Part shown: in pieces, positions 1-64,000 of the stretch
How the letters are laid out: each line of letters starts with the position of its first letter
How positions within the stretch are numbered: the stretch's first letter is position 1
Assembly (NCBI GenBank): GCA_947457935.1
Contig: CANGXP010000001.1
Coordinates: forward strand, 4,065-68,064
Length of the DNA: 64,000 bases
DNA from: Alphaproteobacteria bacterium
GTDB taxonomy: Bacteria; Pseudomonadota; Alphaproteobacteria; JAJTHO01; CANGXP01
Reading direction: 5' to 3'
Notes under the pieces: model-generated
What the model saw: only the letters and a program-made list of their open reading frames with translations
Told to the model about the DNA's origin: nothing
The model's database searches: none
Program-made: the position numbers and the translations under genes

Positions 1-1204
1 CTGATTTCGTGCGGCTAGCAATCTCTGCTTGTTCTTTCGCCTGTAGCAAATCTTGCTCTGCCTGTTTCCGCTCGGTAATATCGCGAACAAACGCGCAATT
101 AAATTCTTTCCCTTTATAGGGTAGGTAACTCTCTGTAATCTCAACAATAAACTCTTCGCCATTTTTGCCAAGATGCACTGCTTCTGTGGTCATGGAGCGA
201 TTTTTCTTGAGTTCATTCCAGTGTTGTTGCCACTGTTCTGGTGTATAATCTTTACGCAACTGATACGCCTTGAGGATTAACAGTTCCTCGCGTAAATAGC
301 CATGTCTTCTGCATGCCGCATCGTTGACGTACAAAATATTTCCGCCAAAATCCGTCCAGAACACACCATCGGACGCTCTATCCACGGAAAACTGCGTAAC
401 CCGTAACACTTCTTCATATTTTTTCCGCTCGGTAATATCTTGCAAAATACCCGAAATGGAAAGCACGCCAATGTCATGCTCAATAAAATCAACCTGTGTT
501 TGAATATGCACGAAACGCTCAACACCATTGGGCAAGCGCAAAGCGTGATCTAAAGCCCCTTGTTTGCGATCTTGTAAGGTTCGTTGAAAGAGTTCGCTGA
601 CAATCCGACGCTCTTCTTTATCAACTAAATCAATATACTCTTCATAACGAAGTTGCATTTGCCCTTCTGGCAAACCTAAAATCCGTGCGCCTTCTTCAGA
701 AAAATCAATCAATCCTGTTTGCACGTTCCACAACCAATGCCCTAGTCGTGCAATGCGTTGAGCAGAGGCTAATCGCGCTTCACTGCGACGCAACCCATCA
801 AACGCACGGCTTGCGCGTAAAATATAGCGCACGCGATGGCTTAGAACGAGCCAATTAATCGGCTTCGTGAGAAAGTCCGTCGCGCCCACATCATATGATT
901 TTGTAATAGAATCAATATCATCTAAGCCTGTGACAATGATAATCGGCACTTGGCTGCCACTGGGCAAGCGGCGAATCTCAGTACACGCTAAGAAACCGTC
1001 CATGACGGGCATCATCACATCAAGCAACACAATATCAACAGGTTGCTTTCTGAATATTTCAACCGCCTGCGCGCCGTCTTCTGCTTCAAAAATGTCAAAT
1101 CCCGCTTGCTCAAGCGATTTTAGCATTAAAATGCGCGACATCATGTCATCTTCCGCAATAAGCACGGATGGTTTACGGTTGGGGTTAAGCGTTGAGAGGG
1201 CCAT
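1..1204 (-). CDS. Partial hybrid sensor kinase: REC-PAS-PAS, running into a HisKA domain beyond the window edge
   Basis: Hand translation from ATG at 1204 (directly after the TAA of the upstream kinase): MALSTLNPNRKPSVLIAEDD...LLDVMMPVMDG (receiver), two PAS/PAC repeats ending QDITERK and RDITERK, then QAEIASRTKS (lead-in to an H-box). No stop codon in the window, so it is absent from the ORF track. Confidence 0.88.
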   Translation of the reverse strand, partial: MALSTLNPNRKPSVLIAEDDMMSRILMLKSLEQAGFDIFEAEDGAQAVEIFRKQPVDIVLLDVMMPVMDGFLACTEIRRLPSGSQVPIIIVTGLDDIDSITKSYDVGATDFLTKPINWLVLSHRVRYILRASRAFDGLRRSEARLASAQRIARLGHWLWNVQTGLIDFSEEGARILGLPEGQMQLRYEEYIDLVDKEERRIVSELFQRTLQDRKQGALDHALRLPNGVERFVHIQTQVDFIEHDIGVLSISGILQDITERKKYEEVLRVTQFSVDRASDGVFWTDFGGNILYVNDAACRRHGYLREELLILKAYQLRKDYTPEQWQQHWNELKKNRSMTTEAVHLGKNGEEFIVEITESYLPYKGKEFNCAFVRDITERKQAEQDLLQAKEQAEIASRTKS

Positions 1205-4027
1205 TTATGCAAGCCCCATCTTCATAATATATTCCAACTCGCTTCGAGCACTTGCATATTCTTTTTTAAGATATGAAACTTTCTCAACAATATCATGGCA
1301 ATCGGGCAAGCTTTCAATACCTTGTGCAAAGCGCGCAAGTTTCAACGCTCCAACATTTGCGCTGCTGGATTTGACTTTATGGGCGATTTTCTGCACCATG
1401 CTGCTATCGTGCTGTTCGAGGGCTTGTTGCATTTGCTCTAAAGATTTTGACGTATCTTGAATGTATAATGCCAGAAGACCATTAAGAAACTCTTGACCGC
1501 TTTCAGGTTGTAGCTCAAAAATTTGCTGCAATACTTTTGTGTTAATAATATCACTGTCAGTTTGTGCTGTTGCAGCAGATGTTTTTGTCATCACAGGCGC
1601 AACAACGGTGCGCTGTGCTGTCTCCCCCACTCTTTCTAAATTAAGCCATTTATTCATTACTGTAAGCAACTGTGTGCGCGTGAACGGCTTAACAATAAAA
1701 TCACTCATGCCACCCGCGATATATTCCTCACGAATACCTTCCACAATATTTGCGGTTGCTGCAATAATCGGCACAGGGGGCAGGTGTGCTTTTTTAAGTT
1801 GTTCATACTCCCTAATGGCTATTGTTGCTTCTAAACCATCCATTTCAGGCATTTGCCCATCCATCAATACCAAGTCATAGTTTTTTGACTTAAACGCGTG
1901 CACCGCTTTTTGTCCATCAGGGAACACATCTGCAATATAACCCGCAGCAACAACCATGCTCCGCGTCACTTCTGCATTCACGGGATTGTCTTCGGCAATC
2001 AACACCGTATAAGCCTTGCCGTCTGGCTTCATCGGCGTTTCTAACCCTTCAGGTGTTTTCTCTGTTGCACTATGCCGATGACTCAATAACTGTTGTCCCG
2101 TAAATTCATGGGTGCTAATTTCTTGCAGGGCTTCCAGCATATTTCTCGCACGAGTCGGCTTGCCAATAATAGGAATCCACGCTGTATTGATATACTCCTC
2201 CAACACACCGAACTCATTACTCGGCGCCGTCAGCACAACGGCCGTGTTATTAATAAGCGGATCACTCTGCAACGATTTTAAAAACTGCAAACAATCTTGG
2301 TCTTGCAGACGGCTTGCAAGGAACAACACGGTGTAGGGCTTACCAACCGCCTGCATCTGCCTGAGTTGCTCTAGTGCGGAATAGCCTTTATCCGCCACTG
2401 TTCCTTGCAAGCCCATATCTTGCAATTTTGCTTGCAGCGCATGACTGCTAATTTTTGCTCCATCCGCTATCAGGAAACGCCATTCTTTAAACGCTTCAGG
2501 GGCTGCCAAACTAGGCTGTTTTGAATAAAGTATCTGCCGAATTGTAAAACTAAAAGTTGACCCCACCCCCGTTTTACTGCGTACAGTGAGATTGCCCCCC
2601 ATTAATTCAACAAGTTGTTTTGAAATGGTAAGCCCTAACCCCGTGCCACCATAACGGCTGGAAGTTTGTGCATCCGCTTGGGAGAAGGCTTCAAAAATTT
2701 TCGTTTGCGCCTCCTCGCTAATGCCAATGCCTGTATCACTCACATCAAACTTGAGGGTTGCACTGCTATCATCCCGTGCAACAAGCGTGATAATCAACGC
2801 AACTTCCCCTTTAGCCGTAAATTTTACGGCGTTGCCTAAAAGATTTACCAATACTTGCCGCAACCTGAACGGATCCCCTGCCAACACGGGGGGAATGCGG
2901 GGGTCAATATACGCTCCAATTTCTACATTTTTGCCGAACGCTGTTTGTCCTAAAATTTCCGTGACATCTTCTGCCATATCCCGCAAAAAATATTCTTTTG
3001 TTTCAATGGTAAGCTTCTCCGCTTCCATTTTAGAAAAATCCAGCAAATCATTGATGATTTGCAATAACGTCATACCTGAACTACGCACAATGTTCGCAAG
3101 ACGTACTTGTTGCGGCGTTAGATTACTATTGAGCAATAAATCAACCATCCCCAACACCCCATTGATGGGCGTGCGAATTTCATGGCTCATCCGCGCTAAA
3201 AATTGGGTTTTTGCAAGATGGGCAGATTCAGTTTGCTTTTTAGATTCAGAAAGTTTTTCAATAAGTTTCTCTTGCGTTTGATTCGCTTCAGACAACTTTT
3301 CTGTTTGCAGACCAATTTGCATGAGCAAATTGTTAAATCCTTCCACCAAATCTCCCACTTCATCGGAGGCGTTTTTTTCCAACCGTAAATAATATTTTTG
3401 TGTCTCAGAGATATGTTTAATAGCCGATGATACACGCACCAAAGGATTAGAAATAAGTTTTCCAAAAAAAGACGCGACACTGTAAGAAAACAGACCTGTT
3501 ACGGCTAAAATTAATACACCCATACCAAGATAACGACGGATGTGCTCCTGCAAGTTATGCAGATCGGACGTAATGTATAAGAAACCTACTCGTTGCTCAT
3601 TGATTCTTATTTCTTTAAATAATTCAACAGAAGAAATGCCAAATATGCTGTCTTTTTGTGCATTGAGAATTTGTTCTGCGGAAAGCTGCTGTATACCGTC
3701 TCGCCGATATTGTGCAAAAACCTTCTGATTTTGGGTAATAATATAGGCTTCAACGATATTTTGATTGTTCCTAAAAATCCCCAGTGTTGACTGTGCTTTG
3801 GCAACATCTTCATTCTGCAACGCTTCTGTCAAATTTTGCACAATGAGTTGATAGCCCATATCTAACTCTGCGGTGACTGTGCTGCGAATATTCCGCATGT
3901 CTGCAATAACTAAAAAGCAAGCGGCGATCATCACCCCCACCAAACTTACCGCCATAATAATCAGGCGTAATTTACTGCGAATCGAGATGTCTTTAAAAAA
4001 ACGGATTGTTTTACGAAAAACTGCCAT
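1205..4027 (-). CDS. Membrane hybrid histidine kinase (TM-periplasmic CHASE8-like sensor-TM-HAMP-HisKA-HATPase-REC-REC-HPt)
   Basis: MSHEIRTP H-box, NLLGNAVKFT N-box, GGTGLGL G2 box, MDGQMPEMDG receiver, AHKVKSSSANVGA HPt, two hydrophobic helices flanking a sensor domain. Confidence 0.93.
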   Translation of the reverse strand: MAVFRKTIRFFKDISIRSKLRLIIMAVSLVGVMIAACFLVIADMRNIRSTVTAELDMGYQLIVQNLTEALQNEDVAKAQSTLGIFRNNQNIVEAYIITQNQKVFAQYRRDGIQQLSAEQILNAQKDSIFGISSVELFKEIRINEQRVGFLYITSDLHNLQEHIRRYLGMGVLILAVTGLFSYSVASFFGKLISNPLVRVSSAIKHISETQKYYLRLEKNASDEVGDLVEGFNNLLMQIGLQTEKLSEANQTQEKLIEKLSESKKQTESAHLAKTQFLARMSHEIRTPINGVLGMVDLLLNSNLTPQQVRLANIVRSSGMTLLQIINDLLDFSKMEAEKLTIETKEYFLRDMAEDVTEILGQTAFGKNVEIGAYIDPRIPPVLAGDPFRLRQVLVNLLGNAVKFTAKGEVALIITLVARDDSSATLKFDVSDTGIGISEEAQTKIFEAFSQADAQTSSRYGGTGLGLTISKQLVELMGGNLTVRSKTGVGSTFSFTIRQILYSKQPSLAAPEAFKEWRFLIADGAKISSHALQAKLQDMGLQGTVADKGYSALEQLRQMQAVGKPYTVLFLASRLQDQDCLQFLKSLQSDPLINNTAVVLTAPSNEFGVLEEYINTAWIPIIGKPTRARNMLEALQEISTHEFTGQQLLSHRHSATEKTPEGLETPMKPDGKAYTVLIAEDNPVNAEVTRSMVVAAGYIADVFPDGQKAVHAFKSKNYDLVLMDGQMPEMDGLEATIAIREYEQLKKAHLPPVPIIAATANIVEGIREEYIAGGMSDFIVKPFTRTQLLTVMNKWLNLERVGETAQRTVVAPVMTKTSAATAQTDSDIINTKVLQQIFELQPESGQEFLNGLLALYIQDTSKSLEQMQQALEQHDSSMVQKIAHKVKSSSANVGALKLARFAQGIESLPDCHDIVEKVSYLKKEYASARSELEYIMKMGLA

Positions 4028-4083
4028 TGCCCTATAAAATGTTGATTGCCAAAACTCCCATTCTATATCTACACAGGTGTTAG

Positions 4084-4098
4084 TTAATAGAGTGTTAA
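4084..4098. promoter_or_regulatory. CtrA-type binding site TTAA-N7-TTAA in the divergent kinase/cobS promoter region
   Basis: Sequence TTAA TAGAGTG TTAA, exact consensus spacing. Confidence 0.55.
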
Positions 4099-4108
4099 GG
4101 ATTATAGC

Positions 4109-5095
4109 GTGATCTTAGATAATAGCGTCAAAAATGTTGATTTCTCCCCTATTTCCGTGGATACACAAAAGATTTTTGGGATTACTGTGCCTTTTGCGGT
4201 GACTGGTTTTAGCGATAAGACCGACTATGTGCCCGACATTGACCCTGCATATGTGTTCGACAAAGAAGTAACAACCTTAATTTTAGCGGGCTTTGCCTTT
4301 AATCGGCGCGTGTTGTTGCAAGGATTTCATGGCACGGGCAAATCAACCCATTTAGAACAAGTCGCGGCTCGTCTCAACTGGCCGTGTGTGCGCGTGAATT
4401 TAGACAGCCATATCAGCCGCTTAGACTTAGTGGGGCGGGATGCGATTGCCCTGCAAGACGGCAAGCAAGTGACTGAATTCCGCGAAGGCATTTTGCCATG
4501 GGCGTTACAACGCCCTATTGCTCTTGTCTTTGATGAATATGATGCTGGTCGCCCTGATGTGATGTTTGTGATTCAACGGGTGCTGGAAGCCAACGGCAAG
4601 CTGACGCTGCTGGATCAAAATCGCTTGCTCGCGCCGCACCCTGCGTTTCGTCTGTTCGCCACCGCCAATACCATCGGCATGGGAGATACAACAGGTCTAT
4701 ATCATGGCACGCAGTTGATTAATCAGGGGCAAATGGACAGATGGAATCTTATCGGCACCTTGAAATTTATGCCCGCCGATCAAGAAATTGCTATGGTGAG
4801 TGGGCGATTACAGCAACAACAACTCAAACTAGACGCAACCGTGATAAAAAACATGGTGACGGTGGCAGGACTCATCCGCAAAGCATTTGCCACTCAAGAT
4901 ATTTCTTCGTTGCTTTCTCCGCGCAGTGTTGTCGCATGGGCAGAAAACACCTGCTTTTTAGGCGATGTTGCTTTGGCTTTCCGCGCAACCTTCCTTGCCA
5001 AATGCGATGACACCGAAAAACCGCTGATTGCAGAATATTATCAACGCTGTTTTGGGGTTGATTTGCCAGAAAGTGCGTATCGTGCAAACGCATGA
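4109..5095 (+). CDS. cobS: Cobaltochelatase subunit CobS (MoxR-type AAA+ ATPase)
   Basis: [62 protein letters not shown]; adjacent to cobT. Confidence 0.95.
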
Positions 5096-6767
5096 AAAAG
5101 CCCTTGAGAGTTGTGTGCGGGTATTGGCGAATAGCCCCAAAGCGGCGGTTATCTTTGCCCAAGGGGGGTATGCCGAAAACACCATTGTTGTTGAAACAAC
5201 CACTGAACACATTTTAGAACGCGGCTTTGCCGATGCTGCCGCCTTTTTTACGCGCTATCACGCGCCCCAAACACACGCGCAATTTCGCCCGACAACAGAA
5301 GCCGCCCGTCTGATTTTTGATCGCTTAGAGCAAACCCGCACGGAAATGCTGGGCGCACAACAATTTGAAGGCGCGGGGCAAAACATGGCGTTGGTGCAAG
5401 CGCATCGTTTGCAACAAGCGCAAAAAACAACAACTGAAAATCCGTCTCTTGCGATGGCGGAAAGCCTGTGCCACAGCCTGTTACTGGGGGATTCTACACC
5501 ACTGATACAAGCGTTACGAGAGACAGTGCAGAATCAGGCAGTTTTTGCAGAAAAGAGCATTGTGTTGCTTGAATCCGTCTTACCTACTGCCACGCCCCAA
5601 CCTGCCCCAAAACCTGCGGAAGAACAGGCAGATAATCCTGAAATCCTTACGCAAGATGCTGCTGCCGATGCGGCGAGTAGTAGCGAGGATGCGCCACCCA
5701 CGAACCAAAGTGATAAACCACAGCAGGGCACGCCCACTGCGGGGCAAGACTTAGCAGAAGCAGGGATGGCGGAAGAGAGCGCCGAAAATACCGAGGTTAC
5801 TTTTGATTTTAAAGAAGAGGACTCCCCTGCAACGCCCAAGCCCTACGCCGTTTTCACCACACAATTTGATGCAACGTGCGCGGCAAACACGCTTGCAACG
5901 GCGGAAGAACTCCTCGCCCTTCGTCATCAACTTGATGCTAAAATGAAGGAATACCAACAACTTATATCGATTCTAGCGCACCGATTGCAACGCCGCTTAT
6001 TGAGCTTACAGCAACGCAAATGGTCATTTGATTTAGAAGAGGGCATGATTGATGCAAGCCGCCTGCCGCGCCTGATTACCGATTATGCGCAAACTGCGAT
6101 TTTTAAACAGGAAGAAGAAAGCCCGTTTATTCACACCGTTGTAACGCTGCTGCTGGATAATTCAGGGTCGATGCGCGGTCGCCCCATCGCCATCACCGCG
6201 CTTGCTGCTGATATTCTGGCGCAAACACTGGAACGCTGCGGCGTAAAAGTCGAAATTTTAGGCTTCACAACAAAAAGTTGGAAAGGCGGCAAAATTTATG
6301 GCGAGTGGTTGAAAGCGGGAAAACCCCTTAATCCTGGGCGATTAAATGAATTATTACACATCATTTATAAAGCTGCCGATATGCCATGGCAGCGTTCTCG
6401 CCTAAACTTAGGCTTAATGCTGAAAGACGGGCTGCTTAAAGAAAATATTGATGGCGAGGCCGTGTTGTGGGCGTATCAACGCCTCAAAAAACGTAACGAG
6501 CCGCGAAAAATTCTGCTGGTGTTGTCTGATGGCGCCCCTGTGGATGATGCAACGCTTTCCAACAATGGGGGAGACTATTTGGAAAATCATTTGCGAACAA
6601 TCATTAAGCAGATTGAGCATGACCCCCGCATTGAGTTGTCTGCCATTGGCATCGGGCACGATGTAAGCCGCTATTATACAAACGCAATTACGTTGCAAAA
6701 CAGTGATACCTTAGGGGAAGTGATGACGGAGCAGTTGGAAAAGTTGTTTGTTACGGAGCGGTTTTAG
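5082..6767 (+). CDS. cobT: Cobaltochelatase subunit CobT (vWA domain)
   Basis: [18 protein letters not shown] motif, [24 protein letters not shown]; likely GTG start at 5082 overlapping the cobS end (ORF track starts at 5028). Confidence 0.93.
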
Positions 6768-6880
6768 GTGTTCGGTATTCGGTTTTAAGAATGCGCCAAA
6801 ATGTTGATTTTTCTTGTTTCCTCTGCCATTGTATCAGTGCCTATACTCTTTCCAAAACCTAAAACCGAACACCTAAAACC
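6760..6880. repeat. Inverted-repeat element with arms of four tandem 7-mers (GGTTTTA/GGTGTTC type)
   Basis: GGTTTTAGGTGTTCGG (6760-6775) is the exact reverse complement of CCGAACACCTAAAACC (6865-6880); the left arm contains the cobT stop codon. Confidence 0.8.
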
Positions 6881-6885
6881 TTCTT

Positions 6886-7761
6886 ATGACAACCCACGCT
6901 CACAACACCCTCAACAAACGCGCAGTGATTTTCTCCATCGGGGTATCGCTGTTTCTGGTGCTGATTAAGGCATTCGCTTGGTTTGAGACGGATTCACTGA
7001 GTTTATTGTCTTCTCTACTCGATTCAAGCCTTGATGTGGTTGTCTCTTCGCTCAATCTTCTTGCGGTGCTCTATGCGGCCAAGCCTGAGGATGATGATCA
7101 TCGTTTTGGACACAACTCCATTGAGGATATTACAGGACTCGTGCAAGCAACCTTTATTGCCGCATCGGGGATTTTTCTGATTTATGAGGCGGCGCACCGT
7201 TTTTTAGACCCACAGCCCCTTCTTGCCGCCACAACGGGGATTATCATTCTCAGTATCTCAATGCTGTGTACACTGTCGATTGTGCTGTATCAACGCTATG
7301 TGCGCCTGAAGACAAAATCAGTGGTGGTGGAAGCAGACTCCCTGCATTACATGAGTGATTTCCTTGTGAATGGCGCTGTGATTATTGCCATGATTATTGC
7401 CGCCAATCCCGCATGGTCGTTTGTTGACCCTGCCCTTGCTATTCTTGTTGCCCTGTATATTCTCTATTCTGCAAGTCAAATAGGGCTTAAATCCTACAAT
7501 AACTTGATGGACAGAGAAATGGCGGATGACGAGCGCAATCAGATTATTGCGCTGCTAGAGCAAAACACGGATATTTTGGACTATCATGCCCTAAAAACAA
7601 GGCGATCAGGCAGCAGAGCCTTTGTGCAAGTGCACCTTGATTTAGACAATACTTTAAGTTTTCAAGCTGCTCACGATATTTCAGAGAACGTGGAACACAG
7701 CATTCAAGCATTATTTCCGTTGGCGGATATTATTGTGCATATGGATCCGCGCAAAGTATGA
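6886..7761 (+). CDS. fieF: Cation diffusion facilitator (FieF-like) metal efflux transporter
   Basis: SLLDSSLD, DDDHRFGH, ADSLHYMSD, C-terminal HLDLD...AHDI...IIVHMDP; six TM helices. Confidence 0.88.
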   Translation: MTTHAHNTLNKRAVIFSIGVSLFLVLIKAFAWFETDSLSLLSSLLDSSLDVVVSSLNLLAVLYAAKPEDDDHRFGHNSIEDITGLVQATFIAASGIFLIYEAAHRFLDPQPLLAATTGIIILSISMLCTLSIVLYQRYVRLKTKSVVVEADSLHYMSDFLVNGAVIIAMIIAANPAWSFVDPALAILVALYILYSASQIGLKSYNNLMDREMADDERNQIIALLEQNTDILDYHALKTRRSGSRAFVQVHLDLDNTLSFQAAHDISENVEHSIQALFPLADIIVHMDPRKV

Positions 7762-7764
7762 TGC

Positions 7765-10700
7765 TTACGCCACATCCCTTGCCGCCTTCACCCCTGCCAA
7801 TCCTTTGACTTTTTGCCGTGTTGTCATGCTGAGCGCATAGCGTTGCGGGAGGGTAATGGTAACAAGATGCCCTGTTGCACTGGGGAGTTTCAGCAACACT
7901 TGCGCATTACCGCGTGGTTCTTGTTTAAGAATATCGTGCAACACCGCCAATGTTTTTTTCTCATTAATAGTGAGTTCCAAGCCTAAGCCCACGTCTGCGG
8001 CGACACCATCCAGCGGGCGAATCATCTGGGCAAGCAAGCGATAGCCCTCCCCCTCTTCCGTTGCATCCACCGAGACAAGCAGCGGCACGTTTTGTTCCAA
8101 TAACTCGCGGGATGCTGCCAGCACCTCGCTAAACATCATCACCTCAAACACACCACTGGTATCAGAAAACTGCACAAAGGCAAAACGGTTACCTTTGGCG
8201 GATTTTCGCTCTTTTTTCGCCGTCACAATTCCTGCCATGGTGAGGCGTTGCGCGCCTTTGCTACTCACGATTTCCGCCACATCCTTTGCCAACGTCACCT
8301 TCATTTTATCAAGGGCGAGTTGGTAGCTATCCATCGGGTGGGCAGAGAGATACAACCCCAACGCCGTAAACTCATTGCCTAATTTCTCGAGTGGCGACCA
8401 TTCAGGATGCTCAATAAATTTTGGCGCAACGGCAGGGGCTAGTGACGTTATACCGAACAGGCTTTCCTGCCCGCTGTCATCATCCGCCTTGCTGCTAACG
8501 CCACTCGCCACCGCTGTTTCAATGTTGGCAAACACCGCCGCGCGACTTTGATGCAAGCTATCAAACGCGCCCGCATAGCACATATTTTCTAAGAAACGTT
8601 TATTAAGCCCGCGCCCTGCAAGGCGTTTGGTGAAATCATAGAGTCCTGTATACGCCACATTTTTCTCCCGTTCTGTGACGAGCTCTAACACAGGGGCTTC
8701 ACCAATGCCTTTAATGGCGGTGAGGGCGTAACGGAGGGCTTTGCCGTCATTTTCCACCGCAAAATAGCGTTTTGAGGTGTTCACATCGGGCGGCAACACG
8801 CTTAAATTCATGCGCAGGGCTTCTTGGCGGAACAGCCCTAATTTATCGGTGTTACCTAATTCGTAGGTCATGGTAGCGGCGAGGAATTCTGCAGGGTAAT
8901 TCGCCTTCAACCACGCGGTTTGGTAGGCAATAAGGGCATACGCTGCCGCGTGTGACTTGTTGAAACCATAGCCCGCAAATTTCGCCACCTGATCAAAAAT
9001 GAAACTAGCGGTATTTTTCTCCACGCCCTTGGCGGTTGATCCCTCAACAAACAAGGCGCGTTGTGCGTCCATTTCTTCTTTGATTTTCTTCCCCATCGCA
9101 CGGCGCAATAAATCTGCCGCGCCTAAGCTATACCCTGCTAAGACTTGCGCAATTTGCATCACCTGTTCTTGGTAAATCATCACCCCAAAGGTTTCCTGCA
9201 AAATAGGTTGCAAGGTAGGATGCAGGTAATCAGGTTGTTCTAACTCATGCTTACAAGCAATATAGCGCGGAATATTATCCATAGGGCCGGGGCGATAGAG
9301 TGCCACCAACGCGATAATATCTGCAAAACGGTCAGGTTTCAGCTTGCGCAGCACATCGCGCATCCCCGCGCTCTCAAGTTGGAACACACCCATCGTCTCG
9401 CCACTACTTAACAGCGCGTAGGTTTTTTTGTCATCCATGGGAAGACTGAGGAGGTCAACGTCAACCCCACATCGCTCTTTAATCAGCGCGCACGCCTTTT
9501 GCATGACGGTAAGTGTTTTTAAGCCCAAAAAGTCAAACTTCACCAACCCTGCTGTTTCCGCATATTTCATGTTAAATTGCGTGGCGGGCATGGTTGAACG
9601 CACATCGCGATAGAGCGGCACGAGTTGTTCAAGCGGGCGATCCCCAATCACCACCCCTGCGGCGTGGGTCGAAGCATGACGATATAAGCCCTCTAACTGG
9701 AGACTTATATCTATCAGGGAAGATGTTTCTTCCTCCTGTTGAATAGCGCGGAGTTGCGGTTCAAAGTCTATGGCTTCCTGTAGCGTCATGGGGTTGGCAG
9801 GGTTATTCGGCACGAGTTTACAAATTCTATCCACCTGCCCATATGGGAGTTCTAACACCCGCCCTACATCACGCAACACAGCGCGTGCCTGCAACTTTCC
9901 AAAGGTGATAATTTGCGCAACTTTATCTGCGCCGTATTTTTGCTGAACGTAAGAAATCACCTCATCCCGCCTATCTTGGCAAAAATCGATATCAAAGTCA
10001 GGCATGGAAACCCGTTCGGGGTTTAAGAATCGCTCAAACAGCAAATTTAATTCCAAGGGATCAAGATCGGTAATGCTTAGCACCCATGCAACGACCGATC
10101 CCGCCCCCGATCCCCTTCCCGGTCCCACAGGAATACCCTGTTGTTTCGACCAGCCAATAAAATCCGCTACAATCAGGAAATAGCCCGCAAAGCCCATGCT
10201 GATAATGGTATTGAGTTCGTATTCTAGGCGTTGTTGATACGGCGCTACGTCTATTTCTCTATTGAGGGTTTTATAGTGCGCCAAGCGTTTTTCTAAGCCT
10301 TGGTAGGCTTGGGTTTTAAGGCTTTCTGCTTCATCTTCGCTAAAACGCGGCAAAATAGGCTTCCGCGCCTCTGGCATGAAGGCACAGCGTTGCGCGAGGT
10401 GTACCGTATTGTCGAGAGCTTCGGGAATATCGGCAAATAGCTTTTGTAATTCAGCGGGATGCTTAAAATAATGCTGTGGGTTAGACTGGCGGCGAGCGGG
10501 ATTAGAGACTGTGGTACTATCACCAATGCCGAGCAAAATATCATGCGCCCCGTGCAATTCTTTTTCTAAAAAGAACACGTCTTGGGCGGCAAGAAGCGGC
10601 AGGTTCAGCGTGTGCGCGGACTCCAATAACGCGCCTTCATTGGCGACCTCTGCGGCGGAATCTTGCCGCGCAATCTCGATATACAGCCGTTCGGGGAATA

Positions 10701-11187
10701 ATTCTTGGAGGGTTTTTATGTGAGTGAACGCTCGCTCATTTTGCCCTAGTGTAAGAATTCTGCCTGTTGTGGTTGTCAGACTGCCCGTTGCGGCAAGCAA
10801 CCCCTCTGTGTTGCTTCGCAGTTGCTCTAGGGTGATGTGCGGCGTCTCCGCTGGATCCCGCGTGATATACGACTGGCTTAACAGCTTGGAAAGATTTAAG
10901 TACCCCGTTTCATTTTGCACATAGACAAACAACTGCGGCAGATGCTCGCCCGCTTTAACAGGGATATCAGGTGTTTGAATATTCAGCGCACAACCGATAA
11001 TCGGCTGAATACCTGCTTTTGCGGCGTTTGAGGCAAATTCTAACGCGCCAAACAAATTATGATGATCGGTCACCGCCACCGCAGGCACGCCCATTTCTTG
11101 GCATTTGCCTAACAAATCATAGAGCCGCACCGTGCTTTCAGCGAGCGAATAGGCAGAGCGGACTTTGAGGGGGATGAAAGAAGGCAC
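7765..11187 (-). CDS. dnaE: DNA polymerase III alpha subunit
   Basis: PHP domain (VRSAYSL, TDHHNLFG), PGRGSGAGS, MPDFDIDF, KFDFLGLKTLT, GYGFNKSHAAAY; likely start GTG at 11187 (ORF track starts at TTG 11244). Confidence 0.97.
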   Translation of the reverse strand: MPSFIPLKVRSAYSLAESTVRLYDLLGKCQEMGVPAVAVTDHHNLFGALEFASNAAKAGIQPIIGCALNIQTPDIPVKAGEHLPQLFVYVQNETGYLNLSKLLSQSYITRDPAETPHITLEQLRSNTEGLLAATGSLTTTTGRILTLGQNERAFTHIKTLQELFPERLYIEIARQDSAAEVANEGALLESAHTLNLPLLAAQDVFFLEKELHGAHDILLGIGDSTTVSNPARRQSNPQHYFKHPAELQKLFADIPEALDNTVHLAQRCAFMPEARKPILPRFSEDEAESLKTQAYQGLEKRLAHYKTLNREIDVAPYQQRLEYELNTIISMGFAGYFLIVADFIGWSKQQGIPVGPGRGSGAGSVVAWVLSITDLDPLELNLLFERFLNPERVSMPDFDIDFCQDRRDEVISYVQQKYGADKVAQIITFGKLQARAVLRDVGRVLELPYGQVDRICKLVPNNPANPMTLQEAIDFEPQLRAIQQEEETSSLIDISLQLEGLYRHASTHAAGVVIGDRPLEQLVPLYRDVRSTMPATQFNMKYAETAGLVKFDFLGLKTLTVMQKACALIKERCGVDVDLLSLPMDDKKTYALLSSGETMGVFQLESAGMRDVLRKLKPDRFADIIALVALYRPGPMDNIPRYIACKHELEQPDYLHPTLQPILQETFGVMIYQEQVMQIAQVLAGYSLGAADLLRRAMGKKIKEEMDAQRALFVEGSTAKGVEKNTASFIFDQVAKFAGYGFNKSHAAAYALIAYQTAWLKANYPAEFLAATMTYELGNTDKLGLFRQEALRMNLSVLPPDVNTSKRYFAVENDGKALRYALTAIKGIGEAPVLELVTEREKNVAYTGLYDFTKRLAGRGLNKRFLENMCYAGAFDSLHQSRAAVFANIETAVASGVSSKADDDSGQESLFGITSLAPAVAPKFIEHPEWSPLEKLGNEFTALGLYLSAHPMDSYQLALDKMKVTLAKDVAEIVSSKGAQRLTMAGIVTAKKERKSAKGNRFAFVQFSDTSGVFEVMMFSEVLAASRELLEQNVPLLVSVDATEEGEGYRLLAQMIRPLDGVAADVGLGLELTINEKKTLAVLHDILKQEPRGNAQVLLKLPSATGHLVTITLPQRYALSMTTRQKVKGLAGVKAARDVA

Positions 11188-11300
11188 GAGGGAAGAGTCG
11201 CGAGGCACGAGGAACAAGAGCCTTATACGTAGCGGAACAAACAATAGCCTACAAGACTAAATTTTTCCCCTCGTGCCTCGTGCCTCCCTACTCGTGCCTC
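11181..11300. repeat. Inverted-repeat element built from AGGCACG/CGTGCCT heptamers between lolD and dnaE
   Basis: AGGCACGAG copies at 11182 and 11203; CTCGTGCCT copies at 11270, 11277 and 11291; the arms overlap the lolD stop and the dnaE start. Confidence 0.8.
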
Positions 11301-11968
11301 AAAACCCCTTTACTCAAACTGTACGTCCTGTCCATTTGTGCGGCTAATGCATGGTTATGCGTGGCGATGAGGGCGGCAACGCCGTGTTCACGCGCTTGAG
11401 AGAGTAATTCTGCAAAGACAATCGCCGATGTTTCGGGGTCGAGATTCCCTGTGGGTTCATCGGCAAGCAACAATTTGGGGCGATTGGCGAGCGCACGGGC
11501 AATCGCCACGCGCTGCTGTTCGCCGCCTGAGAGTTGGCTCGGGCGATGGTGTGCCCGATTCTCTAAATTAAACTGTGAGAGCAGTGAGAGTGAGCGCTCA
11601 CTCGCTATTTTTTTATCAACACCTGCAATGAGTTGCGGGAGCATGACGTTCTCTGCAGCGGTAAAATCGCGCAACAAATGGTGAAATTGATAGATAAAAC
11701 CGATATGCGTATTACGCACCTGTGCCTGCTGCGTGACAGAAAGTGCCGTGCAATCACGCTCCATAATGGTAATGTGTCCTTTGAGTGGCGCGTCCAGCAA
11801 TCCTGCGATGTGCAGTAGCGTGGACTTGCCAGTGCCTGATGCACCAATCAGCCCCACCACTTGCCCTGCTTCGAGTTGCAGCGTCACGTCTTCTAGCACG
11901 TTCAAGCGTTGCCCCGCTTGGGTATAGTGATGATGAATAGTATTCAGAGATAACACTGTATCAGACAT
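11288..11968 (-). CDS. lolD: Lipoprotein-releasing ABC transporter ATP-binding protein
   Basis: GASGTGKS Walker [37 protein letters not shown]; downstream of lolC/E. Confidence 0.93.
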
Positions 11969-13208
11969 ACCGTAATGCCTCCACAGGGTTGATTTTTGAG
12001 GCTTTGAGAGAAGGGTAGAGGGTTGCCAGCAAGGATAATACGAGGCTCATGCTCACCACCCACCCTACTTGCCCCCAATCAAGGGCAGTGGGCAGCTTTG
12101 TTAAAAAATACACATCGCTGGGGAATAATCGCTGTTGGAAAATTTTTTCCAAAAACCCGCGAATATTTTCAAGATTTTCTGTCACCAGCAAGCCCAAGAC
12201 AAAGCCACTCAACGTTCCCACCACGCCTATTCGCATGCCACACAACACAAAAATACGCAAGATACTGCGTGGCGGCAGCCCGAGGGTCTGCAAAATCGCG
12301 ATGTCCATGGTTTTGTTTTTCACCAGCATCACCAAACTGGAAATAATGTTAAATGCCGCAACCATGATAATCAGGCTGAGGATTATAAACATCACATTGC
12401 GTTCCACCTCAACCGCGCTGAAAAAGCTACTGTTGGCTTGTCGCCAATCGCGCAATAATACAGCGCGGTTCAGCGTGGCATTAAGGGTTTTTGTGGTGTC
12501 TGCAACCGCATCCACATCATCAAGTTGCAGAGATAAGCTATCCACATTTCCTTTGGGGAGGCGAAAAAACACTTCTGCCAACGGTTGCGGCATAAAAATA
12601 AACCGCGCATCATATTCATACATCCCCACCGAAAAAATGTTGATAATGCGATAGTCCTTAAGGCGCGGCAGTGTGCCGAATCCTGTTTGCGTAAAGTTAG
12701 GCGCAACCAGCGTGAGCGTATCCCCAATCCGCAAATTAAGGCTTTCCGCCATCTTATCGCCGATGATAATCCCATCAGCATCGCTAAACGGTTGCGTATT
12801 TTTGTCCTCTAAAGAAGCAAATACTTTCGGGTGGGCTTTGAGGCTCTCTAAGCTCACGCCGCGCACCATTACGCCTAAAGCCTTTTCTCCCCGCAGAATC
12901 ATCGCTTGCCGCTCAATTTGCGGAATTACGCTTATAACATGGGGAAGCTTCTGAAGTGTGGGCAATAGGTCATCGTAATCCGCCAGCGTGCCTTCCACGG
13001 AATATACACTCACATGCCCATTCAGGCCGAAGATTTGCTTCATCAACTCCGCACGAAAGCCATTCATCACCGACATAACAACAATCAACGTCGCAACGCC
13101 TAAAGCAATCCCCACAAGAGAAAACCCCGCGATAACAGACAAAAACCCGTCGTTATTACGGGGTTTTAAGAAGCGTTTGGCTATAAGGCGTTCGGTGGCA
13201 CTAATCAT
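11961..13208 (-). CDS. lolC: Lipoprotein-releasing ABC transporter permease LolC/E
   Basis: [52 protein letters not shown]. Confidence 0.93.
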   Translation of the reverse strand: MISATERLIAKRFLKPRNNDGFLSVIAGFSLVGIALGVATLIVVMSVMNGFRAELMKQIFGLNGHVSVYSVEGTLADYDDLLPTLQKLPHVISVIPQIERQAMILRGEKALGVMVRGVSLESLKAHPKVFASLEDKNTQPFSDADGIIIGDKMAESLNLRIGDTLTLVAPNFTQTGFGTLPRLKDYRIINIFSVGMYEYDARFIFMPQPLAEVFFRLPKGNVDSLSLQLDDVDAVADTTKTLNATLNRAVLLRDWRQANSSFFSAVEVERNVMFIILSLIIMVAAFNIISSLVMLVKNKTMDIAILQTLGLPPRSILRIFVLCGMRIGVVGTLSGFVLGLLVTENLENIRGFLEKIFQQRLFPSDVYFLTKLPTALDWGQVGWVVSMSLVLSLLATLYPSLKASKINPVEALRYV

Positions 13209-13240
13209 GGTGTATGAGTAGCGAACGAGAGGGGAATCGT

Positions 13241-13444
13241 CTAGTAGTAGTTTGGGTCAACAGGCGGGACAGCCGCTTTTTTCTTTGCTTCTTTGTACCG
13301 TAATTTTTGTAAAGATAGTTGCTCAATATCATGCGTCGATGCAAAAATAGGTGCCACAAAGGACACCTCTTCTAAACTTGCTTCATCAATAGCGGTTATT
13401 TTGAGCGCGTTACCAACTTGATATTTTTCAATAATCACGCCCAT
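13241..13444 (-). CDS. Small conserved alphaproteobacterial hypothetical protein (DUF6898-like)
   Basis: IIE..QVGNALKITAIDE.S..EVS pattern with a basic C-terminus; co-oriented between ldtR and lolC. Confidence 0.55.
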   Translation of the reverse strand: MGVIIEKYQVGNALKITAIDEASLEEVSFVAPIFASTHDIEQLSLQKLRYKEAKKKAAVPPVDPNYY

Positions 13445-13464
13445 ACAATCGCTATGCGGATACT

Positions 13465-13926
13465 TTATTCACCAAAATCGCTGTAGGTAATGATGTTACC
13501 CCAGAAACGCTCTAGCTTTTTCATTGCTTCACTGGTGGTGCGTAATTCTGCTTCTTTGATAGGGCTATCTTCCAAGGCTGCTGCATGACGCTCAAAGAAC
13601 TCGCTCATGTCCGTGCAAAGCTTCAAGCCTTTGGGAGACAATTTCACGCGAATGGAACGACGGTCATGCGTTGAACGGTGCTGTGTTAAATAGTCGTTCT
13701 CAACCATTTTACGCACGTTATAGGAGACGTTTGAACCGAGGTAATAACCACGGTTGGTTAATTCCCCAACGGTCAATTCATCTTCAGAAATGTTAAACAG
13801 AATCAAGCTTTGCACGTTGTTGATGTCTTGCACATTCAAGCGATCAAGCTCTGTTTTGATCACTTCCAAAAACTGGCGGTGGACACGCTCTAAGATACGG
13901 AATGATTCGAGATATGCTAATTTCAC
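13465..13926 (-). CDS. ldtR: MarR-family transcriptional regulator, LdtR-like
   Basis: ELTVGELTNRGYYLGSNVSYNVRKMVE signature and DRRSIRVKLS wing; divergent from hemB as in many alphaproteobacteria. Confidence 0.8.
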   Translation of the reverse strand: MKLAYLESFRILERVHRQFLEVIKTELDRLNVQDINNVQSLILFNISEDELTVGELTNRGYYLGSNVSYNVRKMVENDYLTQHRSTHDRRSIRVKLSPKGLKLCTDMSEFFERHAAALEDSPIKEAELRTTSEAMKKLERFWGNIITYSDFGE

Positions 13927-14140
13927 GGTAATTTTCCTTTTTAAAATGACACCTTACAGTGCGTTATATCAACAATGATACAATGAATTTCTTAAAAGTT
14001 ATTAAACTTATGCTGCTAGAGCACTATGCCTTTTAAGAAAAATCGCTGCTTGATGCCTTGTAAATTTTGTTGGTGCTTTATACGATGGGTATTTATATAT
14101 TTGCAACTATTAAAATGGATTTTTTAGTGTAAGACATGCC

Positions 14141-15205
14141 ATGATTTATCAGAATTTTCCCCAAAGCCGCCTCAGGCGTACCCGTCAAGCCCCGTGGATT
14201 CGCAATTTAACTCGCGAAAACGTGCTCACCCCCCATGATTTATTGCTCCCACTGTTTGTGCATGACAAACAAGACGATACACCCGTTGCAAACCTACCCT
14301 CTGTTGCGCGGCTATCTCTCACCAGCCTTGTTAAAACGGCACAAGAAGCGGCAAGCCTTGGCATTCCTGCTGTATTACTATTTCCCGTTATTGACCCTTA
14401 TTTGAAAAATGATCGGGGTTTTGAAGCGCTTAATGCTGATGGTTTAATTTGTAGAGCCATCAAAGCAATTAAAAATGCTGTGCCCGATATTGGTATCATT
14501 TGCGATGTTGCGTTAGATCCCTACACCACCCACGGGCATGACGGCGTGTTGAACGACAAGGGCGATGTGGATAATGATGCTACACTCGAACTCCTTGCAC
14601 AGCAAGCATGGGTATTAGCAGACGCAGGCGCAGATTGTGTTGCACCTAGTGATATGATGGATGGGCGGGTGGCAAAAATTCGCGCTATTTTAGAAGATAA
14701 TAATCACACCAATACCCTTATTATGAGCTATACAGCCAAATATGCCTCCGCTCTTTATGCCCCTTTTAGAGACGCTGTGGGCAGTAAAGGTGCACTCAAA
14801 GGCGATAAAAAAAACTATCAAATGGATGGGGGAAATGCATCAGAAGCAATCCGCGAGGCGATGCAAGATGTTCATGAAGGCGCAGATATGCTTATTGTAA
14901 AACCTGCACTCCCCTATCTCGACATCCTGCAAAATGTCAAAAAAGCAACAGGATTGCCGACGTTTGCCTATCAAGTGAGCGGTGAATACGCGATGTTGCA
15001 CGCAGCGGCGCGGGCAGGCGTATTGGATTATGACCAAGCGATCATGGAAACGCTGTTGAGTTGCAAGCGTGCAGGCGCGGATGGGATTATTACCTATGCG
15101 GCGTTGGACGTGGCAAAGCGACTGTATAGTCGTTCAAAAATAAAATTACCCGCTGGCGAAAACGACTGCAACCGAGCGAAAGTGTACACTTCCGTACACG
15201 AGTGA
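14141..15205 (+). CDS. hemB: Porphobilinogen synthase, with a 26-aa MITE-derived C-terminal extension
   Basis: RLRRTR, DVALDPYTTHGHDG, APSDMMDGRV, MSYTAKYASALYAPFRDA, VKPALPYLD, AYQVSGEY. Confidence 0.97.
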   Translation: MIYQNFPQSRLRRTRQAPWIRNLTRENVLTPHDLLLPLFVHDKQDDTPVANLPSVARLSLTSLVKTAQEAASLGIPAVLLFPVIDPYLKNDRGFEALNADGLICRAIKAIKNAVPDIGIICDVALDPYTTHGHDGVLNDKGDVDNDATLELLAQQAWVLADAGADCVAPSDMMDGRVAKIRAILEDNNHTNTLIMSYTAKYASALYAPFRDAVGSKGALKGDKKNYQMDGGNASEAIREAMQDVHEGADMLIVKPALPYLDILQNVKKATGLPTFAYQVSGEYAMLHAAARAGVLDYDQAIMETLLSCKRAGADGIITYAALDVAKRLYSRSKIKLPAGENDCNRAKVYTSVHE

Positions 15206-15255
15206 GGTTAAGGGAAGTTTGCAGGCGTGGGCAACTTTATTTTGAAATGACTATA
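15125..15255. mobile_element. ~130-bp palindromic MITE (RPE-like), copy 1, inserted at the TA of the ancestral hemB stop
   Basis: Terminal inverted repeats TATAGTC...GACTATA, long imperfect stem, core GTGTAC-N6-GTAC; ungapped similarity to 23657-23787. Confidence 0.8.
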
Positions 15256-15257
15256 GT

Positions 15258-17297
15258 TTATTCCGCCGCCGTGGCACTCACCTGCTTCATCGCGTCTTTG
15301 ATGCGTTTTTTCTGCTCATTTTGCTGATGCTCTTCAATCCGTTTTTGCCGCATAAATTCTGGCATTGTTGGCGCAGGCGGATATTTACCCACACCGCCCC
15401 GTGCAGGATCTGGCGCAACAAGATATTTCAATTTTTTATGTTTAAAAAATGCGGGTGTGTCGCACAAAATTGGCTTATTCATATGGCTTTGCATCAACAC
15501 ATAGTGCTTGCCAGGTTCAATAGACATAAAGTCTTCAGGGCGAATGAGCGGCTGCCCCTGCATAGAACGCTGCATGTTCACCGCAAAGGGGTTTGTTTGC
15601 TTTGATAAACCAATGGTACGGCTTTTTGATTTTGTCTCCAGCGTCCGTTGCCCCACCATCTCTGAAAACCGCTTGGCTGTCACCTCGTTGTTCAACGTGA
15701 GTACCACTTTTGCCGCTGTGGTGGAAATAACCGTCTCGGTTTCATCCTTGCCATACTTTGACTGAATTTGCCCTAAATCCTGCCCAATCATCAGATAACT
15801 CACCCGCTGCCCCCGTCCTACGGCTGGTCCATCAAGCAAGGCTTGGAGTTTTGGCATTTGCGGAAACTCATCGAGGACAAAAATCGCATCACAAGGGCCT
15901 ACCTTTTGCCCATCGCGTGTTGTTGCCCCCGGTTTGTGTGCAACCAGCCATGCTGACAATGCTTCTACCAGCAATCCTGTAATTTTACCCAAAGCGCGAG
16001 CATCTTCTTGATTTACGCAAAGATACAACGATAACGGCTTCATCTCCCCCGTTGTGGGGTCTGTAATCCCGCGCACGTCCATAAACGAGAAATCACTTTT
16101 CTCCGTACGCGCCCGAATCGCGCTATTTTTAAAGACAATAAGTCCGCCATCTAAGCTGGACAAAATAGAGCCACGCTCTTTATCAGGTGTTTGTGCTAAC
16201 TGCGTAAATTCGTTCACCGCTCGCCCTGAATAGCCATATTCTCGCGCTTCTTTCACGGCATCCATGAGAAAATCTTTCACCACGTCGGCTGTCATGGCCG
16301 CCATGGGATTACTTTTTTTCAACGCTTCCACTTTATCGGCCGCGCTTAACAACCCTTCCGTCATCCAATCAATAAGCATCGGGATAGAGGCTTCACACCC
16401 CACCCACTCCTCTGGAATGCCCTTGTAATTGCCACTTTCACATTTCGCGACAATGTAATGCATAAAGCCCGCCATCGCCGCACGACCTTTTTTCGTCCAG
16501 TGCGGATCCGCCTGTCCTGTTGGCTCTTCAATAATAACGTTGGTGAGACGATCAATATACAAATCGCGGTTAGGCCCCATAGGCGGCATACACAGTGGCG
16601 ATAGCGGATTCCAACGGGGATAAAAAATGCCTTTTTCAGGGTCATCTTGCGCCGCCCACTCCAGTTTTAAACACACGCTGTGCAAAGAGCGATAGCCACT
16701 TGTGAGGTCAAACAACTCAGGCTTCACATCATTTACGATAATCGAGGCTTTATCACAGGTGAGAATGGTGGGCACAACAATCGCCACCGTTTTCCCTGTT
16801 CCAGGTGGCGCAACGCACAGCACAGAAAGCGTCTCACTTAATTGTAATAGTTTATTCCGCCATTCACCCAATACAATAATATTCCCAAACAGCTTCATTT
16901 TAACGACATCATCGTTGCGAGACAACCGCGCCGAGCCAAACATTGTTTCCTGCAGACTGTATGGATTTTTAACAAGCATGACAAATAGTAGTGCTGCACC
17001 CCCGAAAAAAGCAGTGACTATTTCTACTGGCACCCCCCCCAAACGCCAATCAACGGGCATATTAGGATTGCTATTGGCAATCCAATATTCATGGAATGCA
17101 AAAAAATCGCTAGGATTAATTAGTTTAAGCCAATATTCCCCCACAGCGTTTACAATCGGCGCACTCACGCCGTAACGCACAAACGTGAAAATAGATGTAA
17201 GTAGCAGCAACAAAAGAAAAAAAGTGAGAACGCCAAACACTATAGATTTTACAATCCATATCTTGGCTAAGCCTGATTCTCCAAGATCACTTTTCAT
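15258..17297 (-). CDS. virD4: Type IV secretion coupling protein VirD4/TraG
   Basis: Two N-terminal TM segments, VAPPGTGKT Walker A, VNDVKPEL, FVLDEFPQMPKL Walker B, QDLGQI..KYG. Confidence 0.93.
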   Translation of the reverse strand: MKSDLGESGLAKIWIVKSIVFGVLTFFLLLLLLTSIFTFVRYGVSAPIVNAVGEYWLKLINPSDFFAFHEYWIANSNPNMPVDWRLGGVPVEIVTAFFGGAALLFVMLVKNPYSLQETMFGSARLSRNDDVVKMKLFGNIIVLGEWRNKLLQLSETLSVLCVAPPGTGKTVAIVVPTILTCDKASIIVNDVKPELFDLTSGYRSLHSVCLKLEWAAQDDPEKGIFYPRWNPLSPLCMPPMGPNRDLYIDRLTNVIIEEPTGQADPHWTKKGRAAMAGFMHYIVAKCESGNYKGIPEEWVGCEASIPMLIDWMTEGLLSAADKVEALKKSNPMAAMTADVVKDFLMDAVKEAREYGYSGRAVNEFTQLAQTPDKERGSILSSLDGGLIVFKNSAIRARTEKSDFSFMDVRGITDPTTGEMKPLSLYLCVNQEDARALGKITGLLVEALSAWLVAHKPGATTRDGQKVGPCDAIFVLDEFPQMPKLQALLDGPAVGRGQRVSYLMIGQDLGQIQSKYGKDETETVISTTAAKVVLTLNNEVTAKRFSEMVGQRTLETKSKSRTIGLSKQTNPFAVNMQRSMQGQPLIRPEDFMSIEPGKHYVLMQSHMNKPILCDTPAFFKHKKLKYLVAPDPARGGVGKYPPAPTMPEFMRQKRIEEHQQNEQKKRIKDAMKQVSATAAE

Positions 17298-17308
17298 AAC
17301 TCTCTTCC

Positions 17309-18376
17309 TTACACAGAAGCAGAAACAGGGTTGCTTGCCTGTGTCTTTGCTTCTGATCGTATTGTTTTTTCGATGATATTCGGCGCATCTACTGCACTAA
17401 TTACACGCTGTCCAGAGCTTCTATCAATCTGTACAATTCGCCCAAAAGAGCGAGAGAGGATCTCAATCACAGCATCCGCATCCAAATTCGGGTTTTCCTG
17501 TGTTAAATTTTGCCAAAATGCACGCAAAGCCATCTCAGGGCTTTCTGCGTGAATAGTTGCCATAAAGTTTGAATGCCCCGTTGTCATCAAACGGTAAATA
17601 CTTTTTGAGTTGGTGACAGAAATTTCCCCGCAAATGATAATATCAGGTGTCATTCGCACCACGGAATCGAGAACGTGCGAATACGTCATTTTATTTGTGC
17701 CTGCTGTTCTTGAGACAACAAGATGCACGCGGTTCGCGTGAGGCACAATCACCTCCCGTGTATCTTCCACGGTAATAATACGCCGATCCCTTGGAATAAA
17801 TTCCACCAAGGCGTTCAGGAATGTTGTTTTCCCCGTTGATGTTGCCCCTGAAATTAGAACTGCCTCGCCGTTACTAATTGCACCAATCAAATCCTCATAA
17901 ACGTAGTCACTATAACGATGTTTATCTAACCCGCGATGCGCATCAAGCTCTTCTCGCTTGACTTCTTTAGTAAGCCTAAAATCATCCAAGACGAATTTTT
18001 TATCCGCATTAAAACGACGAATACACAAAGCCATCCCATGCGTATCGCCCATCTCGTAGCGCACATTAGGGCCAATAACTGCTTGGAAACGATGCCCCCC
18101 TGGTAAGGTAGCGGATAAAATCGGCAGTTGATTCACATCAAAATCTTGGTCTGTCACGTTCGCTAACATCCGACAAAGCGAAAAAATCCCGCGAATACTT
18201 ACCTCTGGAGCTGTTTGTGTAACCCAACCTTTCCCTATGTACTTAATACAAATTTCTTCAGGGCGATTAATCGATATTTCTTCGACATCTTTGTTTTCGT
18301 AATACACCTTGAGGGGTTTGAGCGCATTAAGCAGCAACTCATTTGACATGGTTGTGGTTTTAAACACGTCGCTCAT
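17309..18376 (-). CDS. virB11: Type IV secretion ATPase VirB11
   Basis: EISINRP, PILSATLPGGHRFQAV, SGATSTGKTTFLNAL, ITVEDTRE, RMTPDIIICGE. Confidence 0.9.
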   Translation of the reverse strand: MSDVFKTTTMSNELLLNALKPLKVYYENKDVEEISINRPEEICIKYIGKGWVTQTAPEVSIRGIFSLCRMLANVTDQDFDVNQLPILSATLPGGHRFQAVIGPNVRYEMGDTHGMALCIRRFNADKKFVLDDFRLTKEVKREELDAHRGLDKHRYSDYVYEDLIGAISNGEAVLISGATSTGKTTFLNALVEFIPRDRRIITVEDTREVIVPHANRVHLVVSRTAGTNKMTYSHVLDSVVRMTPDIIICGEISVTNSKSIYRLMTTGHSNFMATIHAESPEMALRAFWQNLTQENPNLDADAVIEILSRSFGRIVQIDRSSGQRVISAVDAPNIIEKTIRSEAKTQASNPVSASV

Positions 18377-18380
18377 ACTA

Positions 18381-19973
18381 TTATTTCCCTACAGTAGGCG
18401 GCGGCCCATAGTTAAACTGCGAACTGCCTTGCACAGGTGCAAACGCTTGGTTCGTTGGTGCACCTGCCGCTTCATTTTTTGTTCCCAGTTGCGCCGCATT
18501 ACCCAAAACTTCTGCTAGTTTTTGTGTTCCTGTGCCTAAATCGCCGCGTTGCAGTGCAAAGACTAATTGTCTTGCTTTTTCTAACGTTTCATTTGTTGCT
18601 GCAGAAGACGTGAGCAAGGTTGGCGTTTTCATCACCAAGTCTTGCGTCGGTGTTAGCAAAAAGCGCGTGCCACTGGGGATAGTGAGAATGGGTGTGGTGT
18701 CCACATAATCATTCAACAAGCGTTTAGCCTGAGAGGCAAATTCTTGCGCCAAATCCCGTCCTGCTTTTTGACCCGGCGTAAGCGTTTCTGAGGTTGTTGT
18801 GCCAGAACTCCCGCCACTATTGACGCCGCTAAAAGTCGTCGTCGTAGAATCCTTATTCGACAAGGCATACTCTAAACCAATGCCGATAGACGCAACCAAT
18901 AAAGGCGCAACATATCGATTGAACAACCGATAGTCTATGTAACCCACCATTCCATTGCGTCCCATGGGGTCACTTGCAGGCGATTGCACGGTAATATTAA
19001 CACCATCGGGACGAATAATCCGTGTCCATACAGCATCTAAACGTGACCGTCCTGTACGGCCTAAGCTTTGCGATGTGCCAATTAATCGTGATCCTGCGGG
19101 GATAAGAATATTCCGACCAGACGCACTGTAGACGTGATTCTCCACAATAGCCGTCATGCGACCACCACCAATTTGGGTGTTAATGGTGCTTTCTAAAACT
19201 GCAGGAATATATCTATCTGAGGTAATCATGCGATCCCGATTAACAGGATACGATGAAACTATCGGATCATACCCATAGGAGGCGTAGTCCTCATCGCTCA
19301 TTTTCCAACCTGCATTAACCCGATCTCCCGTTTGCAGTACCTGTAACGTGCCTGTTTTTCGCTGTTCTTGCAAGCGTTGGGCATTAATATACTCAAACGA
19401 AGGCGTGTACGGGATCACCTGTTCTGGCACTTGCAATGGCGGCGGCGGTGCATCTACTAACGCTTCACCAACGCCTGAAATTTGGACAAGTAAAGGGCTA
19501 TTTTTTGCACTGTGCGTTACAATAATCGTTGTTTGGTATGCACGCGGTTCTTGCGGGCGAAATGTCACATCAATGCGACAACTAGTTTTGTTGGGCCCCA
19601 TAATAAGCCCATCAGCACATGCCCCCCCTAGAGTAAACACGCTTTGTTCACTTGCCAGCTGCACTTGTTGAATGGTAAGTGGCTCATCCCCTTCTACGTT
19701 TAAGATAACGGGCAGCGTAAGCTCTCCACCAACTTTAACTCCTGAAAAAGTAAGCGTACTAGTAAGCGTTGCCAATGATGAAGGCAACGTGGGTTTTACT
19801 TCTTGCTTGTTGACCACATCAAGCAAATCGCGCACGGGATCTGCTGATTTTGGCGGCGGGGGAGCCTCTTTCTCACCACAACTCGCTAAGAATAAGCACA
19901 AAACCAAACACAGCGCGACAACAGCCTTATTGCGCTTCGTATTTAATGGACGCGATGCTATCTCGTAAAACAT
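18381..19973 (-). CDS. virB10: VirB10/TrbI-family protein with an N-terminal lipoprotein signal and an Ig-like (ASH/choice-of-anchor-D-like) domain
   Basis: C-terminal TrbI domain (IPAVLESTINT, IPAGSRLIG, WTRIIRPDG, DPMGRNGMVGYID, PILTIPSGT); lipobox FLASC at Cys32; beta-sandwich TLTFSGVKVG...CRIDVTFRP...VQISGVG. Confidence 0.85.
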   Translation of the reverse strand: MFYEIASRPLNTKRNKAVVALCLVLCLFLASCGEKEAPPPPKSADPVRDLLDVVNKQEVKPTLPSSLATLTSTLTFSGVKVGGELTLPVILNVEGDEPLTIQQVQLASEQSVFTLGGACADGLIMGPNKTSCRIDVTFRPQEPRAYQTTIIVTHSAKNSPLLVQISGVGEALVDAPPPPLQVPEQVIPYTPSFEYINAQRLQEQRKTGTLQVLQTGDRVNAGWKMSDEDYASYGYDPIVSSYPVNRDRMITSDRYIPAVLESTINTQIGGGRMTAIVENHVYSASGRNILIPAGSRLIGTSQSLGRTGRSRLDAVWTRIIRPDGVNITVQSPASDPMGRNGMVGYIDYRLFNRYVAPLLVASIGIGLEYALSNKDSTTTTFSGVNSGGSSGTTTSETLTPGQKAGRDLAQEFASQAKRLLNDYVDTTPILTIPSGTRFLLTPTQDLVMKTPTLLTSSAATNETLEKARQLVFALQRGDLGTGTQKLAEVLGNAAQLGTKNEAAGAPTNQAFAPVQGSSQFNYGPPPTVGK

Positions 19974-20033
19974 TACCCTATTCCTATTCTTAGATTACAC
20001 TAAAACCGTTAAAAATTCCATATTTTTTCTAGT

Positions 20034-21281
20034 TTATAGTGTAGGCGTATTGAAACGAATTAATCGTGGTTTTAACAAAAGCATGTACGCGGCAGGATCC
20101 TCTGAATATGAAAGACCATATAACAATAATGGATTTTCAACCGTATGAGAGAAACTCAGAGAGACACTGTTTTTTGGTGTCATCCCCTTCGTATCGCACG
20201 ATGCTTTATTTGGATTTTGCATTGTCATGAAAAGATTTGTTGCCACGTCCACGTCCTGCGGCGTGCTCTGTGCTGTAACCGTTATAAGTCCCAAGGGGCC
20301 TGTGTCCGTAGGTGATTTACAATACGGCACCTTCGGCACATCACCCATAGAAAAGGTCAGCGGGGAAGCAGTCATCATCGTCACAATACCTGCGTCAATT
20401 TTGGTTACACTCATACCGTAGGGCGCGAAAACACTACGAAAATCCTCATTTGCTAACGCCCCTTGAAATACCCCCACACCAGAATTTGGGTCATGCGCTA
20501 TTTTTTCTAACCCCATCAAGCGCCAATCCAGCGGTTTGGTAGGCGGCATATCAAACCGCCACAATACAGCTTGATAGGCTACAACCATCTTTTCGGCTCG
20601 CAATTGTTGTAAATAGCTCTTTACGGTCGAGATACTGCCCCGCGTCAGCTGAAAAGACATCACCCGCGTAGACGCGTCAAACTCAATTTTTTTTGCACCC
20701 AAACTCTGTACTGTATTGATGATGCTTTCATAGGGGGCTTTAAGAATGTCAGGCGTTTTAGAGGATCTATTATTCCCTCCCATGTACCCCAAGGGCGGCA
20801 TAATGACGTTATACGTCTCAACACTTTCAATTTGTAAAACGCCTTGGTTCAAACGATATACAAATGCGCCTTCAGCACTAAGTTGCTCTAAGGCTGTTGC
20901 AAAATCACGCGGTAAGGACACTGCACTAAGTTTTTTATCCTGTACCGTATCAGAAATATACAATCTATACGGCACGTTCTGCATCAGCCGCAACAACACG
21001 TCTGAAAGATAGGCATCTTTTAGTGTTATGGGCGGGATAGTGGTATTGGGCAGCGGCTCTGAAACATATGCGGCCTGTAGCGCAAAAAAATTCTTTGTTG
21101 CAAGGCTGGCACGCTCTGCAATCGGCGGTATGAATTTTTTCTTATCAAAAAGCATGTCACGCGATTTTTCACTGCTTACCGCTGCTGTAACGGGTGCTTT
21201 TGTATCAACAGAAACGACCTTACAGCCCGTTATCGCAAGGATACAACAGAGTAATCCTATTTTGTGAAATCGCATCATCAT
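20034..21281 (-). CDS. Secretin-like outer-membrane lipoprotein (PilN/BfpB-like N-terminal domains, shortened C-terminus)
   Basis: Lipobox AITGC at Cys20; ITLKDAYLSDVL...FATALEQL...YRLNQGVLQI resembles a secretin N0/STN domain; VVAYQAVLWRF...LDW resembles the start of a secretin core; by-eye recognition only. Confidence 0.55.
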   Translation of the reverse strand: MMMRFHKIGLLCCILAITGCKVVSVDTKAPVTAAVSSEKSRDMLFDKKKFIPPIAERASLATKNFFALQAAYVSEPLPNTTIPPITLKDAYLSDVLLRLMQNVPYRLYISDTVQDKKLSAVSLPRDFATALEQLSAEGAFVYRLNQGVLQIESVETYNVIMPPLGYMGGNNRSSKTPDILKAPYESIINTVQSLGAKKIEFDASTRVMSFQLTRGSISTVKSYLQQLRAEKMVVAYQAVLWRFDMPPTKPLDWRLMGLEKIAHDPNSGVGVFQGALANEDFRSVFAPYGMSVTKIDAGIVTMMTASPLTFSMGDVPKVPYCKSPTDTGPLGLITVTAQSTPQDVDVATNLFMTMQNPNKASCDTKGMTPKNSVSLSFSHTVENPLLLYGLSYSEDPAAYMLLLKPRLIRFNTPTL

Positions 21282-21322
21282 GTGTTGCCATGCTTTTTAT
21301 AAAGGGCTTTGATTGCTAAGCT

Positions 21323-22630
21323 CTACCGCCCAATCAAAGGTTCTTGAACGGGCACAGGCGTTGTTGGCACCGATGCACCAGCGCTCGTACTTACAGGCGC
21401 TGAACGGATTTGTGACGGTAACGATGGTGCAATAGAGCCTTTTGGCTTGTCTTCAAACAAATATAAATCATCATCGTTTGTAATCTTATTCCCTGTCACA
21501 CCCACGGGTGTTGAAGAGTACACACACACCACACGCGAACCGTTACGCAGGGTAAAGTTGCCAATTGCTTCAGCAATAAAAATATTCCCTGTTGACCCTG
21601 CAGTGCGTGTATTCACCATGGTGTCAACCCCATCAACCACACGGCTAATAACAGGCCTCCGCACGGTATCTGCCTTATCGCCATAATCAAAATATGTCCA
21701 AATACCATCCGTAAACACACGCAACGGCGCAATTTCAATATCTTCAGGTGTTGGCGCAAAAATCTTCAAATCAAAACGGAGATTCTCAGGACTAAATGCA
21801 ATTTTGCGAATGTAGTCAGGCGGTGTCACAATATTACTCGGCGTTGCCGCAGCACCAGACATCCCCGCATCTGTTGAAGACGGATTGGGTTGCGCATTAC
21901 CACCAAGTGGGTTTTGCGCGGCACTGCCTGCAGCAACATACACTGTAAAGTCTGTAATTTGCGTTGAATTCCACCCCTCAGAACGTACATAAAAGTTATA
22001 AATATTTCCCGATGTCCCAATAATAGTCATATTGGTATCAGCCCCTGAGTGACTCGGGCGCACAACCAAGATATTTTGCTTTACGCGTGTGGCTTCAAAC
22101 ACCATCGTATCGCCGAGAATAATCCGCTCCACGTTTTCCCACGCTGGTAGCTCAATGGTTGTGGTCATAAATTCGCGGGTACGAATCGGCATAACAAAAT
22201 CAGGTCGCCACACAAAACGCATAATACCAGGTGCCGTCTGCCCTGTGGAAGCAATCGGACTATCCCATTTTTTTTGCAATGCCCCAACAGGCAACGTTGA
22301 GCTACGTGTCATGGTGGGGAATTGACCTGATGCTTGACTATTAATATCTTGCTCTGTTCTAGCCGCCAACGGACTAGGCCCCGAAGAAGGAGCAGAGAAT
22401 TGTTGCGCTGGATCATTGAAATTTGGCACAGGGGCGGCACCGAATCCTTGGCTTGCTCCCGTCGCAGGATTGCCTAATGGGGGACGAATTTGTGCAACAG
22501 CAGTGTGTGAGAGAATACTGCACACAAGAAATCCGCTCAAAGAAATAAGGGCGGATTGTTTTTTAAGAGAACAAATGTTTTTCATAAAGATATCGCTCTT
22601 TTTGTGATTAATATTTTTAGTTTTGGGCAA
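21323..22630 (-). CDS. virB9: Type IV secretion outer-membrane core protein VirB9/TrbG
   Basis: Signal peptide, IRTREFMTTTIEL, ILGD, TNMTIIGTSGNIYNFYV, PLRVFTDGIWTYFDY, TLRNGSRVVCV. Confidence 0.88.
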   Translation of the reverse strand: MPKTKNINHKKSDIFMKNICSLKKQSALISLSGFLVCSILSHTAVAQIRPPLGNPATGASQGFGAAPVPNFNDPAQQFSAPSSGPSPLAARTEQDINSQASGQFPTMTRSSTLPVGALQKKWDSPIASTGQTAPGIMRFVWRPDFVMPIRTREFMTTTIELPAWENVERIILGDTMVFEATRVKQNILVVRPSHSGADTNMTIIGTSGNIYNFYVRSEGWNSTQITDFTVYVAAGSAAQNPLGGNAQPNPSSTDAGMSGAAATPSNIVTPPDYIRKIAFSPENLRFDLKIFAPTPEDIEIAPLRVFTDGIWTYFDYGDKADTVRRPVISRVVDGVDTMVNTRTAGSTGNIFIAEAIGNFTLRNGSRVVCVYSSTPVGVTGNKITNDDDLYLFEDKPKGSIAPSLPSQIRSAPVSTSAGASVPTTPVPVQEPLIGR

Positions 22631-23369
22631 TGCTGTAGTCCAACACTGTAAAGCCTAAAGGGTTAAAATATTGTTCTGCCAGTGCAACATTTCGGGCGAC
22701 ATAATCAACACGTAGTTGCGCCCTCCATTTTCCTTTTAACAAAACATTCCCCAGCCTATCTGTGTCAGTCGTTACATATTCTACCTCAACGTAGTTTTGG
22801 CTTTTGCTCACCGTGCTTGTAATGTCTACACTACGGCTAATGCCTTTTTGCTGCAGCTCTTGATATGGCTGATTAATCGACATCAAAAACGTATTATACT
22901 CCGCTTCAGGCATACGATATTTCAGATACTCAACCCAGCGGCGTTGTTGATCTGTTTGATCCAAAATAATTTCTTCCCGAACCTTTACATATTCACCTGC
23001 CATTTTCTCTGTGAACAGTTGAATCCCTGCTTGCCCTTTAATAAAAGGCTGAATTTGTACTATTTGCTCGTTTTTATCGTTGAATGTCACTAGCATCGGC
23101 TCAATTTTTTTGAGCGGTACCAAGGCATATACCGTCAACACCAAAACAATATTCAGCAACATGCTCATGTAAAACGCGACCGCAAACACACGCGTTGTCC
23201 ACAAATATCGACGCCCCTCCAGCACAGGAATACGCACATCTTTGGGGTACGCGCCTAGCGTATCTTTATGATCGCCATTAGAAGCAGACTTTAACAAAGG
23301 ATCAATCCCCTCTTGCGGTGCAACGGGTCTGAAATATCCTTTAAGCTTTTGTCCTAGGTTCTCACTCAT
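22617..23369 (-). CDS. virB8: Type IV secretion inner-membrane protein VirB8
   Basis: Single TM followed by LVPLKKIEPMLV, EYVKVRE, and C-terminal NPLGFTVLDY. Confidence 0.88.
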   Translation of the reverse strand: MSENLGQKLKGYFRPVAPQEGIDPLLKSASNGDHKDTLGAYPKDVRIPVLEGRRYLWTTRVFAVAFYMSMLLNIVLVLTVYALVPLKKIEPMLVTFNDKNEQIVQIQPFIKGQAGIQLFTEKMAGEYVKVREEIILDQTDQQRRWVEYLKYRMPEAEYNTFLMSINQPYQELQQKGISRSVDITSTVSKSQNYVEVEYVTTDTDRLGNVLLKGKWRAQLRVDYVARNVALAEQYFNPLGFTVLDYSIAQN

Positions 23370-23370
23370 A

Positions 23371-23562
23371 TTATGATTGCTTCTGCCATCCGTTATAATT
23401 TTGCGGTACTTCTAAGCACGCACAAGGACTCCGTTTTAAATCATCATTGTCGCGTCCAATCCCCACAGGGTCGGGCAATGTTTCGCTGCCACGGACAAAA
23501 TCACATCCAGATACAAGCAACAACGCTGCTACGCCGCACCAGAGATATTTTTTGTTTTTCAT
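23371..23562 (-). CDS. virB7: Small lipoprotein, VirB7-like
   Basis: 63 aa, lipobox LVSGC at Cys20, KRSPCAC motif, position immediately upstream of virB8. Confidence 0.7.
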   Translation of the reverse strand: MKNKKYLWCGVAALLLVSGCDFVRGSETLPDPVGIGRDNDDLKRSPCACLEVPQNYNGWQKQS

Positions 23563-23599
23563 AAAGACTCCTGAGTTATTTCTATTGGTTTAACAGGTA

Positions 23600-23607
23600 A
23601 TGGTTAA
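23600..23607 (-). promoter_or_regulatory. TTAACCAT CtrA-type half site upstream of virB7
   Basis: Plus-strand ATGGTTAA, about 40 bp upstream of the virB7 start; short motif, could be chance. Confidence 0.3.
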
Positions 23608-23656
23608 AATAATCCTTATGTTGCTTCCGCATCACCAAAATTCTTGAACAACATGC

Positions 23657-23787
23657 CATAACTATTCCAAAACAAAATTAGCTTCTGGCAAAAACAACTG
23701 CAATCGAGCGAATATTTACATCTTGATAGATGAGTGAGGTTAAGGAAAGTTTGCAGTAGTGAGTAATTTTGTCTTGGAGTAACTATA
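23657..23787. mobile_element. ~130-bp palindromic MITE (RPE-like), copy 2, decayed, inside the T4SS locus
   Basis: Ungapped match to 15125-15255 (94/125 identical by hand count over 15131-15255); stem pairing retained with compensatory changes. Confidence 0.75.
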
Positions 23788-23842
23788 TCAGAAAACATCT
23801 TAATTTAATGGTATACAAAAATATAAATTTTTGCAAACCAAA

Positions 23843-23858
23843 AGTGATTTATATCACA
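23843..23858. promoter_or_regulatory. CRP/FNR-like palindrome AGTGA-N6-TCACA
   Basis: One mismatch to TGTGA-N6-TCACA; 13 bp (TTTATATCACAAT) are repeated at 30844-30856 upstream of the first pilin gene. Confidence 0.4.
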
Positions 23859-23868
23859 ATAAAAACAA

Positions 23869-24891
23869 CTAGTACTGCCTGTCAAAATGTTCTCTATTAA
23901 TTGTCTGCATACTTTTTACAGGGGCGCATACAGAATGCATGGCTTCCATGGTTTGCTTCAAAAAAACACGTTCTTGTTTTAGTGCATTGAGGTTCACAAG
24001 ATCTTGGCGCACACACCCAGGCAAAACAGTCGGCTTATCTTTGACAGATGTATCAGGCGCAATACATGGCTTCATAGAATTTTTGATAAGCTCGCTCATT
24101 ACCTTTTTAAGATGCTCTACATAAACAGGAATATTTGACAAATACGTTAGAGATGCCGCCGCACAATTTAAATTTTGCTGCTGTAGAACTGCTCTTACGC
24201 ACCAATCTTTCCGCGTTGTCTCCGCTGGCGAATATTGGCTTTTCGCGCTCCCCCTGCCCTGCTCATCGTAATAACCGTAAAGCAGCGCAGTCCCCAAGAC
24301 ATACTTCGTCGCACATTGTTTAAACTGCTCTGTTTTCTTATCTGTACCACAAATTGTATCCAGCGTGGTTGATTGCGAAACTTCTTCAATACTACGCAAA
24401 CAAGAAGAAGGACTGGTAAGGTCAATTAAATCTGTGTTTGGCCCTTGCGTGGCAAGTTCTCTTTTTTGTGCTTCATGCCCCAAATTGAGCACGGAATCAG
24501 GATTCTTTAAAACTTCCTGCAGTCCGTCAGGTGGCGGGGAAGGTAAAGTTTTAACAACACTTTCTCCCCATATTTTAGATTTTCTCTCTTCATCTTTACG
24601 TTTCTCCTCGTGCAATTTTTTTTGCTCTTCAGCCGTAATCTCTTTTGATTTATTGACAATATAACGACCTACATCAAAAATACAGATAGCACGCGTACCG
24701 CAAATATTAGGGCACTTCATAAACAACATAATCTTTTCCCCAGGAGGGAAATAGCAAGATGGAATAGCAGCTAATGCCCGGCAAACAACAGGACAAATGA
24801 AGAACTGACCGCTTTCTGCACGTTTTGGGGGCATCACGATAAACGCAAAGCATACAATAACGATACATAATCTTGTTAGGTTGTTAAGCAC
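23869..24891 (-). CDS. Secreted Cys-rich hypothetical protein in the T4SS operon (340 aa)
   Basis: N-terminal signal peptide, many Cys residues; C-terminal motifs shared with 24916-26526. Confidence 0.7.
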   Translation of the reverse strand: MLNNLTRLCIVIVCFAFIVMPPKRAESGQFFICPVVCRALAAIPSCYFPPGEKIMLFMKCPNICGTRAICIFDVGRYIVNKSKEITAEEQKKLHEEKRKDEERKSKIWGESVVKTLPSPPPDGLQEVLKNPDSVLNLGHEAQKRELATQGPNTDLIDLTSPSSCLRSIEEVSQSTTLDTICGTDKKTEQFKQCATKYVLGTALLYGYYDEQGRGSAKSQYSPAETTRKDWCVRAVLQQQNLNCAAASLTYLSNIPVYVEHLKKVMSELIKNSMKPCIAPDTSVKDKPTVLPGCVRQDLVNLNALKQERVFLKQTMEAMHSVCAPVKSMQTINREHFDRQY

Positions 24892-24915
24892 GTATTTGCC
24901 CTTTTATTGCCTTGC

Positions 24916-26526
24916 TTATCGACATTCTGTGGGGGTTCCGATTAACCCTTTAATGCCTTCACAGGCAGTGCAAAGAGCAGTCACCTCCCCCATTGCCAAA
25001 TCTGCCGTCAACCCATAAAACTCGATAGCGGCAAGTGACTGAATATCACCCCGAACGCTTCCAGAATTCGCCACGACCTCTGTTAAGGTAGGACATAACG
25101 ATTTAGGCAAGTTTTGCCCTGCAACAACACATTCTCCAGAATTGGACACCAATTGCTGCGCTTTAATGGCGCTATTATTGACATAATTCAGAGAAGTGGT
25201 CGCACATTTCAAAGCACAGTTACGGGCGGCATCTAAGCGATACCGCGTTACTGTTGCTTGGCATTCTGCCTTAGGCGCATTACTGCCTCTCCCCGTCAGT
25301 CCCTTCTCAATAGCAGCATACATCTTATCTGCTGTTGCTGCACCTGTGTCAGCACCTCCAGACAGCTTCTTGTCCTTAAAGACTTTTAGCTTGCCAGAAT
25401 TATTTTGATCACTACCACCCGCATTAGGATTACTAATATCAAATCCTGGATTAAGGTTTATACTCGCCTCTGCAGCCTTTAATGTAAACTGAGCTGGGTC
25501 AGAATTCTCTCCACCGTTAAATGGGCCCATTACAGAAATAATCGTGCCTGCAATCTGCTGCGCCGTTGTAATGGGGCTTCCACCTGATCCTATTTGTGTA
25601 AAAGCGTTTGTAAAAACTTGGATACTTGAAAAAACTACATTAATCAAACTTTGGGCCTGCGCCTGAAAATTTCCAAGATCTGTAGCAAACTGTTTTAGGC
25701 CAGCGTCCCCTGTAATTTCGCCAATAGCGCCTGTAAAAAGCTGAACTGTACTCAGTGCTTGCAATCCTGTGTCCAAAATTCCTTGAGACGAGTTAGCAGA
25801 AAAACCATTCGGAGTACTCCCCCCAAACCATTGAGGGTTCTCGCTACGGACAGACGCCTGAAACGACGTTTCACCATATCTGCCAAGCGAATGTGCCATG
25901 AATTTTGCAAGATCAACAGGCGGTGCAGTTGTGCCTAAAACGCTGTTGATCCGCTTTTGATTTTTACACTGCTCAAACATTGATTTGAGCTGCTGTGTCA
26001 TTGTCATTAACTGCTGAATATTTGTAACGGTATTTGACGGATCACTAACGAAAACGCCTAAAATGCCAAGGAATGGCCCTAATAGACTGAATATACCTGC
26101 TGCAATATTCAATAAGTCGGAAATAAATCCGGGTGTCATGCAAATCAGTTGGCTCAGATACGGATTATCCGCAAAAAATTTATCAAAATCGGGTAGATCC
26201 CATTTTCCTTCCGTGCCCGTTAATTTTGGGACAAGATCGGATGGAACAAAACTAATCCCCACTTGCCCTGGTGCGGGCGGCCCTATTTGAGGCGCTATGC
26301 TTAAATTTCCTGAAAACGTTGCAGATGTGGCTGCATTCGGAACAAAAACAGTCGGCTGCGAGGCAAAATTAATAACACTGCCAACTTTAGCATCAGGATT
26401 CAGTTGTCCGTTTGCATCAACAAGAGGCACAGCAGGCAGAGCCCCCTGCGCCGCCATCGCCACAGGGGCACCGTGCAAAAACAGTGATATAGCAACTAAT
26501 AATACGGCAATACAACGATGGAACAT
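24916..26526 (-). CDS. Secreted hypothetical protein in the T4SS operon (536 aa), possibly VirB5/TrbJ-like
   Basis: Signal peptide, hydrophobic hairpin, NIQQLMTMTQQLKSM coiled segment, Cys-rich C-terminus. Confidence 0.7.
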   Translation of the reverse strand: MFHRCIAVLLVAISLFLHGAPVAMAAQGALPAVPLVDANGQLNPDAKVGSVINFASQPTVFVPNAATSATFSGNLSIAPQIGPPAPGQVGISFVPSDLVPKLTGTEGKWDLPDFDKFFADNPYLSQLICMTPGFISDLLNIAAGIFSLLGPFLGILGVFVSDPSNTVTNIQQLMTMTQQLKSMFEQCKNQKRINSVLGTTAPPVDLAKFMAHSLGRYGETSFQASVRSENPQWFGGSTPNGFSANSSQGILDTGLQALSTVQLFTGAIGEITGDAGLKQFATDLGNFQAQAQSLINVVFSSIQVFTNAFTQIGSGGSPITTAQQIAGTIISVMGPFNGGENSDPAQFTLKAAEASINLNPGFDISNPNAGGSDQNNSGKLKVFKDKKLSGGADTGAATADKMYAAIEKGLTGRGSNAPKAECQATVTRYRLDAARNCALKCATTSLNYVNNSAIKAQQLVSNSGECVVAGQNLPKSLCPTLTEVVANSGSVRGDIQSLAAIEFYGLTADLAMGEVTALCTACEGIKGLIGTPTECR

Positions 26527-26579
26527 AACAAGACTCTCTTCTAATTATACTAATACTGTAACATAAATCACTTATTACA

Positions 26580-29027
26580 TCAAGTTGAATCTAAATAAAT
26601 ATTGAGCCAATCGGGGCCTGCATCGCGCATCAACTGCTCTGCAAGGCTTCGTGAAGCCTGATCTGAATAAAACACCCGAATTAAGGGACCCAGCGCATTC
26701 AAGTTATTGTCTAAAATAACGGACTCACCCGTTGCTCGTTTCATCAAAACAGAATAGCGCATCCCCCGCGCACTTGGTAACTTGCCTTTTATATACGCCC
26801 ACTCACGGTCTGTTAAACCCCAATCGGCATACTCGCGCTCTTGCGCTTGGGGGTTTTGAAAGAAGAACGTGGTTTGTGCTTGTCCGCGAATGGCTTCACC
26901 CAATCCTGCTTGCACAATCGCTTCAGGACGTTGAAAGGCGGAGATAATCGCCGAACTCTTTTTGCGATATTCTTGCAACATCTGCATAAAATAGTTGCGG
27001 AAAATCGGGTGCTTCACCACAGGTTCTGTTTCATCGATAAAGATGAGCGCAGGGGCTTGTAATTCACTAATCGCTGCCTGAATACGGTGCATCAGGTATA
27101 AAATAACTGCCCGCGCCAAATCGTCATGCTCATAAATCCGCGTAAAATCAAGAATAACAAGGCGAGTGGATGTTAAATCTAGTGTATCTTGCTGCGCATT
27201 AAAAATTTTGCCATACACAGCAGGATCAACCCATTTATTCAATCCCTTACGCAGCGGACGTGCCTTGCTGAAACATGCATCATAAATATTCGCGAGAGAC
27301 CGTTTTTCAAACGGCAGTCCCGGGTTTTCAAACGCTGCTTCAATTGCAAAACCAATTTCTTCAATCGAATCAGGGTCTTCGCATTCTGATAACGCTTGTA
27401 AGAAGGCACGCAAAAACGATCTATTTTGTACGTTGTCGGTACATTGGAAGGGATTCAACGCTGATTCCGTGCCCTCCATGTCCGATCCTTCAAAGGTAAT
27501 GTAACTGCCATTCACCGCATTACAAAAAATGTACGCGCCCCCATGTCTATCCACCATGTAACAGCGTAATTTTTCATGGCGCATTGCCATGGCGGTAAGG
27601 AAGTTGATGAGCGTGGTTTTTCCACTCCCCGTAGGGCCGATCGCCACCGCGTGTGCAACCGCCGCCTTTGCTTCACTAATATGAAACTGAAAGGCGTACG
27701 CCGTACCCGAAGACGTGCGGAACGTTGTAATAGGACCATCCCCCCAATCAGAATTGCGCAGTCCAATTGGCGGGCGTTCTAAGGTTAAGTGATTCGCTAT
27801 GTTGCGTGAAAAAAGTTTATAGGGTCTTGGCCAAATTTTATAGCCGGGGAACTGACAAAACCAACTTGCTTGCGCTGCTGCGCTTTCGTGCACAGGGGAA
27901 ATCCCAAAGCCTGTTGCAATTTGCTTGATCTCAGATTCCACCAAATCAAGCTCTTCTTGGGTTTTTCCGTACGCAAAAATCGTCAAGGAATACGCGCACA
28001 TTGCTTGCGCCGAATCACTATTTCCCTCAATCCGATCAATCGCATCTTCAAACTGGTTCACAGCACCGGGGCTAAAACGCTGCGCCATCGACAATCTGTA
28101 TTGTTGCGTCACGGTGAACGCTGCTTTCGTCTTGCTCCACGGCTCAATGGCGTGCATCACCACAATTTCGCCATGCACTGTGTTGATCGAGTTAATAAAC
28201 GCTTCGTAGGTAAAATCACCTAGCGAACGGATACCTATCACCGCACACAACAACTGTTTGTTACCGCTTCTAAAGGTCACAAGACCGTTATCCCCGCCAA
28301 ATTCCACCTGATCCGCGCATAACGCATCAGAAACCCCCGAACCAATCCCTCCTGGTTTGGGTTGTGATAGCGGACTAATCAGCCGTGCTAAAAATGCAAG
28401 GGGGCGCTTTTCCGGTTCAGGATCATGCTGTGACATTTCCTTACAACCATATTTATTCAAAATGGTTTTGGTAACCTCCACCGAACCCGCTAATTTTGAA
28501 AGCGGATTTCGCACCTTACCCGATATCGACAAAACAAGAATCTGGCGATTGTTATAGGACTGACTAAAACTATTATTCCACCGCCTTGCAATCTCGCGCA
28601 ACACAGGATTAGAATGAGTTGATTTTGCAACTAGATCCACACGTTCTCGTAATAGAAAAGAACGAATCGCCACTTCACTATCAGACAAGGTGTCAACCCA
28701 ATCCTTGCGCGCAAGAAACAAAACTTCTCTCTCGTGAGGATTGAGGAAGGTATCGTCTAATCCCGCAACTTCCAAGCATTGCGCCAGTGTGCCGTCCCTG
28801 CATGCCAAGGTCTTACCATCAGGCAAAACGCGATCAAACGGCAAAAAATCTGCTAAGCGTGTTTCTTCAGGGGCAGGCAATACCAGCTTTGAAACAGCGG
28901 GCATAATAAATCCCACAAAAGCCGCTGCACCGCCGATAATGCCAATAATCCCTGCTATAAGCGCAGTGAGGCTAAACGTTTCTGTGAACGCACTAATAAC
29001 ATCGGGAGTCGCATACTCAAGGGACAT
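26580..29027 (-). CDS. virB4: Type IV secretion ATPase VirB4
   Basis: 815 aa, AHAVAIGPTGSGKTTLINFL Walker A, LIFIDETE Walker B, ISAFQ; follows virB3. Confidence 0.93.
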   Translation of the reverse strand: MSLEYATPDVISAFTETFSLTALIAGIIGIIGGAAAFVGFIMPAVSKLVLPAPEETRLADFLPFDRVLPDGKTLACRDGTLAQCLEVAGLDDTFLNPHEREVLFLARKDWVDTLSDSEVAIRSFLLRERVDLVAKSTHSNPVLREIARRWNNSFSQSYNNRQILVLSISGKVRNPLSKLAGSVEVTKTILNKYGCKEMSQHDPEPEKRPLAFLARLISPLSQPKPGGIGSGVSDALCADQVEFGGDNGLVTFRSGNKQLLCAVIGIRSLGDFTYEAFINSINTVHGEIVVMHAIEPWSKTKAAFTVTQQYRLSMAQRFSPGAVNQFEDAIDRIEGNSDSAQAMCAYSLTIFAYGKTQEELDLVESEIKQIATGFGISPVHESAAAQASWFCQFPGYKIWPRPYKLFSRNIANHLTLERPPIGLRNSDWGDGPITTFRTSSGTAYAFQFHISEAKAAVAHAVAIGPTGSGKTTLINFLTAMAMRHEKLRCYMVDRHGGAYIFCNAVNGSYITFEGSDMEGTESALNPFQCTDNVQNRSFLRAFLQALSECEDPDSIEEIGFAIEAAFENPGLPFEKRSLANIYDACFSKARPLRKGLNKWVDPAVYGKIFNAQQDTLDLTSTRLVILDFTRIYEHDDLARAVILYLMHRIQAAISELQAPALIFIDETEPVVKHPIFRNYFMQMLQEYRKKSSAIISAFQRPEAIVQAGLGEAIRGQAQTTFFFQNPQAQEREYADWGLTDREWAYIKGKLPSARGMRYSVLMKRATGESVILDNNLNALGPLIRVFYSDQASRSLAEQLMRDAGPDWLNIYLDST

Positions 29028-29310
29028 ATTTTCTTATTTTTGGTGTTTTTATAAGGTTTTTCGTACTTTTTCGACTTACTGCCCATGCTTGTATTAATGT
29101 TGTCATATGCGGCTCTCGTGCACCTTGTGCCGCAATGAACAAATGTGACAAGAAAAAACTAGCAATAAAAATTAGAGGGCTAATTCCTGCCAAGCCCAAT
29201 CCATACACCATTAACATCGCATGCACACCCATATTTGCCATTGCAGGCATTTGAGGAGCCCAAAACATGGTGGAAGGCAGAGCAACAACGCGGAGAATTT
29301 TTTCTGGCAT
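29017..29310 (-). CDS. virB3: VirB3-like membrane protein
   Basis: 97 aa, ALPSTMFWAP, two hydrophobic segments, REPH motif; overlaps the virB4 start. Confidence 0.75.
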   Translation of the reverse strand: MPEKILRVVALPSTMFWAPQMPAMANMGVHAMLMVYGLGLAGISPLIFIASFFLSHLFIAAQGAREPHMTTLIQAWAVSRKSTKNLIKTPKIRKYVP

Positions 29311-29382
29311 AGCAGCATCCTATACAGATTTTGATAATAAAACATGAACGATTTTGGAAAATTTTGAGGAAAGTAAGAAAAA

Positions 29383-30039
29383 TTACTTTCCTGTCCCCAC
29401 AAAAGCCTCAACAAAACTTACGGCTACCGCAATAATTGCCATCCCTGCCGTGGTTGCGAATATCCAACTCCACCGAAACTTCCCGAAAATACCCAAAATC
29501 CCTACGGAAATGATTGATACCGCTGCCGCTGTATACAACAAACTTTTTGCATCTTCTGCAATATAGCTGTTGGTTCTTGTTAGCGTGTTTGAAACATCCT
29601 CAAACTTTCCAGTGCTTGTTGTATTGGCATTAATATACTCGATCCAATCTCGCGTGTACATTGCAATAGAGAGTAGAGCAAGTCCACCAATCAGCGCGAA
29701 CGCCCAACTCCACGGCATTTTACCTGTCATTGCCATGCCGCCCACACCCAACATTCCTAAAACAGCCAGACTTTTCAAAATGGGAATGGACTTTTCTAAA
29801 ACGTCGTTCCCCTGCGTTATCGCAACACCAAATACATTCGCTGCATCCGCAGGAGACTCAATCGTTAAGAAACTCAACATCATCGCAAAAAACAACAGCA
29901 TTCTATGACGCAGATGTCGATCTTGGCTATTTTGTATCACAACAGGATTCATCTTAGGTGCAAACGCGCCGCGCACAAAAAGCGTTGCGAGAAGCCCTGT
30001 AAAACAAAAATACACCCATTGTTCCATATCAAACCACAC
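29383..30039 (-). CDS. virB2: Tandem double VirB2/TrbC pilin-domain protein
   Basis: Two pilin-like hydrophobic hairpins: MTGKMPWSW and IFGKFRWSW. Confidence 0.7.
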   Translation of the reverse strand: MWFDMEQWVYFCFTGLLATLFVRGAFAPKMNPVVIQNSQDRHLRHRMLLFFAMMLSFLTIESPADAANVFGVAITQGNDVLEKSIPILKSLAVLGMLGVGGMAMTGKMPWSWAFALIGGLALLSIAMYTRDWIEYINANTTSTGKFEDVSNTLTRTNSYIAEDAKSLLYTAAAVSIISVGILGIFGKFRWSWIFATTAGMAIIAVAVSFVEAFVGTGK

Positions 30040-30043
30040 TGTC

Positions 30044-30385
30044 CTATTTCACAACAAACTGCATATAATAATATGTTCCCGATATTAGGGCTGTCGACCC
30101 GATAATACTGCCTACCCACGGCCAGCTCATCTTCCCAAACATGCCAAGTGCACCTACACCCAGCGTGGCTAATCCTGCCAATCCATATGCAATATTTTTC
30201 AAATAAACAGGTACGTTTTGAAAGCGTGGCGTAACGTAGTGAAGTGGCGTCTTCACTGCCTCGTTTTTATAATCCACGCTATAATTTGCAAAGCAATCAG
30301 TACTCAACACGCACACAAAAGCACAAAATAAAACAAAGAATAATAAGATGCGGAGTTTTTTTTGTTCAATTCTAAACATCATCAT
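30044..30385 (-). CDS. virB2: VirB2/TrbC pilin
   Basis: Signal peptide, then IAYGLAGLATLGVGALGMFGKMSWPW hairpin. Confidence 0.75.
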   Translation of the reverse strand: MMMFRIEQKKLRILLFFVLFCAFVCVLSTDCFANYSVDYKNEAVKTPLHYVTPRFQNVPVYLKNIAYGLAGLATLGVGALGMFGKMSWPWVGSIIGSTALISGTYYYMQFVVK

Positions 30386-30429
30386 AATTCCTAAATAACG
30401 CTAGTATGGCTTTGGGGTTACAGGTGAGA

Positions 30430-30834
30430 TTACGGTGGAGTCACAAAGGTATACGTTTGATTTTGATTTTCTGGTGTTTCAAACGCATCTTTTTTCCCTG
30501 TAATATACTCAACACCGTACTGTGCAGATGCCATCATCAATAATGCCCCCACAAGAATAAAAAACCTGTTCCACCGAAAACGCCCAAAAAACGCCATTGC
30601 GCCCGTTGCCGTTGCCCCTAGTCCTGCGAGTCCGAAAAGCATTTTTTGGCTATATTGCGTACCATTTTTGACGATTTTCTCTCCATTATCAAAAACATTC
30701 TTGAAGGGATCTTTTGTTATAGCCGCCGATGGCGGCGTAGGTGCAACGGGCGCAGCATTAGCAGATGCACCTATAGCACAGGCAACAATAACAACAAAAA
30801 AACAGAGCATGAACGCCTTTAGATTATTTTTCAT
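30430..30834 (-). CDS. virB2: VirB2/TrbC pilin
   Basis: Signal peptide, then LFGLAGLGATATGAMAFFGRFRWNRF hairpin. Confidence 0.75.
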   Translation of the reverse strand: MKNNLKAFMLCFFVVIVACAIGASANAAPVAPTPPSAAITKDPFKNVFDNGEKIVKNGTQYSQKMLFGLAGLGATATGAMAFFGRFRWNRFFILVGALLMMASAQYGVEYITGKKDAFETPENQNQTYTFVTPP

Positions 30835-30903
30835 AATATGTATTTTATATCACAATTATTTCGCAAAGTAAATACGCTAGAGAGAAAAAATATCATTTTA
30901 TTG

Positions 30904-30918
30904 TTAATTTTCTTTTAA
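30904..30918 (-). promoter_or_regulatory. Full CtrA-type site TTAA-N7-TTAAC upstream of the T4SS operon
   Basis: Minus strand reads TTAA AAGAAAA TTAAC, 70 bp upstream of the first pilin ATG. Confidence 0.6.
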
Positions 30919-32147
30919 ACAGGATCATTCTGTTGATGCCGCATTGCCTTTGCCGTGATTGCCAACAAACAAACAATACTAATCATCGGCGTTTTGGCGG
31001 CAATTGAGTTATTTGTAAACGCAATCACCACAAAAAGCGCTAACGCTATTTTTCCCTCAACAGCAAGCCCCTTAAGCAAATACCGATATAAAATGGAAAA
31101 ACCCAAAATATATACGCCAAACAGTATCGCGCCAAAACGTATAAACAACGCAACCCAGCCATTTTCAATGGTCCATGGCAATCCTGAAAAAGCGATGAGT
31201 GCGTTAACTTTTTCCGTGTTCGTGCCTAAAAAAATCTCTGCTGTTGAAATATACCTAAATATTTCAAATAATTGCAATCTCGAGGACGCACTATCATCCC
31301 ATGCGAGTCGTTCAACGAACGCCTGCCCCGCTGTTGTTCCCAACATCACATAAATCAACACGAAAGGCGCAAAAAACAATACGCCTGTTATCACGGTTAG
31401 TGTTTGTAAATTAAGGTGCTGCCGCTTTGCCGATGCAAAAAAATAGTATATGCCATACCCCAGCAATGCAATCGTCAGCAATATCAACGATGATCGCCCG
31501 CCAAAAGCGATCATTCCCATGTAAAGAACGCACACAATAGCAAGAACATGGAGGGGTTTTTGCACATAGCCCAACACAAAAAATATCGCAACCGCCGTCA
31601 GCGCTGCATTTGTTAAGGGATGCCCCATAAACGCCGTTGCACGTTTATCGTAAATAATATCAAGCCCTTGAATGGTATAGGGGAATAGTCGCGCCCCTGT
31701 GGCAACTTCCGCCATCCCCACCAGCGAATTCACCACAAAAACGCTCAGCAAGATTTTAAAAATCACCTGTTGCTGTGCGGGTGTTAAATGACTCACCAAC
31801 ACCACCACCACAACGGGCATAAATAAAGAATCAATAACAAACGATATTTCTCCTGCCCCTACCAACAATACGTTAAAAGCAAAGGTTACCAGCGTACACA
31901 GACCATAAATCAATACAGGGCGCGGGGCAACTTCCGCAAGATACGCCTTGTTTTGCGGTTGCCAGACAAAAAAGAACAAACACGCTAGTACGCCTAGGGA
32001 AAAATAGGTTGCGGGGTGGATCTTAAAAACCGCGCTGCCACCCGCCGTACCATATGGCCAGCCAATCATCGCCAGCGCAAACGGCGACACCATCACTATC
32101 GACAAGACAGCAACGGTAATCGCATAAAAAGAGAGTTTTTGCTCCAT
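30915..32147 (-). CDS. VpsF-family / O-antigen-ligase-like polytopic membrane protein
   Basis: KIHPATYF, RATAFMGHPLTNA, SASSRLQ, IENGWV; about 11 TM helices. Confidence 0.65.
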   Translation of the reverse strand: MEQKLSFYAITVAVLSIVMVSPFALAMIGWPYGTAGGSAVFKIHPATYFSLGVLACLFFFVWQPQNKAYLAEVAPRPVLIYGLCTLVTFAFNVLLVGAGEISFVIDSLFMPVVVVVLVSHLTPAQQQVIFKILLSVFVVNSLVGMAEVATGARLFPYTIQGLDIIYDKRATAFMGHPLTNAALTAVAIFFVLGYVQKPLHVLAIVCVLYMGMIAFGGRSSLILLTIALLGYGIYYFFASAKRQHLNLQTLTVITGVLFFAPFVLIYVMLGTTAGQAFVERLAWDDSASSRLQLFEIFRYISTAEIFLGTNTEKVNALIAFSGLPWTIENGWVALFIRFGAILFGVYILGFSILYRYLLKGLAVEGKIALALFVVIAFTNNSIAAKTPMISIVCLLAITAKAMRHQQNDPV

Positions 32148-32219
32148 AGTGCTTGTGTTTCTCGTAACCTTCAGACAAAAGAATATGCTTTATACTTCTA
32201 TTGTTCAAAACATACCACG

Positions 32220-33290
32220 ATGATTCTACAAAAATACCGATATTTTGGCGCACTCCGCTTGTTGTTGGCGGTATTGGTAATGGTGCAACACTTTGGCGTT
32301 AATCTTGCCGCGCCCAACACCGTTGCAACGCTCTATCCGCTGGCAATCGGCACGATTGCCGTTGTGGTGTTTTTTATGCTCTCAGGCTTTATTATCGCCG
32401 AAGCTGCTCATTATTTTTATACAAAACGCCCGTTTCCGTTTTTGCTGAATAGGGTGTTGAGAATCATCCCCCCGTTTTTGGTGGCAATCAGTATCTCTGT
32501 GGGTGTGCATTATTACTTTTTATATCAAGACTATAGCCTATTATCGCTTGAAGGGGAGACGCTCACCAACGCCATTTTTGCGCCCCACGAGTTATTGAAA
32601 AATTATACTTCGTTTTTGCCTGCCATGCGTATCATGGGTGCACTGCCTGCCTATTCTTTCCTACCGTATATTTGGGCTGTGCGCGTCGAGCTGTTGTTTT
32701 ATGCCGCTGTATTTGGCGCAGGCGTCATGGCAAAGTATATCAAACCTATTTCTCACAGTACCGCGATGGCATTGGCGGGGCTTGGCGGCTTAGCTGTCTT
32801 TGGATTGTTTGCACTCGGTAAAGCCCCTGCACTGTTTGGCTTTGCGCCCTATTTTGTGTTTGGTGCAGCGTTGTTTTACATTCTATCGGGGCATAAAAAA
32901 GCATGGGCTTTGTTGCTGCCTGCGGGTCTTGCGATGACGTGGCATTTTGGGCAACTCCCCATTCTTGATGCAAAATCACACGCTTTTGCCCCCAATATGC
33001 CTGCCCAATTCTTGATTTTTGGTGCACTCACCCTTGCTACCGTCATTCTTGCTACATTGAACAGCACCCGCTTTCAAAAGCTTGATCGTTTTTGGGGGGA
33101 ACTTTCCTATCCCCTCTATCTCAACCACTTTATTGTCGGCGTAGTATGGAAATCGCTCTATCCCGATCCGTCTGACAACCTGTTTTATGTTGCCTGTGGC
33201 ACCAGTTTTGTCTTCAGTATTGTGATGTATTACCTTGTTGAGCCGCCCTTGAAAAAACTACGCAACATCGTGCGCGGGCAAAAACTCTGA
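32220..33290 (+). CDS. Acyltransferase family 3 (OafA-like) membrane O-acyltransferase
   Basis: GALRLLLAVLVMVQH, VFFMLSGF, RVLRIIPP, WAVRVELLFY, GELSYPLYLNH, YYLVEPP; start moved to ATG 32220. Confidence 0.88.
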   Translation: MILQKYRYFGALRLLLAVLVMVQHFGVNLAAPNTVATLYPLAIGTIAVVVFFMLSGFIIAEAAHYFYTKRPFPFLLNRVLRIIPPFLVAISISVGVHYYFLYQDYSLLSLEGETLTNAIFAPHELLKNYTSFLPAMRIMGALPAYSFLPYIWAVRVELLFYAAVFGAGVMAKYIKPISHSTAMALAGLGGLAVFGLFALGKAPALFGFAPYFVFGAALFYILSGHKKAWALLLPAGLAMTWHFGQLPILDAKSHAFAPNMPAQFLIFGALTLATVILATLNSTRFQKLDRFWGELSYPLYLNHFIVGVVWKSLYPDPSDNLFYVACGTSFVFSIVMYYLVEPPLKKLRNIVRGQKL

Positions 33291-34372
33291 TGCGTACACA
33301 GATTGACGCATTAACAGGTATTCGGGGCTATGCAGCGTTATGGGTGGTGTTATTTCATCTGCAAGTGCTCGACATTGCCAAGCCGCTCCAATTTGGGGAA
33401 TTTATTCATCGCGGCTATTGGGCTGTTGATATTTTTTTCATGTTGAGCGGGTTTATCCTCGGATATGTCTATGAGGCGGAATTTCGCAACAAACCAACAT
33501 GGCGCACCTATAAAAACTATCTGTGGCTTCGCATAGGGCGGCTCTATCCCTTGCATCTCGTCACATTTTTAGGGTTTTTAGCGTTGGTGCTGGTGAAACA
33601 AGCAGCGGGGATGACCATCAGCACGCCAGAACAATTTGACCTTAAAGGCGCGATTGCGAGCCTCCTCTTGGTGCACAGCTGGGGCACGGTGGATAGGTTA
33701 GTGTGGAATGATGCCTCGTGGTCTATCAGCGCGGAGTTTTTTGCGTATCTCTTTCTGTTTCCGCTGTATTTTTGGCTGTTTCAAAGGGTTTCACTGTGGT
33801 TGATGGGGGGTTTAATTGTCTTGTTGTGGGCAGGAATGTATGCGATTGCCCTGCCGCTCCAAGGCTCGATAGATCTAACCTATAATTTCGGCGTGCTACG
33901 TATTATTCCTGAATTTTTAGCGGGATATTGGCTGTTTAAAATCCGCAATTATTGGCACCCTTCAAAAATATTAATCACTGTTTTTTTTATCACGGCTTGT
34001 AGTGGGATGTATGCGTTATCGCACGTCTCCCCCTTTTATGAATATCTGCTGTTACCGTTGATTTTCCTGCTTCTTGCCAGCCTTGCTTATGGGAATTCTC
34101 TCATCAACGCGTTGTTTGCCAACCGTTTCAGCGTGTACTTGGGCAAAATATCCTATTCGCTGTACATGACACATCTTCTGGTGCGGGTGGTGGCAGATCA
34201 AGCCTTGCGCTATGCGTTGCCCCATCAAGCGGACAGCCTTGCAATCCCTGTGTTGGGCGGGGTTATTGTGGTGATGTTGGTGGTGGCAAGCCTAGGCTAT
34301 CACCTCGTTGAAGAACCTGCCCGCCATTGGGTGCGCAAGAAGTTCGTAACTACTCCTTCGAAAGGAAGGTAA
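33290..34372 (+). CDS. Acyltransferase family 3 membrane O-acyltransferase
   Basis: LTGIRGYAALWVVLFH, VDIFFMLSGF, RIGRLYPLH, WSISAEFFAY, GKISYSLYMTH, YHLVEEPAR. Confidence 0.9.
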   Translation: MRTQIDALTGIRGYAALWVVLFHLQVLDIAKPLQFGEFIHRGYWAVDIFFMLSGFILGYVYEAEFRNKPTWRTYKNYLWLRIGRLYPLHLVTFLGFLALVLVKQAAGMTISTPEQFDLKGAIASLLLVHSWGTVDRLVWNDASWSISAEFFAYLFLFPLYFWLFQRVSLWLMGGLIVLLWAGMYAIALPLQGSIDLTYNFGVLRIIPEFLAGYWLFKIRNYWHPSKILITVFFITACSGMYALSHVSPFYEYLLLPLIFLLLASLAYGNSLINALFANRFSVYLGKISYSLYMTHLLVRVVADQALRYALPHQADSLAIPVLGGVIVVMLVVASLGYHLVEEPARHWVRKKFVTTPSKGR

Positions 34373-34841
34373 AAAGCGGCGTTGCGGTCGATTTTTCGAT
34401 CAGTTCCCAACTTGTCGTCTCAAAAGCAAACCCTACCAACGAAAAGGTGGGGAAACTAATCAAAAACTTCTCACGCTGAAACCGTTGTACTGCTTCGCTT
34501 AGAGCGGGATTATGCCCCACAACAAGCAGCGATTGCATCCCATCGTCCACTTTGGAAATTTCGGCTAAAACCGTTGTGAGCGGCGCGTTATAGAGCGATT
34601 TTTCAAAATTTATCGTCGCCTTCGCCAACAACCCTGCTTCCTGCATCAGGAAAACTGTCTGTTGGGTACGGGTTGCGGTGGAACACAACACGCTGTCAGG
34701 CTTGAAATCTGTGCTGCTCAAGGCAATTTTCAGCTTTTCAAGTTGCGTATAGGCAAATTCCACCAACGGGCGTTCTTTATCAGATTGCCCGATTTTCTGC
34801 GCTACTGCCTTGCCATGGCGGAGGAAATATAGTTTTTTCAC
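34350..34841 (-). CDS. sixA: SixA-like histidine phosphatase
   Basis: LRHGKA, CSTATRTQQT, LVVGHNP; GTG start overlapping the mfd stop. Confidence 0.8.
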   Translation of the reverse strand: MKKLYFLRHGKAVAQKIGQSDKERPLVEFAYTQLEKLKIALSSTDFKPDSVLCSTATRTQQTVFLMQEAGLLAKATINFEKSLYNAPLTTVLAEISKVDDGMQSLLVVGHNPALSEAVQRFQREKFLISFPTFSLVGFAFETTSWELIEKSTATPLFTFLSKE

Positions 34842-37800
34842 CCCATCACCTTTTCCAACGTCCATAAAATATCCTCCACGCCCTTTATTTTCTGCGCTGT
34901 TGTCGCAAAGCTGCGGAGGAAAAACACCCGCTGATCAGGGCGGAGTTTCACAACCCCATTTTGTGTGCCGATATATCTTAGCAACGCTTCAGGATTGCGT
35001 AAACTATTGTTATGAAAGCCAATCACCACGCCCTTCTCGCCTGCATCCACCTTATTCACGCCTAACGCCAAGCACTGCCGTTTGAGTGCCAAAATCTGCA
35101 AGAAATTTTCTACTTCCACGGGCAATGCGCCGAAACGGTCAATCAATTCGCTGGTAAAGTCCTCAATATCTTTCGCATCCACCAATTCTGCCGCACGGCG
35201 ATAGAGCCCAAGCCGCACATCCAAATCCGCCGCGTAGCGTTCAGGAATCAGCACGGGAATCCCGAGTTGAATAGTGGGCGACCAGTCCGTTGTTGGGTGG
35301 TGTGCGGTCGTCTCAACGTTGGTTTGCTGCGCTTTTGCGTCTGCCACCGCTTGTTCCAGCATTTGTTGGTATAACTCAACGCCCACCTCGCGGATGTGCC
35401 CTGATTGCTCATCCCCTAACAAATTGCCCGCGCCGCGAATATCCATATCGTGGCTGGCAAGGGTAAACCCTGCCCCTAAATGATCCAGCGTTTGCATGAC
35501 TTCCAAGCGTCTAAGCGCGTTTTTAGAGGTCACGACATCAGCAGGGGTGGTGAGATACGCATATCCTCTGGTTTTCGCCCGCCCAATGCGCCCGCGCAAC
35601 TGATAGAGCTGCGACAGCCCGAACAACGCCGCATTATGGATAATCATGGTGTTGGCGGTGGGAATATCAATCCCCGATTCGATAATCTGTGTTGAGAGCA
35701 AAATATCGTACTTTTTCTCAAAAAACGCCGTCATAATGTCTTCAAGTTCTGCTGCTGCCAACTGCCCGTGGGCTGTCACCACAGACGCTTCAGGCACGAT
35801 TTTTTTTAAGATCTCTGCCACATCCTGCAGATCCTTAATGCGGGGACACACATAGAACGTATGCCCGCCACGGAATTTCTCCCGCAAGATTGCTTCCCTG
35901 ATAATTACAGGGTCAAACGGCAACACAAACGTGCGAACAGCGAGCCTATCCACAGGCGGCGTCGCAATCAGGCTCAAATCCCTAACGCCTGTGAGCGCCA
36001 TTTGCAGCGTGCGCGGAATGGGCGTTGCGGAAAGTGCCAACGAATGCACCGTTTTTTGCAGCTCTTTCAGTTTTTCCTTTTGCCCCACGCCAAAGTGCTG
36101 CTCTTCATCAATAATCACCAACCCAAGATTTTTAAAACCAATGGATTTTGCAAGGAGCGCATGCGTGCCAATGACGACATCAACCGTGCCTTCTTGTAAT
36201 CCTTGCTTTGTAAGGCTTGCATCCTTCGGCGTGACCATGCGCGAGAGTTGCGCGACGCGGAGCGGAAAACCTGCAAAGCGTTTCGCGAAGTTGTTATAGT
36301 GTTGGCGGGCAAGCAGGGTTGTGGGCACAACGACCGCCACTTGCAGTCCCTGTTGCGCCACAAGGAAGGCGGCACGTAACGCGACTTCGGTTTTGCCAAA
36401 GCCCACATCCCCGCAAATCAACCTATCCATGGGCTTGCCCTTCAGCAGATCCTCTTCAATCTCGCCAATAGCGCGGAGTTGATCGTCTGTTTCAGGATAG
36501 GGAAAACGAGCGATGAATTCTTCATACAATCCCTCGCCTTTATGAATTTCAGGGGCTGTTTGTGTGAGGCGTGCGGCTGCTAAGGCAAGCAGTTGCCCTG
36601 CCATGGCGGTGATACGCTCTTTCACTTTCGCTTTTCGTGCCTGCCATGACACGCTGCCGAGCTTATCGAGTTGGGCTGAATTTTCCTCCGAACCATAGCG
36701 CGACAACACCTCAATGTTTTCCACAGGCACATAGAGCTTATCGCCGCCAAGGTAAATAAGCAGCACAAAATCATGGGCAACGCCATTGAGCGTGACGGTT
36801 TCTAAGCCCTGATATTGCCCCACGCCGTGTTCTACGTGGACAACATAATCGCCCGTTGCAAGGGCGCTTGCCTCCCGAATAAATGCATCGGCTTTGCGTT
36901 TTTTCGGCGCACGGGTGAGTCTATCGCCGAGAATGTCTTGCTCAGAAATGAGTGAATACTCACTCGCAATAAAACCCTTGTCAATACTGGCTTTTACCAC
37001 ACTGATGCTTTTCGGGGCTTGGGCGATGGCGGCTTGCCAATCGTCTGCTTCTAACACCATCGCCGCGCCATTGTCGCGCAACACATTGATAAAACGCGCT
37101 TTTGTGCCTTCACTGTAGGCGGCAATCACCACCTTCTTTTTGGCTTTTTGCTGCTCTTTGGCAAAGGTGAGCAGTTCGGCATAGACATTGCGGCTGGCAT
37201 CTTGTCGTGCTGCGGCAAAGCTGGGCACAGGAATAATGTTTGTGGGTGTGGTTGCCTCGGTCACAAAGGGCGAAAAGTGTAGCGTAGGATAGCGGTTTTT
37301 GGCAGTATTCCAGTCCTCTGGTGTGAGGAACTGTTTTTCAGGGGGCACGGGATAATACGGCGCGGTATCCTTAGTCTTTTGCTTTAACGCTGCCTGTCGT
37401 GCCTGATAATACTCGGTTATTTCCTCAAAACGGGCAGTGATGGCTTGGGGAATACCTGCATCCATCGTGAGCTGGGGCGTTTCCAAATAATCAAATAGCG
37501 TTGCCATTTCAGGATAAAATAGCGGCTGCCAATGCTCAATGCCCGTATAGTGCTTACCCGCCAACACCGCCGCATAAAGCGGATCATTATCCAGATGTGT
37601 GCCCGCTAACGCGCGATATCCTTGGCGGAAATGGTTGGTGGTTTCGGTATTGAGTAATACTTCTTTGGCGGGGTCTAGGTGCACCGCCGTTGCAGGGGTG
37701 GTTGTTAATTGCGTCAAGGCATCAAAATGGCGCATCGTTTCAATTGTATCGCCAAAATAATCAAGGCGCAGCGGCTCTGCAAGCGTGGGGATATACACAT

Positions 37801-38299
37801 CCACAATGCCGCCCCGCACCGCAAATTCGCCGCTTTCACGCACGGTGGTGGTGGACTGATAACCATGATGGGTGAGCCAGTCAGTCAGCGTGGCGATGGG
37901 GAGTGTTGCGCCACTTTGCAACGTCAACGCACTTTGGGCAAAAAACGCTGGTGGCAACACTTTTTGCAATACGGCATTAACGGTTGTTATCACAATCGCC
38001 TTGGTGAAGTGCTTTTTTTGCAAGGCATTGAGCGTGAGTAAACGCTCACTCACTATATCCGCTTGAGGCGATACGCGGTCATAGGGCAACGTATCCCACG
38101 CAGGAAACGACAGCACGGTTGCGTGCGGCGCGAAAAAGCTCAAGGATTCCTTAAGGCTTTGCGCCTGCGTATCACTCACCGCGATGTGCAGCAGCACGCC
38201 TGCTGTCTGTTGAGTATGAATTTGCGCGAGCAGATACCCGTCATAGCCTTCCGTGACGGGCGCGAGGGTTTGGGGGGGATTGGTAAAATACGAACTCAT
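34838..38299 (-). CDS. mfd: Transcription-repair coupling factor
   Basis: PAWDTLPYD, VRGGIVD, VHVEHGVGQY, MDRLICGDVGFGKTEVALRA, QLRGRIGR, DMDIRGAGNLLG. Confidence 0.98.
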   Translation of the reverse strand: MSSYFTNPPQTLAPVTEGYDGYLLAQIHTQQTAGVLLHIAVSDTQAQSLKESLSFFAPHATVLSFPAWDTLPYDRVSPQADIVSERLLTLNALQKKHFTKAIVITTVNAVLQKVLPPAFFAQSALTLQSGATLPIATLTDWLTHHGYQSTTTVRESGEFAVRGGIVDVYIPTLAEPLRLDYFGDTIETMRHFDALTQLTTTPATAVHLDPAKEVLLNTETTNHFRQGYRALAGTHLDNDPLYAAVLAGKHYTGIEHWQPLFYPEMATLFDYLETPQLTMDAGIPQAITARFEEITEYYQARQAALKQKTKDTAPYYPVPPEKQFLTPEDWNTAKNRYPTLHFSPFVTEATTPTNIIPVPSFAAARQDASRNVYAELLTFAKEQQKAKKKVVIAAYSEGTKARFINVLRDNGAAMVLEADDWQAAIAQAPKSISVVKASIDKGFIASEYSLISEQDILGDRLTRAPKKRKADAFIREASALATGDYVVHVEHGVGQYQGLETVTLNGVAHDFVLLIYLGGDKLYVPVENIEVLSRYGSEENSAQLDKLGSVSWQARKAKVKERITAMAGQLLALAAARLTQTAPEIHKGEGLYEEFIARFPYPETDDQLRAIGEIEEDLLKGKPMDRLICGDVGFGKTEVALRAAFLVAQQGLQVAVVVPTTLLARQHYNNFAKRFAGFPLRVAQLSRMVTPKDASLTKQGLQEGTVDVVIGTHALLAKSIGFKNLGLVIIDEEQHFGVGQKEKLKELQKTVHSLALSATPIPRTLQMALTGVRDLSLIATPPVDRLAVRTFVLPFDPVIIREAILREKFRGGHTFYVCPRIKDLQDVAEILKKIVPEASVVTAHGQLAAAELEDIMTAFFEKKYDILLSTQIIESGIDIPTANTMIIHNAALFGLSQLYQLRGRIGRAKTRGYAYLTTPADVVTSKNALRRLEVMQTLDHLGAGFTLASHDMDIRGAGNLLGDEQSGHIREVGVELYQQMLEQAVADAKAQQTNVETTAHHPTTDWSPTIQLGIPVLIPERYAADLDVRLGLYRRAAELVDAKDIEDFTSELIDRFGALPVEVENFLQILALKRQCLALGVNKVDAGEKGVVIGFHNNSLRNPEALLRYIGTQNGVVKLRPDQRVFFLRSFATTAQKIKGVEDILWTLEKVMG

Positions 38300-38550
38300 A
38301 AGGGACGATGCATCGCAATCTTCTGAAAAACTTGGGTATTAAACGCCTCAGGCGCAGGCTCTATGCCTGTCAACCAATTATAGAGATCGGTTTCTTCCAC
38401 CTCCAATAACGCCTCGTAATCGTTTATTTCTGAAGGTTCCAGCGTGTGCAGGAATTTTTCCGCGAAATTTCCGAGGATAATATCCAGTTCTTTGGTGCCA
38501 CGATGCCCACTTTGGTAGTATAAGCGTTTTAAGCGTTGGTCTTGCTCCAT
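38296..38550 (-). CDS. sdhE: Succinate dehydrogenase flavinylation factor SdhE (SDHAF2)
   Basis: RLYYQSGHRGTKELDIILG motif; start moved to ATG 38550. Confidence 0.9.
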   Translation of the reverse strand: MEQDQRLKRLYYQSGHRGTKELDIILGNFAEKFLHTLEPSEINDYEALLEVEETDLYNWLTGIEPAPEAFNTQVFQKIAMHRPL

Positions 38551-38710
38551 AAAGTCTTCCTTTTTAGGGTTCGTTATTAACGCTTTTATCGGGATGAGTG
38601 GCAAGGAAGGAGGGTTTGAGCAACCGTAAGCATACTTTTGGGCACAAACGGATTGCGAAAACACACCTGACGCTGCCAATCGCCCTAGAAAAGATGTTAA
38701 TAAAGAAACC

Positions 38711-40789
38711 ATGACTAGACCGCCCATCCTTTACCCCCTCTTCGCCGATGTTGCAAGTCTCCCCAGCATTGGCCCGCGCTATGCCGAACGACTGAGCCAC
38801 CTGTGCGGCGGGAATCGCGTATTGGATTTGATTTATCACCTGCCGTTAGAGGTGCAGGAACGTAAAATTCTCACCCAAGTGGGGCGCACTGCCTTGCCCT
38901 CGCTTGTGACAATCCCGTTGACGATTGCCGAACACCGCCCGCCAGACGGTAAACGCCGCCCCTATAAAGTGATAACCCAAGATGCAGCGGGGCGTATCAT
39001 CACCCTCACCTTTTTTCATGGCGAACAAAATTATCTGCTGCGGCAGTTGCCCATTGCCAGCAAACGGCTGATTAGCGGCAAGTTAGAGGTGATGGAAGGA
39101 CGCTTAGGCATCACCCATCCTGATTATATCGTGGCAGAAAATGAGGTTGCCCGCATTCCGCAAAAAGAGGCGATTTACCCGTTGACCCAAGGCATTAGCC
39201 AGAAAGTGCTGCTCAAAGCCTTACATAAAGCGTTGGAAACACTGCCCGTGTTGCCCGAATGGCTAGACAAATCCTTGCTGGCGGAGAAAAAATGGGCATC
39301 GTGGGGAGAGTCGTTAAAAACCGTCCATGCGCCCTGTGAGAACGACGATACCTCGCCGCATACGCCCGCTAAAGAACGTCTGGCGTTTGATGAGTTGCTC
39401 GCCCACCAACTCTCGTTAAAAATTGCACGGCAAAGCAAAGCACAGGCGAGCACGCCGCTGAATCCCCCGCGCACACTAATTGCCAAAGCCTTGCAACATC
39501 TGCACTTCGCGCTTACAGAAGCACAACTCAGCGCGTTAGAAGAAATTTTAAGCGATATGGCAGGCAACGCGCAAATGGTGCGCCTGCTGCAAGGCGATGT
39601 GGGGAGTGGTAAAACGATTGTCGCGTTTTTGGCGGCTCTCACCGCCATTGAGGCGGGGTTTCAAGCCGCGATCATGGTGCCCACTGAGATTCTCGCCCAG
39701 CAACACGCCGCTAGTTTTGCGCTTTTAAGCGAAGCGTTGCAAATTCCCGTTGCAACATTAACAGGGCGCGACAAGGGAAAATCCCGCGAGAAACTGCTTA
39801 GTTCCATTGCGTCAGGCTCTATTCCGCTTGTGATTGGCACCCACGCGCTGTTTCAAGAGGATGTAGCGTTTCACAAGTTGGGCTTGGTGGTGATTGACGA
39901 GCAACACCGTTTTGGCGTGCATCAGCGATTGACGTTGACGGCGAAGGGCAAAGCCCCGCATCTCCTCGTGATGACGGCAACGCCCATTCCGCGCACGCTG
40001 TTGCTCACGCAATATAACGATATGACCACCTCAAAAATATTGACGAAACCCGCAGGACGCAAGCCGATTCACACCACCACTGTTTCATTAGACAGGTTAG
40101 ACGAGATGGTAGAACGCTTGAAAGGCGCGTTAGCGGGCGGCGCGAAGGTGTATTGGGTGTGTCCGCTCGTGGAACAGTCAGAATTGCTGGATTTAGCAGC
40201 CGTCACCGAACGCTATGAGGATTTAACAAAAATTTTTGGGGCGCAAGTTGGCCTGTTGCATGGGCGCATGACGGGTGACGAAAAAGAGGCGGTTATCAAG
40301 GCGTTTACCGAGGGTACAGTAAATCTTTTGGTTGCAACCACCGTCATTGAGGTGGGGGTGAACGTACCGCAAGCAACAATTATCCTCATTGAACATGCGG
40401 AACGCTTTGGCCTCGCGCAACTGCACCAGCTGCGCGGGCGCGTGGGGCGGAGCGATGTACAAGGGCATTGCGTGCTTCTCTATGGTAAGCCACTCGGCAA
40501 AGTGTCCTACCGCCGTCTACAAATTATGAAAGAAACAAACGATGGATTTGTGCTCGCGGAAGAGGATTTAAAACTACGCGGTGCAGGCGATATGCTGGGC
40601 ACGAAACAAAGCGGCCTGCCGAGTTTTAAGGTCGCCGATGTGGTAGAACACGCCGATTTGCTCGCACTTGCCCACAATCAAGCCAAATTGATTCTCCACC
40701 GTGACCCAACCCTGCAAAACCCCGAGATACGGCTGTTGTTAGAGCTGTTTCAGCCGTCACAACACACCGCCTATTTGGCGGCGGGATAG
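38711..40789 (+). CDS. recG: ATP-dependent DNA helicase RecG
   Basis: RLLQGDVGSGKT, DEQHRFGV, MTATPIPRT, HQLRGRVGR, EEDLKLRGAG. Confidence 0.97.
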   Translation: MTRPPILYPLFADVASLPSIGPRYAERLSHLCGGNRVLDLIYHLPLEVQERKILTQVGRTALPSLVTIPLTIAEHRPPDGKRRPYKVITQDAAGRIITLTFFHGEQNYLLRQLPIASKRLISGKLEVMEGRLGITHPDYIVAENEVARIPQKEAIYPLTQGISQKVLLKALHKALETLPVLPEWLDKSLLAEKKWASWGESLKTVHAPCENDDTSPHTPAKERLAFDELLAHQLSLKIARQSKAQASTPLNPPRTLIAKALQHLHFALTEAQLSALEEILSDMAGNAQMVRLLQGDVGSGKTIVAFLAALTAIEAGFQAAIMVPTEILAQQHAASFALLSEALQIPVATLTGRDKGKSREKLLSSIASGSIPLVIGTHALFQEDVAFHKLGLVVIDEQHRFGVHQRLTLTAKGKAPHLLVMTATPIPRTLLLTQYNDMTTSKILTKPAGRKPIHTTTVSLDRLDEMVERLKGALAGGAKVYWVCPLVEQSELLDLAAVTERYEDLTKIFGAQVGLLHGRMTGDEKEAVIKAFTEGTVNLLVATTVIEVGVNVPQATIILIEHAERFGLAQLHQLRGRVGRSDVQGHCVLLYGKPLGKVSYRRLQIMKETNDGFVLAEEDLKLRGAGDMLGTKQSGLPSFKVADVVEHADLLALAHNQAKLILHRDPTLQNPEIRLLLELFQPSQHTAYLAAG

Positions 40790-40792
40790 TCT

Positions 40793-41743
40793 ATGTTAAT
40801 TTCTATCGCCCCGATGATGGATTGGACAGATAGACATTGTCGCTATCTCCACCGCCTGCTTTCTAAACACGCCGTGCTCTACACTGAAATGATCACCGCC
40901 AAAGCCCTGATTTTTGGCGCAAGTGAACGCTTGCTCATCTATAATCCGCAAGAACATCCTGTGGTTTTGCAGATCGGCGGCAGTGATTCTGCGGAAATGG
41001 CACGCGCCGTAAAAATTGCCGAACCGTATCAGTACGATGAATATAACATCAATGTGGGTTGCCCGAGTGACCGCGTGCTGGATGGCGCGTTTGGCGCGTG
41101 TCTCATGGCAAAACCCGCCGTTGTGGCTGCCTGTGTAGCGGCGATGAAGGCAGAGACCAACCGCCCTGTAACGGTTAAAACCCGCCTTGGCATTGATGAT
41201 CTTGATAATGACACGCACCTGCATCATTTTGTGGCAACGGTGGCAGCGGCAGGTTGCGCGCATTTCATCATTCATGCGCGAAAAGCGTGGCTAAATGGCT
41301 TGAGTCCTAAGGAAAATCGCGAGATCCCGCCGCTGCAATATGAGCGGGTGTATGCGCTAAAAGCAGCGTTTCCTAAATTGAAGATTACGCTGAATGGCGG
41401 CGTGACCGATTGGGCACAAACCAAACAACACCTTATGTTTTGCGATGGGGTAATGGTGGGACGCGCTGCCTATCAAAAGCCTGCGCTCCTCCGCGAAATA
41501 GACAACCTGTTTTTTGGGGACACAACGCCTCCCCGCCCGCTTTTTGAGAGTGTTTTGCAGTATAAACAGTACGTTGATACGCAATTAGTCTTAGGCGTGC
41601 CGCTGCACATCCTCACCCGCCCGCTGTTGGGACTCTATGAAAGCTGCACAGGAGCAAGGGCTTGGCGGCGGATTTTAACGGAAGAAGCACGCGGCAAAAC
41701 ATCCAGTGAGGTGTTGCTGAAGGCGTTAGAGGCGGTAGCATGA
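40793..41743 (+). CDS. dusA: tRNA dihydrouridine synthase DusA
   Basis: APMMDWTDRHCRY, NINVGCPSDRV, IHARKAWLNGLSPKENREIPPL. Confidence 0.95.
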   Translation: MLISIAPMMDWTDRHCRYLHRLLSKHAVLYTEMITAKALIFGASERLLIYNPQEHPVVLQIGGSDSAEMARAVKIAEPYQYDEYNINVGCPSDRVLDGAFGACLMAKPAVVAACVAAMKAETNRPVTVKTRLGIDDLDNDTHLHHFVATVAAAGCAHFIIHARKAWLNGLSPKENREIPPLQYERVYALKAAFPKLKITLNGGVTDWAQTKQHLMFCDGVMVGRAAYQKPALLREIDNLFFGDTTPPRPLFESVLQYKQYVDTQLVLGVPLHILTRPLLGLYESCTGARAWRRILTEEARGKTSSEVLLKALEAVA

Positions 41744-42414
41744 GTACGCTTATTTGGCGCGACAACACGCCCGTCTCCCCGCATTTTGACGATATTTACT
41801 TCAGTATTGAGGACGGCTTGGCAGAAAGTAGCTTTGTGTTTCTGGAAAATAATCAGCTCGAGCAGCGATTTAAAATCGTTACAGACCAATTTGTGATTGG
41901 TGAACTGGGCTTTGGCACGGGGCTTAATTTCCTCAATACGGTGCGCTTATGGCAACAATGTGCCCCTCACACCGCCACGTTGCACTATTATGCGGTAGAG
42001 AAATACCCGCTCTCCCCAGCAGATATTGAACGGACATTGCGGGTGTGGTCGCCGTTGCAGGATTTAACCGATATTTTTGTTGTCCAATATCCTAAAATAT
42101 TAATGAGTGAATACTCGCTCATTTTTAAAAACGTTTATGTATCAATTTTTTGCGAAGATATCATTACAGGGCTTAGGCGCATCGCCCACCCTGTTCATGC
42201 ATGGTATGGTGATGGTTTTGCGCCTGCAAAAAACCCTGCAATGTGGTCTAGCCAAGTATTTCAACAAATGGCAGAAAAAAGTGCACCCACCGCTACCTTT
42301 GCCACCTTTTCTGCAGCACGATTGGTGCGCGACAATGCCACAGCGGCAGGGTTTACAACAGAGAAAGTGAAGGGGTTTGGGCGAAAACGAACAATGCTGC
42401 GAGGGCATTTATGA
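41740..42414 (+). CDS. mnmD: tRNA mnm5s2U34 methyltransferase (stand-alone MnmC N-terminal half)
   Basis: FDDIYFS, ELGFGTGLNF, WYGDGFAPAKNPAMW, KGFGRKRTML. Confidence 0.9.
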   Translation: MSTLIWRDNTPVSPHFDDIYFSIEDGLAESSFVFLENNQLEQRFKIVTDQFVIGELGFGTGLNFLNTVRLWQQCAPHTATLHYYAVEKYPLSPADIERTLRVWSPLQDLTDIFVVQYPKILMSEYSLIFKNVYVSIFCEDIITGLRRIAHPVHAWYGDGFAPAKNPAMWSSQVFQQMAEKSAPTATFATFSAARLVRDNATAAGFTTEKVKGFGRKRTMLRGHL

Positions 42415-43427
42415 TTGCCGTTATCGGCGCAGGATTAGCAGGCTGTTTCACTGCACACGCCTTTGCAGCACAAGGGGTTGATGTCCATATTTTTGAGAGG
42501 GGCGGCGGGTTCGGTGCAGGTGCATCGGGCAATCTTGCAGGGGCTCTTCATCCCCAACTCACCGCCGCCCCTAGCAAACATGGGCAGTTTTATGCAGACA
42601 GTTTCAGAAAAATGGTGGCGTTGCTGGATGACTTGCAACGCCGCACTTCTTACCCATTTTGGCAGCAATGCGGCGCATTGTGGCTAGCCGAGACACCAGA
42701 GCAACAAACCCGCTACCAAAAAATCGCGGCGCAAGCCTACTGTGCGGATTTGGTCGCATGGGTGGATACCGCCACCGCAAGCACGATTGCAGGGGTTGAA
42801 GTTGCTCACCCTGCCTTATTTCTACCAACAGCAGGATGGGTGCGCCCTGCCCTCCTCTGCCAAGTATTATGCTCTGCGTTTCCTGAAAAAATTACAGTGC
42901 ACTTTGACACCGCCTTAACAACCTTGCAAAAACAAGGCAAATACTGGGTCTTAAATGGAAATTTCACAACACAACGTGTAGTTATCGCCAATGCGTCCGC
43001 AGCCCTACAACTCCCGCAAACAGCACACCTGCCGCTGCAAATTACGCGCGGGCAAGTGACCTACCTCCCTGCAACGCCTGAATCACAAGCCTTGCAGACA
43101 ATTTTGTGTGGCAACAGCTATGTTATCCCTGCGATTGACGGCAAACACGTTATTGGCGCAACATTTCAGCGGCATGATACAGACACAGCCAATCGCCTTA
43201 GCGATACGGCGCACAATCTGCACGCTGTTCAACAGCTGCTCCCGCAATGGAGGAATTGGCTTACATCCCTTGATGCGGAAAGTTTAGAAAGTCGTGCTGG
43301 CTTGCGTGCAAGCTTCCCTGACCATCTCCCTCGCTTTGAATGGCTTGAAGACGGCTTAGGGATTGCGCTGGGGTTAGGGTCGCGGGGGTTGGTGAGTGCA
43401 ATTGCCAATACACTCTTACAAAGATAA
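42411..43427 (+). CDS. mnmC: FAD-dependent cmnm5s2U34 oxidoreductase (stand-alone MnmC C-terminal half), apparently short at the C-terminus
   Basis: IGAGLAG, GASGNLAG, GWVRP, RGQVT, GATF, GLGSRGL. Confidence 0.82.
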   Translation: MIAVIGAGLAGCFTAHAFAAQGVDVHIFERGGGFGAGASGNLAGALHPQLTAAPSKHGQFYADSFRKMVALLDDLQRRTSYPFWQQCGALWLAETPEQQTRYQKIAAQAYCADLVAWVDTATASTIAGVEVAHPALFLPTAGWVRPALLCQVLCSAFPEKITVHFDTALTTLQKQGKYWVLNGNFTTQRVVIANASAALQLPQTAHLPLQITRGQVTYLPATPESQALQTILCGNSYVIPAIDGKHVIGATFQRHDTDTANRLSDTAHNLHAVQQLLPQWRNWLTSLDAESLESRAGLRASFPDHLPRFEWLEDGLGIALGLGSRGLVSAIANTLLQR

Positions 43428-43436
43428 ATAAATTTC

Positions 43437-43464
43437 TTGACGAATATATATATATATATATTAA
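43437..43464 (+). promoter_or_regulatory. TTGACG followed by an (AT)9 tract: putative promoter with a microsatellite spacer
   Basis: TTGACG AATATATATATATATATATTAA upstream of an ORF with AAGGAGG; same layout at 52175. Confidence 0.45.
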
Positions 43465-43505
43465 GACTCAATTATCCATTTTTCATAAGCCATAAGGAGG
43501 GCGTT

Positions 43506-43718
43506 ATGAATTCAGATACATTATGTAAGTTGTCGGATCGCTTGGAAAAAGCAATAGGTGCTTACGCACCTAGCACGAACACTAACTATCAAGAAAGCCA
43601 AGCCACAATCAGCTTGAAAAATCTTGAGATGTCGATTGTAATCGCAAAAACAATGTCAGAGTTTTTTAAGGCATCAGCCCAAGAACAAAGCGTCGTTGAG
43701 GGCGACAATCTACAATAA
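43506..43718 (+). CDS. Small orphan protein (70 aa)
   Basis: Strong RBS TAAGGAGG, ATG at 43506, downstream hairpins; no recognisable family. Confidence 0.6.
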   Translation: MNSDTLCKLSDRLEKAIGAYAPSTNTNYQESQATISLKNLEMSIVIAKTMSEFFKASAQEQSVVEGDNLQ

Positions 43719-43788
43719 CCGCTTTCAGCTAAGTACGCTCCTCACCAGATTACTCGGGATTTTCTGATGGGGAGAATTTAAAGTATAA

Positions 43789-43819
43789 ACTCCCAATTAT
43801 GCGAAGCATGATTGGGGGT
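43789..43819. terminator. Hairpin between the convergent orphan ORF and nrdB
   Basis: ACTCCCAATTATGC-GAA-GCATGATTGGGGGT stem-loop. Confidence 0.55.
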
Positions 43820-43869
43820 GCACTTTGAATTATGCCAATCCCCTCAAGCAATGTCATACTTCCACCCCC

Positions 43870-44829
43870 TCACGCAAACGCCTCTTCCCACGTTCCCACT
43901 GTCGCGGCTTTAGAATACTCTGTCGCGCGGTTTTCAAAGAAGTTAGCGTGCTCCACCCCGTTCATGATTTCATCAATCCACGGCAGCGGATTTTCTGCAA
44001 TATTATACAACGGTTGCAAACCAAGCTGTGCCAAGCGTCTGTCGGCAATATAGCGGATATACTGCTTCACCTCGGCTGAGGTTAGCCCTTCAATCGCGCC
44101 CATTTCAAAGGCAAGATCGATGAACGCATCCTCATGCTCAACGATGGTAGAGCACGCAGTATAGAGCTTTTGCTGGAACTCTTCCGTCCAGATTTCAGGG
44201 AATTCACTGATAAACGTGCGGAACAGTCGGATGATGGAGGCGCAATGCAACGATTCATCGCGCACCGACCACGAGACAATCTGCCCCATGCCCTTCATTT
44301 TGTTATAACGCGGGAAGTTGAGCAAAATCGCGAAACTCGCGAACAGTTGCAGCCCTTCCGTGAACGCGCCGAACACTGCCAAAGTCATCGCAATATCGTG
44401 ATTCGTATCCACGCCAAACTGCTGCATATAGTCGTATTTGTCCTTCATTTCCTTGTAACGGAAAAAGGCACTGTATTCAATTTCGGGCATCCCGACGGTA
44501 TCCAGCAAATAGGAATACGCCGCGATATGCACCGTCTCCATGTTGGAGAAGGCGGCGAGCATCATCTGCACTTCTGTTGGCTGAAACACGCGGGAATAGT
44601 GCTTCATATAGCAATTATTCACTTCCACATCCGCTTGGGTGAAAAAGCGGAAAATCTGCGTGAGCAGGTTGTGTTCTGCGGGGGTGATGACGCGTTGCCA
44701 GTCTTTCACATCATCCGCCAAGGGGACTTCCTCAGGCAGCCAGTGAATACGCTGTTGTTGCAGCCATGCATCATATGCCCAAGGGTAGCGAAAGGGTTTG
44801 TAAACGTGGGTGGGGGTGAGAAGGGACAT
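43870..44829 (-). CDS. nrdB: Class I ribonucleotide reductase beta subunit
   Basis: HWLPEEVPL, FFTQADVEV, METVHIAAYS, FTEGLQLFASF, WSVRDESLH, NFFENRATEY. Confidence 0.96.
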   Translation of the reverse strand: MSLLTPTHVYKPFRYPWAYDAWLQQQRIHWLPEEVPLADDVKDWQRVITPAEHNLLTQIFRFFTQADVEVNNCYMKHYSRVFQPTEVQMMLAAFSNMETVHIAAYSYLLDTVGMPEIEYSAFFRYKEMKDKYDYMQQFGVDTNHDIAMTLAVFGAFTEGLQLFASFAILLNFPRYNKMKGMGQIVSWSVRDESLHCASIIRLFRTFISEFPEIWTEEFQQKLYTACSTIVEHEDAFIDLAFEMGAIEGLTSAEVKQYIRYIADRRLAQLGLQPLYNIAENPLPWIDEIMNGVEHANFFENRATEYSKAATVGTWEEAFA

Positions 44830-44834
44830 AGTTT

Positions 44835-45035
44835 TTACACCTTTTTTAGAATAAGAGAGGTTTTGTTTGAGAAAAGCAACAGAATGCTGCGATCGTCCAG
44901 CACCTTGAAGCGAACTTTTGTACTAGCCACAATCCCTAACTCTCTGCGAAGAGCAGCAGGAATAGTGAGCCGACCACGCGCATCCAAGAGTGCTGTAGGA
45001 ATAGATTGTTTTTCAAGTGATGTGCCAGACACCAT
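44835..45035 (-). CDS. AbrB/MazE/SpoVT-family DNA-binding protein
   Basis: LDARGRLTIPAALRRELGI swapped-hairpin signature. Confidence 0.75.
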   Translation of the reverse strand: MVSGTSLEKQSIPTALLDARGRLTIPAALRRELGIVASTKVRFKVLDDRSILLLFSNKTSLILKKV

Positions 45036-45270
45036 TTTTCTTTATCTCCTCATACATCGCATCAGGGGCAAGGTCTGCCCCGTTCGGCCAAGTTACCGCA
45101 CCATGGTCAATATAGGCTTGGTTGAAAAAGGCAGGGTCGCGGAGGGGTTCGAAGACTTCTCCCCGCAAAGCACTCTCAGCAAGAATGACTTTTCCTGCCA
45201 GTCCATCGCGAAAGCGCACTTCAAAAGTATGGTTGTCGTGGGTGAAGAGTTGGGAAATATCGCAATACAT
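45013..45270 (-). CDS. DUF2442-family protein (putative antitoxin)
   Basis: VRFRDG, VFEPLRDPAFF, GAVTWPNGADLAPDAMY. Confidence 0.85.
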   Translation of the reverse strand: MYCDISQLFTHDNHTFEVRFRDGLAGKVILAESALRGEVFEPLRDPAFFNQAYIDHGAVTWPNGADLAPDAMYEEIKKNGVWHIT

Positions 45271-45275
45271 TAATT

Positions 45276-45536
45276 TTACTCCAATGGCGGGATTTTCACA
45301 GTTCGTCCCCCTTGATGCACTGCATTCCAGTTATCCCATAATTCCTTTTGATGCAGCGTTGCCCACTCTAACACTAGTTTTTGCGCGCGCTTTGAGAGGT
45401 CACCTTTTATCATTTCCAATTTTTCAATATCAAACATGCCCTTTTCCTCCCCATACATCGCATGGAAATGCGGCGGCGTATGGTCGTAAAAGTACATCTG
45501 AATGATGATACCGAAGAATATGGAGAGGGTGGGCAT
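45276..45536 (-). CDS. DUF4160-family protein (putative toxin partner of DUF2442)
   Basis: MPTLSIFFGIIIQMYFYDHTPPHFHAMYG...LVLEWATLHQKELWDNW. Confidence 0.88.
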   Translation of the reverse strand: MPTLSIFFGIIIQMYFYDHTPPHFHAMYGEEKGMFDIEKLEMIKGDLSKRAQKLVLEWATLHQKELWDNWNAVHQGGRTVKIPPLE

Positions 45537-45914
45537 CTATATCACTCCCCGTAAAAAACTAATTAAACCAGAAAAACTTTCAACCTCTTTTAGAAAGGAA
45601 TAAAGTTTCTTAACTGTTTCAATGCCTTTTAAGAATAGTTTTTTACCAAGGGGCTGCTTTTTAAGCTCCTCCATAAAGAAATTTTCGTCACTTACACCGT
45701 TAGCACCTATCTTTTCTAGAAATGCTAATAGATCTTTACGCATTTCTGGATCTTTCATCCAAGGATGTTCGGTTAATATAGTTTTATAATAATCAGTAGT
45801 ATAGTGTACAAACCCCTGCTCTATGTTTTTTGCAACAACACCATCAACATATACCTTTGCATCACCATGTATTGCCATACCCCTACGACAATTTTCAATA
45901 TACACATTCTTCAT
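45537..45914 (-). CDS. AT-rich orphan protein
   Basis: Open frame directly after the nrdA stop and abutting DUF4160; likely start ATG 45914 (track starts at 45944). Confidence 0.6.
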   Translation of the reverse strand: MKNVYIENCRRGMAIHGDAKVYVDGVVAKNIEQGFVHYTTDYYKTILTEHPWMKDPEMRKDLLAFLEKIGANGVSDENFFMEELKKQPLGKKLFLKGIETVKKLYSFLKEVESFSGLISFLRGVI

Positions 45915-45925
45915 TGTTATTTCAC

Positions 45926-47821
45926 TTACTGACACGCCAGACATTCCTCATACTCCACATTCTCCCGCACCCCGCTGCTGTTGTTCGCATTGGCGGCGGG
46001 CATTTTTAGCGGCAGATCTTGGGTGATTGGTAACAGGAAGTCAAGGCGATCGGCTTTTTCAGGGGAGCTGTTGACGGTTGCGGCAACGGATACCACATCC
46101 GCCCGCTGAATCGACTTAGAACGGCAGTAATACAGGCTTTTCACGCCTTTTTTCCATGCCTCAAAGTGAATTTGGTGGAGGTCACGCTTGTGCACATTGC
46201 CATGGAGGAAAATGTTAAGCGATTGCGCTTGGCAGACGTAGGGCGTTCTATCGGCGGCAAAGTCAATCAACCAGCGTTGATCCAGCTCAAACGCGGTCCT
46301 GAACACGGCTTTTTCGTGGTCATCAAGAAAATCAAGATGCTGCACCGAACCTTCATTGGTGGAAATGGACGACCAGACGCTTTGATTGTTGTGTCCTTTG
46401 GCTTCCAGCAACTTTTCAAGGTGCTTGTTGCGCACGGTAAACGATCCACTGAGCGTTTTGTGGGTAAAACTGTTTGCAACATACGGCTCAACGCCGGGGG
46501 ATGACCCGCCGCAAATAATGGAAATAGAGGCCGTCGGCGCAATAGCGAGTTTGTTAGAAAACCGCTCTAGAATGCCGAAGTCTGCCGCATCGGGGCACGC
46601 CCCACGCTCTTTCGCCAGCGCGACAGAGGCCTTATCCGCTTCCCCCTTGATATATTTAGACATCCGCAAGTTCCATGACTTAGCTAACGCTGATTCCAGC
46701 GGAATACCTTGCTCTTGGAAAAATGAATGCAAGCCCATCACGCCTAAGCCGACGCTCCGCTCGCGCATCGCAGAGTATTTAGCGCGGCTCATGGAATCAG
46801 GCGCGGTGTCGATAAAATCTTGTAGCACGTTATCAAGAAAACGCATCACGTCCTCAATAAACTGCGGGTGTCCTTCCCATTCGCGGTAGGTTTCTAAGTT
46901 GAGGGAGGACAAGCAGCAGACGGCGGTGCGGTTTTTGCCGTATTGATCAAGCCCTGTGGTGAGCGTAATCTCACTGCACAGGTTGGAGGTTTTGACAGAC
47001 AGCCCCGCCAGCTTGTGATGTTCAGGAATGGCGCGGTTGACGTGATCGATATACACAAGATACGGCTCGCCTGTTTCCACCCGTGCGGTGAGAAGGCGAA
47101 TCCACAACGCGCGCGCCGAGATTTTCTTGATAATTGCGCCATCTTTGGGGCTTAACAGTGCCCATTCTTCATCGTTTTCCACCGCCCGCATGAAGGCATC
47201 AGGCACGAGAACCCCGTGATGCAAGTTGGGGGCTTTGCGGTTGGGATCACCGCCTGTGGGACGACGCAACTCAATAAATTCTTCAATTTCAGGGTGACGG
47301 AGCGGTAAATACACCGCCGCACTGCCGCGCCGTAGAGAGCCTTGGGAAATCGCCAAGGTGAGCGCGTCTTGCACCCGAATAAACGGCACAACACCTGACG
47401 TTTTGCCATTGCCGCGCACTTGCTCGCCAATCGAGCGCAAGTTGCCCCAATAGCTACCAATGCCGCCGCCCCGTGCTGCTAACCACACGTTTTCATTCCA
47501 TAAATCAACGATGCCATTCAGGCTATCATCCGCTTCATTGAGGAAGCAGGAAATGGGCAAGCCCCTGTCTGTCCCGCCGTTCGACAACACAGGCGTTGCG
47601 GGCATAAACCACATATTGCTGATATAATCATAGAGCCGCTGGGCATGTGCCGAATTATCCGCATAATAGCTGGCAACCCGCGCAAAAAGCTCTTGATAGG
47701 TCTCATCAGGCAGCAAATACCTGTCTTTGAGCACGGCTTTGCCGAAATCAGTAAGTTTCGCATCGCGGGTATCATCAACGGTTACGGAAATACCGCTTTG
47801 GCGTTGCAGGACGTTGAGCAT
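45926..47821 (-). CDS. nrdA: Class I ribonucleotide reductase alpha subunit (short form, no evident ATP-cone)
   Basis: FMPATPVLSNGG, LPISCFL, TSNLCSEI, AVCCLSSLNL, AIAPTASISI, C-terminal ECLACQ. Confidence 0.96.
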   Translation of the reverse strand: MLNVLQRQSGISVTVDDTRDAKLTDFGKAVLKDRYLLPDETYQELFARVASYYADNSAHAQRLYDYISNMWFMPATPVLSNGGTDRGLPISCFLNEADDSLNGIVDLWNENVWLAARGGGIGSYWGNLRSIGEQVRGNGKTSGVVPFIRVQDALTLAISQGSLRRGSAAVYLPLRHPEIEEFIELRRPTGGDPNRKAPNLHHGVLVPDAFMRAVENDEEWALLSPKDGAIIKKISARALWIRLLTARVETGEPYLVYIDHVNRAIPEHHKLAGLSVKTSNLCSEITLTTGLDQYGKNRTAVCCLSSLNLETYREWEGHPQFIEDVMRFLDNVLQDFIDTAPDSMSRAKYSAMRERSVGLGVMGLHSFFQEQGIPLESALAKSWNLRMSKYIKGEADKASVALAKERGACPDAADFGILERFSNKLAIAPTASISIICGGSSPGVEPYVANSFTHKTLSGSFTVRNKHLEKLLEAKGHNNQSVWSSISTNEGSVQHLDFLDDHEKAVFRTAFELDQRWLIDFAADRTPYVCQAQSLNIFLHGNVHKRDLHQIHFEAWKKGVKSLYYCRSKSIQRADVVSVAATVNSSPEKADRLDFLLPITQDLPLKMPAANANNSSGVRENVEYEECLACQ

Positions 47822-47838
47822 GGGAGTCTCCTTACAGG

Positions 47839-47923
47839 CGCGAGGGATTAGGCACGAGGCACAAGGGGTTAAAAATTAGGATTTATAACTTTATCCCTCG
47901 TGCCTCGTGCCTAACCCCTCGCG
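47839..47923. repeat. AGGCACG-heptamer inverted-repeat hairpin in the nrdA 5' leader
   Basis: Arms 47839-47868 and 47894-47923 are near-perfect complements; same heptamer as 11181-11300. Confidence 0.8.
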
Positions 47924-47930
47924 TCTAACA

Positions 47931-47978
47931 ACACTACATCTTGTGTGTATGTTAAGAATGTATCCCTATATCTTGTGA
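47931..47978. promoter_or_regulatory. Tandem NrdR boxes upstream of nrdA
   Basis: ACACTACATCTTGTGT (47931-47946) and TCCCTATATCTTGTGA (47963-47978) match acaCwAtATaTwGtg, 32 bp apart as is typical. Confidence 0.8.
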
Positions 47979-48067
47979 TAGCAAGGGGAAAATTTTAAAA
48001 TTTTGTCGCTATTTTTTCTTGACACTGATTTTTCGATTTTTTGCATCGCACCATAATAAAATGACAT

Positions 48068-48105
48068 AAAAAAAGCCCCTATCCGCGAGAGATAGAGGCT
48101 TTTTT
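48068..48105 (-). terminator. Rho-independent terminator of glnA
   Basis: AGCCCCTATC / GATAGAGGCT stem flanked by A7 and T tracts. Confidence 0.8.
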
Positions 48106-48127
48106 GCAACAATTTTATAGCAGTATT

Positions 48128-49537
48128 TTACACGCTGTAGTACAACTCAAATTCAACAGGGTGCGGGGTTTGCTCTAGACGGTGCACCTCAGACCATTTC
48201 AATTCTAGGTAACCATTGATAAAGTCTTCGCTGAACACATCGCCTTTTCTTAAAAAGGCATTGTCTGCCGCTAGGGCTTCCAACGCTTCACGGAGCGATC
48301 CACACACGGTTGGAACATTTTTCAACTCTTCTGGAGGCAGATCATACAGGTTTTTGTCCATCGCTTCCCCCGGATGGATTTTATTCTGAATACCGTCCAA
48401 CCCCGCCATCAACATGGCTGCAAATGCCAAATACGGGTTTGCCGCAGGATCAGGGAAGCGAATTTCAACGCGCTTGCCTTTGGGGCTTGCCACATACGGA
48501 ATACGGCAAGACGCAGAGCGGTTACGCGAGGAATAGGCAAGCAACACTGGCGCTTCATAGCCCGGAACAAGGCGTTTATAGCTGTTGGTTGTGGGATTGG
48601 TGAACGCGTTAATCGCTTTTGCGTGCTTGATAATCCCGCCGATGTAATACAGCGCGGTTTCAGACAAATCAGCATAGCCATTGCCCGCAAACAACGGTTT
48701 ACCTGCTTTCCAAATAGACTGGTGCACGTGCATCCCTGAACCATTATCGCCATAAATGGGCTTCGGCATGAAGGTTGCAGTCTTTCCGTAAGAATGCGCC
48801 ACATTATGCACCACATACTTGTAAATCTGCATGGTGTCCGCCATTTGCACGAGCGTCCCAAACTTAATCCCTAACTCATGCTGAGCAGGGGCAACTTCGT
48901 GGTGGTGCTTTTCCACTTCCACGCCCATCTCTTCCATGACGGTGACCATTTCCGCACGGAGATCCCCACAAGAATCAACAGGCGCAACGGGGAAATAGCC
49001 GCCTTTTGGCCCTGGGCGATGCCCCATGTTTTTCTCAGGGTATTCACGCCCTGAATTGCTAGGGTTTTCGTCGGAATCCAAGGAGTAGAAGCTATTGGTA
49101 GGAGAAACTTGGAAACGCACATCATCAAACACGAAAAACTCGGCTTCGGGCCCGAAATAGGCGGTATCCCCTGCGCCAGATGATTTGATATACGCTTCTG
49201 CTCTTTTCGCAATGGTGCGCGGATCACGGCCATAACCCTGCCCTGTTGCAGGATCAAGAATATCACAGAACAAAATTAAAGAGGGCTGTGCAGAAAAGGG
49301 ATCCATACGCGCGGTAGTAGGATCGGGCAGCAAAATCATGTCAGATTCGTTGATCGCCTTCCAGCCAGAAATACTGGAGCCGTCAAACATAATTCCATCG
49401 GTAAACACATCATCATTGATAGTGCTAATGTGCTGGGCAGTGTGATGCCACTTGCCTTTGGGATCCGTAAAACGGAAATCAACAAATTTAACATCATGCT
49501 GTTTGAGCATTTCATAGACTTTTTTCACAGCGGACAT
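48128..49537 (-). CDS. glnA: Glutamine synthetase type I
   Basis: [50 protein letters not shown]. Confidence 0.98.
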
Positions 49538-49585
49538 GACAGGCTCTCTTTTTAAAATGGCTTAGGTTGACTATACATAGCTTCG

Positions 49586-49788
49586 GGAGACGCTTGCAAA
49601 ATTCGCAACGCCGCCAGCGAAAATAGATGTTTGTCGAGAATTCGAGGGGGAGTAAAAAAACAAGTTAATACCTTGTTTTCCCCGAGAATCCGAAGGCGAG
49701 AGCGCAGTGTACTTTTGGGTACATGAGCACCATATCGCAGAAAAACACCATTTGCAGCAAGGATTAGCAGAATTAGGCGAGTGTCTCC
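49586..49788. mobile_element. ~200-bp RPE-like palindromic element between glnB and glnA
   Basis: Ends GGAGACGCTTGC / GCGAGTGTCTCC pair; core GCAGTGTAC-TTTTGG-GTACATGAG matches the core of the 130-bp MITE and Rickettsia palindromic elements. Confidence 0.65.
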
Positions 49789-49975
49789 TTTGATAGGATA
49801 GGTTTTTTGGACTGGCAAGCATAATTAAATTTCAAAAAACCACACTTACCAGCAATTAGATAACTTTCTTCGCAGAATCGCCATCAGATACACACTGGAA
49901 ATTTTCGGCTACTATACTAGCCAAAAATCCCTAAGCACTATCACAGGGCAATCCTAGGAGCTTTTAGAAGCATTT

Positions 49976-50356
<381 letters not shown>

Positions 50357-50409
50357 TCAAAATAAATAAGCTGCTTGCGCTGTTTTTGTATGTTCTGTAA
50401 AGTTTCATC

Positions 50410-51594
50410 ATGGATACAGAAAATTTGCAACCAGAAACGCGGTTCGTGCATGAAGGGCGAGCACCACAAGACTATGCAGGCATGGTGAACCCCCCGCTGT
50501 TTCGTGCCTCAACGGTTCTGTTTCCGTCTGTTGCAGCGATGATGGAGGCGGAGAAAAACTGGCACGCCGTCCCTTATTATGGCAGGCATGGCACGCCGTC
50601 CACGTTCGCCTTTGAACAATCCATGGCGGATTTAGAGGGCGGGTATCGTGCGATTGCGGTGAGCAGTGGCACAGCAGCTCTTACCACCGCGATTGCGGCA
50701 TTCGTGAAAGCAGGCGACCATATTCTCACAACCGATGGCGCTTATGCCCCAACGCGCAAATTTTGTGAAAATTTTTTGCAGCGATTTGGTGTGGAGACAA
50801 CCTATTATCCGCCCACGCTTTCTGCCGAGGAACTTGCACCGCTTATTCGCCCGAACACAAAAGTATTGTTTTTGGAAAGTCCGAGTTCGCTGACAATGGA
50901 AATGCAAGATGTGCCTGCGCTCTGTGCCCTTGCCAAGCAGCATAAAATTACCACTATCTTGGATAATACATGGTCAACGCCGCTGCATTGCAAAGCATTT
51001 GCGCTAGGCGTTGATGTGTCTGTGCATTCTGCAACGAAGTATATTCTGGGGCATTCTGATGCCATGCTGGGCGTGATTACCACCACCGAAAACACCTATC
51101 TGCGCGTCAAACAAGCCGCTGCCTTGTTCGGACACCATGCTGCCCCCGAAGAAATTTATCTTGCCCAACGGGGCTTGCGTACGCTGCCCGTGCGCCTAAA
51201 ACAACAGGCAGAAACTGCATTTACCTTGATGACATGGATCTCCCAACGGGCAGAAGTGGCGCAAATTCTCTCACCCTCATGGCAGGAGGATGTGGGTTTT
51301 GCGCTCTGGCAACGCGATTGCACAGGGGGCGCGGGATTATTCTCCTTTGCGCTCCAGCCACAGTATACACAACAGCATTGCCACGCCTTTATTGATGCGC
51401 TCCAGCTTTTTGGGATTGGTTTTAGTTGGGGTGGCTATGAAAGCCTTGCACTGCCTGTAAATTTACAGGGAATTCGCGCCAATACTGCCTATCCCGATAA
51501 TCAACGGATTCGCCTGAGCATGGGCTTAGAAAATGCTATTGACCTACAACACGATTTAGAAAAAGGCTTTGCCGCACTCAATGCCCTATCCTGA
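50410..51594 (+). CDS. metC: Cystathionine beta-lyase
   Basis: VNPPLFRASTVLF, YGRHGTP, LESPSS, DNTW, SATKYILGHSD, GFSWGGYESL. Confidence 0.9.
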   Translation: MDTENLQPETRFVHEGRAPQDYAGMVNPPLFRASTVLFPSVAAMMEAEKNWHAVPYYGRHGTPSTFAFEQSMADLEGGYRAIAVSSGTAALTTAIAAFVKAGDHILTTDGAYAPTRKFCENFLQRFGVETTYYPPTLSAEELAPLIRPNTKVLFLESPSSLTMEMQDVPALCALAKQHKITTILDNTWSTPLHCKAFALGVDVSVHSATKYILGHSDAMLGVITTTENTYLRVKQAAALFGHHAAPEEIYLAQRGLRTLPVRLKQQAETAFTLMTWISQRAEVAQILSPSWQEDVGFALWQRDCTGGAGLFSFALQPQYTQQHCHAFIDALQLFGIGFSWGGYESLALPVNLQGIRANTAYPDNQRIRLSMGLENAIDLQHDLEKGFAALNALS

Positions 51595-51985
51595 CCCCGT
51601 TATCCGTGCTTTGTTAGAAAAAATCACCTTCACAAGGGATGGCTTGGTGTGCGCGATTGCGCAAGATGGGGAAACACATGAAATTCTGATGCAAGCATGG
51701 ATGAATGCGGACAGCATTCGTGAGACACTCACCACAGGGCGTGTGTGCTATTGGTCGCGCTCTCGCCAAAAACTGTGGCGCAAGGGGGAAACGTCGGGAC
51801 AACACCAAGAGTTGAGAGAAATGCGTCTTGATTGCGATGGCGATTGTCTCGTGTTGCTCGTGAAACAACACGGCGTTGCATGTCATACGGGGCGGAAAAA
51901 CTGCTTTTTTCATACCGTTAGTGAAACGGGATTGCGTGAAAATGCCCCCGTAATCATCCCGCCAACAACCCTATATGGTGATTGA
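51581..51985 (+). CDS. hisI: Phosphoribosyl-AMP cyclohydrolase
   Basis: YWSRSRQKLWRKGETSG, DCDGD, ACHTGRKNCFF. Confidence 0.94.
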   Translation: MPYPDPVIRALLEKITFTRDGLVCAIAQDGETHEILMQAWMNADSIRETLTTGRVCYWSRSRQKLWRKGETSGQHQELREMRLDCDGDCLVLLVKQHGVACHTGRKNCFFHTVSETGLRENAPVIIPPTTLYGD

Positions 51986-52025
51986 ATAAAAATATTTTCT
52001 CTTTTTTCGCGAAAAACATCACGCA

Positions 52026-52041
52026 TGTGATTTTAATCACA
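52026..52041. promoter_or_regulatory. Perfect CRP-family palindrome TGTGA-N6-TCACA
   Basis: TGTGA TTTTAA TCACA in the hisI-rluC intergenic region. Confidence 0.45.
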
Positions 52042-52174
52042 GACACAGAATGGTTAATTTAGTATCAACTACTCATCGTACTCTCCTTAAGCACTCGACC
52101 GAATCTTTTATGAGTGAGGAATTTTCCTCGTTGATAAAAGGTTCGGTCTTTTTTTGTGCATAAAAATAAAATGC

Positions 52175-52197
52175 TTGACAATATATATATATATTAA
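52175..52197 (+). promoter_or_regulatory. TTGACA followed by an (AT)7 tract: putative promoter with a microsatellite spacer
   Basis: TTGACA ATATATATATATAT TAA upstream of an ORF with AAAGGAGG; parallels 43437. Confidence 0.45.
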
Positions 52198-52270
52198 ACA
52201 CGAATGGCACACATTTTCTTGAGCCCCGAGATCAAGAATACTATCATCCAAACATCTAAAGGAGGATGTT

Positions 52271-52402
52271 ATGAACGATGTTATGAACAAAAAAAACAAA
52301 GATTCGTGCCCCTGCGGGCGGCGGACCTATGACCCGGGCTTACGCCCCCACTGCGATAAATGCCCTCTCATTCCCAAGAATGGGAAGGGGGATAAAACCT
52401 AA
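52271..52402 (+). CDS. Small Cys-rich protein (43 aa), putative metal-binding; not in the ORF track
   Basis: MNDVMNKKNKDSCPCGRRTYDPGLRPHCDKCPLIPKNGKGDKT; RBS AAAGGAGG 5 nt upstream, terminator directly after. Confidence 0.6.
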   Translation: MNDVMNKKNKDSCPCGRRTYDPGLRPHCDKCPLIPKNGKGDKT

Positions 52403-52410
52403 CTCTCCCT

Positions 52411-52447
52411 AAAACTCTCCGCCAACTCGGCTCTGGCGGGGAGTTTT
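52411..52447. terminator. Bidirectional Rho-independent terminator
   Basis: AAAACTCTCCGCCA-loop-TGGCGGGGAGTTTT between convergent genes. Confidence 0.8.
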
Positions 52448-52454
52448 ACGTTCT

Positions 52455-53408
52455 TCAATCTCCTTCGCTCAACGCCAATCCCAAAAATTTCCACGTTGCC
52501 ACCATATGCGGTGGCAGGGGCGCAATAAACGTCATTTTTTTGTTTGTTTTGGGATGGACGATCGACATCTGGCGGCAATGCAGATGGAGCTGATCGGCAA
52601 TATCGTCTCCTTGGATAAAATCTTTCCGCTCGCTATATTTATCATCGCCTTGAATAGGCGTGCCCAATGCCGCGCAATGCACCCGCAACTGGTGGGTACG
52701 CCCTTCTTGTGGTCGTAACTCAAGCCATGCGGCTTGTTTAAAGACTTTGCTAATAATCCGATAGTCGGTGCGGGCTTTTTTGCCCTCTTCATCTAGTTGC
52801 ATCACCTCGCCAAACGCACTATTTTTTTTGATAATAGCGGCATCAACGCGCCCCTGCTGCAATTGCGGCACGCCCACCACTAATGCCCAATACACTTTCT
52901 CCATCGTGCGCTGCTTGAAGGCGAGGGCTAAGGCGGCGGCAGCTTCTCGATGCAGCGCTATCAGCAGCACCCCACTCGTTTCTTTATCTAAGCGATGCAC
53001 CAGCTTTGGTTGTATCGGCACAGGCTGATCTTTCGCCCATGCTTTAAGCATGTCATCAAGGTTTTCGTAAATCCCACTCCCCCCCTGCACTGCAAGCCCG
53101 CTGGGCTTATTGAGTACCATCATGTCTGCATCTCGATACAAAATGGATCGTTCTAAGTTTTTTTGTTGCTGTTTGCTAAGGGTATATTCATTGCTTGATT
53201 CAATATCGTTAATCTGCGGTGGCAAGCGCAACTCCACCCCTCCTTCCAGCTTATCACTGGATTTTGCGCGTTTCCCGCCGACGCGAATTTGCCCTGTACG
53301 CAAGAGTTTCTGCACCTGTGCGAAGTTCAAATGCGGAAATTGTTTTAACAAATACCGATCAAGGCGTTGCCCCGATTCTGTTGCGGGGACTGTATGAAAA
53401 AATGCCAT
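52455..53408 (-). CDS. rluC: RluA-family pseudouridine synthase with an S4 domain (RluC-like)
   Basis: QRLDRYL, NKPSGLAVQGG, HRLDKETSG, GRTHQLRVH. Confidence 0.88.
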   Translation of the reverse strand: MAFFHTVPATESGQRLDRYLLKQFPHLNFAQVQKLLRTGQIRVGGKRAKSSDKLEGGVELRLPPQINDIESSNEYTLSKQQQKNLERSILYRDADMMVLNKPSGLAVQGGSGIYENLDDMLKAWAKDQPVPIQPKLVHRLDKETSGVLLIALHREAAAALALAFKQRTMEKVYWALVVGVPQLQQGRVDAAIIKKNSAFGEVMQLDEEGKKARTDYRIISKVFKQAAWLELRPQEGRTHQLRVHCAALGTPIQGDDKYSERKDFIQGDDIADQLHLHCRQMSIVHPKTNKKMTFIAPLPPHMVATWKFLGLALSEGD

Positions 53409-53411
53409 GCT

Positions 53412-53786
53412 TTACCTGAAATACGCGACACAAAACGCCGCCAACCCTATAAAAACCGTACTGAAAATATAGATCATTGCCCAAAACGGCTGCCCTTTTT
53501 CAAGCAATTGTCCTGCCTCTAACGCAAAACTAGAAAAAGTTGTAAAACCACCCAACACCCCTGTTATCATAAAAGCCTTAACGCTAAGTTGATACGACTC
53601 TGACACCAACACAGGAATTTTGCGGGCAACAAGCCCAATACACAGGCATCCTAACACATTGACTGCCATAATAGCGAGGGGAAACGGGTATGATGTCGCG
53701 GGCTTCATCAGCAGTGTCATGGCATAGCGCAAAACAGATCCTAGTGCGCCGCCCAATGCAACCCACAAAATTATAGCCCCACTCAC
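53412..53786 (-). CDS. crcB: Fluoride channel CrcB/FluC
   Basis: GGALGSVLRY, NVLGC, GVLGGFTTFSSF; likely GTG start at 53786. Confidence 0.92.
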   Translation of the reverse strand: MSGAIILWVALGGALGSVLRYAMTLLMKPATSYPFPLAIMAVNVLGCLCIGLVARKIPVLVSESYQLSVKAFMITGVLGGFTTFSSFALEAGQLLEKGQPFWAMIYIFSTVFIGLAAFCVAYFR

Positions 53787-53787
53787 A

Positions 53788-55188
53788 CTAGTTAATCCGA
53801 ATCTGCATCGTCTGCGCCCCACGCTGCACCGCAATTGCCCATCGCGTTATATTCCTCTGTAAAAGTTTCTGTAGTTGCTTAACGGACGTAACCGTCTCCC
53901 CATTAATGGAAAGTACCCTATCTGCCGCCCGCAAGCCAAATCGCGCCGCAAACGAGCCATCCACTACGCCTGTGACTATCACACCACGACTTTCTTCACT
54001 CAGATTAAATTCTTCCGCGACAGCAGGGTTGATATTCATCACCCGCAGACCTGTAAGCGGCTGATCTCCTGATAATACCGTCTCATCGCGTGCGGGAATC
54101 TCGGCGAGTTTTTCCAAAGTAACGCGAATATTTTTTTCTGAACGATTGCGCCACAAACGGATGTCCACAACGTCCCCCGCAGAGAGCGTCGCAAGGCGGA
54201 ATTTCAGTGTGTCTACATCCTGTAATTCATGCCCATTAAGGCTTAACAGCACATCACCTTCGCGAATATCGGCACGGTCTGCAGGGCTTTTGGCGGTGAC
54301 TTTATTCACCAACACACCGCCTGCTTTGTCAAGCCCCAGTGATTGCGCCAACTCAAACGTAACCGTTTGCCCTGTTGCCCCCAACCACCCGCGATTGGCG
54401 ATGCCGCCTTTTTTCGCTGTCTGCAACACGGCTTGCGCCATGGTTGCGGGAATCGCAAATCCGATACCATTCGATCCGCCTGTTCTGCTGAAAATGGCGG
54501 TGGGAATGCCTATCAACTTGCCGTGCATATCCACCAAGGCACCGCCCGAATTTCCAGGGTTAATGGCGGCATCTGTTTGAATGAAAAATTGATAATCACT
54601 AATGCCCACCGTGGTGCGGGCTAACCCTGAAATAATACCACTTGTCACTGTTTGCCCCACCCCAAAAGGATTGCCGATGGCAAGCACAATATCGCCCACT
54701 TGCACGGTGTCTGAATTGCCAAAAGCAAGGAAGGGGAGACGTTGCCCTGCCGTCTCAATTTTTAAAACCGCTAAATCCCGCTTTTCATCACGGTAGAGCA
54801 CTGATGCTGCAAACTCACGGCTATCCGCTGTTACAACCTTGATGTCTGTTGCCCCCGCCACAACGTGATTATTTGTCATTACCAAACCGTCGCTATCGAC
54901 AATCACACCTGACCCCAACGAGTTTTCAACTCGTTCTCGATACGGCAACATGCTGCTGCCAAAGAAATTTTGCACGAACGGATCATTAAACAAGGTTGCT
55001 TGCTGCCGCACCACACGACGGGTGTAGATATTCACCACCGCAGGGGTAACTTGTTTGACAATCGGCGCATAAGAATACTGCACCTGCTGTTGTGTTACAG
55101 GCACAACGCGCGTCTCTTCAGCAAAAGAAAACCCCGCTAGTAACAGCGGGGTTATCAAAAAAACAAGGAGAGAGAGAACGTATTTCAT
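53788..55188 (-). CDS. degQ: Do/DegQ-family periplasmic serine protease with two PDZ domains
   Basis: SLGSGVI, TNNHVV, IQTDAAINPGNSGGAL; signal peptide from ATG 55188. Confidence 0.92.
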   Translation of the reverse strand: MKYVLSLLVFLITPLLLAGFSFAEETRVVPVTQQQVQYSYAPIVKQVTPAVVNIYTRRVVRQQATLFNDPFVQNFFGSSMLPYRERVENSLGSGVIVDSDGLVMTNNHVVAGATDIKVVTADSREFAASVLYRDEKRDLAVLKIETAGQRLPFLAFGNSDTVQVGDIVLAIGNPFGVGQTVTSGIISGLARTTVGISDYQFFIQTDAAINPGNSGGALVDMHGKLIGIPTAIFSRTGGSNGIGFAIPATMAQAVLQTAKKGGIANRGWLGATGQTVTFELAQSLGLDKAGGVLVNKVTAKSPADRADIREGDVLLSLNGHELQDVDTLKFRLATLSAGDVVDIRLWRNRSEKNIRVTLEKLAEIPARDETVLSGDQPLTGLRVMNINPAVAEEFNLSEESRGVIVTGVVDGSFAARFGLRAADRVLSINGETVTSVKQLQKLLQRNITRWAIAVQRGAQTMQIRIN

Positions 55189-55195
55189 AGTCAAG

Positions 55196-55618
55196 CTACG
55201 CGGCAAGTGCCTGTTCTTCTGTGTTGTGCACGGGACCAGAATCTTTGCCTTTTGCCGTGATATCTCTGTCAACCAATTCAATCATGGCAACGGCCGCAGC
55301 ATCACCCTTACGGAAACCTGCTTTAAGAATGCGTGTATATCCACCAGGGCGTTGCGCATAACGCGGCGCAAGAACGTCCAGCAATTTAGCTGCTGCGGCT
55401 TCATCACCCAGCATCGCAATAAGATAACGACGCGTGTGCAACGTATTATCGCGTGCCTTAGTAATCAACTTTTCGATATACGGACGCAACTCTTTTGCCT
55501 TTGGCAATGTTGTTTTGATTTGCTCGTGTTTTACCAACGCAACAGTGAGATTAGCAAACAACGCCTTACGATGTGTGCTGGTACGGCTCAGTTTACGGCC
55601 TGACATATTGTGACGCAT
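55196..55618 (-). CDS. rplQ: 50S ribosomal protein L17
   Basis: [30 protein letters not shown]. Confidence 0.98.
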
Positions 55619-55629
55619 AGTATTTATCC

Positions 55630-56646
55630 CTAGTAGGATTCCTCTAATTTCTTTGACAATTCTTCAATGTTTTCTGGCGGCCATTCTGGCACATCCATAC
55701 CTAAATGCAGCCCCATATTGGTCAACACTTCTTTGATTTCATTCAAAGATTTACGCCCAAAGTTAGGGGTGCGGAGCATCTCATTCTCTGATTTCAGCAC
55801 AAGATCGCCAATGTAAACGATGTTATCGTTTTTGAGGCAATTTGCAGAACGAACCGAAAGCTCTAACTCTTCAACTTTACGAAGCAAATTGCGGTTGAAT
55901 GGCAATTCTGCCTTTTCTTCCTTTGCGTATTCAACTTTTGGATCATCGAAGTTCACAAAAAGCTGCATTTGATCTTGCAAAATACGCGCTGCAATGGCAA
56001 CGGCGTCTTCAGGACGCACCGCGCCGTTGCTTTCAATCGTCAAAGACAACTTATCATAATCGGTAACCTGTCCAACACGCGTATTTTCAACTTTGTAAGC
56101 AACACGACGAATAGGACTGAACAGTGCATCAACAGGTATAAGACCAATCGGCGCATCCTCAGGACGATTTTGCGACGCAGGTACATAGCCTTTGCCTACC
56201 CCAACTGTAAACTCTGCTTCTAAGTGCGCGCCCTTATCAAGCGTGCAAATGATGAGGTCAGGATTCTTGATTTCTACATCGTGAGCTGCTTCAATCATAC
56301 CCGCCGTCACAACACAAGGCCCTTTTACAGATAGTGTCAAGCGTTTGGGGTTTTGGCTGTGTGCGAACAACGCAACTTGCTTAATGTTCAGAATGATATT
56401 GGTTACGTCTTCCCGCACCCCTTCAATAGAGGAGAACTCGTGCAATACGTTCTTAAACTTTACAGACGTAATCGCAGCACCTTGAAGAGACGACAACAAC
56501 ACGCGGCGAAGCGCGTTCCCTAATGTTAAACCAAAACCACGCTCAAGCGGTTCTGCAACAACAACAGCAATGTTTTCGTTGTTAGCATCTTGCTCAATAC
56601 GAAGACTTTGTGGCTTAATAAGAACTTGCCAATTTTCTTGCAGCAT
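55630..56646 (-). CDS. rpoA: RNA polymerase alpha subunit
   Basis: [42 protein letters not shown]. Confidence 0.99.
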
Positions 56647-56677
56647 AGTGTCAACCTTATGGTTAGAATTTTATAAA

Positions 56678-57079
56678 TTACACGCGACGACGCTTAGGAG
56701 GGCGGCATCCGTTGTGTGGGGTGGGTGTTACATCACGAATAGACGTAATAACCAACCCTATGGCTTGCAATGCTCTTAAAGCAGATTCACGCCCTGAACC
56801 AGGACCTTTAACTTCTACCTCAACGGTTTTCATGCCATGCTCCATCGCAGCACGCCCTGCATTTTCTGCCGCAATCTGCGCTGCATAGGGAGTGGATTTA
56901 CGAGATCCTTTGAACCCTTGCGCTCCAGATGACGACCACGCAACAGCGTTACCTTGCTGGTCACTGATGGTGATGATTGTGTTGTTGAAAGAAGAATTAA
57001 CATGAACAACGCCAAAAACGACATTCTTCTTTTCGCGTTTTTTAACGCGCGTTGCAGCGGATGCTTGAGTCTTAGCCAT
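56678..57079 (-). CDS. rpsK: 30S ribosomal protein S11
   Basis: [27 protein letters not shown]. Confidence 0.99.
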
Positions 57080-57098
57080 AATCTAGTGCCCTACTTCG

Positions 57099-57482
57099 TT
57101 ATTTCTTAGCGTTTGTTTGCTTCTTGCCAGCAATTGCGACCGCCTTACCTTTACGCGTACGCGCATTGGTGTGCGTGCGCTGACCACGAACGGGCAGACG
57201 TTTTCTGTGCCGCAAACCACGGTAGCATCCCAAGTCATTGAGACGCTTAATGTTCATAGACACTTCGCGGCGCAAGTCACCTTCAACAGTGATGTTTTTG
57301 TCGATGTACTCACGAATGCGCAACACTTCTTCTTCTGAAAGCTGATTGATGCGTCGAGCATCTTCAATTTTCAACGCCTTACAAATAGTTGCCGATGTTT
57401 CACGACCAATGCCATGAATATAGGTGAGCGCAATAAGCACTCGCTTGCCTGTCGGGATGTTTACGCCTGCAATACGCGCCAC
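57099..57482 (-). CDS. rpsM: 30S ribosomal protein S13
   Basis: [27 protein letters not shown]. Confidence 0.99.
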
Positions 57483-57707
57483 GATGAATTCTCCTTACAA
57501 TACCTAACTAATAATGCCGACAGCAACACGCGCGGCAAAACCAGAACGCGCATATTATCGTCTTAAAATTTGTTGTCAACTACTTATAGCGCTACTCATT
57601 TCGATTGATACGGCGTCATGCTTCGACTCATGTAGATTAGCTACACATCATCTTGCATTCCTAGTCTCAATCAAAAGCAGTAACGCTATACATTAACAAC
57701 TTAGTAA

Positions 57708-57837
57708 TATAGTCTTTTCTCTTTAAAACCGTCCGTGCCTGCAAACTTTCTTTAGCGTTGCTATTGTACAAAAGGGTACACGTCGCGCCGCTGCAGTCGT
57801 TTTCGGCTACGGGTGTTTTTGAATTGAAACAACTATT
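57708..57837. mobile_element. ~130-bp palindromic MITE (RPE-like), copy 3, overlapping the adk 3' end
   Basis: Reverse complement shares CGAAAACGACTGCA, GTGTAC-N6-GTACA, AAGTTTGCAGGC and the GACTATA end with 15125-15255. Confidence 0.75.
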
Positions 57838-58460
57838 GTTTCAGTCACCGTATCAATCGCTTGAAGCCCATCCACTGTAACCAAAATTCCTTGCTCTTTA
57901 TAATAGGGCAGCACAGGCTCTGTTTGCTTTGCATATGCTTGCAAACGTGCCTTAACCGTCTCCGCATTATCATCCGCACGACGAACAAAAATTGTATGTC
58001 CACAATTATCGCACACATCCGCAACCGCTGGCTTTTTGAAATCGTCGTGATAGCCATGACCGCACTGTGCACAACTATAACGTCCCGCCACACGCGCAAC
58101 AACAGCTTGCTCATCAACCCGAATTTCTAAAACTTTATCCAGCTTTATCCCCTGCTCTTTTAGCATCACATCTAAAGCAATCGCTTGCTCTCGTGTGCGT
58201 GGGAATCCATCAAGAATAAAGCCCTTTTGACAATCAGCTTGCGCAATACGCTCTTTGATCATCGCAACCATAATCGCATCAGAGACTAACGCGCCAGACT
58301 GCATCACCGCCGCTATCTCTGCACATAACGGCGTACTTCCCTTGCTCGCCATCCGCAGCATATCCCCTGTAGAGAGTTGCTGAATGCCGAATATGTCTTG
58401 AAGGCGTGCTGCTTGCGTACCTTTGCCTGCCCCAGGAGGGCCGAATAATATTAGCCTCAC
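57807..58460 (-). CDS. adk: Adenylate kinase (zinc-lid type)
   Basis: GPPGAGKGTQA, STGDMLR, LDGFPRT, lid CAQC...CDNC. Confidence 0.97.
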   Translation of the reverse strand: MRLILFGPPGAGKGTQAARLQDIFGIQQLSTGDMLRMASKGSTPLCAEIAAVMQSGALVSDAIMVAMIKERIAQADCQKGFILDGFPRTREQAIALDVMLKEQGIKLDKVLEIRVDEQAVVARVAGRYSCAQCGHGYHDDFKKPAVADVCDNCGHTIFVRRADDNAETVKARLQAYAKQTEPVLPYYKEQGILVTVDGLQAIDTVTETIVVSIQKHP

Positions 58461-59803
58461 GCTTTCCGTCCTCTGAGTTTTGATTTCTTAAGCAGTCCTT
58501 CGTACTGATTAGCCACCAAGTGCGAATGAATTTGTGCAACAGTATCCATTGTAACGGAGACAACAATCAAGAGACTTGTCCCCCCAAAATAAAACGGCAA
58601 ACTATATTGCGCGATAAGAAATTCAGGCAACAAACAAATAGCAACTAAATACAAAGCGCCAGCAGCCGTGAGACGTGTCAAAATAGCGTCAAAATATGTT
58701 GCGGTATTTTTACCCGGACGAATTCCCGGGATAAAAGCCCCACTTTTACGCAAGTTTTCCGCTGTTTCAACGGGGTTAAACACAATGGCAGTGTAAAAGT
58801 ACGCGAAAAACACGATGAGAGCGGCATAAATAGCCAAGTACAGCGGTTGACCATGCCCTAACATGGCAGTCAACTGTGTCAACCACTGCGGGGCATTCGC
58901 GCCGCCTTGAAAACCTAAAATTGTCACTGGCAACACCAACAACGAACTGGCAAAAATAGGTGGAATAACTCCTGCTGTGTTGAGTTTCAGCGGCAAGTGC
59001 GTGCTCTCCCCGCCATAGACCTTATTGCCGACCTGACGACGTGGATGATGCACCATAACTTTACGTTGCGCGCGTTCAAAAAACACTATCAGCATCACAA
59101 CGGCTATTGATAACAAGAATATTGCGAGTATCAGCCACTCTTGTATCGCGCCTGCTTGTCCTAAACTCAATAAACTGGCGATGCCTGTAGGTAATCCCGC
59201 AACTATCCCTGCAAAAATAAGCATCGATGTCCCATTGCCAATACCGCGCTCTGTGATTTGCTCACCCAGCCACATTAAAAATACAGTCCCACCAACAAGC
59301 GTTACAACGGTTGTGACACGAAAAAACATGCCTGCATCCTGCACGGCGGCTGCCGTTCCTGCACGCATTCCTTCTAAACCCACGGCAATGGCGTACGCCT
59401 GAAGAGCCGCAAGAATAACTGTCAGGTACCGTGTGTATTGGTTAAGAGTTTTGCGTCCTGATTCGCCTTCTTTTTTCATGGCTTCCCATGAAGGAATGGC
59501 GGCAGTCATCAACTGAATGATAATCGATGCCGAAATGTACGGCATGATGTTGAGCGCAAATACGGACATACGGCTTAACGCACCGCCCGCAAAAGTATCA
59601 AAAATACCGAGAATACCGCCTTGATGTTGCTTAAACATCTGCTCTAGCACGCTCGCATCAATCCCTGGGCAAGGAATGTATGTGCCAAAGCGATATACGA
59701 TCAACGCAAGCACTGTAAACAGAATGCGCTTTTTCAGCTCCGTTGCTTTCGCAAACGACCCAAAATTGATACTTGCAGCAAGTTGCTCGGCGGCTGATGC
59801 CAT
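58457..59803 (-). CDS. secY: Preprotein translocase subunit SecY
   Basis: ALNIMPYISASII, GIGNGTS, AGVIPPIFASS, IPGIRPG, FGGTSLLIVV; start ATG 59803. Confidence 0.98.
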   Translation of the reverse strand: MASAAEQLAASINFGSFAKATELKKRILFTVLALIVYRFGTYIPCPGIDASVLEQMFKQHQGGILGIFDTFAGGALSRMSVFALNIMPYISASIIIQLMTAAIPSWEAMKKEGESGRKTLNQYTRYLTVILAALQAYAIAVGLEGMRAGTAAAVQDAGMFFRVTTVVTLVGGTVFLMWLGEQITERGIGNGTSMLIFAGIVAGLPTGIASLLSLGQAGAIQEWLILAIFLLSIAVVMLIVFFERAQRKVMVHHPRRQVGNKVYGGESTHLPLKLNTAGVIPPIFASSLLVLPVTILGFQGGANAPQWLTQLTAMLGHGQPLYLAIYAALIVFFAYFYTAIVFNPVETAENLRKSGAFIPGIRPGKNTATYFDAILTRLTAAGALYLVAICLLPEFLIAQYSLPFYFGGTSLLIVVSVTMDTVAQIHSHLVANQYEGLLKKSKLRGRKA

Positions 59804-59820
59804 GTTTCGTCCTAACAATC

Positions 59821-60315
59821 TTAAGAAGCGGGCGCTACAGCCTTTTTCATTGCTTTATACGGCTCAAGGGTAATCGTAGCGCCTAGTTTTTCCAAAGCAG
59901 CTTGCGCTGTTTTAGACGCACCAACGGCGACGATTGACACTTTCTGCGTAAGCGTGCCAATCCCCAAAATCTTAAGCCCATCCAGTTCTTGTTTAATAAC
60001 ACCTGCAACAAGTAGGCTATCAATAGTGATAGGCTGCGCTGCATCAATTTTCTTAGCTTCAATCAAATCTTCAATATCTTGCAAATTAAGCACCACAAAG
60101 TTCTTGCGGAAATGGTTCACGAAACCACGTTTTGGCAAACGTCTGTAAAGAGGCATCTGCCCCCCTTCAAAACCGCCGATAGCTACACCCGAACGCGCAG
60201 TCTGCCCTTTACCGCCACGACCGCCTGTTTTGCCTTTGCCACAGCCTATGCCACGTCCAATACGTTTGTATTTGTAACGTGCACCGTCATTATCGCGGAT
60301 TTTATTGAGTTCCAT
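59821..60315 (-). CDS. rplO: 50S ribosomal protein L15
   Basis: GRGIGCGKGKTGGRGGKGQ, FEGGQMPLYRRLPKRGF. Confidence 0.98.
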   Translation of the reverse strand: MELNKIRDNDGARYKYKRIGRGIGCGKGKTGGRGGKGQTARSGVAIGGFEGGQMPLYRRLPKRGFVNHFRKNFVVLNLQDIEDLIEAKKIDAAQPITIDSLLVAGVIKQELDGLKILGIGTLTQKVSIVAVGASKTAQAALEKLGATITLEPYKAMKKAVAPAS

Positions 60316-60333
60316 AACCTAATTCCTTGAATC

Positions 60334-60540
60334 TTACGCGCTTACTTTTACCAAGTGCGCCACTTTGGCAATAAGCCCCCGCACTGAAGGGGTATCTTCT
60401 ACCGTGCGTGTCTTTCCAATCTTTGTCAAACCCAAGCCACGAAGACTCTGGCGCTGGTTTTCCAATGCTCCAATGGTGCTGCGAATCTGCGTTACCACCA
60501 GTGTTTTTTTAGCTTGCTTACTCTGCACCATTACCATCAT
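60334..60540 (-). CDS. rpmD: 50S ribosomal protein L30
   Basis: [24 protein letters not shown]. Confidence 0.95.
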
Positions 60541-61051
60541 CCTCTTTTACTTCTTTATCACGACGTGTCGTAATATCGGAAATTTTCTTAGACCGCTTTG
60601 CAGCAATGAAACGAGGAGAATGCGAATCTTTCAACGCCTCTATTGTCGCCTTAATCATGTTATAGGGATTACTTGATCCTAAAGACTTCGCAACCACATC
60701 TTGAATACCAAGAGTTTCAAACACGGCGCGCATTGGCCCCCCTGCAATAATCCCTGTACCCGCAGGAGCAGAACGCAAAATAACTTTACCCGCACCAAAA
60801 CGCCCGTTCACATCATGATGCAACGTCCGACCATCGCGCAAAGGCACACTAATCATGCTGCCTTTTGCTGATTCGGTTGCTTTACGCACCGCTTCTGGCA
60901 CTTCTTTCGCTTTGCCTGAGCCATAGCCAATCTTGCCACGTCCATCACCCACAACAACTAATGCCGCGAACCCGAAACGACGTCCGCCTTTTACCACTTT
61001 TGCAACGCGGTTAATGGCGACGAGTTTTTCTGTTAATTCTGTATTGCTCAT
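60518..61051 (-). CDS. rpsE: 30S ribosomal protein S5
   Basis: [25 protein letters not shown]. Confidence 0.98.
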
Positions 61052-61059
61052 AATAATCC

Positions 61060-61425
61060 TTAAAACTCCAAGCCGCCTTCGCGTGCACCTTCAGCCAAAG
61101 CTTTGATGCGTCCGTGATAGATATACTGTCCTCTATCGAAGTACACTTTTCCCAAAGCAGCTTTTTTTGCTTTTTCTGCCAATACCACACCCACTTTGCG
61201 TGCAATATCAACAGTCAAGCCTGTTTTACCTGCTCTATCAAACCCTTTTTCTAAAGAGGATGCCGCAACCAAGGTCTTGCTTGCACTATCATCAATGATT
61301 TGCGCATAGATGTTGTTATTACTGCGGTGAACAGACAAACGCAAGGATGTTGTCGCCGTTTGCTTAAGCTTGAAGCGAACACGCTTCGCGCGACGCGCTG
61401 CTTTAATGTTGTGTGCCGTTGCCAT
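61060..61425 (-). CDS. rplR: 50S ribosomal protein L18
   Basis: [36 protein letters not shown]. Confidence 0.98.
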
Positions 61426-61433
61426 ATCAGTTC

Positions 61434-61973
61434 CTACTTTTTCTTACCTTCTTTACGCAAAATCTTCTCGTTCACATACTTAATGCCTTTGCCTTTGTAC
61501 GGCTCAGGCGGACGGAAACCACGGATTTTTGCTGCAACTTGACCAACTGCCTGTTTGTCAGAGCCTGTTACTGCCAGTAAAGTTTGCTTGTCTACCGCAA
61601 TTTTAATACCTGCGGGAATGGGGAATACAACCTCATGGCTATATCCCAATTGCAATACAAGATTGTTTCCTTGTAAGGCAGCACGATACCCCACACCAAT
61701 AATTTCCATATTGATGGTAAAGCCGTTAGAAATGCCTAACACCATGCCATTCAAAATGCTGCGATTAGTGCCCCACAAGGCACGCGCTTGCGTCGTGTCA
61801 TTTTTCGGTGCAAGCACAATTTTCTTGTCTTCCAACGCAACATCAACCAACGGCGAAACCGCATGGGTCGCGTTGCCTAACTTGCCCTTTAGACTAATAA
61901 CGTTGCCTTCTAGGGATGCTTCTACACCCTGTGGCAGGACAACGGGATTTTTACCAACACGAGACATGACCAA
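61434..61973 (-). CDS. rplF: 50S ribosomal protein L6
   Basis: [20 protein letters not shown]. Confidence 0.98.
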
Positions 61974-61979
61974 ACTTCC

Positions 61980-62378
61980 TTAAAATACTTCGCACAACAC
62001 TTCACCGCCCACGTTCTGAAGGCGGGCTTCTGCATCAGACAGTACCCCCTTAGATGTAGACAGGATAGAAATGCCGAGACCATTGTGAACACGTCCCAAA
62101 GTCTCCATTGCAACATACACACGACGCCCCGGTTTTGAAACCCGTGTCAAACGGCTGATAACAGGCTGACCTTCATGGTACTTTAATTCTACCACGAGCT
62201 CTTCAACACCTTTACGCACCAGCGCTTTGCTATACCCACGCACATAACCCTCGCGTTGCAGTACATCAAGCACGCTTTGTTTTGCACCAGACGCAGGCAC
62301 TTTCACCACGGCGTGCCCTGCTGATTGGGCATTACGCACACGGGTTAATAAGTCTGCAATATTATCACTCATTGACAT
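61980..62378 (-). CDS. rpsH: 30S ribosomal protein S8
   Basis: DNIADLLTRVRNA, SKPGRRVY, STSKGVL, VGGEVL. Confidence 0.98.
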   Translation of the reverse strand: MSMSDNIADLLTRVRNAQSAGHAVVKVPASGAKQSVLDVLQREGYVRGYSKALVRKGVEELVVELKYHEGQPVISRLTRVSKPGRRVYVAMETLGRVHNGLGISILSTSKGVLSDAEARLQNVGGEVLCEVF

Positions 62379-62391
62379 AATACTATTCTTT

Positions 62392-62697
62392 CTACCAGCT
62401 TGCTTTCACAAGACCAGGGATAAGCCCCTGTGAGCCAAGCTGACGCAAGGCAATCCGTGACATTCTAAATTTACGATAATACGCGCGCGGACGCCCTGTA
62501 ATAGAACAACGATTGCGAATGCGTGTTTCTGCAGAGTTGCGCGGCATTTCAGAGATTTTTTGCAACGACGCCATTCTGTCTTCCAGGGACAGATCTTTTT
62601 TCATTAACGTTGCTTTCAATGCCGCACGCTTTGCAGCATACCGCACCGTTAACTCTTGCCGTTTTTTGTTACGCTCAACAGAACACTTCTTCGCCAT
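62392..62697 (-). CDS. rpsN: 30S ribosomal protein S14 (long, zinc-free type)
   Basis: [27 protein letters not shown]. Confidence 0.98.
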
Positions 62698-62708
62698 TGT
62701 CAGAATTC

Positions 62709-63260
62709 CTAGTTATAGAAAGGGAAACGGAAATGCTTCAGCAAAGATTTTGCTTCAGCATCAGTCTTTGCAGAGGTAACAACAATAATGTCCATCCCCC
62801 ACACTTGATCAATTTTATCGTAGCTAATTTCTGGGAAAATCAGGTGCTCTTTCAAGCCCATTGCGTAATTACCGCGCCCATCAAAAGACTTACCCGACAC
62901 ACCGCGAAAATCGCGCACTCGTGGCAAAGCAATGTTTACTAATCTGTCCACAAACTCATACATACGCTGTCCGCGCAAGGTTACTTTGCAACCGATGGGC
63001 ATATTTTCACGAATTTTAAAGCCCGCGATAGAGTTCTTGGTACGTGTAATCACAGGCTGTTGCCCTGCAATCAGCTTCAAGTCTTCTGCTGCGGCCTTGA
63101 CTTTCTTAGAATCTTGCACCGCTTCACCCACACCCATGTTGATAACAACCTTAGTAAGGCGTGGCACAGCCATCACATTTTTATAGCCAAACTCTTGGGT
63201 GAGTTTATGCCGAATATCTTTTTCGTATTGTTCTGCTAACCGACTCATGTCGCGCCTCAT
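62709..63260 (-). CDS. rplE: 50S ribosomal protein L5
   Basis: [30 protein letters not shown]. Confidence 0.98.
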
Positions 63261-63586
63261 TTACTCTGTTCGATAACCGCGCCAGACTTCTTAGCGACGC
63301 GTGTCTTGGTACCATTTTCAATCTTGTAGCCCACGCGGGTTGGCTTACCGCTTGTGGGGTCTAGCAATGCAACATTAGAAACGTGAATAGTGCTTTCTTT
63401 TGTTACAATGCCGCCTTCGTTACCCATGCTTGGCTTGGTGTGACGCTTTACGATATTCACACCTTCAACAATAATCCGCGCTTCACTCGGAATGACTTTG
63501 AGAATTTTGCCTGTACGACCTTTGTCTTTGCCCGTTAGGACTTGTACAATGTCATTCTTTTTAACTTTAAATTTTGGAGCAGTCAT
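63257..63586 (-). CDS. rplX: 50S ribosomal protein L24
   Basis: [27 protein letters not shown]. Confidence 0.98.
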
Positions 63587-63954
63587 TAGAGCACCTCTGG
63601 CGCAAGAGAGATAATTTTCATGTATTTCTTCGCCCGCAACTCGCGTGTTACAGGTCCAAAAATACGCGTTCCGATTGGCTCGCCTTGCTTGTTAATAATA
63701 ACAGCCGCATTGCGATCAAATTTAATAACACTGCCATCTGTGCGGCGGATGCTATTCACCGTGCGCACCACAACAGCGCGATGCACATCGCCTTTTTTTA
63801 CTTTGCCGCGTGGAATCGCTTCTTTAATAGAAACAACAATAATTTCCCCAACGGCTGCAGTGCGTTTCTTAGAACCCCCGATGACTTTGATACACTGAAC
63901 CACTTTGGCTCCCGAGTTATCTGCCACATCAAGACGTGTTTGCATCTGTATCAT
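63586..63954 (-). CDS. rplN: 50S ribosomal protein L14
   Basis: [36 protein letters not shown]. Confidence 0.99.
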
Positions 63955-64000
63955 AACGTTAACCTTAAATTTTCTACCTACGCCGCCGCTGTTTGCGCTT

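Follow-up and report, generated by a model that had tools for sequence, protein, structure and literature searches.

The locus described here is, with a probability of about 0.7, the main locus of the sole type IV secretion system (T4SS) of a small-genomed (1.83 Mb, 99.6% complete), uncultured freshwater alphaproteobacterium, a P-type VirB/VirD4 machine turned into a vertically inherited chromosomal organelle whose function would be contact-dependent protein translocation. It departs from the canonical machine in that its pilin genes are multiplied and fused, fast-evolving secreted Cys-rich proteins fill the VirB5/VirB6 slot, virB9 and virB10 flank the gene of a trimmed lipoprotein secretin of the PilN/BfpB type, and a predicted lipobox and Ig-like domain replace the usual N-terminal region of VirB10. 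We found no published description of a putative outer-membrane secretin gene inside the operon of such a machine.

The window, that is, the whole analysed stretch of 64,000 nucleotides, had been read in a preliminary description as carrying, all on the minus strand, virB2 (three genes), virB3, virB4, two genes for secreted Cys-rich proteins, virB7, virB8, virB9, a secretin-like lipoprotein gene, virB10, virB11 and virD4, and Pfam and NCBIfam searches showed this gene order to be real (Table 1). The ORFs of 415, 63, 340 and 536 aa gave no direct match to Pfam or NCBIfam family models, and signal peptides or lipoboxes were readable in their sequences. The best PDB match of VirB4 was TrwK (E 6e-34), and the matches of VirB8 among PDB sequences were three chains named VirB8. 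The flanks consist of housekeeping genes (dnaE, an ABC/FtsX pair, MarR and hemB on one side; VpsF, acyltransferases, mfd and recG on the other), and a search of the window found no tRNA gene.

Table 1. Features of the locus and of its associated genes elsewhere in the genome (window positions; contig:positions outside the window)
Feature	Position	Strand	Evidence or remark
Palindromic repeat element, 134 bp, hemB/virD4 junction	about 15124..15257	.	encodes last 27 hemB codons
VirD4 coupling protein, 679 aa	15258..17297	-	PF02534 E 7e-53, TraG-D_C, TrwB_AAD_bind; genome's only copy
VirB11 ATPase, 355 aa	17309..18376	-	TIGR02788 VirB11 E 4e-61, PF00437
VirB10 variant, 530 aa	18381..19973	-	PF03743 E 3e-39; Ig families PF22073, PF22544
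Trimmed PilN/BfpB-type lipoprotein secretin, 415 aa	20034..21281	-	family HMM, hhalign, AF2 fold matches
VirB9, 435 aa	21323..22630	-	PF03524 CagX E 1e-25, TIGR02781; single copy
VirB8, 250 aa	22617..23369	-	PF04335 E 3e-24; single copy
VirB7-like small lipoprotein, 63 aa, lipobox VSG-C20	23371..23562	-	conserved motif; no family model
Palindromic repeat copy, virB7/Cys-rich spacer	23625..23790	.	DNA aligns with hemB-junction copy
Secreted Cys-rich protein, 340 aa, hypervariable	23869..24891	-	signal peptide, Cys-rich sequence
Secreted Cys-rich protein, 536 aa, VirB5 slot	24916..26526	-	weak VirB5/TrbJ signals
VirB4 ATPase, 815 aa	26580..29027	-	TIGR00929 E 3e-104; genome's only copy
VirB3, 97 aa	29017..29310	-	PF05101 weak, E 0.004; orthologues precede virB4 in relatives
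Tandem two-domain VirB2/TrbC pilin, 218 aa	29383..30039	-	PF04956 E 2e-12, two stretches; two domains also by lineage HMM
VirB2/TrbC pilin, 113 aa	30044..30385	-	PF04956 E 1e-6
VirB2-like pilin, 134 aa	30430..30834	-	PF04956 weak, E 0.004; lineage pilin HMM 2e-35
Fourth pilin gene	C28:3142-3534		genome search including lineage pilin HMM
VirB6/TrbL-like ORF	C53:1041-4841		enlarged paralogue
VirB6/TrbL-like ORF	C53:4838-6127		enlarged paralogue
VirB6/TrbL-like ORF	C37:8081-10045		enlarged paralogue
VirB6/TrbL-like ORF	C37:10042-11985		enlarged paralogue
VirB6/TrbL-like ORF	C37:12000-13454		enlarged paralogue

The absence of virB6 asserted in the preliminary description holds for the window but not for the genome, where a search found five enlarged VirB6 paralogues on other contigs, arranged in two tandem arrays away from the core locus. 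One of them is fused to an M23 peptidase domain, a peptidoglycan peptidase that could replace the missing VirB1. A polytopic 410-aa ORF beside the pilin genes (30915-32147) was rejected as a VirB6 candidate, being the polysaccharide protein VpsF. The four pilin domains counted earlier were recovered in the three TrbC/VirB2 genes, the first of which has two, and with the outside parts included (the five VirB6 paralogues and a fourth pilin gene) the machine is complete. VirB3, B4, B7, B8, B9, B10, B11 and D4 are single-copy genome-wide, and VirB11 has one paralogue in the genome, the ATPase of the Tad cluster (contig C12).

Exactly one VirB4 was present in each of the order's 14 GTDB species, with 64-100% identity that tracks taxonomy. 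Compared with a same-genus relative, VirB4 shows dN 0.020 and dS 1.2 (dN/dS about 0.016), and both VirB4 and VirB3 are under very strong purifying selection. The relaxase search, which covered PF03432, PF08751 and PF03389, gave no match to those three families genome-wide. The lack of a relaxase of these families, the single VirB4 of every species and the purifying selection together indicate a fixed, vertically inherited system, and the earlier reading of the locus as chromosomally fixed and domesticated agrees with the one VirB4, the one VirD4 and the housekeeping flanks of this nearly complete genome. The relatives, labelled in databases as "Holosporales bacterium" or "Alphaproteobacteria bacterium" MAGs, have their T4SS genes scattered amid housekeeping genes, to the point that in one of them (L011) virB4 stands alone between gyrB and prfA. 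The VirB4 phylogeny, built without named Rickettsiales sequences, placed the secretin-bearing systems in one clade (SH-aLRT 98), separate from a second small-genome alphaproteobacterial clade and from relaxase-bearing plasmid systems without secretin.

The Rickettsiales vir homolog (rvh) system has multicopy enlarged VirB6, no relaxase and scattered genes (PMC11077975), matched here by the five VirB6 paralogues, the lack of a hit to the three relaxase families searched and the scattering in relatives, so the previous statement that the locus matches none of the known systems was too strong. It is unlikely that the locus is just a divergent member, or the sister, of this effector T4SS, bearing some accessory genes peculiar to its lineage. 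Judged by the rvh hallmarks listed in PMC11077975 and 10.1101/479196, the host system is rvh-like in being chromosomal and vertical, in its tandem arrays of enlarged VirB6 off the core genes, in its extra VirB2 genes, in having no relaxase among the three families searched and in the dispersal of its parts in relatives; moreover, in a related group of small-genome alphaproteobacteria (clade B) VirB8 is duplicated and VirB6 genes form a tandem array of five. However, the VirB4, VirB8 and VirB9 duplications that define rvh are absent from the host even with lineage-trained HMMs, and its genome holds most genes in one locus. The host also has Cys-rich secreted proteins after virB4, one of them weakly VirB5/TrbJ-like and a possible VirB5 relic, and has as further parts a lipoprotein of the secretin family and a VirB10 with lipobox and Ig domain, neither of which is mentioned in the rvh descriptions consulted; the MAGs related to one clade B member bear only the name "[Alphaproteobacteria bacterium]", not Rickettsiales.

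The proposed organelle is set apart by the 415-aa lipoprotein, which had been called secretin-like and proved to be a genuine, trimmed secretin homologue. It combines a lipobox (ITG-C20), N0-like and N3-like domains, a shortened secretin domain and a C-terminal "...LLLKPRLIRF" motif. Its family HMM gathered 60 proteins among 1.84 billion representatives, PF00263 (Secretin) matched 48 of the 59 aligned family sequences, and hhalign aligned the family to classical lipoprotein secretins over 393 columns with a probability of 99.94% (E 8e-37). The AF2 model reached a pLDDT of 84 from an alignment that took in classical secretins, and both hhalign and a first model from a shallow alignment agree with it. 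Its best 50 PDB fold matches were all secretins (50/50), headed by BfpB (9u5s_A, E 1.9e-12), with low TM-scores against solved secretins (<=0.34) that may stem from comparing a monomer model with a ring-assembled subunit conformation. The T4SS-linked homologues have in common three deletions relative to classical secretins.

That the nearest solved relative, BfpB, is a type IVb pilus secretin could suggest that the homologue is a passenger, or a part for another machine (Tad or type IVb pilus), lying in the operon by chance, which we regard as highly unlikely. The protein does evolve fast (dN 0.29 vs 0.02 for VirB4), and its gene lies apart from virB9 in some relatives (in G010 at a distance of about 190 kb from virB4; adjoining hisI in L014). 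In a survey of 14 genomes of the order, a set outside which falls the secretin-carrying genome behind L016, the family HMM (E <= 1e-5) had no match in either of the two genomes that the set contains for one genus, where the gene may have diverged or been lost, and the secretin could then be dispensable. Nevertheless, a secretin occupies the virB9-virB10 slot in at least 8 loci from at least 4 GTDB families, including L013, L015, L016 and L017 (secretin identity 23-29%) and, from three other families, L068, L069 and L071. Furthermore, the genome's Tad cluster encodes a separate secretin (C12:37897-39432), the three shared deletions set the T4SS-linked proteins apart from classical secretins, and the gaps flanking the gene, of 41 and 60 bp, are short and fit co-transcription with its neighbours.

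A remodelled outer-membrane complex, as proposed in the preliminary description, is supported by the secretin homologue and by the VirB10 variant that accompanies it. Pfam and sequence reading confirmed the lipoprotein-Ig-VirB10 architecture: the lipobox reads FLAS-C32, residues ~67-169 form an Ig-like domain, and a Pro-rich linker precedes the TrbI domain (250-447). The lipobox Cys recurs in every VirB10 read from relatives (L013, L015, L016 and L017; 4/4), with Pfam Ig matches that are weak in L016 and faint in L017, and the lipobox could alternatively be an uncleaved membrane anchor. VirB10 appears to keep its antenna helices, linked by a long S/T/G-rich loop, so that the secretin would not obviously be required as pore. 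The VirB7-like motif PEPVGIG..DLKRSPCAC occupies the same position in relatives, in a Microvirga plasmid system and in one clade B locus.

The claimed paralogy of the Cys-rich pair has weak BLASTP support (E 0.023 across 88 residues of the C-terminal part). Neither jackhmmer with the 340-aa protein nor the 536-aa family HMM found a homologue in the remaining loci searched, even where a gene lies at the equivalent position; homologues of the 536-aa protein come only from close relatives (36-97% identity). Members of the 536-aa family weakly matched TrbJ (E 0.012-0.029), VirB5 (0.11) and Pfam T4SS (0.83), and hhalign paired "VSDPSNT..QQL" with the "PVIDPT" of the VirB5 N-terminus, the comparison with plasmid VirB5-like proteins giving E 0.016 at a probability of only 2.9%. 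The 536-aa protein is thus a possible, highly diverged VirB5/TrbJ derivative.

At the virD4 end, the 1-bp distance to the hemB stop given earlier must be corrected, as the stops are 52 bp apart (hemB 15205; virD4 15258-15260). The junction is occupied by a palindromic repeat element that occurs genome-wide and here folds as a hairpin (z = -3.1), and hemB residues 327-354 match its other copies. A 60-aa "ORF" (23616-23798) was rejected as a gene: it is the spacer copy of the element, and its translation matches the copy at the 3' end of hemB as well as others on C2, C3, C5, C23, C43 and C50.

In the proposed mechanism, VirD4, VirB4 and VirB11 would energise one-step contact-dependent protein translocation and VirB7/9/10 would form the envelope complex, which a secretin-derived ring may surround or extend, while the exposed parts that contact the target would consist of the variable pilins and the Cys-rich proteins. 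The substrate would be protein, not DNA, and the target another cell, and the killing, predation or host attachment put forward in the preliminary description would be speculative functions; among effectors, neither XVIPCD domains nor ankyrin-repeat proteins were found in the genome. The least probable reading is that of a system for DNA transfer, conjugative or derived from an ICE and either active or in decay, with an overlooked relaxase, since the retained VirD4, a relaxase search limited to three families, and the MobA/MobL relaxase beside the same core gene order in the nearest plasmid systems are set against a genome without a MobA_MobL, Relaxase or TrwC match, housekeeping flanks with no integrase context or tRNA gene, a single copy across the order with VirB4 identity that follows taxonomy, purifying selection and parts dispersed around the chromosomes of relatives.

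As a vertically inherited P-type machine, the host system shares with canonical representatives (MPF-T: Agrobacterium VirB, R388 Trw, MobA/MobL plasmids) the core set and the order B2-B3-B4-...-B7-B8-B9-B10-B11-D4. The closest plasmid VirB4 proteins, from Microvirga, Erythrobacter and Sphingosinicella, are about 33-38% identical to that of the host, and the Microvirga plasmid has the VirB7 motif PEPVGIG..KSPCAC in common with it. The plasmid systems differ in that they carry a relaxase and a VirB5-like gene of the ordinary kind, have just one VirB6, within the operon, and lack a secretin, and the one plasmid VirB10 read, that of Microvirga, is without the lipobox Cys. Like the PilN/BfpB lipoprotein secretins (EPEC BfpB, PDB 9u5s), to which it aligns over its whole length and which give its best fold match, the 415-aa protein couples an N-terminal lipobox to N0-like, N3-like and secretin domains and bears a C-terminal "...PR.IRF". 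Unlike them, it is about 100-170 residues shorter, with its three deletions within the secretin domain, has no direct PF00263 or NCBIfam match, and is encoded in a VirB operon, not in one for a pilus, with no type IVb pilus genes seen alongside. Precedents for secretin-type N0 modules on a T4SS outer-membrane complex are the N0 domain of Xanthomonas VirB7 and Legionella DotD (PMC3093366, PMC2951367); going by the titles of these reports, those proteins bear an N0 or secretin-like domain, whereas the host has a separate protein with a full-length secretin alignment and a VirB7 that is itself small.

The preliminary description of the T4SS genes, all of them on the minus strand, proved largely right, and Pfam and NCBIfam models recognise VirD4, VirB11, VirB10, VirB9, VirB8, VirB4 and, weakly, VirB3 at the locus. 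VirB4 matches TIGR00929 (E 3e-104) and also PF03135, with TrwK as its top PDB match, and three TrbC/VirB2 pilin genes are present, one of them with two pilin domains (PF04956). Membership of VirB2 and VirB3 is supported by PF04956, PF05101 and lineage HMMs, and VirB7 was assigned only from its position, its lipobox and a conserved motif. The locus therefore holds a P-type (MPF-T) core made of VirB4, VirB7/8/9/10, VirB11, the VirD4 coupling protein, VirB2 and VirB3, and no VirB1 transglycosylase is encoded in it. Four ORFs of 415, 63, 340 and 536 amino acids have no direct family-model match, and each of them carries a signal peptide or lipobox legible in the sequence.

Features of the T4SS locus, its surroundings and related regions (C12 and C53, other contigs of the source genome; L008, locus of a same-genus relative; L091, locus on contig C14 of genome G036)
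Feature	Sequence	Position	Remark
T4SS locus	window	15258-30834	minus strand
Flank beyond virD4	window		dnaE, ABC/FtsX pair, MarR, hemB; ordinary chromosomal genes
Flank beyond pilins	window		VpsF, two acyltransferases, mfd, recG, nrd, glnA; ordinary chromosomal genes
Repeat element, copy 1	window	15124-15257	fills the 52-bp hemB-virD4 gap and abuts the virD4 stop
Repeat element, copy 2	window	about 23625-23790	virB7/Cys-rich spacer
60-aa spurious ORF	window	23616-23798
Secretin homologue, 415 aa	window	20034-21281
Secreted Cys-rich protein, 340 aa	window	23869-24891
Secreted Cys-rich protein, 536 aa	window	24916-26526	signal peptide in first 25 codons
Pilin genes	window	29383-30834	compared with L008 7947-9642
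VpsF	window	30915-32147	polytopic ORF beside the pilins
Acyltransferase-3 gene	window	32016-33290	adjoins VpsF
Acyltransferase-3 fragments	L008	6223-6602	35 and 98 residues
Largest VirB6	C53	1041-4841	1266 aa
Tad/Flp-type pilus-like cluster	C12	31660-41029	own 511-aa secretin
Giant VirB10 homologue	L091 (G036:C14)	2514-11009	2831 aa; after virB9

The G+C content of the locus does not stand out. Two copies of a palindromic element of ~135 bp with terminal inverted repeats TATAGT...ACTATA lie in the window in the same orientation, about 75-80% identical as judged by eye, and the first of them replaces the final 27 codons of hemB with its own sequence. The element is also found on at least six other contigs (C2, C3, C5, C23, C43 and C50), and the 60-aa ORF is no gene but the second copy of this element. 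On the pilin side, the first acyltransferase-3 gene adjoining VpsF is represented in the same-genus relative by just two fragments, so this surface-polysaccharide gene beside the T4SS is variable between close relatives.

The 415-aa lipoprotein and its T4SS-linked relatives are not recognised directly by the curated Secretin and PilN models of Pfam and NCBIfam; NCBIfam returned only spurious lipoprotein and TonB matches for the T4SS-linked group, and a sequence search of the PDB with the 415-aa protein found nothing meaningful. A first AlphaFold2 model, for which only five closely related sequences were aligned, had low confidence (pLDDT 52); its ten significant PDB matches (E <= 0.001) were nevertheless all secretins, BfpB first. 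A second model from a 63-sequence alignment reached pLDDT 84 and pTM 0.79, and its top 50 PDB matches were all secretins or secretin N-domains (BfpB E 1.9e-12), with InvG, PilQ, GspD and pIV among the other fold matches; TM-scores were low, at most 0.34. The family HMM found 60 proteins (E <= 1e-3) among 1.84 billion representative proteins, and PF00263 Secretin was recognised in 48 of the 59 aligned sequences (the query plus 58 HMM matches). Using no structure model, hhalign aligned 12 T4SS-linked proteins with 30 classical lipoprotein secretins at 99.94% probability (E 8e-37) over 393 columns, from the lipobox through the C-terminal '...PR.IRF' motif. Compared with the classical members, the T4SS-linked proteins lack the same three stretches of the secretin domain, some 15, 15 and 25 residues long. 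Since homology is evident by profile and fold yet curated models and the PDB sequence search miss it, we place the 415-aa lipoprotein in the secretin family, as a remote and trimmed representative of the PilN/BfpB lipoprotein subgroup.

A search for the same gene order in other genomes, which had been proposed as a check, showed that the pattern recurs. The closest non-orthologous homologues of the 415-aa protein (23-29% identity) are encoded between virB9 and virB10 in four loci of relatives (L013, L015, L016 and L017), and class-level sampling placed a homologue in the same slot in three other GTDB families (L068, L069 and L071). The recurring order is pilins, B3, B4, two to four secreted Cys-rich genes, a small lipoprotein of roughly 60-70 aa with the motif PEPVGIG..DLKRSPCAC, B8, B9, secretin, VirB10, B11 and D4, and within the order the secretin-family HMM detects the gene in five of six genera. 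The genome also contains a Tad/Flp-type pilus-like cluster, in which HMM or BLAST support is limited to the secretin and a 552-aa CpaF/TadA-like ATPase, the other ORFs being TadZ-like, TadB/C-like, CpaB-like and prepilin peptidase-like by size and order. As this cluster has its own secretin, the T4SS-linked one is not needed by Tad. Gene order thus marks the secretin as a conserved component of the T4SS operon.

The N-terminus of VirB10 consists of a run of basic residues, a hydrophobic segment and a lipobox (FLAS-C32). These precede an Ig-like domain, a linker rich in proline and a complete TrbI domain; judging from the sequence, both antenna helices appear to be retained, connected by a long S/T/G-rich loop. 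The lipobox is present in the four relatives whose VirB10 was read, and Pfam gave Ig matches for two, weak in one and faint in the other. The secreted Cys-rich proteins are untraceable beyond close relatives: an HMM of the 536-aa family and a jackhmmer search with the 340-aa protein detected nothing in the other loci searched, including the genes at the same position in L012, L013, L015, L068 and L069. Homologues of the 536-aa protein occur in close relatives only (36-97% identity) and combine a variable N-terminal region with a conserved Cys-rich C-terminus; its similarity to the 340-aa protein is marginal. Three of eight family members match TrbJ or VirB5 models weakly, and hhalign aligns 'VSDPSNT..QQL' of the 536-aa protein with the N-terminal part of VirB5-like proteins from plasmids (E 0.016, at a probability of just 2.9%); a VirB5 origin is plausible. 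The signal peptide of this family (MFHRCIAVLL.A.SLFLH.AP..MA) is near-invariant: the eight homologues, elsewhere just 43-97% identical, agree at 21 of its 25 positions. It runs straight into the hypervariable region. So strongly conserved a signal peptide is uncommon, and a constraint on RNA, translation or recognition may lie behind it.

The absence of VirB6 reported in the preliminary description holds for the locus only, because a search of the whole assembly (1.83 Mb, 72 contigs, 99.6% complete) revealed five paralogues on contigs C37 and C53. The Pfam TrbL/VirB6 model identified four ORFs on these contigs (PF04610, E 1.5e-6 to 0.014, one of them beyond the model's cut-off), and ORF listing with a paralogue HMM raised the count to five, of 1266, 429, 654, 647 and 484 aa, arranged as two tandem arrays. 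Each of the five combines a signal peptide with another 5-6 predicted membrane helices, and motifs are common to the whole set. The largest carries an M23 peptidase domain after the membrane domain (PF01551, E 1e-26) and a long charged C-terminal tail, and could take the place of the missing VirB1. Relatives too have very large VirB6-like ORFs (1162-1605 aa), and in clades A and B, two groups of small-genome alphaproteobacteria in the VirB4 tree, most sampled genomes carry multiple enlarged VirB6 genes in arrays separate from virB4. The polytopic ORF beside the pilins, considered as a VirB6 candidate, was rejected since it is VpsF. A fourth pilin gene lies on contig C28, and VirB3, B4, B7, B8, B9, B10, B11 and D4 are single-copy in the genome, also with lineage-trained HMMs.

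A conjugative system or ICE would be expected to show an integrase, a tRNA att site and a patchy distribution; the window has no tRNA gene, the flanks are housekeeping genes, and VirB4 occurs throughout the GTDB order, with exactly one copy in each of its 14 species from four families. Its identity to the query is 97% within the genus, 79% within the family and 64-71% in other families. The lack of a relaxase was borne out at the level of the 99.6%-complete genome, which gave no significant match to any of the three families searched, PF03432 (Relaxase), PF08751 (TrwC) and PF03389 (MobA_MobL). Chromosomal fixation was likewise upheld by the single VirB4 per species, the housekeeping flanks and the dispersal of the genes in relatives: in L011 virB4 stands alone between gyrB and prfA, in L012 virB3-B4 is followed by four secreted genes of unknown identity, B7-B8-B9 and then unrelated genes, and in L014 the homologue of the 415-aa gene adjoins hisI. 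The lack of matches to the three relaxase families, the single order-wide VirB4, its conservation and the dispersal among relatives form a pattern typical of an old, vertically inherited machine rather than a mobile element, and the system is apparently non-conjugative.

Evolutionary rate shifts abruptly inside the one operon, where pilins and secretin are fast and VirB3 and VirB4 slow. Against the same-genus genome, VirB4 has a dN of 0.020 and a dS of about 1.2, and dN rises to 0.15-0.21 in the pilins and 0.29 in the 415-aa protein, 7-15 times faster than VirB4. Protein identity for this pair is 70-80% for the three pilins, 64% for the secretin homologue and 97-98% for the adjoining VirB3 and VirB4. 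The fast evolution of pilins, secretin and Cys-rich proteins is what would be expected of surface-exposed parts.

In a quick IQ-TREE phylogeny of 54 VirB4 sequences, which included no named Rickettsiales VirB4, the systems with a secretin group together as clade A (SH-aLRT 98). The sister group of clade A (support 87) comprises clade B, 21 small-genome alphaproteobacteria with VirB4 36-43% identical, and three plasmid systems of Microvirga, Erythrobacter and Sphingosinicella; typical plasmid VirB4 proteins show just 24-27% identity. The three plasmids differ from the present system in encoding a MobA/MobL relaxase and no secretin, and carry the canonical set B2-B3-B4-B5-like-B6-like-B7-B8-B9-B10-B11-D4. 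In one representative of clade B (genome G036), VirB8 is duplicated, VirB6 is present as five tandem genes, VirB10 reaches 2831 aa and a secretin is absent. The order there is B8-B7-B8-B9, with the giant VirB10 homologue after virB9 and the VirB6 array on the same contig, ~10 kb from virB11 and ~20 kb from virB9.

The outer-membrane complex of T4SSs is understood as an assembly of VirB7, VirB9 and VirB10. We tentatively propose, with a probability of about 0.4, that clade A as a whole, made up of uncultured small-genome Alphaproteobacteria, possesses a T4SS built around a secretin-derived outer-membrane ring and a lipid-anchored Ig-VirB10 that replaces the usual inner-membrane anchor; this hybrid of T4SS and pilus secretin, the first T4SS with a secretin as outer-membrane conduit or collar, would go back to a single origin in an ordinary plasmid system with a relaxase, with chromosomal fixation as the next step. 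The secretin-like T4SS parts described in the searchable literature are only N0-type domains, those of Xanthomonas VirB7 and Legionella DotD (PMC3093366, PMC2951367), and the word 'secretin' is absent from the December 2025 T4SS nomenclature review. Conservation of a secretin homologue between virB9 and virB10 in several families would mean a new architectural class for this well-studied machine, and would offer a way to study the passage of pili or substrates through the outer membrane.

With intact, strongly conserved VirD4, VirB4 and VirB11 and no relaxase of the three families found, the best-supported function would be contact-dependent protein translocation or attachment. Neither ankyrin-repeat proteins nor XVIPCD domains were found in the genome, so there is no specific pointer to a eukaryotic or a bacterial target. 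According to a 2025 review, the secretion system conserved in Holosporales is type VI, and a chromosomal T4SS is not among the topics of that review (PMC11909080), and the Hepatincola paper likewise considers type VI, not type IV, typical of Holosporales (PMC9992710); no published description of this T4SS was found in the searchable literature. Little is known of this freshwater lineage, and the T4SS, which seems to be its sole conserved secretion system, thus offers an obvious handle on its interactions with other cells.

One of the closest known systems is rvh, the Rickettsiales vir homolog T4SS, whose hallmarks are duplicated VirB4, VirB8 and VirB9, multicopy VirB6 and no VirB5 (PMC11077975, 10.1101/479196). 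The present system shares the multicopy VirB6, with five paralogues of 429-1266 aa and multiple copies in most sampled relatives, but VirB4, VirB8 and VirB9 are single copies by tblastn, Pfam and lineage HMMs. The 536-aa protein in the VirB5 slot shows weak VirB5/TrbJ similarity. A PDB search with VirB8 returned only three chains named VirB8, none informative on rvh. The resemblance, judged on gene content, lies in domestication and VirB6 expansion, and this is a second case, beside rvh, of a plasmid-type T4SS that was domesticated, with VirB6 multiplied and genes scattered. Clade B had also been considered as rvh from its VirB8 duplicate and five tandem VirB6, an assignment withdrawn because no virB6 genes follow virB4 there. 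The Helicobacter ComB DNA-uptake system is without dedicated VirB11 and VirD4, both of which are present here, and the bacteria-killing X-T4SS of Xanthomonadales differs in its XVIPCD effectors, none being detected here with PF20410 in the whole genome. Overall, the system is best regarded as a new variant within the VirB/VirD4 T4SSs that extends across a clade and is set apart by the operon-encoded secretin and the lipobox/Ig VirB10.

What the first reader, a model, noticed from the sequence alone, without database searches (positions are those of the whole stretch)
18381..19973. VirB10 re-engineered as a lipoprotein with an Ig-like domain
Seen: basic n-region, short h-region and lipobox FLAS-C32, then a ~100-aa beta-sandwich with two Cys resembling ASH/choice-of-anchor-D domains (about 19460-19770), a Pro-rich linker and a normal TrbI domain. 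Established: canonical VirB10 is a bitopic inner-membrane protein bridging both membranes. A cleaved lipid anchor would remove the cytoplasmic tail and change how energy is coupled to the outer-membrane channel; the Ig domain could add a periplasmic ring or adhesin (inference).
Basis: partly seen in the sequence, partly recalled or inferred. Interest (0 to 1): 0.75.

Follow-up and report, generated by a model that had tools for sequence, protein, structure and literature searches.

The report
Lipid-anchored VirB10 with Ig domain
In one group of Alphaproteobacteria, the type IV secretion protein VirB10, which normally starts in the cytoplasm and crosses the inner membrane, has a lipoprotein signal in place of that membrane helix and carries an extra folded Ig-like domain, so it offers a natural test of whether the helix and cytoplasmic tail are needed.

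Summary
ORF 18381-19973 (-) encodes a 530-aa VirB10 that lies between virB9 and virB11.

- **Domains:** It has a lipoprotein signal (L29-A30-S31-C32), an Ig-like beta-sandwich of the ASH/PapD/HYDIN type (residues 63-172, pLDDT about 90, two invariant Cys) and a TrbI barrel with antenna (250-447).
- **Conservation:** The lipobox Cys is invariant in 67 relatives down to about 25% identity. These are Alphaproteobacteria MAGs plus cultured Telmatospirillum siberiense.
- **Rarity:** Among the 113 VirB10 genes that could be classified, out of 120 drawn evenly from the phylum, 112 have the classical membrane helix. The single lipobox gene belongs to this same clade.
- **Cleavage site:** Sequence constraint changes sharply at Cys32. 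Identity to a close relative is 32% before it and 83-96% after it.
- **Likely membrane:** Position +2 is only Gly or Asp in 47 of 49 sequence contexts, which matches inner-membrane retention signals. In the relatives' genomes, outer-membrane NodT lipoproteins never have Asp or Gly there (0 of 25), and all three lipidated RND adaptors have Asp.

My best reading is that this VirB10 is tethered by lipid to the outer leaflet of the inner membrane. It would still span the periplasm but would lack the cytoplasmic and membrane-embedded contacts seen in R388. Lipidation and localisation have not been tested biochemically. I found no published description of this architecture. I rate it a new variant of a known kind.

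The parts
18381..19973 (-). virB10 gene, 530 aa (P0001). It is the only TrbI-family gene in the 1.83-Mb genome.
19881..19973 (-). Predicted SPase II signal peptide, residues 1-31: n-region with R8, K13, R14 and K16, then an uncharged h-region from A17 to S31.
   Evidence: Identity to the L001 orthologue is 32% and dN/dS is 0.27, against 87% and 0.035 just after the Cys.
19878..19889 (-). Lipobox L29-A30-S31-C32. Cys32 is the predicted lipidated first residue of the mature protein, followed by G33-E34-K35.
   Evidence: C32 is invariant in 35 of 35 aligned relatives. Lipobox statistics from 49 distinct contexts are. LspA and Lgt genes are present in the genome.
19788..19877 (-). Tether, residues 33-62: GEKEAPPPPK, then a conserved short helix at 46-56 (DPVRDLLDVVNK; L50 is conserved in at least 90% of relatives).
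19458..19787 (-). Ig-like beta-sandwich of the ASH/PapD-like/HYDIN-VesB type, residues 63-172. C119 and C132 are invariant and probably form a disulfide.
   Evidence: Pfam and NCBIfam hits. AF2 pLDDT 86.5 and pTM 0.72. Foldseek matches to HYDIN 2e6j, CEP192 6fvi/7ptb and VesB 4lk4. Invariant Cys pair.
19227..19457 (-). Second linker, residues 173-249: PPPP at 176-179 and a conserved helix at 193-207 with invariant R205.
18633..19226 (-). TrbI/VirB10 C-terminal beta-barrel domain, residues 250-447.
   Evidence: Pfam PF03743 at E 2.6e-39. Foldseek match to TrwE/VirB10 CTD 8rt6_A at E 7e-15.
18708..18929 (-). Antenna projection inside the barrel: helices 349-371 and 400-422, with a Thr/Ser/Gly-rich beta-hairpin (376-398) at the tip.
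   Evidence: The tip has pLDDT 50-70, so the hairpin is tentative.
18384..18632 (-). Clade-specific C-terminal extension, residues 448-530: two predicted helices (462-475 and 479-502), the motif ALQRGD, and a terminal YGPP motif.
   Evidence: 96% identity and dN/dS 0.026 against L001
23371..23562 (-). Context: a 63-aa VirB7-like lipoprotein (LVSGC|DFVRG). Orthologues in related genomes mostly have Ser at +2.
21323..23369 (-). Context: virB8 (22617-23369) and virB9 (21323-22630).
20034..21281 (-). Context: a 415-aa lipoprotein between virB9 and virB10 with no Pfam or NCBIfam match. A gene occupies this position in the near clade.
15258..18376 (-). Context: virB11 (17309-18376) and virD4 (15258-17297). 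The order virB10-virB11-virD4 is conserved in the related loci that extend far enough, in both subclades.

Best explanation
[quoted passage not shown] Its classical N-terminus, a cytoplasmic tail plus an inner-membrane helix, has been replaced by a lipoprotein signal peptide.

The following steps are inferred from sequence. After Sec export, Lgt, LspA and Lnt would produce a mature protein that begins at acylated Cys32. The residues after the Cys are Gly-Glu here and Asp-Asn or Asp-Asp in the sister subclade. These are of the inner-membrane-retention type, so the lipid most likely stays in the outer leaflet of the inner membrane.

From the anchor the chain would run as follows:
- a PPPP tether;
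- a conserved short helix;
- a disulfide-bonded ASH/PapD-like Ig domain;
- a second PPPP linker and helix;
- an ordinary VirB10 barrel whose two-helix antenna forms the outer-membrane pore together with VirB9 and VirB7.

On this reading the protein still bridges both membranes, much as the lipid-anchored RND adaptors AcrA and MexA do. It cannot make the cytoplasmic contact with the ATPase complex or the in-membrane contact with VirB6 that classical VirB10 makes. Any coupling to the inner-membrane machine must therefore go through periplasmic contacts. The conserved helix at 46-56 and the Ig domain are the candidates (inference). About 14 copies of the Ig domain could form an extra periplasmic ring (inference).
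For: - **VirB10 identity:** TrbI at E 2.6e-39. The fold matches TrwE, Xanthomonas VirB10, CagY and TraF C-terminal domains at E 7e-15 to 1e-10. The gene order is virB8-virB9-x-virB10-virB11-virD4. It is the only TrbI gene in the genome.
- **Lipoprotein signal:** The lipobox matches the PROSITE-type pattern. C32 is invariant. In 49 distinct contexts, position -3 is L or V and position -1 is A, G or S in every case. LspA and Lgt are present. Identity to the L001 orthologue is 32% before the Cys and 87% after it, with dN/dS 0.27 against 0.035.
- **Clade restriction:** 35 of 40 Ig-bearing relatives match the strict lipobox pattern; the other five are N-truncated or near misses. Only 1 of 79 classical hits matches, and that Cys sits inside a membrane helix. 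In an even sample of the phylum, 112 genes are helix-type, 1 has a lipobox (same clade) and 7 could not be classified. On the TrbI tree the trait needs only one change.
- **Inner-membrane retention:** Position +2 is G in 27 contexts, D in 20, S in 1 and P in 1. Position +3 is mostly D, K, N or E. In genomes of the sister subclade and two near-clade genomes, 25 NodT outer-membrane lipoproteins have S, T, A, V or N at +2 and none has D or G. The three lipidated RND adaptors, all from Telmatospirillum, read C-D-D, C-D-E and C-D-Q. VirB7-like orthologues in the same operons have S at +2. PMC5727369 summarises the known rules: Asp at +2 with D, E, Q or N at +3 in E. coli, and Gly at +2 with Asp or Glu at +3 in P. 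aeruginosa inner-membrane lipoproteins.
- **Length of the spanning segment:** The distance from anchor to barrel is 213 aa, or 103 aa without the Ig domain. In classical VirB10 the median is 154 aa.
- **Ig domain:**
- **Purifying selection:** All mature parts have dN/dS of 0.025-0.06.
Against:
- Lipoprotein sorting rules are not established for Alphaproteobacteria.
- In this genome the VirB7-like lipoprotein has Asp at +2 and an LptE-like ORF has Gly at +2, so the +2 residue alone is not decisive.
- All RND adaptors found in the window's own genome and the other near-clade genomes are helix-anchored or carry no lipobox. The Gly-Glu signal therefore has no comparator within its own subclade.
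- The adaptor evidence for Asp at +2 rests on only three proteins.
- dS is saturated, so the dN/dS values are approximate.
- The functions proposed for the Ig domain and the helix are inference only.
- The branch joining the two subclades is weakly supported (SH-aLRT 49).
Confidence: 0.62

Rival explanations
1. The protein is a lipoprotein, but the Lol system sends it to the outer membrane. [quoted passage not shown] This T4SS would have no VirB10 link to the inner membrane at all.
For: - The outer membrane is the default destination for proteobacterial lipoproteins.
- Sorting rules are unproven in Alphaproteobacteria.
- Gly at +2 also occurs in an LptE-like ORF of this genome, and Asp at +2 occurs in its VirB7-like protein.
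- The operon already shows an unusual build-up of lipoproteins around virB9 and virB10.
- There is a precedent for a T4SS lipoprotein with an extra globular domain (PMC3093366, listed).
Against: - Position +2 is restricted to G or D in 47 of 49 contexts.
- Bona fide outer-membrane NodT lipoproteins in relatives' genomes never use D or G there (0 of 25).
- VirB7-like orthologues use Ser.
- The lipidated RND adaptors, which must act at the inner membrane, use Asp at +2.
- The chain between anchor and barrel keeps a length typical of periplasm-spanning VirB10 linkers.
Confidence: 0.25
2. The N-terminal hydrophobic segment is not cleaved and acts as a short signal-anchor. The protein would then be an ordinary bitopic VirB10 with a very short cytoplasmic tail, and the Cys would be conserved for some other reason.
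For: AF2 draws residues 12-30 as a helix. No signal-peptide predictor or experiment was available.
Against: - Only about 13-15 uncharged residues precede the Cys, and the following sequence is GEKEAPPPP. Classical helices are 17-24 residues long.
- All four lipobox positions are conserved, while the rest of the segment is free to vary.
- The pre-Cys region is only 32% identical between orthologues that are 88% identical overall.
Confidence: 0.06
3. The Ig domain is exposed at the cell surface and works as an adhesin of the secretion machine.
For: Relatives of this domain are very common as tandem repeats in giant proteins with up to 61 copies. I know many proteins of this type to be surface proteins, but this was not checked here.
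Against: - The domain lies N-terminal to the barrel, between the lipid anchor and the periplasmic face of the outer-membrane complex.
- In VirB10, only the antenna tip reaches the surface.
- The conserved Cys pair fits a periplasmic disulfide.
- No surface-export signal was seen.
Confidence: 0.03

Closest known systems
Classical VirB10/TrbI proteins: A. tumefaciens VirB10, R388 TrwE, pKM101 TraF, Xanthomonas citri VirB10
   Same: - The C-terminal TrbI beta-barrel with a two-helix antenna.
- Pro-rich stretches in the N-terminal half.
- The gene position between virB9 and virB11-virD4.
   Different: - There is no cytoplasmic tail and no membrane helix. In R388 these are residues 21-42, which bind the ATPase complex, and residues 43-69, which bind VirB6 helices (PMC11294453). 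Here a lipobox takes their place.
- The N-terminal half contains a folded Ig domain. The R388 paper says VirB10 has only one folded domain.
- An extra C-terminal tail of about 85 aa is present.
- The NCBIfam VirB10 models all score below their cut-offs (132 bits against 220).
Expanded VirB10 homologues: H. pylori CagY and Legionella DotG
   Same: Each is a VirB10 barrel preceded by lineage-specific extra periplasmic parts. The barrel here matches CagY (6x6k, 6odi) and DotG (7muq) by fold.
   Different: From what I know, CagY and DotG keep an inner-membrane helix, and their additions are repeats rather than a single Ig domain. Here the anchor itself has changed.
VirB7 lipoproteins, including Xanthomonas VirB7 with its N0 domain (PMC3093366)
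   Same: A T4SS core subunit anchored by a lipobox Cys. In Xanthomonas it also carries an extra globular domain that forms an additional ring.
   Different: VirB7 is a small outer-membrane lipoprotein and is not the pore or bridging subunit. This operon has its own VirB7-like gene (23371-23562), whose orthologues mostly carry Ser at +2.
Lipid-anchored periplasmic adaptor proteins of RND pumps: AcrA and MexA
   Same: This is a likeness in working principle only. Both are periplasm-spanning connectors held at the inner membrane by an N-terminal lipid, with Asp (or Gly-Lys/Asp/Glu) after the Cys and a Pro-rich tether. The adaptor family also has both helix-anchored and lipid-anchored members. The lipidated adaptors in Telmatospirillum genomes read C-D-D, C-D-E and C-D-Q.
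   Different: There is no sequence or fold relationship. The N-terminal sequences of AcrA and MexA are from my memory and were not checked here.
ASH / PapD-like / HYDIN-VesB Ig-like domains and choice-of-anchor D domains
   Same: Residues 63-172 have the same fold. Foldseek gives TM-scores of 0.6-0.78 to HYDIN 2e6j, CEP192 and VesB, and Pfam PF22544 scores above its cut-off.
   Different: The domain is a single copy inside a secretion-system subunit. None of the listed fold matches is a T4SS component. NF012200 scores below its cut-off.

Membership tests
VirB10/TrbI family (Pfam PF03743) | C-terminal TrbI beta-barrel domain | tested here: met
   PF03743 scores 135.5 bits against a cut-off of 35, over residues 250-447. 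Foldseek matches 8rt6_A, 7o3j_A and 6gyb_C at E about 1e-14.
VirB10/TrbI family (Pfam PF03743) | Two-helix antenna projection for the outer-membrane pore | tested here: met
   The AF2 model has helices 349-371 and 400-422 protruding from the barrel. This is a model only.
VirB10/TrbI family (Pfam PF03743) | Encoded in a T4SS operon next to virB9 and virB11/virD4 | tested here: met
Classical bitopic VirB10 (NCBIfam NF038091 / PRK13855 equivalogs) | N-terminal cytoplasmic tail plus one inner-membrane helix | tested here: not met
   There is no hydrophobic stretch of 17 or more residues. The h-region ends at lipobox Cys32. In the phylum sample, 112 of the 113 VirB10 genes that could be classified have such a helix.
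Classical bitopic VirB10 (NCBIfam NF038091 / PRK13855 equivalogs) | Score above the curated equivalog cut-off | tested here: not met
   NF038091 scores 132.2 bits against 220. PRK13855 scores 50.5 bits against 374.
Bacterial lipoproteins (SPase II substrates) | Lipobox [LVI]-[ASTVI]-[GAS]-C at the end of a short h-region, with Cys within residues 15-35 and a basic n-region | tested here: met
   L-A-S-C32 with R8, K13, R14 and K16. The stricter PROSITE rule of a K or R within the first 7 residues is missed by one position (R8).
Bacterial lipoproteins (SPase II substrates) | Conservation of the lipobox Cys in homologues | tested here: met
   Invariant in 35 of 35 aligned relatives. Present in all 27 loci that include the N-terminus. 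Present in 67 of the 69 sequences examined; one of the other two is N-truncated and the other was mis-extracted.
Bacterial lipoproteins (SPase II substrates) | The host encodes Lgt and LspA | tested here: met
   PF01790 at E 1.6e-74 and PF01252 at E 7.2e-38 in the window's own genome. Lnt was not searched for.
Bacterial lipoproteins (SPase II substrates) | Actual acylation and globomycin-sensitive cleavage | not testable with these tools
   This needs labelling, mass spectrometry or globomycin experiments.
ASH/PapD-like Ig domains (PF22544, PF15780; NCBIfam choice-of-anchor D NF012200) | Profile match above the cut-off | tested here: inconclusive
   PF22544 scores 27.1 against 25.5, so it is met, but barely. 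PF22073 scores 29.2 against 35.5 and NF012200 scores 24.4 against 45, so neither is met. The T. siberiense orthologue passes PF15780 ASH (41.6 against 27) and PF22544 (32.2).
ASH/PapD-like Ig domains (PF22544, PF15780; NCBIfam choice-of-anchor D NF012200) | Seven- to eight-strand Ig-like sandwich of the PapD/MSP type | tested here: met
   AF2 pLDDT 86.5. Foldseek matches 2e6j (TM 0.78 normalised to the target), 6fvi, 7ptb, 4lk4 and 1m1s.

The most novel reading that the evidence does not exclude
This clade shows that a working VirB/VirD4 machine does not need VirB10 to cross the inner membrane or to touch the cytoplasmic ATPases and the VirB6 helices. The ATP-sensing role and the pilus-checkpoint role assigned to those segments would then be done by a different route. 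That route would be a periplasmic relay through a ring of Ig domains and the conserved helix next to the lipid anchor. In the more extreme version, the anchor is in the outer membrane and no protein bridges the two membranes at all.
Probability: 0.3. Interest if true: 0.8.

Novelty: new variant of a known kind. Interest (0 to 1): 0.6.

Why it matters
VirB10 is described as the one T4SS subunit that physically links the inner-membrane complex to the outer-membrane complex (review PMC12857230). Its N-terminus is central to two current models:
- sensing of ATP use by VirD4 and VirB11;
- in the R388 structure, blocking the pilin-recruitment site on VirB6 (PMC11294453).

A whole clade has replaced exactly those segments with a lipid anchor while keeping the rest of the protein under strong purifying selection. 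That makes it a natural deletion experiment. It can show which VirB10 functions need the membrane and cytoplasmic parts and which need only a tether.

One member of the clade is in a cultured, non-pathogenic bacterium, Telmatospirillum siberiense 26-4b1, so the question can be addressed experimentally. The case also adds a folded Ig domain to a region thought to be unstructured. Finally, it parallels the lipid-anchored and helix-anchored variants of tripartite-pump adaptors.

Tried and rejected
1. **Profile search with the N-domain.** A search of 1.84 billion representative proteins was meant to count VirB10 proteins carrying this domain. It returned 75,378 hits dominated by giant multi-repeat proteins. 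This shows only that the domain belongs to a very large Ig-like repeat superfamily.

2. **Co-loss of VirB6.** I asked whether the loss of the VirB10 helix goes with loss of VirB6. It does not. Divergent TrbL/VirB6-like genes lie elsewhere in this genome (contigs C53 and C37) and in relatives' genomes.

3. **Sorting rule from the window's own genome.** My crude lipoprotein list is noisy. It shows that position +2 is mostly A, S or T but has no clear inner-membrane comparators. Both RND adaptors in this genome are helix-anchored. The sorting argument therefore rests on the sister subclade's genomes and on published rules.

4. **Literature searches.** Searches for a lipoprotein VirB10, or for VirB10 with an Ig-like domain, found nothing relevant.

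5. **Statement from memory not verified.** I recalled that Gly, Phe, Trp, Tyr and Pro at +2 retain lipoproteins in E. coli (Seydel 1999). I could not verify this in the papers held, so I did not use it.

Full report
**What is there**

The ORF at 18381-19973 on the minus strand encodes a 530-aa protein, P0001. It lies in a VirB/VirD4 operon with this order:
- virB4
- two unassigned ORFs
- a 63-aa VirB7-like lipoprotein
- virB8
- virB9
- a 415-aa lipoprotein with no family match
- this gene
- virB11
- virD4

. The gene has one plausible start, an ATG preceded by AGGAATAGGG. It is the only TrbI-family gene in the 1.83-Mb, 99.6%-complete genome.

**Domain anatomy**

- **Barrel:** Pfam finds TrbI at 250-447 (E 2.6e-39).
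- **Ig domain by profile:** Ig-like families match at 67-169. HYDIN/VesB-like scores 27.1 bits, just above its cut-off. Cep192_D4 and choice-of-anchor D score below theirs.
- **Full-length model:** AlphaFold2 with a 35-sequence family alignment gives a helix at 12-30, a short helix at 46-56, and an eight-strand sandwich at 63-172 with pLDDT about 90. It also gives a helix at 193-207, a barrel at 250-447 with antenna helices 349-371 and 400-422, and two C-terminal helices at 462-502.
- **N-domain model:** The N-domain modelled alone has pLDDT 86.5 and pTM 0.72.
- **Fold matches for the barrel:** Foldseek matches it to R388 TrwE (8rt6_A, E 7e-15), Xanthomonas VirB10, CagY, TraF, ComB10 and DotG.
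- **Fold matches for the sandwich:** It matches ASH/PapD-like domains of HYDIN, CEP192, ciliary central-pair proteins and the VesB/VesC Ig domains. None of the listed matches is a T4SS component.

**The lipoprotein signal**

The N-terminus is MFYEIASRPLNTKRNK / AVVALCLVLCLF / LAS / C32 / GEKEAPPPP.

In an alignment of 35 relatives, with 88% down to 25% identity, C32 is invariant. So are C119 and C132 of the Ig domain. All 27 related loci from GTDB representative genomes that include the N-terminus carry a lipobox Cys. Pooling 67 sequences gives 49 distinct contexts. In these, position -3 is always L or V, position -1 is always A, G or S, and the Cys is always present.

The strict PROSITE-type pattern hits 35 of 40 Ig-bearing relatives. 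The other five are N-truncated or near misses. It hits only 1 of 79 classical VirB10 proteins from the same search, and in that one the Cys lies inside a membrane helix.

LspA and Lgt are encoded in the genome.

I compared the gene with its 88%-identical orthologue in L001. Residues 1-31 are 32% identical, with dN/dS 0.27. From Cys32 onward, every segment is 83-96% identical, with dN/dS 0.025-0.06 (dS is saturated, so the ratios are rough). A constraint boundary exactly at the Cys is what a cleaved signal peptide should show.

**How unusual it is**

I searched PF03743 in 401 genomes drawn evenly from the phylum and fetched 120 of the matching genes. Of these:
- 112 have a hydrophobic helix upstream of the barrel;
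- 1 has a lipobox, and it belongs to this same family and order (G016);
- 7 could not be classified, because of a wrong frame or truncation.

A maximum-likelihood tree of the barrel domains needs only one change of the trait. Both subclades are well supported (SH-aLRT 95-96), but the branch joining them is weak (49).

The clade consists of freshwater and peat Alphaproteobacteria MAGs. These include Lake Mendota bins, Holosporales-labelled bins, Rhodospirillales and Telmatospirillum. It also includes one cultured strain, Telmatospirillum siberiense 26-4b1. That orthologue begins LLVAGC|DNPPP and passes the Pfam ASH cut-off.

In the near subclade the gene order virB8-virB9-x-virB10-virB11-virD4 is conserved. 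In the far subclade only virB10-virB11-virD4 stay together.

A third clade-specific feature is a C-terminal extension. Its median length is 87.5 aa, against 11 aa in classical proteins.

**Which membrane?**

This is the main open point.

1. The residue after the Cys is Gly in 27 contexts and Asp in 20, out of 49. It is followed mostly by D, K, N or E.
2. Published rules, summarised in PMC5727369, are these. In E. coli, Asp at +2 causes inner-membrane retention, and this is strongest with D, E, Q or N at +3. In P. aeruginosa, inner-membrane lipoproteins have Gly at +2 followed by Asp or Glu, or have Lys3-Ser4.
3. These rules are not established for Alphaproteobacteria, so I looked for comparators in the relatives' own genomes.
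4. Twenty-five NodT-family outer-membrane-factor lipoproteins have S, T, A, V or N at +2. None has D or G.
5. The three RND adaptors that are lipoproteins, all from Telmatospirillum genomes, read C-D-D, C-D-E and C-D-Q.
6. VirB7-like orthologues in the same operons have Ser at +2 in eight loci and Glu in one.
7. The distance from anchor to barrel is 213 aa, or 103 aa without the Ig domain. This is in the range of classical VirB10 linkers, whose median is 154 aa.

These points favour retention in the outer leaflet of the inner membrane. I put that at about 0.7, given that the protein is a lipoprotein.

There are caveats:
- This genome's own VirB7-like protein has Asp at +2.
- An LptE-like ORF has Gly at +2.
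- Both of this genome's RND adaptors are helix-anchored, and no lipidated adaptor was found in any near-clade genome.

The Gly-Glu signal of this particular protein is therefore judged by analogy only.

**Mechanistic reading**

In the R388 structure (PMC11294453), VirB10 residues 21-42 contact the cytoplasmic ATPase complex. Residues 43-69 cross the membrane alongside two VirB6 helices and block the pilin-recruitment site. That paper also says VirB10 has only one folded domain, the C-terminal one. A 2025 review calls VirB10 the only subunit that bridges the inner- and outer-membrane complexes (PMC12857230).

The protein here has neither the cytoplasmic segment nor the membrane segment, and it has a second folded domain. 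TrbL/VirB6-like genes still exist elsewhere in the genome, so the change is not simply a co-loss with VirB6.

I propose that the lipid keeps the N-terminus at the inner membrane, as in lipid-anchored pump adaptors. I further propose that the conserved helix at 46-56 and the Ig domain make the periplasmic contacts that remain. Both proposals are inference.

**Novelty**

Full-text searches for a lipoprotein VirB10, or for an Ig-like domain in VirB10, found nothing.

Earlier notes of this scan had already flagged related alphaproteobacterial T4SS islets with unusual lipoproteins. I treated these as leads, not as evidence.

The protein fails the defining 'bitopic' feature of classical VirB10 and scores below the NCBIfam equivalog cut-offs. 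It is nonetheless clearly a member of the TrbI family. I therefore rate it a new variant of a known kind.

Noticed in passing
window 18384-18632 (-), residues 448-530: The clade has a C-terminal extension after the VirB10 barrel, with median length 87.5 aa against 11 aa in classical VirB10. It has two predicted helices. In the near subclade it also has the motif A-L-Q-R-G-D/E and a C-terminal F/Y-G-P-P motif. It is 96% identical to L001, with dN/dS 0.026. Its function is unknown.
   Followed up: partly
window 23371-23562 (-): A 63-aa VirB7-like lipoprotein (LVSGC|DFVRG) carries a conserved PDPVGIG...LKRSPCAC.EVPQ core. Orthologues in eight related loci have Ser at +2 and one has Glu, but this genome has Asp.
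   Followed up: partly
window 20034-21281 (-): A 415-aa lipoprotein (AITGC|KVV) between virB9 and virB10 has no Pfam or NCBIfam match. It is 64% identical in L001 and only 24-29% identical in L007, L008 and L010. Other near-clade loci have a gap of about 1.3-1.5 kb at this position. Earlier scan notes call it a cut-down secretin, which I did not test.
   Followed up: no
own genome G000: C53:5051-5857 (+), C53:2187-2462 (+), C37:9389-9820 (+): Three divergent TrbL/VirB6-like open frames of 433, 1269 and 666 aa lie far from the virB operon. Only the first exceeds the Pfam cut-off. This resembles the scattered VirB6 paralogues of the Rickettsiales rvh system.
   Followed up: no
window 18786-18854 (-), residues 374-396 (antenna tip): The loop between the two antenna helices is Thr/Ser/Gly-rich (TTTTFSGVNSGGSSGTTTSETL). 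It is modelled as a beta-hairpin with pLDDT 50-70. This would be the surface-exposed tip of the pore.
   Followed up: no
proteins P0040, P0044, P0049: These are TrbI-domain proteins of 668-796 aa. Their precomputed Pfam lists include PF21784, PF12396 and PF21785, and one also has RHS repeat PF05593. This is another unusual VirB10 architecture, and none has an obvious membrane helix in the first 120 residues.
   Followed up: no
L021 (Telmatospirillum siberiense NZ_PIUM01000001) 1-12544: In the far subclade, virB10-virB11-virD4 form a separate islet. The upstream genes are unrelated: a FemAB-like gene, two EamA-family transporter ORFs and a two-component system. The rest of the T4SS must lie elsewhere.
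   Followed up: partly
L115 (G275:C18, a 0.9-Mb genome): This VirB10 has an open frame of 358 aa and only a weak N-terminal hydrophobic segment (MLMAGITLGGHC|LPPSNN). It has neither a clear membrane helix nor a canonical lipobox, so it may be another reduced anchor.
   Followed up: no

What the first reader, a model, noticed from the sequence alone, without database searches (positions are those of the whole stretch)
20034..21281. Secretin-like lipoprotein inserted between virB9 and virB10
Seen: 415-aa lipoprotein (AITG-C20) with segments resembling secretin N0/N3 domains and the first strands of a secretin core, shorter than typical PilN/BfpB/GspD secretins. Established: secretins belong to T2SS, T3SS, type IV pili and filamentous phage, not to VirB systems, although Xanthomonas VirB7 and Legionella DotD carry N0-like domains that add outer rings. 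Inference: a T4SS-secretin hybrid, or an extra N0 ring around the core complex.
Basis: inference. Interest (0 to 1): 0.8.

Follow-up and report, generated by a model that had tools for sequence, protein, structure and literature searches.

The report
Gate-less secretin relic in virB operon
The gene between virB9 and virB10 encodes a lipoprotein that is a cut-down descendant of a type IV pilus outer-membrane pore (secretin); a whole order of small-genome Alphaproteobacteria keeps it under selection inside their type IV secretion operon, so this machine probably has a borrowed outer-membrane part that I found no description of.

Summary
ORF 20034-21281 (-) encodes a 415-aa lipoprotein (LAITG|C20) packed between virB9 and virB10. 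Direct Pfam, NCBIfam and PDB sequence searches find nothing. Three deeper tests show secretin homology. Exhaustive phmmer reaches true PF00263 secretins. Profile-profile comparison gives 99.95% probability (E 4e-38) over residues 62-415. An AlphaFold model (pLDDT 82.7) matches only secretins in the PDB, BfpB first.

Mapped on BfpB, the protein keeps N0, N3 and the inner-barrel strands. Both gate hairpins and two outer-barrel loops are shortened. Two invariant cysteines sit at the gate stumps.

All 14 genomes of the order have virB9. Thirteen show the gene, twelve directly after virB9. dN/dS is 0.07-0.08, like virB9 and virB10. In three other alphaproteobacterial families a full secretin follows virB9, with PilB-like, PilC-like and pilin-like genes behind it, so the window's gene looks like the surviving piece of a pilus module nested in the operon. 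The genome has no matching pilus machinery.

Most likely it is a lipid-tethered, gate-less ring accessory to the T4SS outer-membrane complex. That function is inferred, not shown. A separate VirB7-like lipoprotein is present.

The parts
20034..21281 (-). Gene X: 415-aa secretin-derived lipoprotein (P0001)
   Evidence: ORF and translation. hhalign to lipoprotein secretins, E 4e-38. AF2 model pLDDT 82.7. Foldseek hits are all secretins, BfpB 9u5s first. dN/dS 0.07-0.08.
21222..21281 (-). Signal peptide and lipobox LAITG|C20 (aa 1-20)
   Evidence: Read directly from the sequence. The Cys is nearly invariant in the 38-sequence alignment.
21075..21221 (-). Tether and LG-like segment (aa 21-69), with the conserved motif PPIAERASLATKNFF
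   Evidence: aa 23-47 have pLDDT below 50. From about aa 50 the model is confident. The motif is conserved in the family. In BfpB the equivalent LG domain bridges the lipid anchor to N0 and binds the partner BfpG (PMC12531336).
20802..21074 (-). N0-like domain (about aa 70-160); the most conserved part of the family
   Evidence: Invariant P78, S93, L96, L99, L107, L134, F140. Foldseek hits to isolated N0/N1 structures: EscC 3gr5, InvG 4g08, PilQ N0 4ar0. phmmer hits to true secretins fall in aa 55-290.
20589..20801 (-). LPPLGY linker and N3-like alpha/beta domain (about aa 161-231)
   Evidence: DSSP elements H177-193, E197-202, E207-213, H214-230. Aligned to N3 of BfpB. P162, P163 and G165 are invariant.
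20037..20588 (-). Reduced secretin core (aa 232-415). Inner-barrel strands are kept, gate 1 and gate 2 are truncated, and the lip-side and pre-C-terminal loops are lost. C321 and C362 are invariant. The final strand LLLKPRLIRF is conserved.
   Evidence: Residues aligned per BfpB region, BfpB -> X: outer-1 86->69, inner 13/30/13->14/33/14, gate 1 25->10, gate 2 19->7, outer-2 51->27. Region limits come from PMC12114550. Foldseek hits to secretin-domain-only structures 5tcq, 6pee, 7ofh.
21323..22630 (-). virB9 (435 aa by the longest ORF; upstream neighbour)
   Evidence: PF03524 CagX, E 1e-25.
18381..19973 (-). virB10 (530 aa; downstream neighbour) with a lipobox (FLAS|C32), an Ig-like domain and a TrbI domain
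   Evidence: PF03743 E 3e-39; PF22073 and PF22544 Ig-like at aa 67-169. N-terminus read.
23371..23562 (-). VirB7-like 63-aa lipoprotein (LVSG|C20) directly upstream of virB8
   Evidence: Sequence. Homologues precede virB8 in the related loci examined (phmmer E 1e-13 to 1e-17).
22617..23369 (-). virB8
   Evidence: PF04335, E 3e-24.
15258..18376 (-). virB11 (17309-18376) and virD4 (15258-17297)
   Evidence: PF00437 and PF02534.
26580..30834 (-). virB4, virB3 and three virB2-type pilin genes: the upstream part of the same operon
   Evidence: PF03135, PF05101 (weak) and PF04956.

Best explanation
Gene X is a derived member of the lipoprotein-secretin lineage (BfpB/MshL/PilN-like).

Origin (inferred from comparison): a type IV pilus module headed by a full secretin sat between virB9 and virB10 in an ancestral VirB/VirD4 operon. 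In this order the pilus ATPase, platform and pilin genes were lost. The secretin gene was kept and remodelled.

What the sequence and model show: the protein retains the N-terminal lipid anchor, an LG-like tether, N0, N3 and the eight-strand framework of the secretin domain. The two gate hairpins and the two outer-barrel loops are shortened.

What I recall but did not check in a paper: in real secretins those two loops form the lip and the amphipathic helical loop that touch the membrane.

Inferred structure: two invariant cysteines at the gate stumps probably form a disulfide. Copies probably still assemble side by side through N0, N3 and the barrel strands.

Inferred mechanism: the result would be a permanently open ring, tethered to the outer membrane but not spanning it, around or beneath the VirB7/VirB9/VirB10 outer-membrane core. 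It would act as an extra scaffold or periplasmic sleeve of the T4SS, much as the N0 domains of Xanthomonas VirB7, DotD or CagT add peripheral rings.

Shown: homology, domain losses, synteny, purifying selection, absence of a matching pilus system. Inferred: oligomerisation, location, contact with VirB proteins.
For: Homology:
- phmmer reaches PF00263 secretins.
- hhalign prob 99.95%, E 4e-38, over aa 62-415.
- The secretin profiles hit BfpB 9u5s at E about 1e-38.
- AF2 pLDDT 82.7, pTM 0.77. Foldseek: the top 49 hits are secretins or their N-domains, 35 at E<=0.001.

Gate and loop losses are mapped on published BfpB regions. C321 and C362 are invariant.

Derived status: rooted on BfpB, the X family is one clade (SH-aLRT 100) on a long stem among full-length secretins.

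Same slot in sister lineages: G034, G213, G166, G310 and G186 carry a full secretin directly after virB9. In the first four a PilB-like ATPase follows, and a PilC-like gene in the two scanned by Pfam. In G166 and G310 virB10 follows on the same contig.

T4SS linkage: X lies between virB9 and virB10 in 5 loci at only 23-30% identity (L007-L010, L038). All 14 genomes of the order have virB9, 13 show X, and 12 have it directly downstream.

Selection: dN/dS 0.068 and 0.078, against 0.077 for VirB9 and 0.05 for VirB10.

No other partner system: the genome is 99.6% complete. Its only PF00263, T2SSF and pilus-type T2SSE genes are in a Tad locus on contig 12, which has its own secretin.

X is not the VirB7 substitute: a 63-aa VirB7-like lipoprotein is present.
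Against: - No oligomer model, interaction or localisation data exist.
- Ring formation by a secretin domain lacking about 55-80 residues is unproven.
- No Pfam Secretin hit even at E<=5.
- In G010, a closed genome of the same order, X sits beside four virB2 genes, far from virB9 and virB10. P0006 lies next to hisI on a 2.4-kb contig. Strict adjacency is therefore not required.
- The gate mapping rests on hmmalign of divergent sequences, so exact boundaries are uncertain.
- One member (P0007) keeps the long outer-2 loop.
- Deep nodes of the rooted tree have only 85-88% SH-aLRT, and the X branches are long.
Confidence: 0.55

Rival explanations
1. X is still a working outer-membrane channel. It would be a secretin pore, permanently open because it has no gates, through which the VirB pilus or substrates leave the cell. 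That would make a true T4SS-secretin hybrid in which X replaces or extends the VirB10 cap.
For: - Full collinear secretin homology, including both barrel-strand sets and the conserved last strand.
- VirB10 in this clade appears to be lipid-anchored and carries an Ig-like domain instead of the usual N-terminal membrane helix. The envelope-spanning architecture is therefore already unusual.
- Sister loci interleave a full secretin with virB genes.
Against: - The loops lost in X (outer-1 after the GInW motif; outer-2 before the last strand) are, as far as I recall, the lip and amphipathic-loop regions that contact the membrane in secretins (the assignment is from memory).
- VirB9 and VirB10 keep normal CagX and TrbI domains, and a VirB7-like lipoprotein is present, so a canonical cap can form.
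- An ungated 12-17-mer pore would be leaky.
Confidence: 0.15
2. X does not form a ring. It works as a monomeric or low-order outer-membrane lipoprotein adaptor, for example a pilotin-like or chaperone-like factor. It would use its N0/N3 domains to dock VirB9, the VirB10 Ig-like domain or peptidoglycan.
For: - N0 is the best-conserved domain, while the barrel part evolves fast and shrinks.
- In the most reduced family of the order (f2, about 370 aa) only the N-terminal about 250 positions still match the profile.
- In related free-standing pilus clusters the gene after the secretin carries ASH/Ig-like domains. These weakly resemble the VirB10 Ig-like domain.
Against: - The C-terminal domain is still under selection as part of the gene, with invariant cysteines and a conserved terminal strand.
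- The N0-N3-barrel order is the oligomerisation framework of every solved secretin.
- The Ig-domain similarity is weak (E 1e-4) and the fold is common.
Confidence: 0.2
3. X is a leftover of the lost pilus module with no role in the T4SS. Either it serves another system such as the Tad pilus, or it is drifting towards loss.
For: Accelerated evolution and loss of canonical motifs. In G010 it is not beside virB9/virB10.
Against: - dN/dS 0.07-0.08, as low as the virB genes.
- Intact ORFs in 13 of 14 genomes across four families. The one apparent absence coincides with a contig edge right after virB9.
- The Tad locus has its own 511-aa secretin.
- Even in G010 it stays next to virB2 genes.
Confidence: 0.07

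Closest known systems
Lipoprotein secretins of type IV pili: EPEC BfpB (PDB 9u5s), MshL and R64 PilN (TIGR02519, TIGR02520)
   Same: N-terminal lipobox, then tether, N0, N3 and secretin domain in the same order. Collinear profile homology (E 4e-38). BfpB is the best structural and sequence match in the PDB. There is no S domain and no pilotin.
   Different: - Gate 1 is cut from 25 to 10 residues and gate 2 from 19 to 7. The outer-barrel segments are shortened by about 17 and 24 residues.
- It fails Pfam PF00263 and every NCBIfam secretin model.
- The genome has no cognate PilB/PilC/pilin genes.
- It is encoded inside a virB operon.
Full secretins encoded directly after virB9 in other small-genome Alphaproteobacteria (G034, G213, G166, G310, G186)
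   Same: Same genomic slot, immediately downstream of an orthologous virB9 (phmmer E 1e-96 to 1e-121). Same lipoprotein-secretin lineage. G166's VirB10 carries the same Ig-like domain and a lipobox.
   Different: They keep a complete PF00263 domain (466-662 aa). Except in G186, where the contig ends just after the secretin, PilB-like and PilC-like genes follow, with pilin-like and PilT-like genes in G166. X stands alone and is reduced.
T4SS outer-membrane lipoproteins with a secretin-type N0 domain: Xanthomonas VirB7 (PMC3093366), Legionella DotD (PMC2951367), H. pylori CagT
   Same: Lipoprotein of a T4SS carrying an N0-type domain. These are known or proposed to add an extra ring around the core complex. 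This is the working analogy for how X may act.
   Different: Those proteins have a single N0 domain and no N3 or barrel remnant. In Xanthomonas the N0 domain is part of VirB7 itself. Here a separate 63-aa VirB7-like lipoprotein exists, and X is a whole shrunken secretin.
IncP TrbH (own knowledge)
   Same: A lipoprotein gene lying between the VirB9 homologue (trbG) and the VirB10 homologue (trbI).
   Different: TrbH is a small VirB7-type lipoprotein with no secretin homology. I did not test it here.
Type IVb pilus modules carried beside conjugative T4SS genes (R64 pil operon; TP114, PMC9045228)
   Same: A pilus module with a lipoprotein secretin travelling with T4SS genes. The free-standing relative P0014 also lies near a TraG-like coupling protein and a lytic transglycosylase.
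   Different: In those elements the pilus operon is separate and complete. Here it is nested between virB9 and virB10 in the relatives, and reduced to one remodelled gene in the window.

Membership tests
Secretin superfamily (GspD/PilQ/InvG/pIV/BfpB) | Match to the Pfam Secretin domain PF00263 above its cut-off | tested here: not met
   No PF00263 hit at E<=0.01 or at E<=5. A genome-wide PF00263 search finds only the Tad secretin on contig 12.
Secretin superfamily (GspD/PilQ/InvG/pIV/BfpB) | Homology to the secretin domain detectable by profile or structure | tested here: met
   hhalign prob 99.95%, E 4e-38, through the C-terminal domain to the last strand. Foldseek hits to secretin-domain-only chains 5tcq, 6pee and 7ofh at E 1e-5.
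Secretin superfamily (GspD/PilQ/InvG/pIV/BfpB) | N-terminal N0 domain followed by at least one N3-type ring-building domain | tested here: met
   AF2 secondary structure. Foldseek hits to N0/N1 crystal structures 3gr5, 4g08, 3ezj and 4ar0. phmmer hits to secretin N-terminal regions.
Secretin superfamily (GspD/PilQ/InvG/pIV/BfpB) | Double beta-barrel with gate 1 and gate 2 hairpins closing the channel | tested here: not met
   Inner-barrel strand segments are retained (14/33/14 against 13/30/13). Gate 1 goes from 25 to 10 residues and gate 2 from 19 to 7 (BfpB limits from PMC12114550). The alignment is approximate.
Secretin superfamily (GspD/PilQ/InvG/pIV/BfpB) | Homo-oligomeric ring of 12-17 subunits in the outer membrane | not testable with these tools
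   No multimer prediction was available.
Secretin superfamily (GspD/PilQ/InvG/pIV/BfpB) | Works with a cognate T2SS, T3SS, type IV pilus or phage assembly system encoded in the genome | tested here: not met
   There is no PilB/PilC of the matching type. The only T2SSF and pilus-type T2SSE genes belong to the Tad locus, which has its own secretin.
Lipoprotein (type IVb-style) secretins: BfpB/PilN/TcpC/MshL | Lipobox cysteine ahead of N0; no S domain | tested here: met
   LAITG|C20. The Cys is nearly invariant. The protein ends 5 residues after the last barrel strand.
Lipoprotein (type IVb-style) secretins: BfpB/PilN/TcpC/MshL | Match to the curated NCBIfam models (TIGR02519 MshL, TIGR02520 PilN) | tested here: not met
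   X has no NCBIfam hit at E<=0.1. Its full-length sisters hit MshL at 1e-32 to 1e-34 and PilN at 1e-15 to 1e-25, all below the cut-offs.
VirB7 | Small (about 40-60 aa mature) lipoprotein encoded before virB8 that caps VirB9 | tested here: not met
   X has 415 aa and lies after virB9. The 63-aa lipoprotein at 23371-23562 fits VirB7 by size, lipobox and position. Binding to VirB9 was not tested.
Conserved component of this VirB/VirD4 clade | Co-occurrence and synteny with virB genes across divergent genomes | tested here: met
   All 14 genomes of the order have virB9, 13 show X, and 12 have it directly downstream. The slot is the same at 23-30% identity. Exceptions: G010 (next to virB2 genes) and P0006 (short contig).

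The most novel reading that the evidence does not exclude
X assembles into a permanently open, secretin-derived sleeve that is an integral part of the conduit of a VirB/VirD4 system. It would be coupled through its conserved N0 domain to the Ig-like domain of a lipid-anchored VirB10. On this reading the X-VirB10 gene pair is a fossil of a secretin-partner pair, and the sister loci with a full secretin and pilus ATPase between virB9 and virB10 are true T4SS/type IV pilus hybrid machines. It would be the first T4SS known to me that uses secretin architecture.
Probability: 0.15. Interest if true: 0.85.

Novelty: new variant of a known kind. Interest (0 to 1): 0.66.

Why it matters
Secretins and T4SS outer-membrane cores are treated as two separate answers to the problem of crossing the outer membrane. 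Known overlaps are limited to single N0-like domains (Xanthomonas VirB7, DotD, CagT).

Here a whole secretin, without its gates, is a conserved and selected gene of a chromosomal VirB/VirD4 operon in a lineage of reduced-genome, probably host-associated Alphaproteobacteria. Intermediate stages survive in sister lineages: a complete pilus module nested in the same operon slot.

This gives three things:
- a natural series showing how a part of one envelope machine may be taken over by another;
- a natural gate-less secretin for studying what the gates and membrane loops are needed for;
- a concrete candidate for extra density, if these T4SS are ever imaged.

It also shows that annotation pipelines miss this family completely: no Pfam or NCBIfam hit, and sources that name it call it 'hypothetical protein'.

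Tried and rejected
- Direct searches with X found nothing: Pfam, NCBIfam and PDB sequences. A 13-sequence family profile against PDB sequences gave only noise.
- The first AlphaFold run, with 5 close homologues, was poor (pLDDT 51.8, N-terminus unmodelled). I replaced it with a 38-sequence run.
- The search for related loci with the divergent alignment failed because it had no conserved stretch. With the close alignment it returned one MAG titled only 'Alphaproteobacteria bacterium', so I could not name the order.
- The unrooted tree could not polarise the change. Rooting on BfpB helped, but deep support is modest.
- Idea that X replaces VirB7: rejected, because a VirB7-like lipoprotein is present.
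- Idea that X serves another pilus or T2SS in the genome: rejected.
Its extra N-terminal 135 aa look low-complexity.
- Link between the VirB10 Ig-like domain and the ASH-domain proteins next to secretins in free-standing pilus clusters: only E 1e-4 and 0.11. I kept it as a lead, not as evidence.
- Literature searches found no description of a secretin-derived gene in a virB operon. Absence from that library does not prove novelty.
Full report
**Observation**

The window holds a minus-strand VirB/VirD4 operon. In order it encodes:
- three virB2-type pilin genes (30834-29383), virB3 and virB4;
- two unassigned secreted proteins;
- a 63-aa VirB7-like lipoprotein (23371-23562, LVSG|C20);
- virB8 and virB9 (21323-22630);
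- the gene in question (20034-21281);
- virB10 (18381-19973), virB11 and virD4.

It lies 41 bp after virB9 and 60 bp before virB10. Promoter-like and terminator-like sites in the region are no more frequent than in shuffles, and none falls in either gap. Housekeeping genes flank the operon (hemB, a MarR-type gene, MacB-type ABC transporter genes, dnaE on one side; acyltransferases and mfd on the other), and no relaxase is visible. The genome has 1.83 Mb, is 99.6% complete and belongs to an uncultured alphaproteobacterium. The one titled relative is 'MAG: Alphaproteobacteria bacterium'.

**Is it secretin-like?**

Direct searches are blank: no Pfam, NCBIfam or PDB sequence hit, even at E<=5 for Pfam. 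The word-indexed protein search found only four close homologues (64-94% identity), named 'hypothetical protein' by the sources that name them at all.

An exhaustive phmmer over 1.84 billion representatives found 37 proteins:
- The nearest (P0006-P0013, 25-31% identity) have no Pfam domain either.
- Every one scanned from P0014 onward is a true secretin, with PF00263 at about residues 290-480. These match residues 55-290 of the query, that is its N-terminal domains.

A profile of the 13-member family against a profile of 25 of those secretins gives hhalign probability 99.95% and E 4e-38. The alignment is collinear from residue 62 to the C-terminus and includes the terminal strand LLLKPRLIRF against RSELVxVLxPRVxRF. 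The secretin profile's best solved relative is the EPEC type IVb pilus secretin BfpB (9u5s, E about 1e-38).

AlphaFold2 gave a poor model with 5 sequences. With the 38-sequence alignment it gave pLDDT 82.7 and pTM 0.77. Foldseek against the PDB returned only secretins or their N-domains in the top 49 hits, 35 of them at E<=0.001:
- BfpB comes first (E 7e-11).
- Isolated N0/N1 structures also match (EscC 3gr5, InvG 4g08, PilQ 4ar0).
- Secretin-domain-only chains also match (5tcq, 6pee, pIV 7ofh).

TM-scores are low (0.33 or less), as expected for an elongated three-domain monomer compared with subunits taken from rings.

**What is missing**

I used the published BfpB region limits from the PMC12114550 figure legend. 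Chain numbering equals precursor numbering minus 17, cross-checked against PMC12531336. I aligned X, its relatives and BfpB to one profile.

| BfpB region | BfpB residues | X residues |
|---|---|---|
| Inner-barrel segments | 13 / 30 / 13 | 14 / 33 / 14 |
| Gate 1 | 25 | 10 |
| Gate 2 | 19 | 7 |
| First outer-barrel segment | 86 | 69 |
| Last outer-barrel segment | 51 | 27 |

- The loss in the first outer-barrel segment lies after the GInW motif.
- The last outer-barrel segment loses the roughly 24-residue loop before the final strand.
- The full-length sister secretins keep all of these (25-33, 15-19, 83-103 and 50-52 residues respectively).
- The family's only invariant residues in this domain, apart from L403, are C321 and C362. 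They sit exactly at the two gate stumps, in short predicted helices. A disulfide stapling the stumps is a reasonable inference that I could not measure.
- From memory, not checked in a paper, the two shortened outer-barrel loops correspond to the beta-lip and the amphipathic helical loop that contact the membrane in secretins.
- One family member (P0007) keeps the long C-terminal loop.
- The most reduced family of the order (about 370 aa) matches the profile only over the N-terminal about 250 positions.

**Context and distribution**

X lies between virB9 and virB10 in these loci:
- the close homologues;
- P0007, P0008, P0009 and P0010, at only 23-30% identity;
- the f2 family of the same order (L038).

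All 14 genomes of the order carry one virB9. Thirteen show X, and in twelve it lies less than 1 kb downstream of virB9. In the one genome without a match, virB9 abuts a contig end on its downstream side.

There are two exceptions to strict adjacency:
- In G010, a closed genome, the T4SS is split into three loci, and X sits divergently next to four virB2 genes.
- P0006 lies next to hisI on a 2.4-kb contig.

dN/dS against two relatives is 0.068 and 0.078, similar to virB9 (0.077), virB10 (0.05) and virB8 (0.055). The gene is therefore under purifying selection and is not decaying.

**Origin**

Across 401 genomes sampled from the class, 21 match the family profile, and all are small (1.1-2.1 Mb). 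In three other families a complete PF00263 secretin of 466-662 aa sits immediately after an orthologous virB9 (phmmer E 1e-96 to 1e-121 to the window's VirB9): f25 (G034, G213), f157 (G166, G310) and f177 (G186).

In G166 the order is:
- virB8, virB9, then the secretin;
- a 182-aa protein;
- a 616-aa PilB/GspE-type ATPase with an MshEN/c-di-GMP motif;
- a 408-aa PilC/GspF-type platform protein;
- five small genes, three with pilin-like N-termini (one weak prepilin-domain hit);
- virB10 with the same Ig-like domain and a lipobox, then virB11;
- a PilT-like ATPase on the opposite strand, then virD4.

In G034 the module is followed by virB11-virD4, and virB10 is on another contig. In G186 the contig ends just after the secretin. 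The same module occurs free-standing, in one case near a TraG-like coupling protein and a lytic transglycosylase. The full sister secretins score best against MshL, then GspD and PilN, all below the NCBIfam cut-offs.

Rooted on BfpB, the X family is a single clade (SH-aLRT 100) on a long stem (1.96 substitutions per site), placed among full-length secretins. Deeper nodes have only 85-88% support. The simplest history is this: a type IV pilus module was nested between virB9 and virB10, and in this order everything except the secretin was lost while the secretin was remodelled. This polarity is inferred. A VirB4/VirB9 phylogeny would test it.

**No alternative partner**

The genome's only PF00263 secretin, T2SSF proteins and pilus-type T2SSE ATPase lie in a Tad-like locus on contig 12. 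By ORF order and sizes this looks like cpaA-F plus tadB/C, and it has its own 511-aa secretin. The only other strong T2SSE hit is VirB11.

**Mechanism**

- Shown: X is a lipoprotein-secretin derivative with N0, N3 and a reduced core, selected and syntenic with virB genes.
- Inferred (55%): it still oligomerises through N0, N3 and the barrel strands into an open ring. [quoted passage not shown] This is analogous to the N0 rings of Xanthomonas VirB7 (PMC3093366) and DotD (PMC2951367).
- Rivals: a true open pore or hybrid conduit (15%), a non-ring adaptor using N0 (20%), a relic unrelated to the T4SS (7%).

One lead bears on the partner. In free-standing pilus clusters of genomes where no VirB9 was found, the gene after the secretin carries ASH/Ig-like domains, and the window's VirB10 Ig-like domain resembles them weakly (E 1e-4 and 0.11). 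An N0-Ig contact between X and VirB10 is therefore worth testing.

**Novelty**

Full-text searches found N0-domain precedents, but no secretin-derived gene in a virB operon. I saw it, after my own mapping. It is not independent evidence.

I rate this a new variant of a known kind: the secretin lineage and the T4SS accessory lipoprotein are both known kinds, and the combination with the gate-less form is not described.

Noticed in passing
L044 (G166:C1:236000-255900) 1034-12506; also L031-L034: In three other alphaproteobacterial families a type IV pilus module sits directly after virB9. G166 has the fullest version, nested between virB9 and virB10: full secretin, 182-aa protein, MshE-like ATPase, PilC-like platform, five small genes (three pilin-like), plus a PilT-like ATPase between virB11 and virD4. 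It may be one hybrid locus or two interleaved machines.
   Followed up: partly
window 18381-19973 (-): VirB10 starts with a signal peptide and lipobox (FLAS|C32) and carries an Ig-like (Cep192_D4/HYDIN/ASH-type) domain at aa 67-169 before the TrbI domain. The G166 and G010 orthologues also have lipoboxes (LTLTAC, FLTAC).
   Followed up: partly
L035, L036, L037, L041, L042 (G163, G157, G183, G327, G191): Free-standing pilus clusters in genomes where no VirB9 was found have a 430-570-aa exported protein with one to three ASH/HYDIN Ig-like domains directly after the secretin (one has a weak T2SSC hit). It is a possible secretin partner family, weakly similar to the VirB10 Ig-like domain.
   Followed up: partly
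L039, L045, L046 (G010, closed 1.87-Mb genome of the same order): The T4SS is split into three distant loci: virB4...virB7-like-virB8-virB9; virB10-virB11-virD4; and X divergent from four virB2 paralogues. The break falls exactly at the virB9/virB10 seam.
   Followed up: partly
L040 (G120:C7) 2950-6398: A 384-aa short secretin-like protein on a very long branch lies in a four-gene operon (212, 380, 384 and 168 aa; none has a Pfam hit). No virB genes occur within 14 kb. The genome has 1.1 Mb and belongs to another family (f111). It may be an independent reduction of a secretin.
   Followed up: partly
G000 contig C12:30000-41100 (outside the window): A Tad/Cpa-type pilus locus, judged by ORF sizes and order: a cpaA-like peptidase, cpaB, a 511-aa secretin, a lipoprotein, cpaE, a 552-aa ATPase and two TadB/C-type genes. 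It is the genome's only canonical secretin system.
   Followed up: partly
window 29383-30834 (-): Three virB2/TrbC-type pilin genes lie in a row, and the 218-aa one contains two TrbC domains. Relatives have two to four such genes, up to 335 aa.
   Followed up: no
window 23869-26526 (-): The two genes in the virB5/virB6 slot (536 and 340 aa) have no Pfam or NCBIfam match, yet genes of similar size occupy the same slot in related loci.
   Followed up: no
window 21323-22630 (-): VirB9 has a low-complexity, Pro/Ala/Gly/Ser/Gln-rich extension of about 135 aa before the CagX domain. The longest ORF starts at a TTG, and an ATG 15 codons downstream (MKNICSLKK) may be the real start.
   Followed up: no
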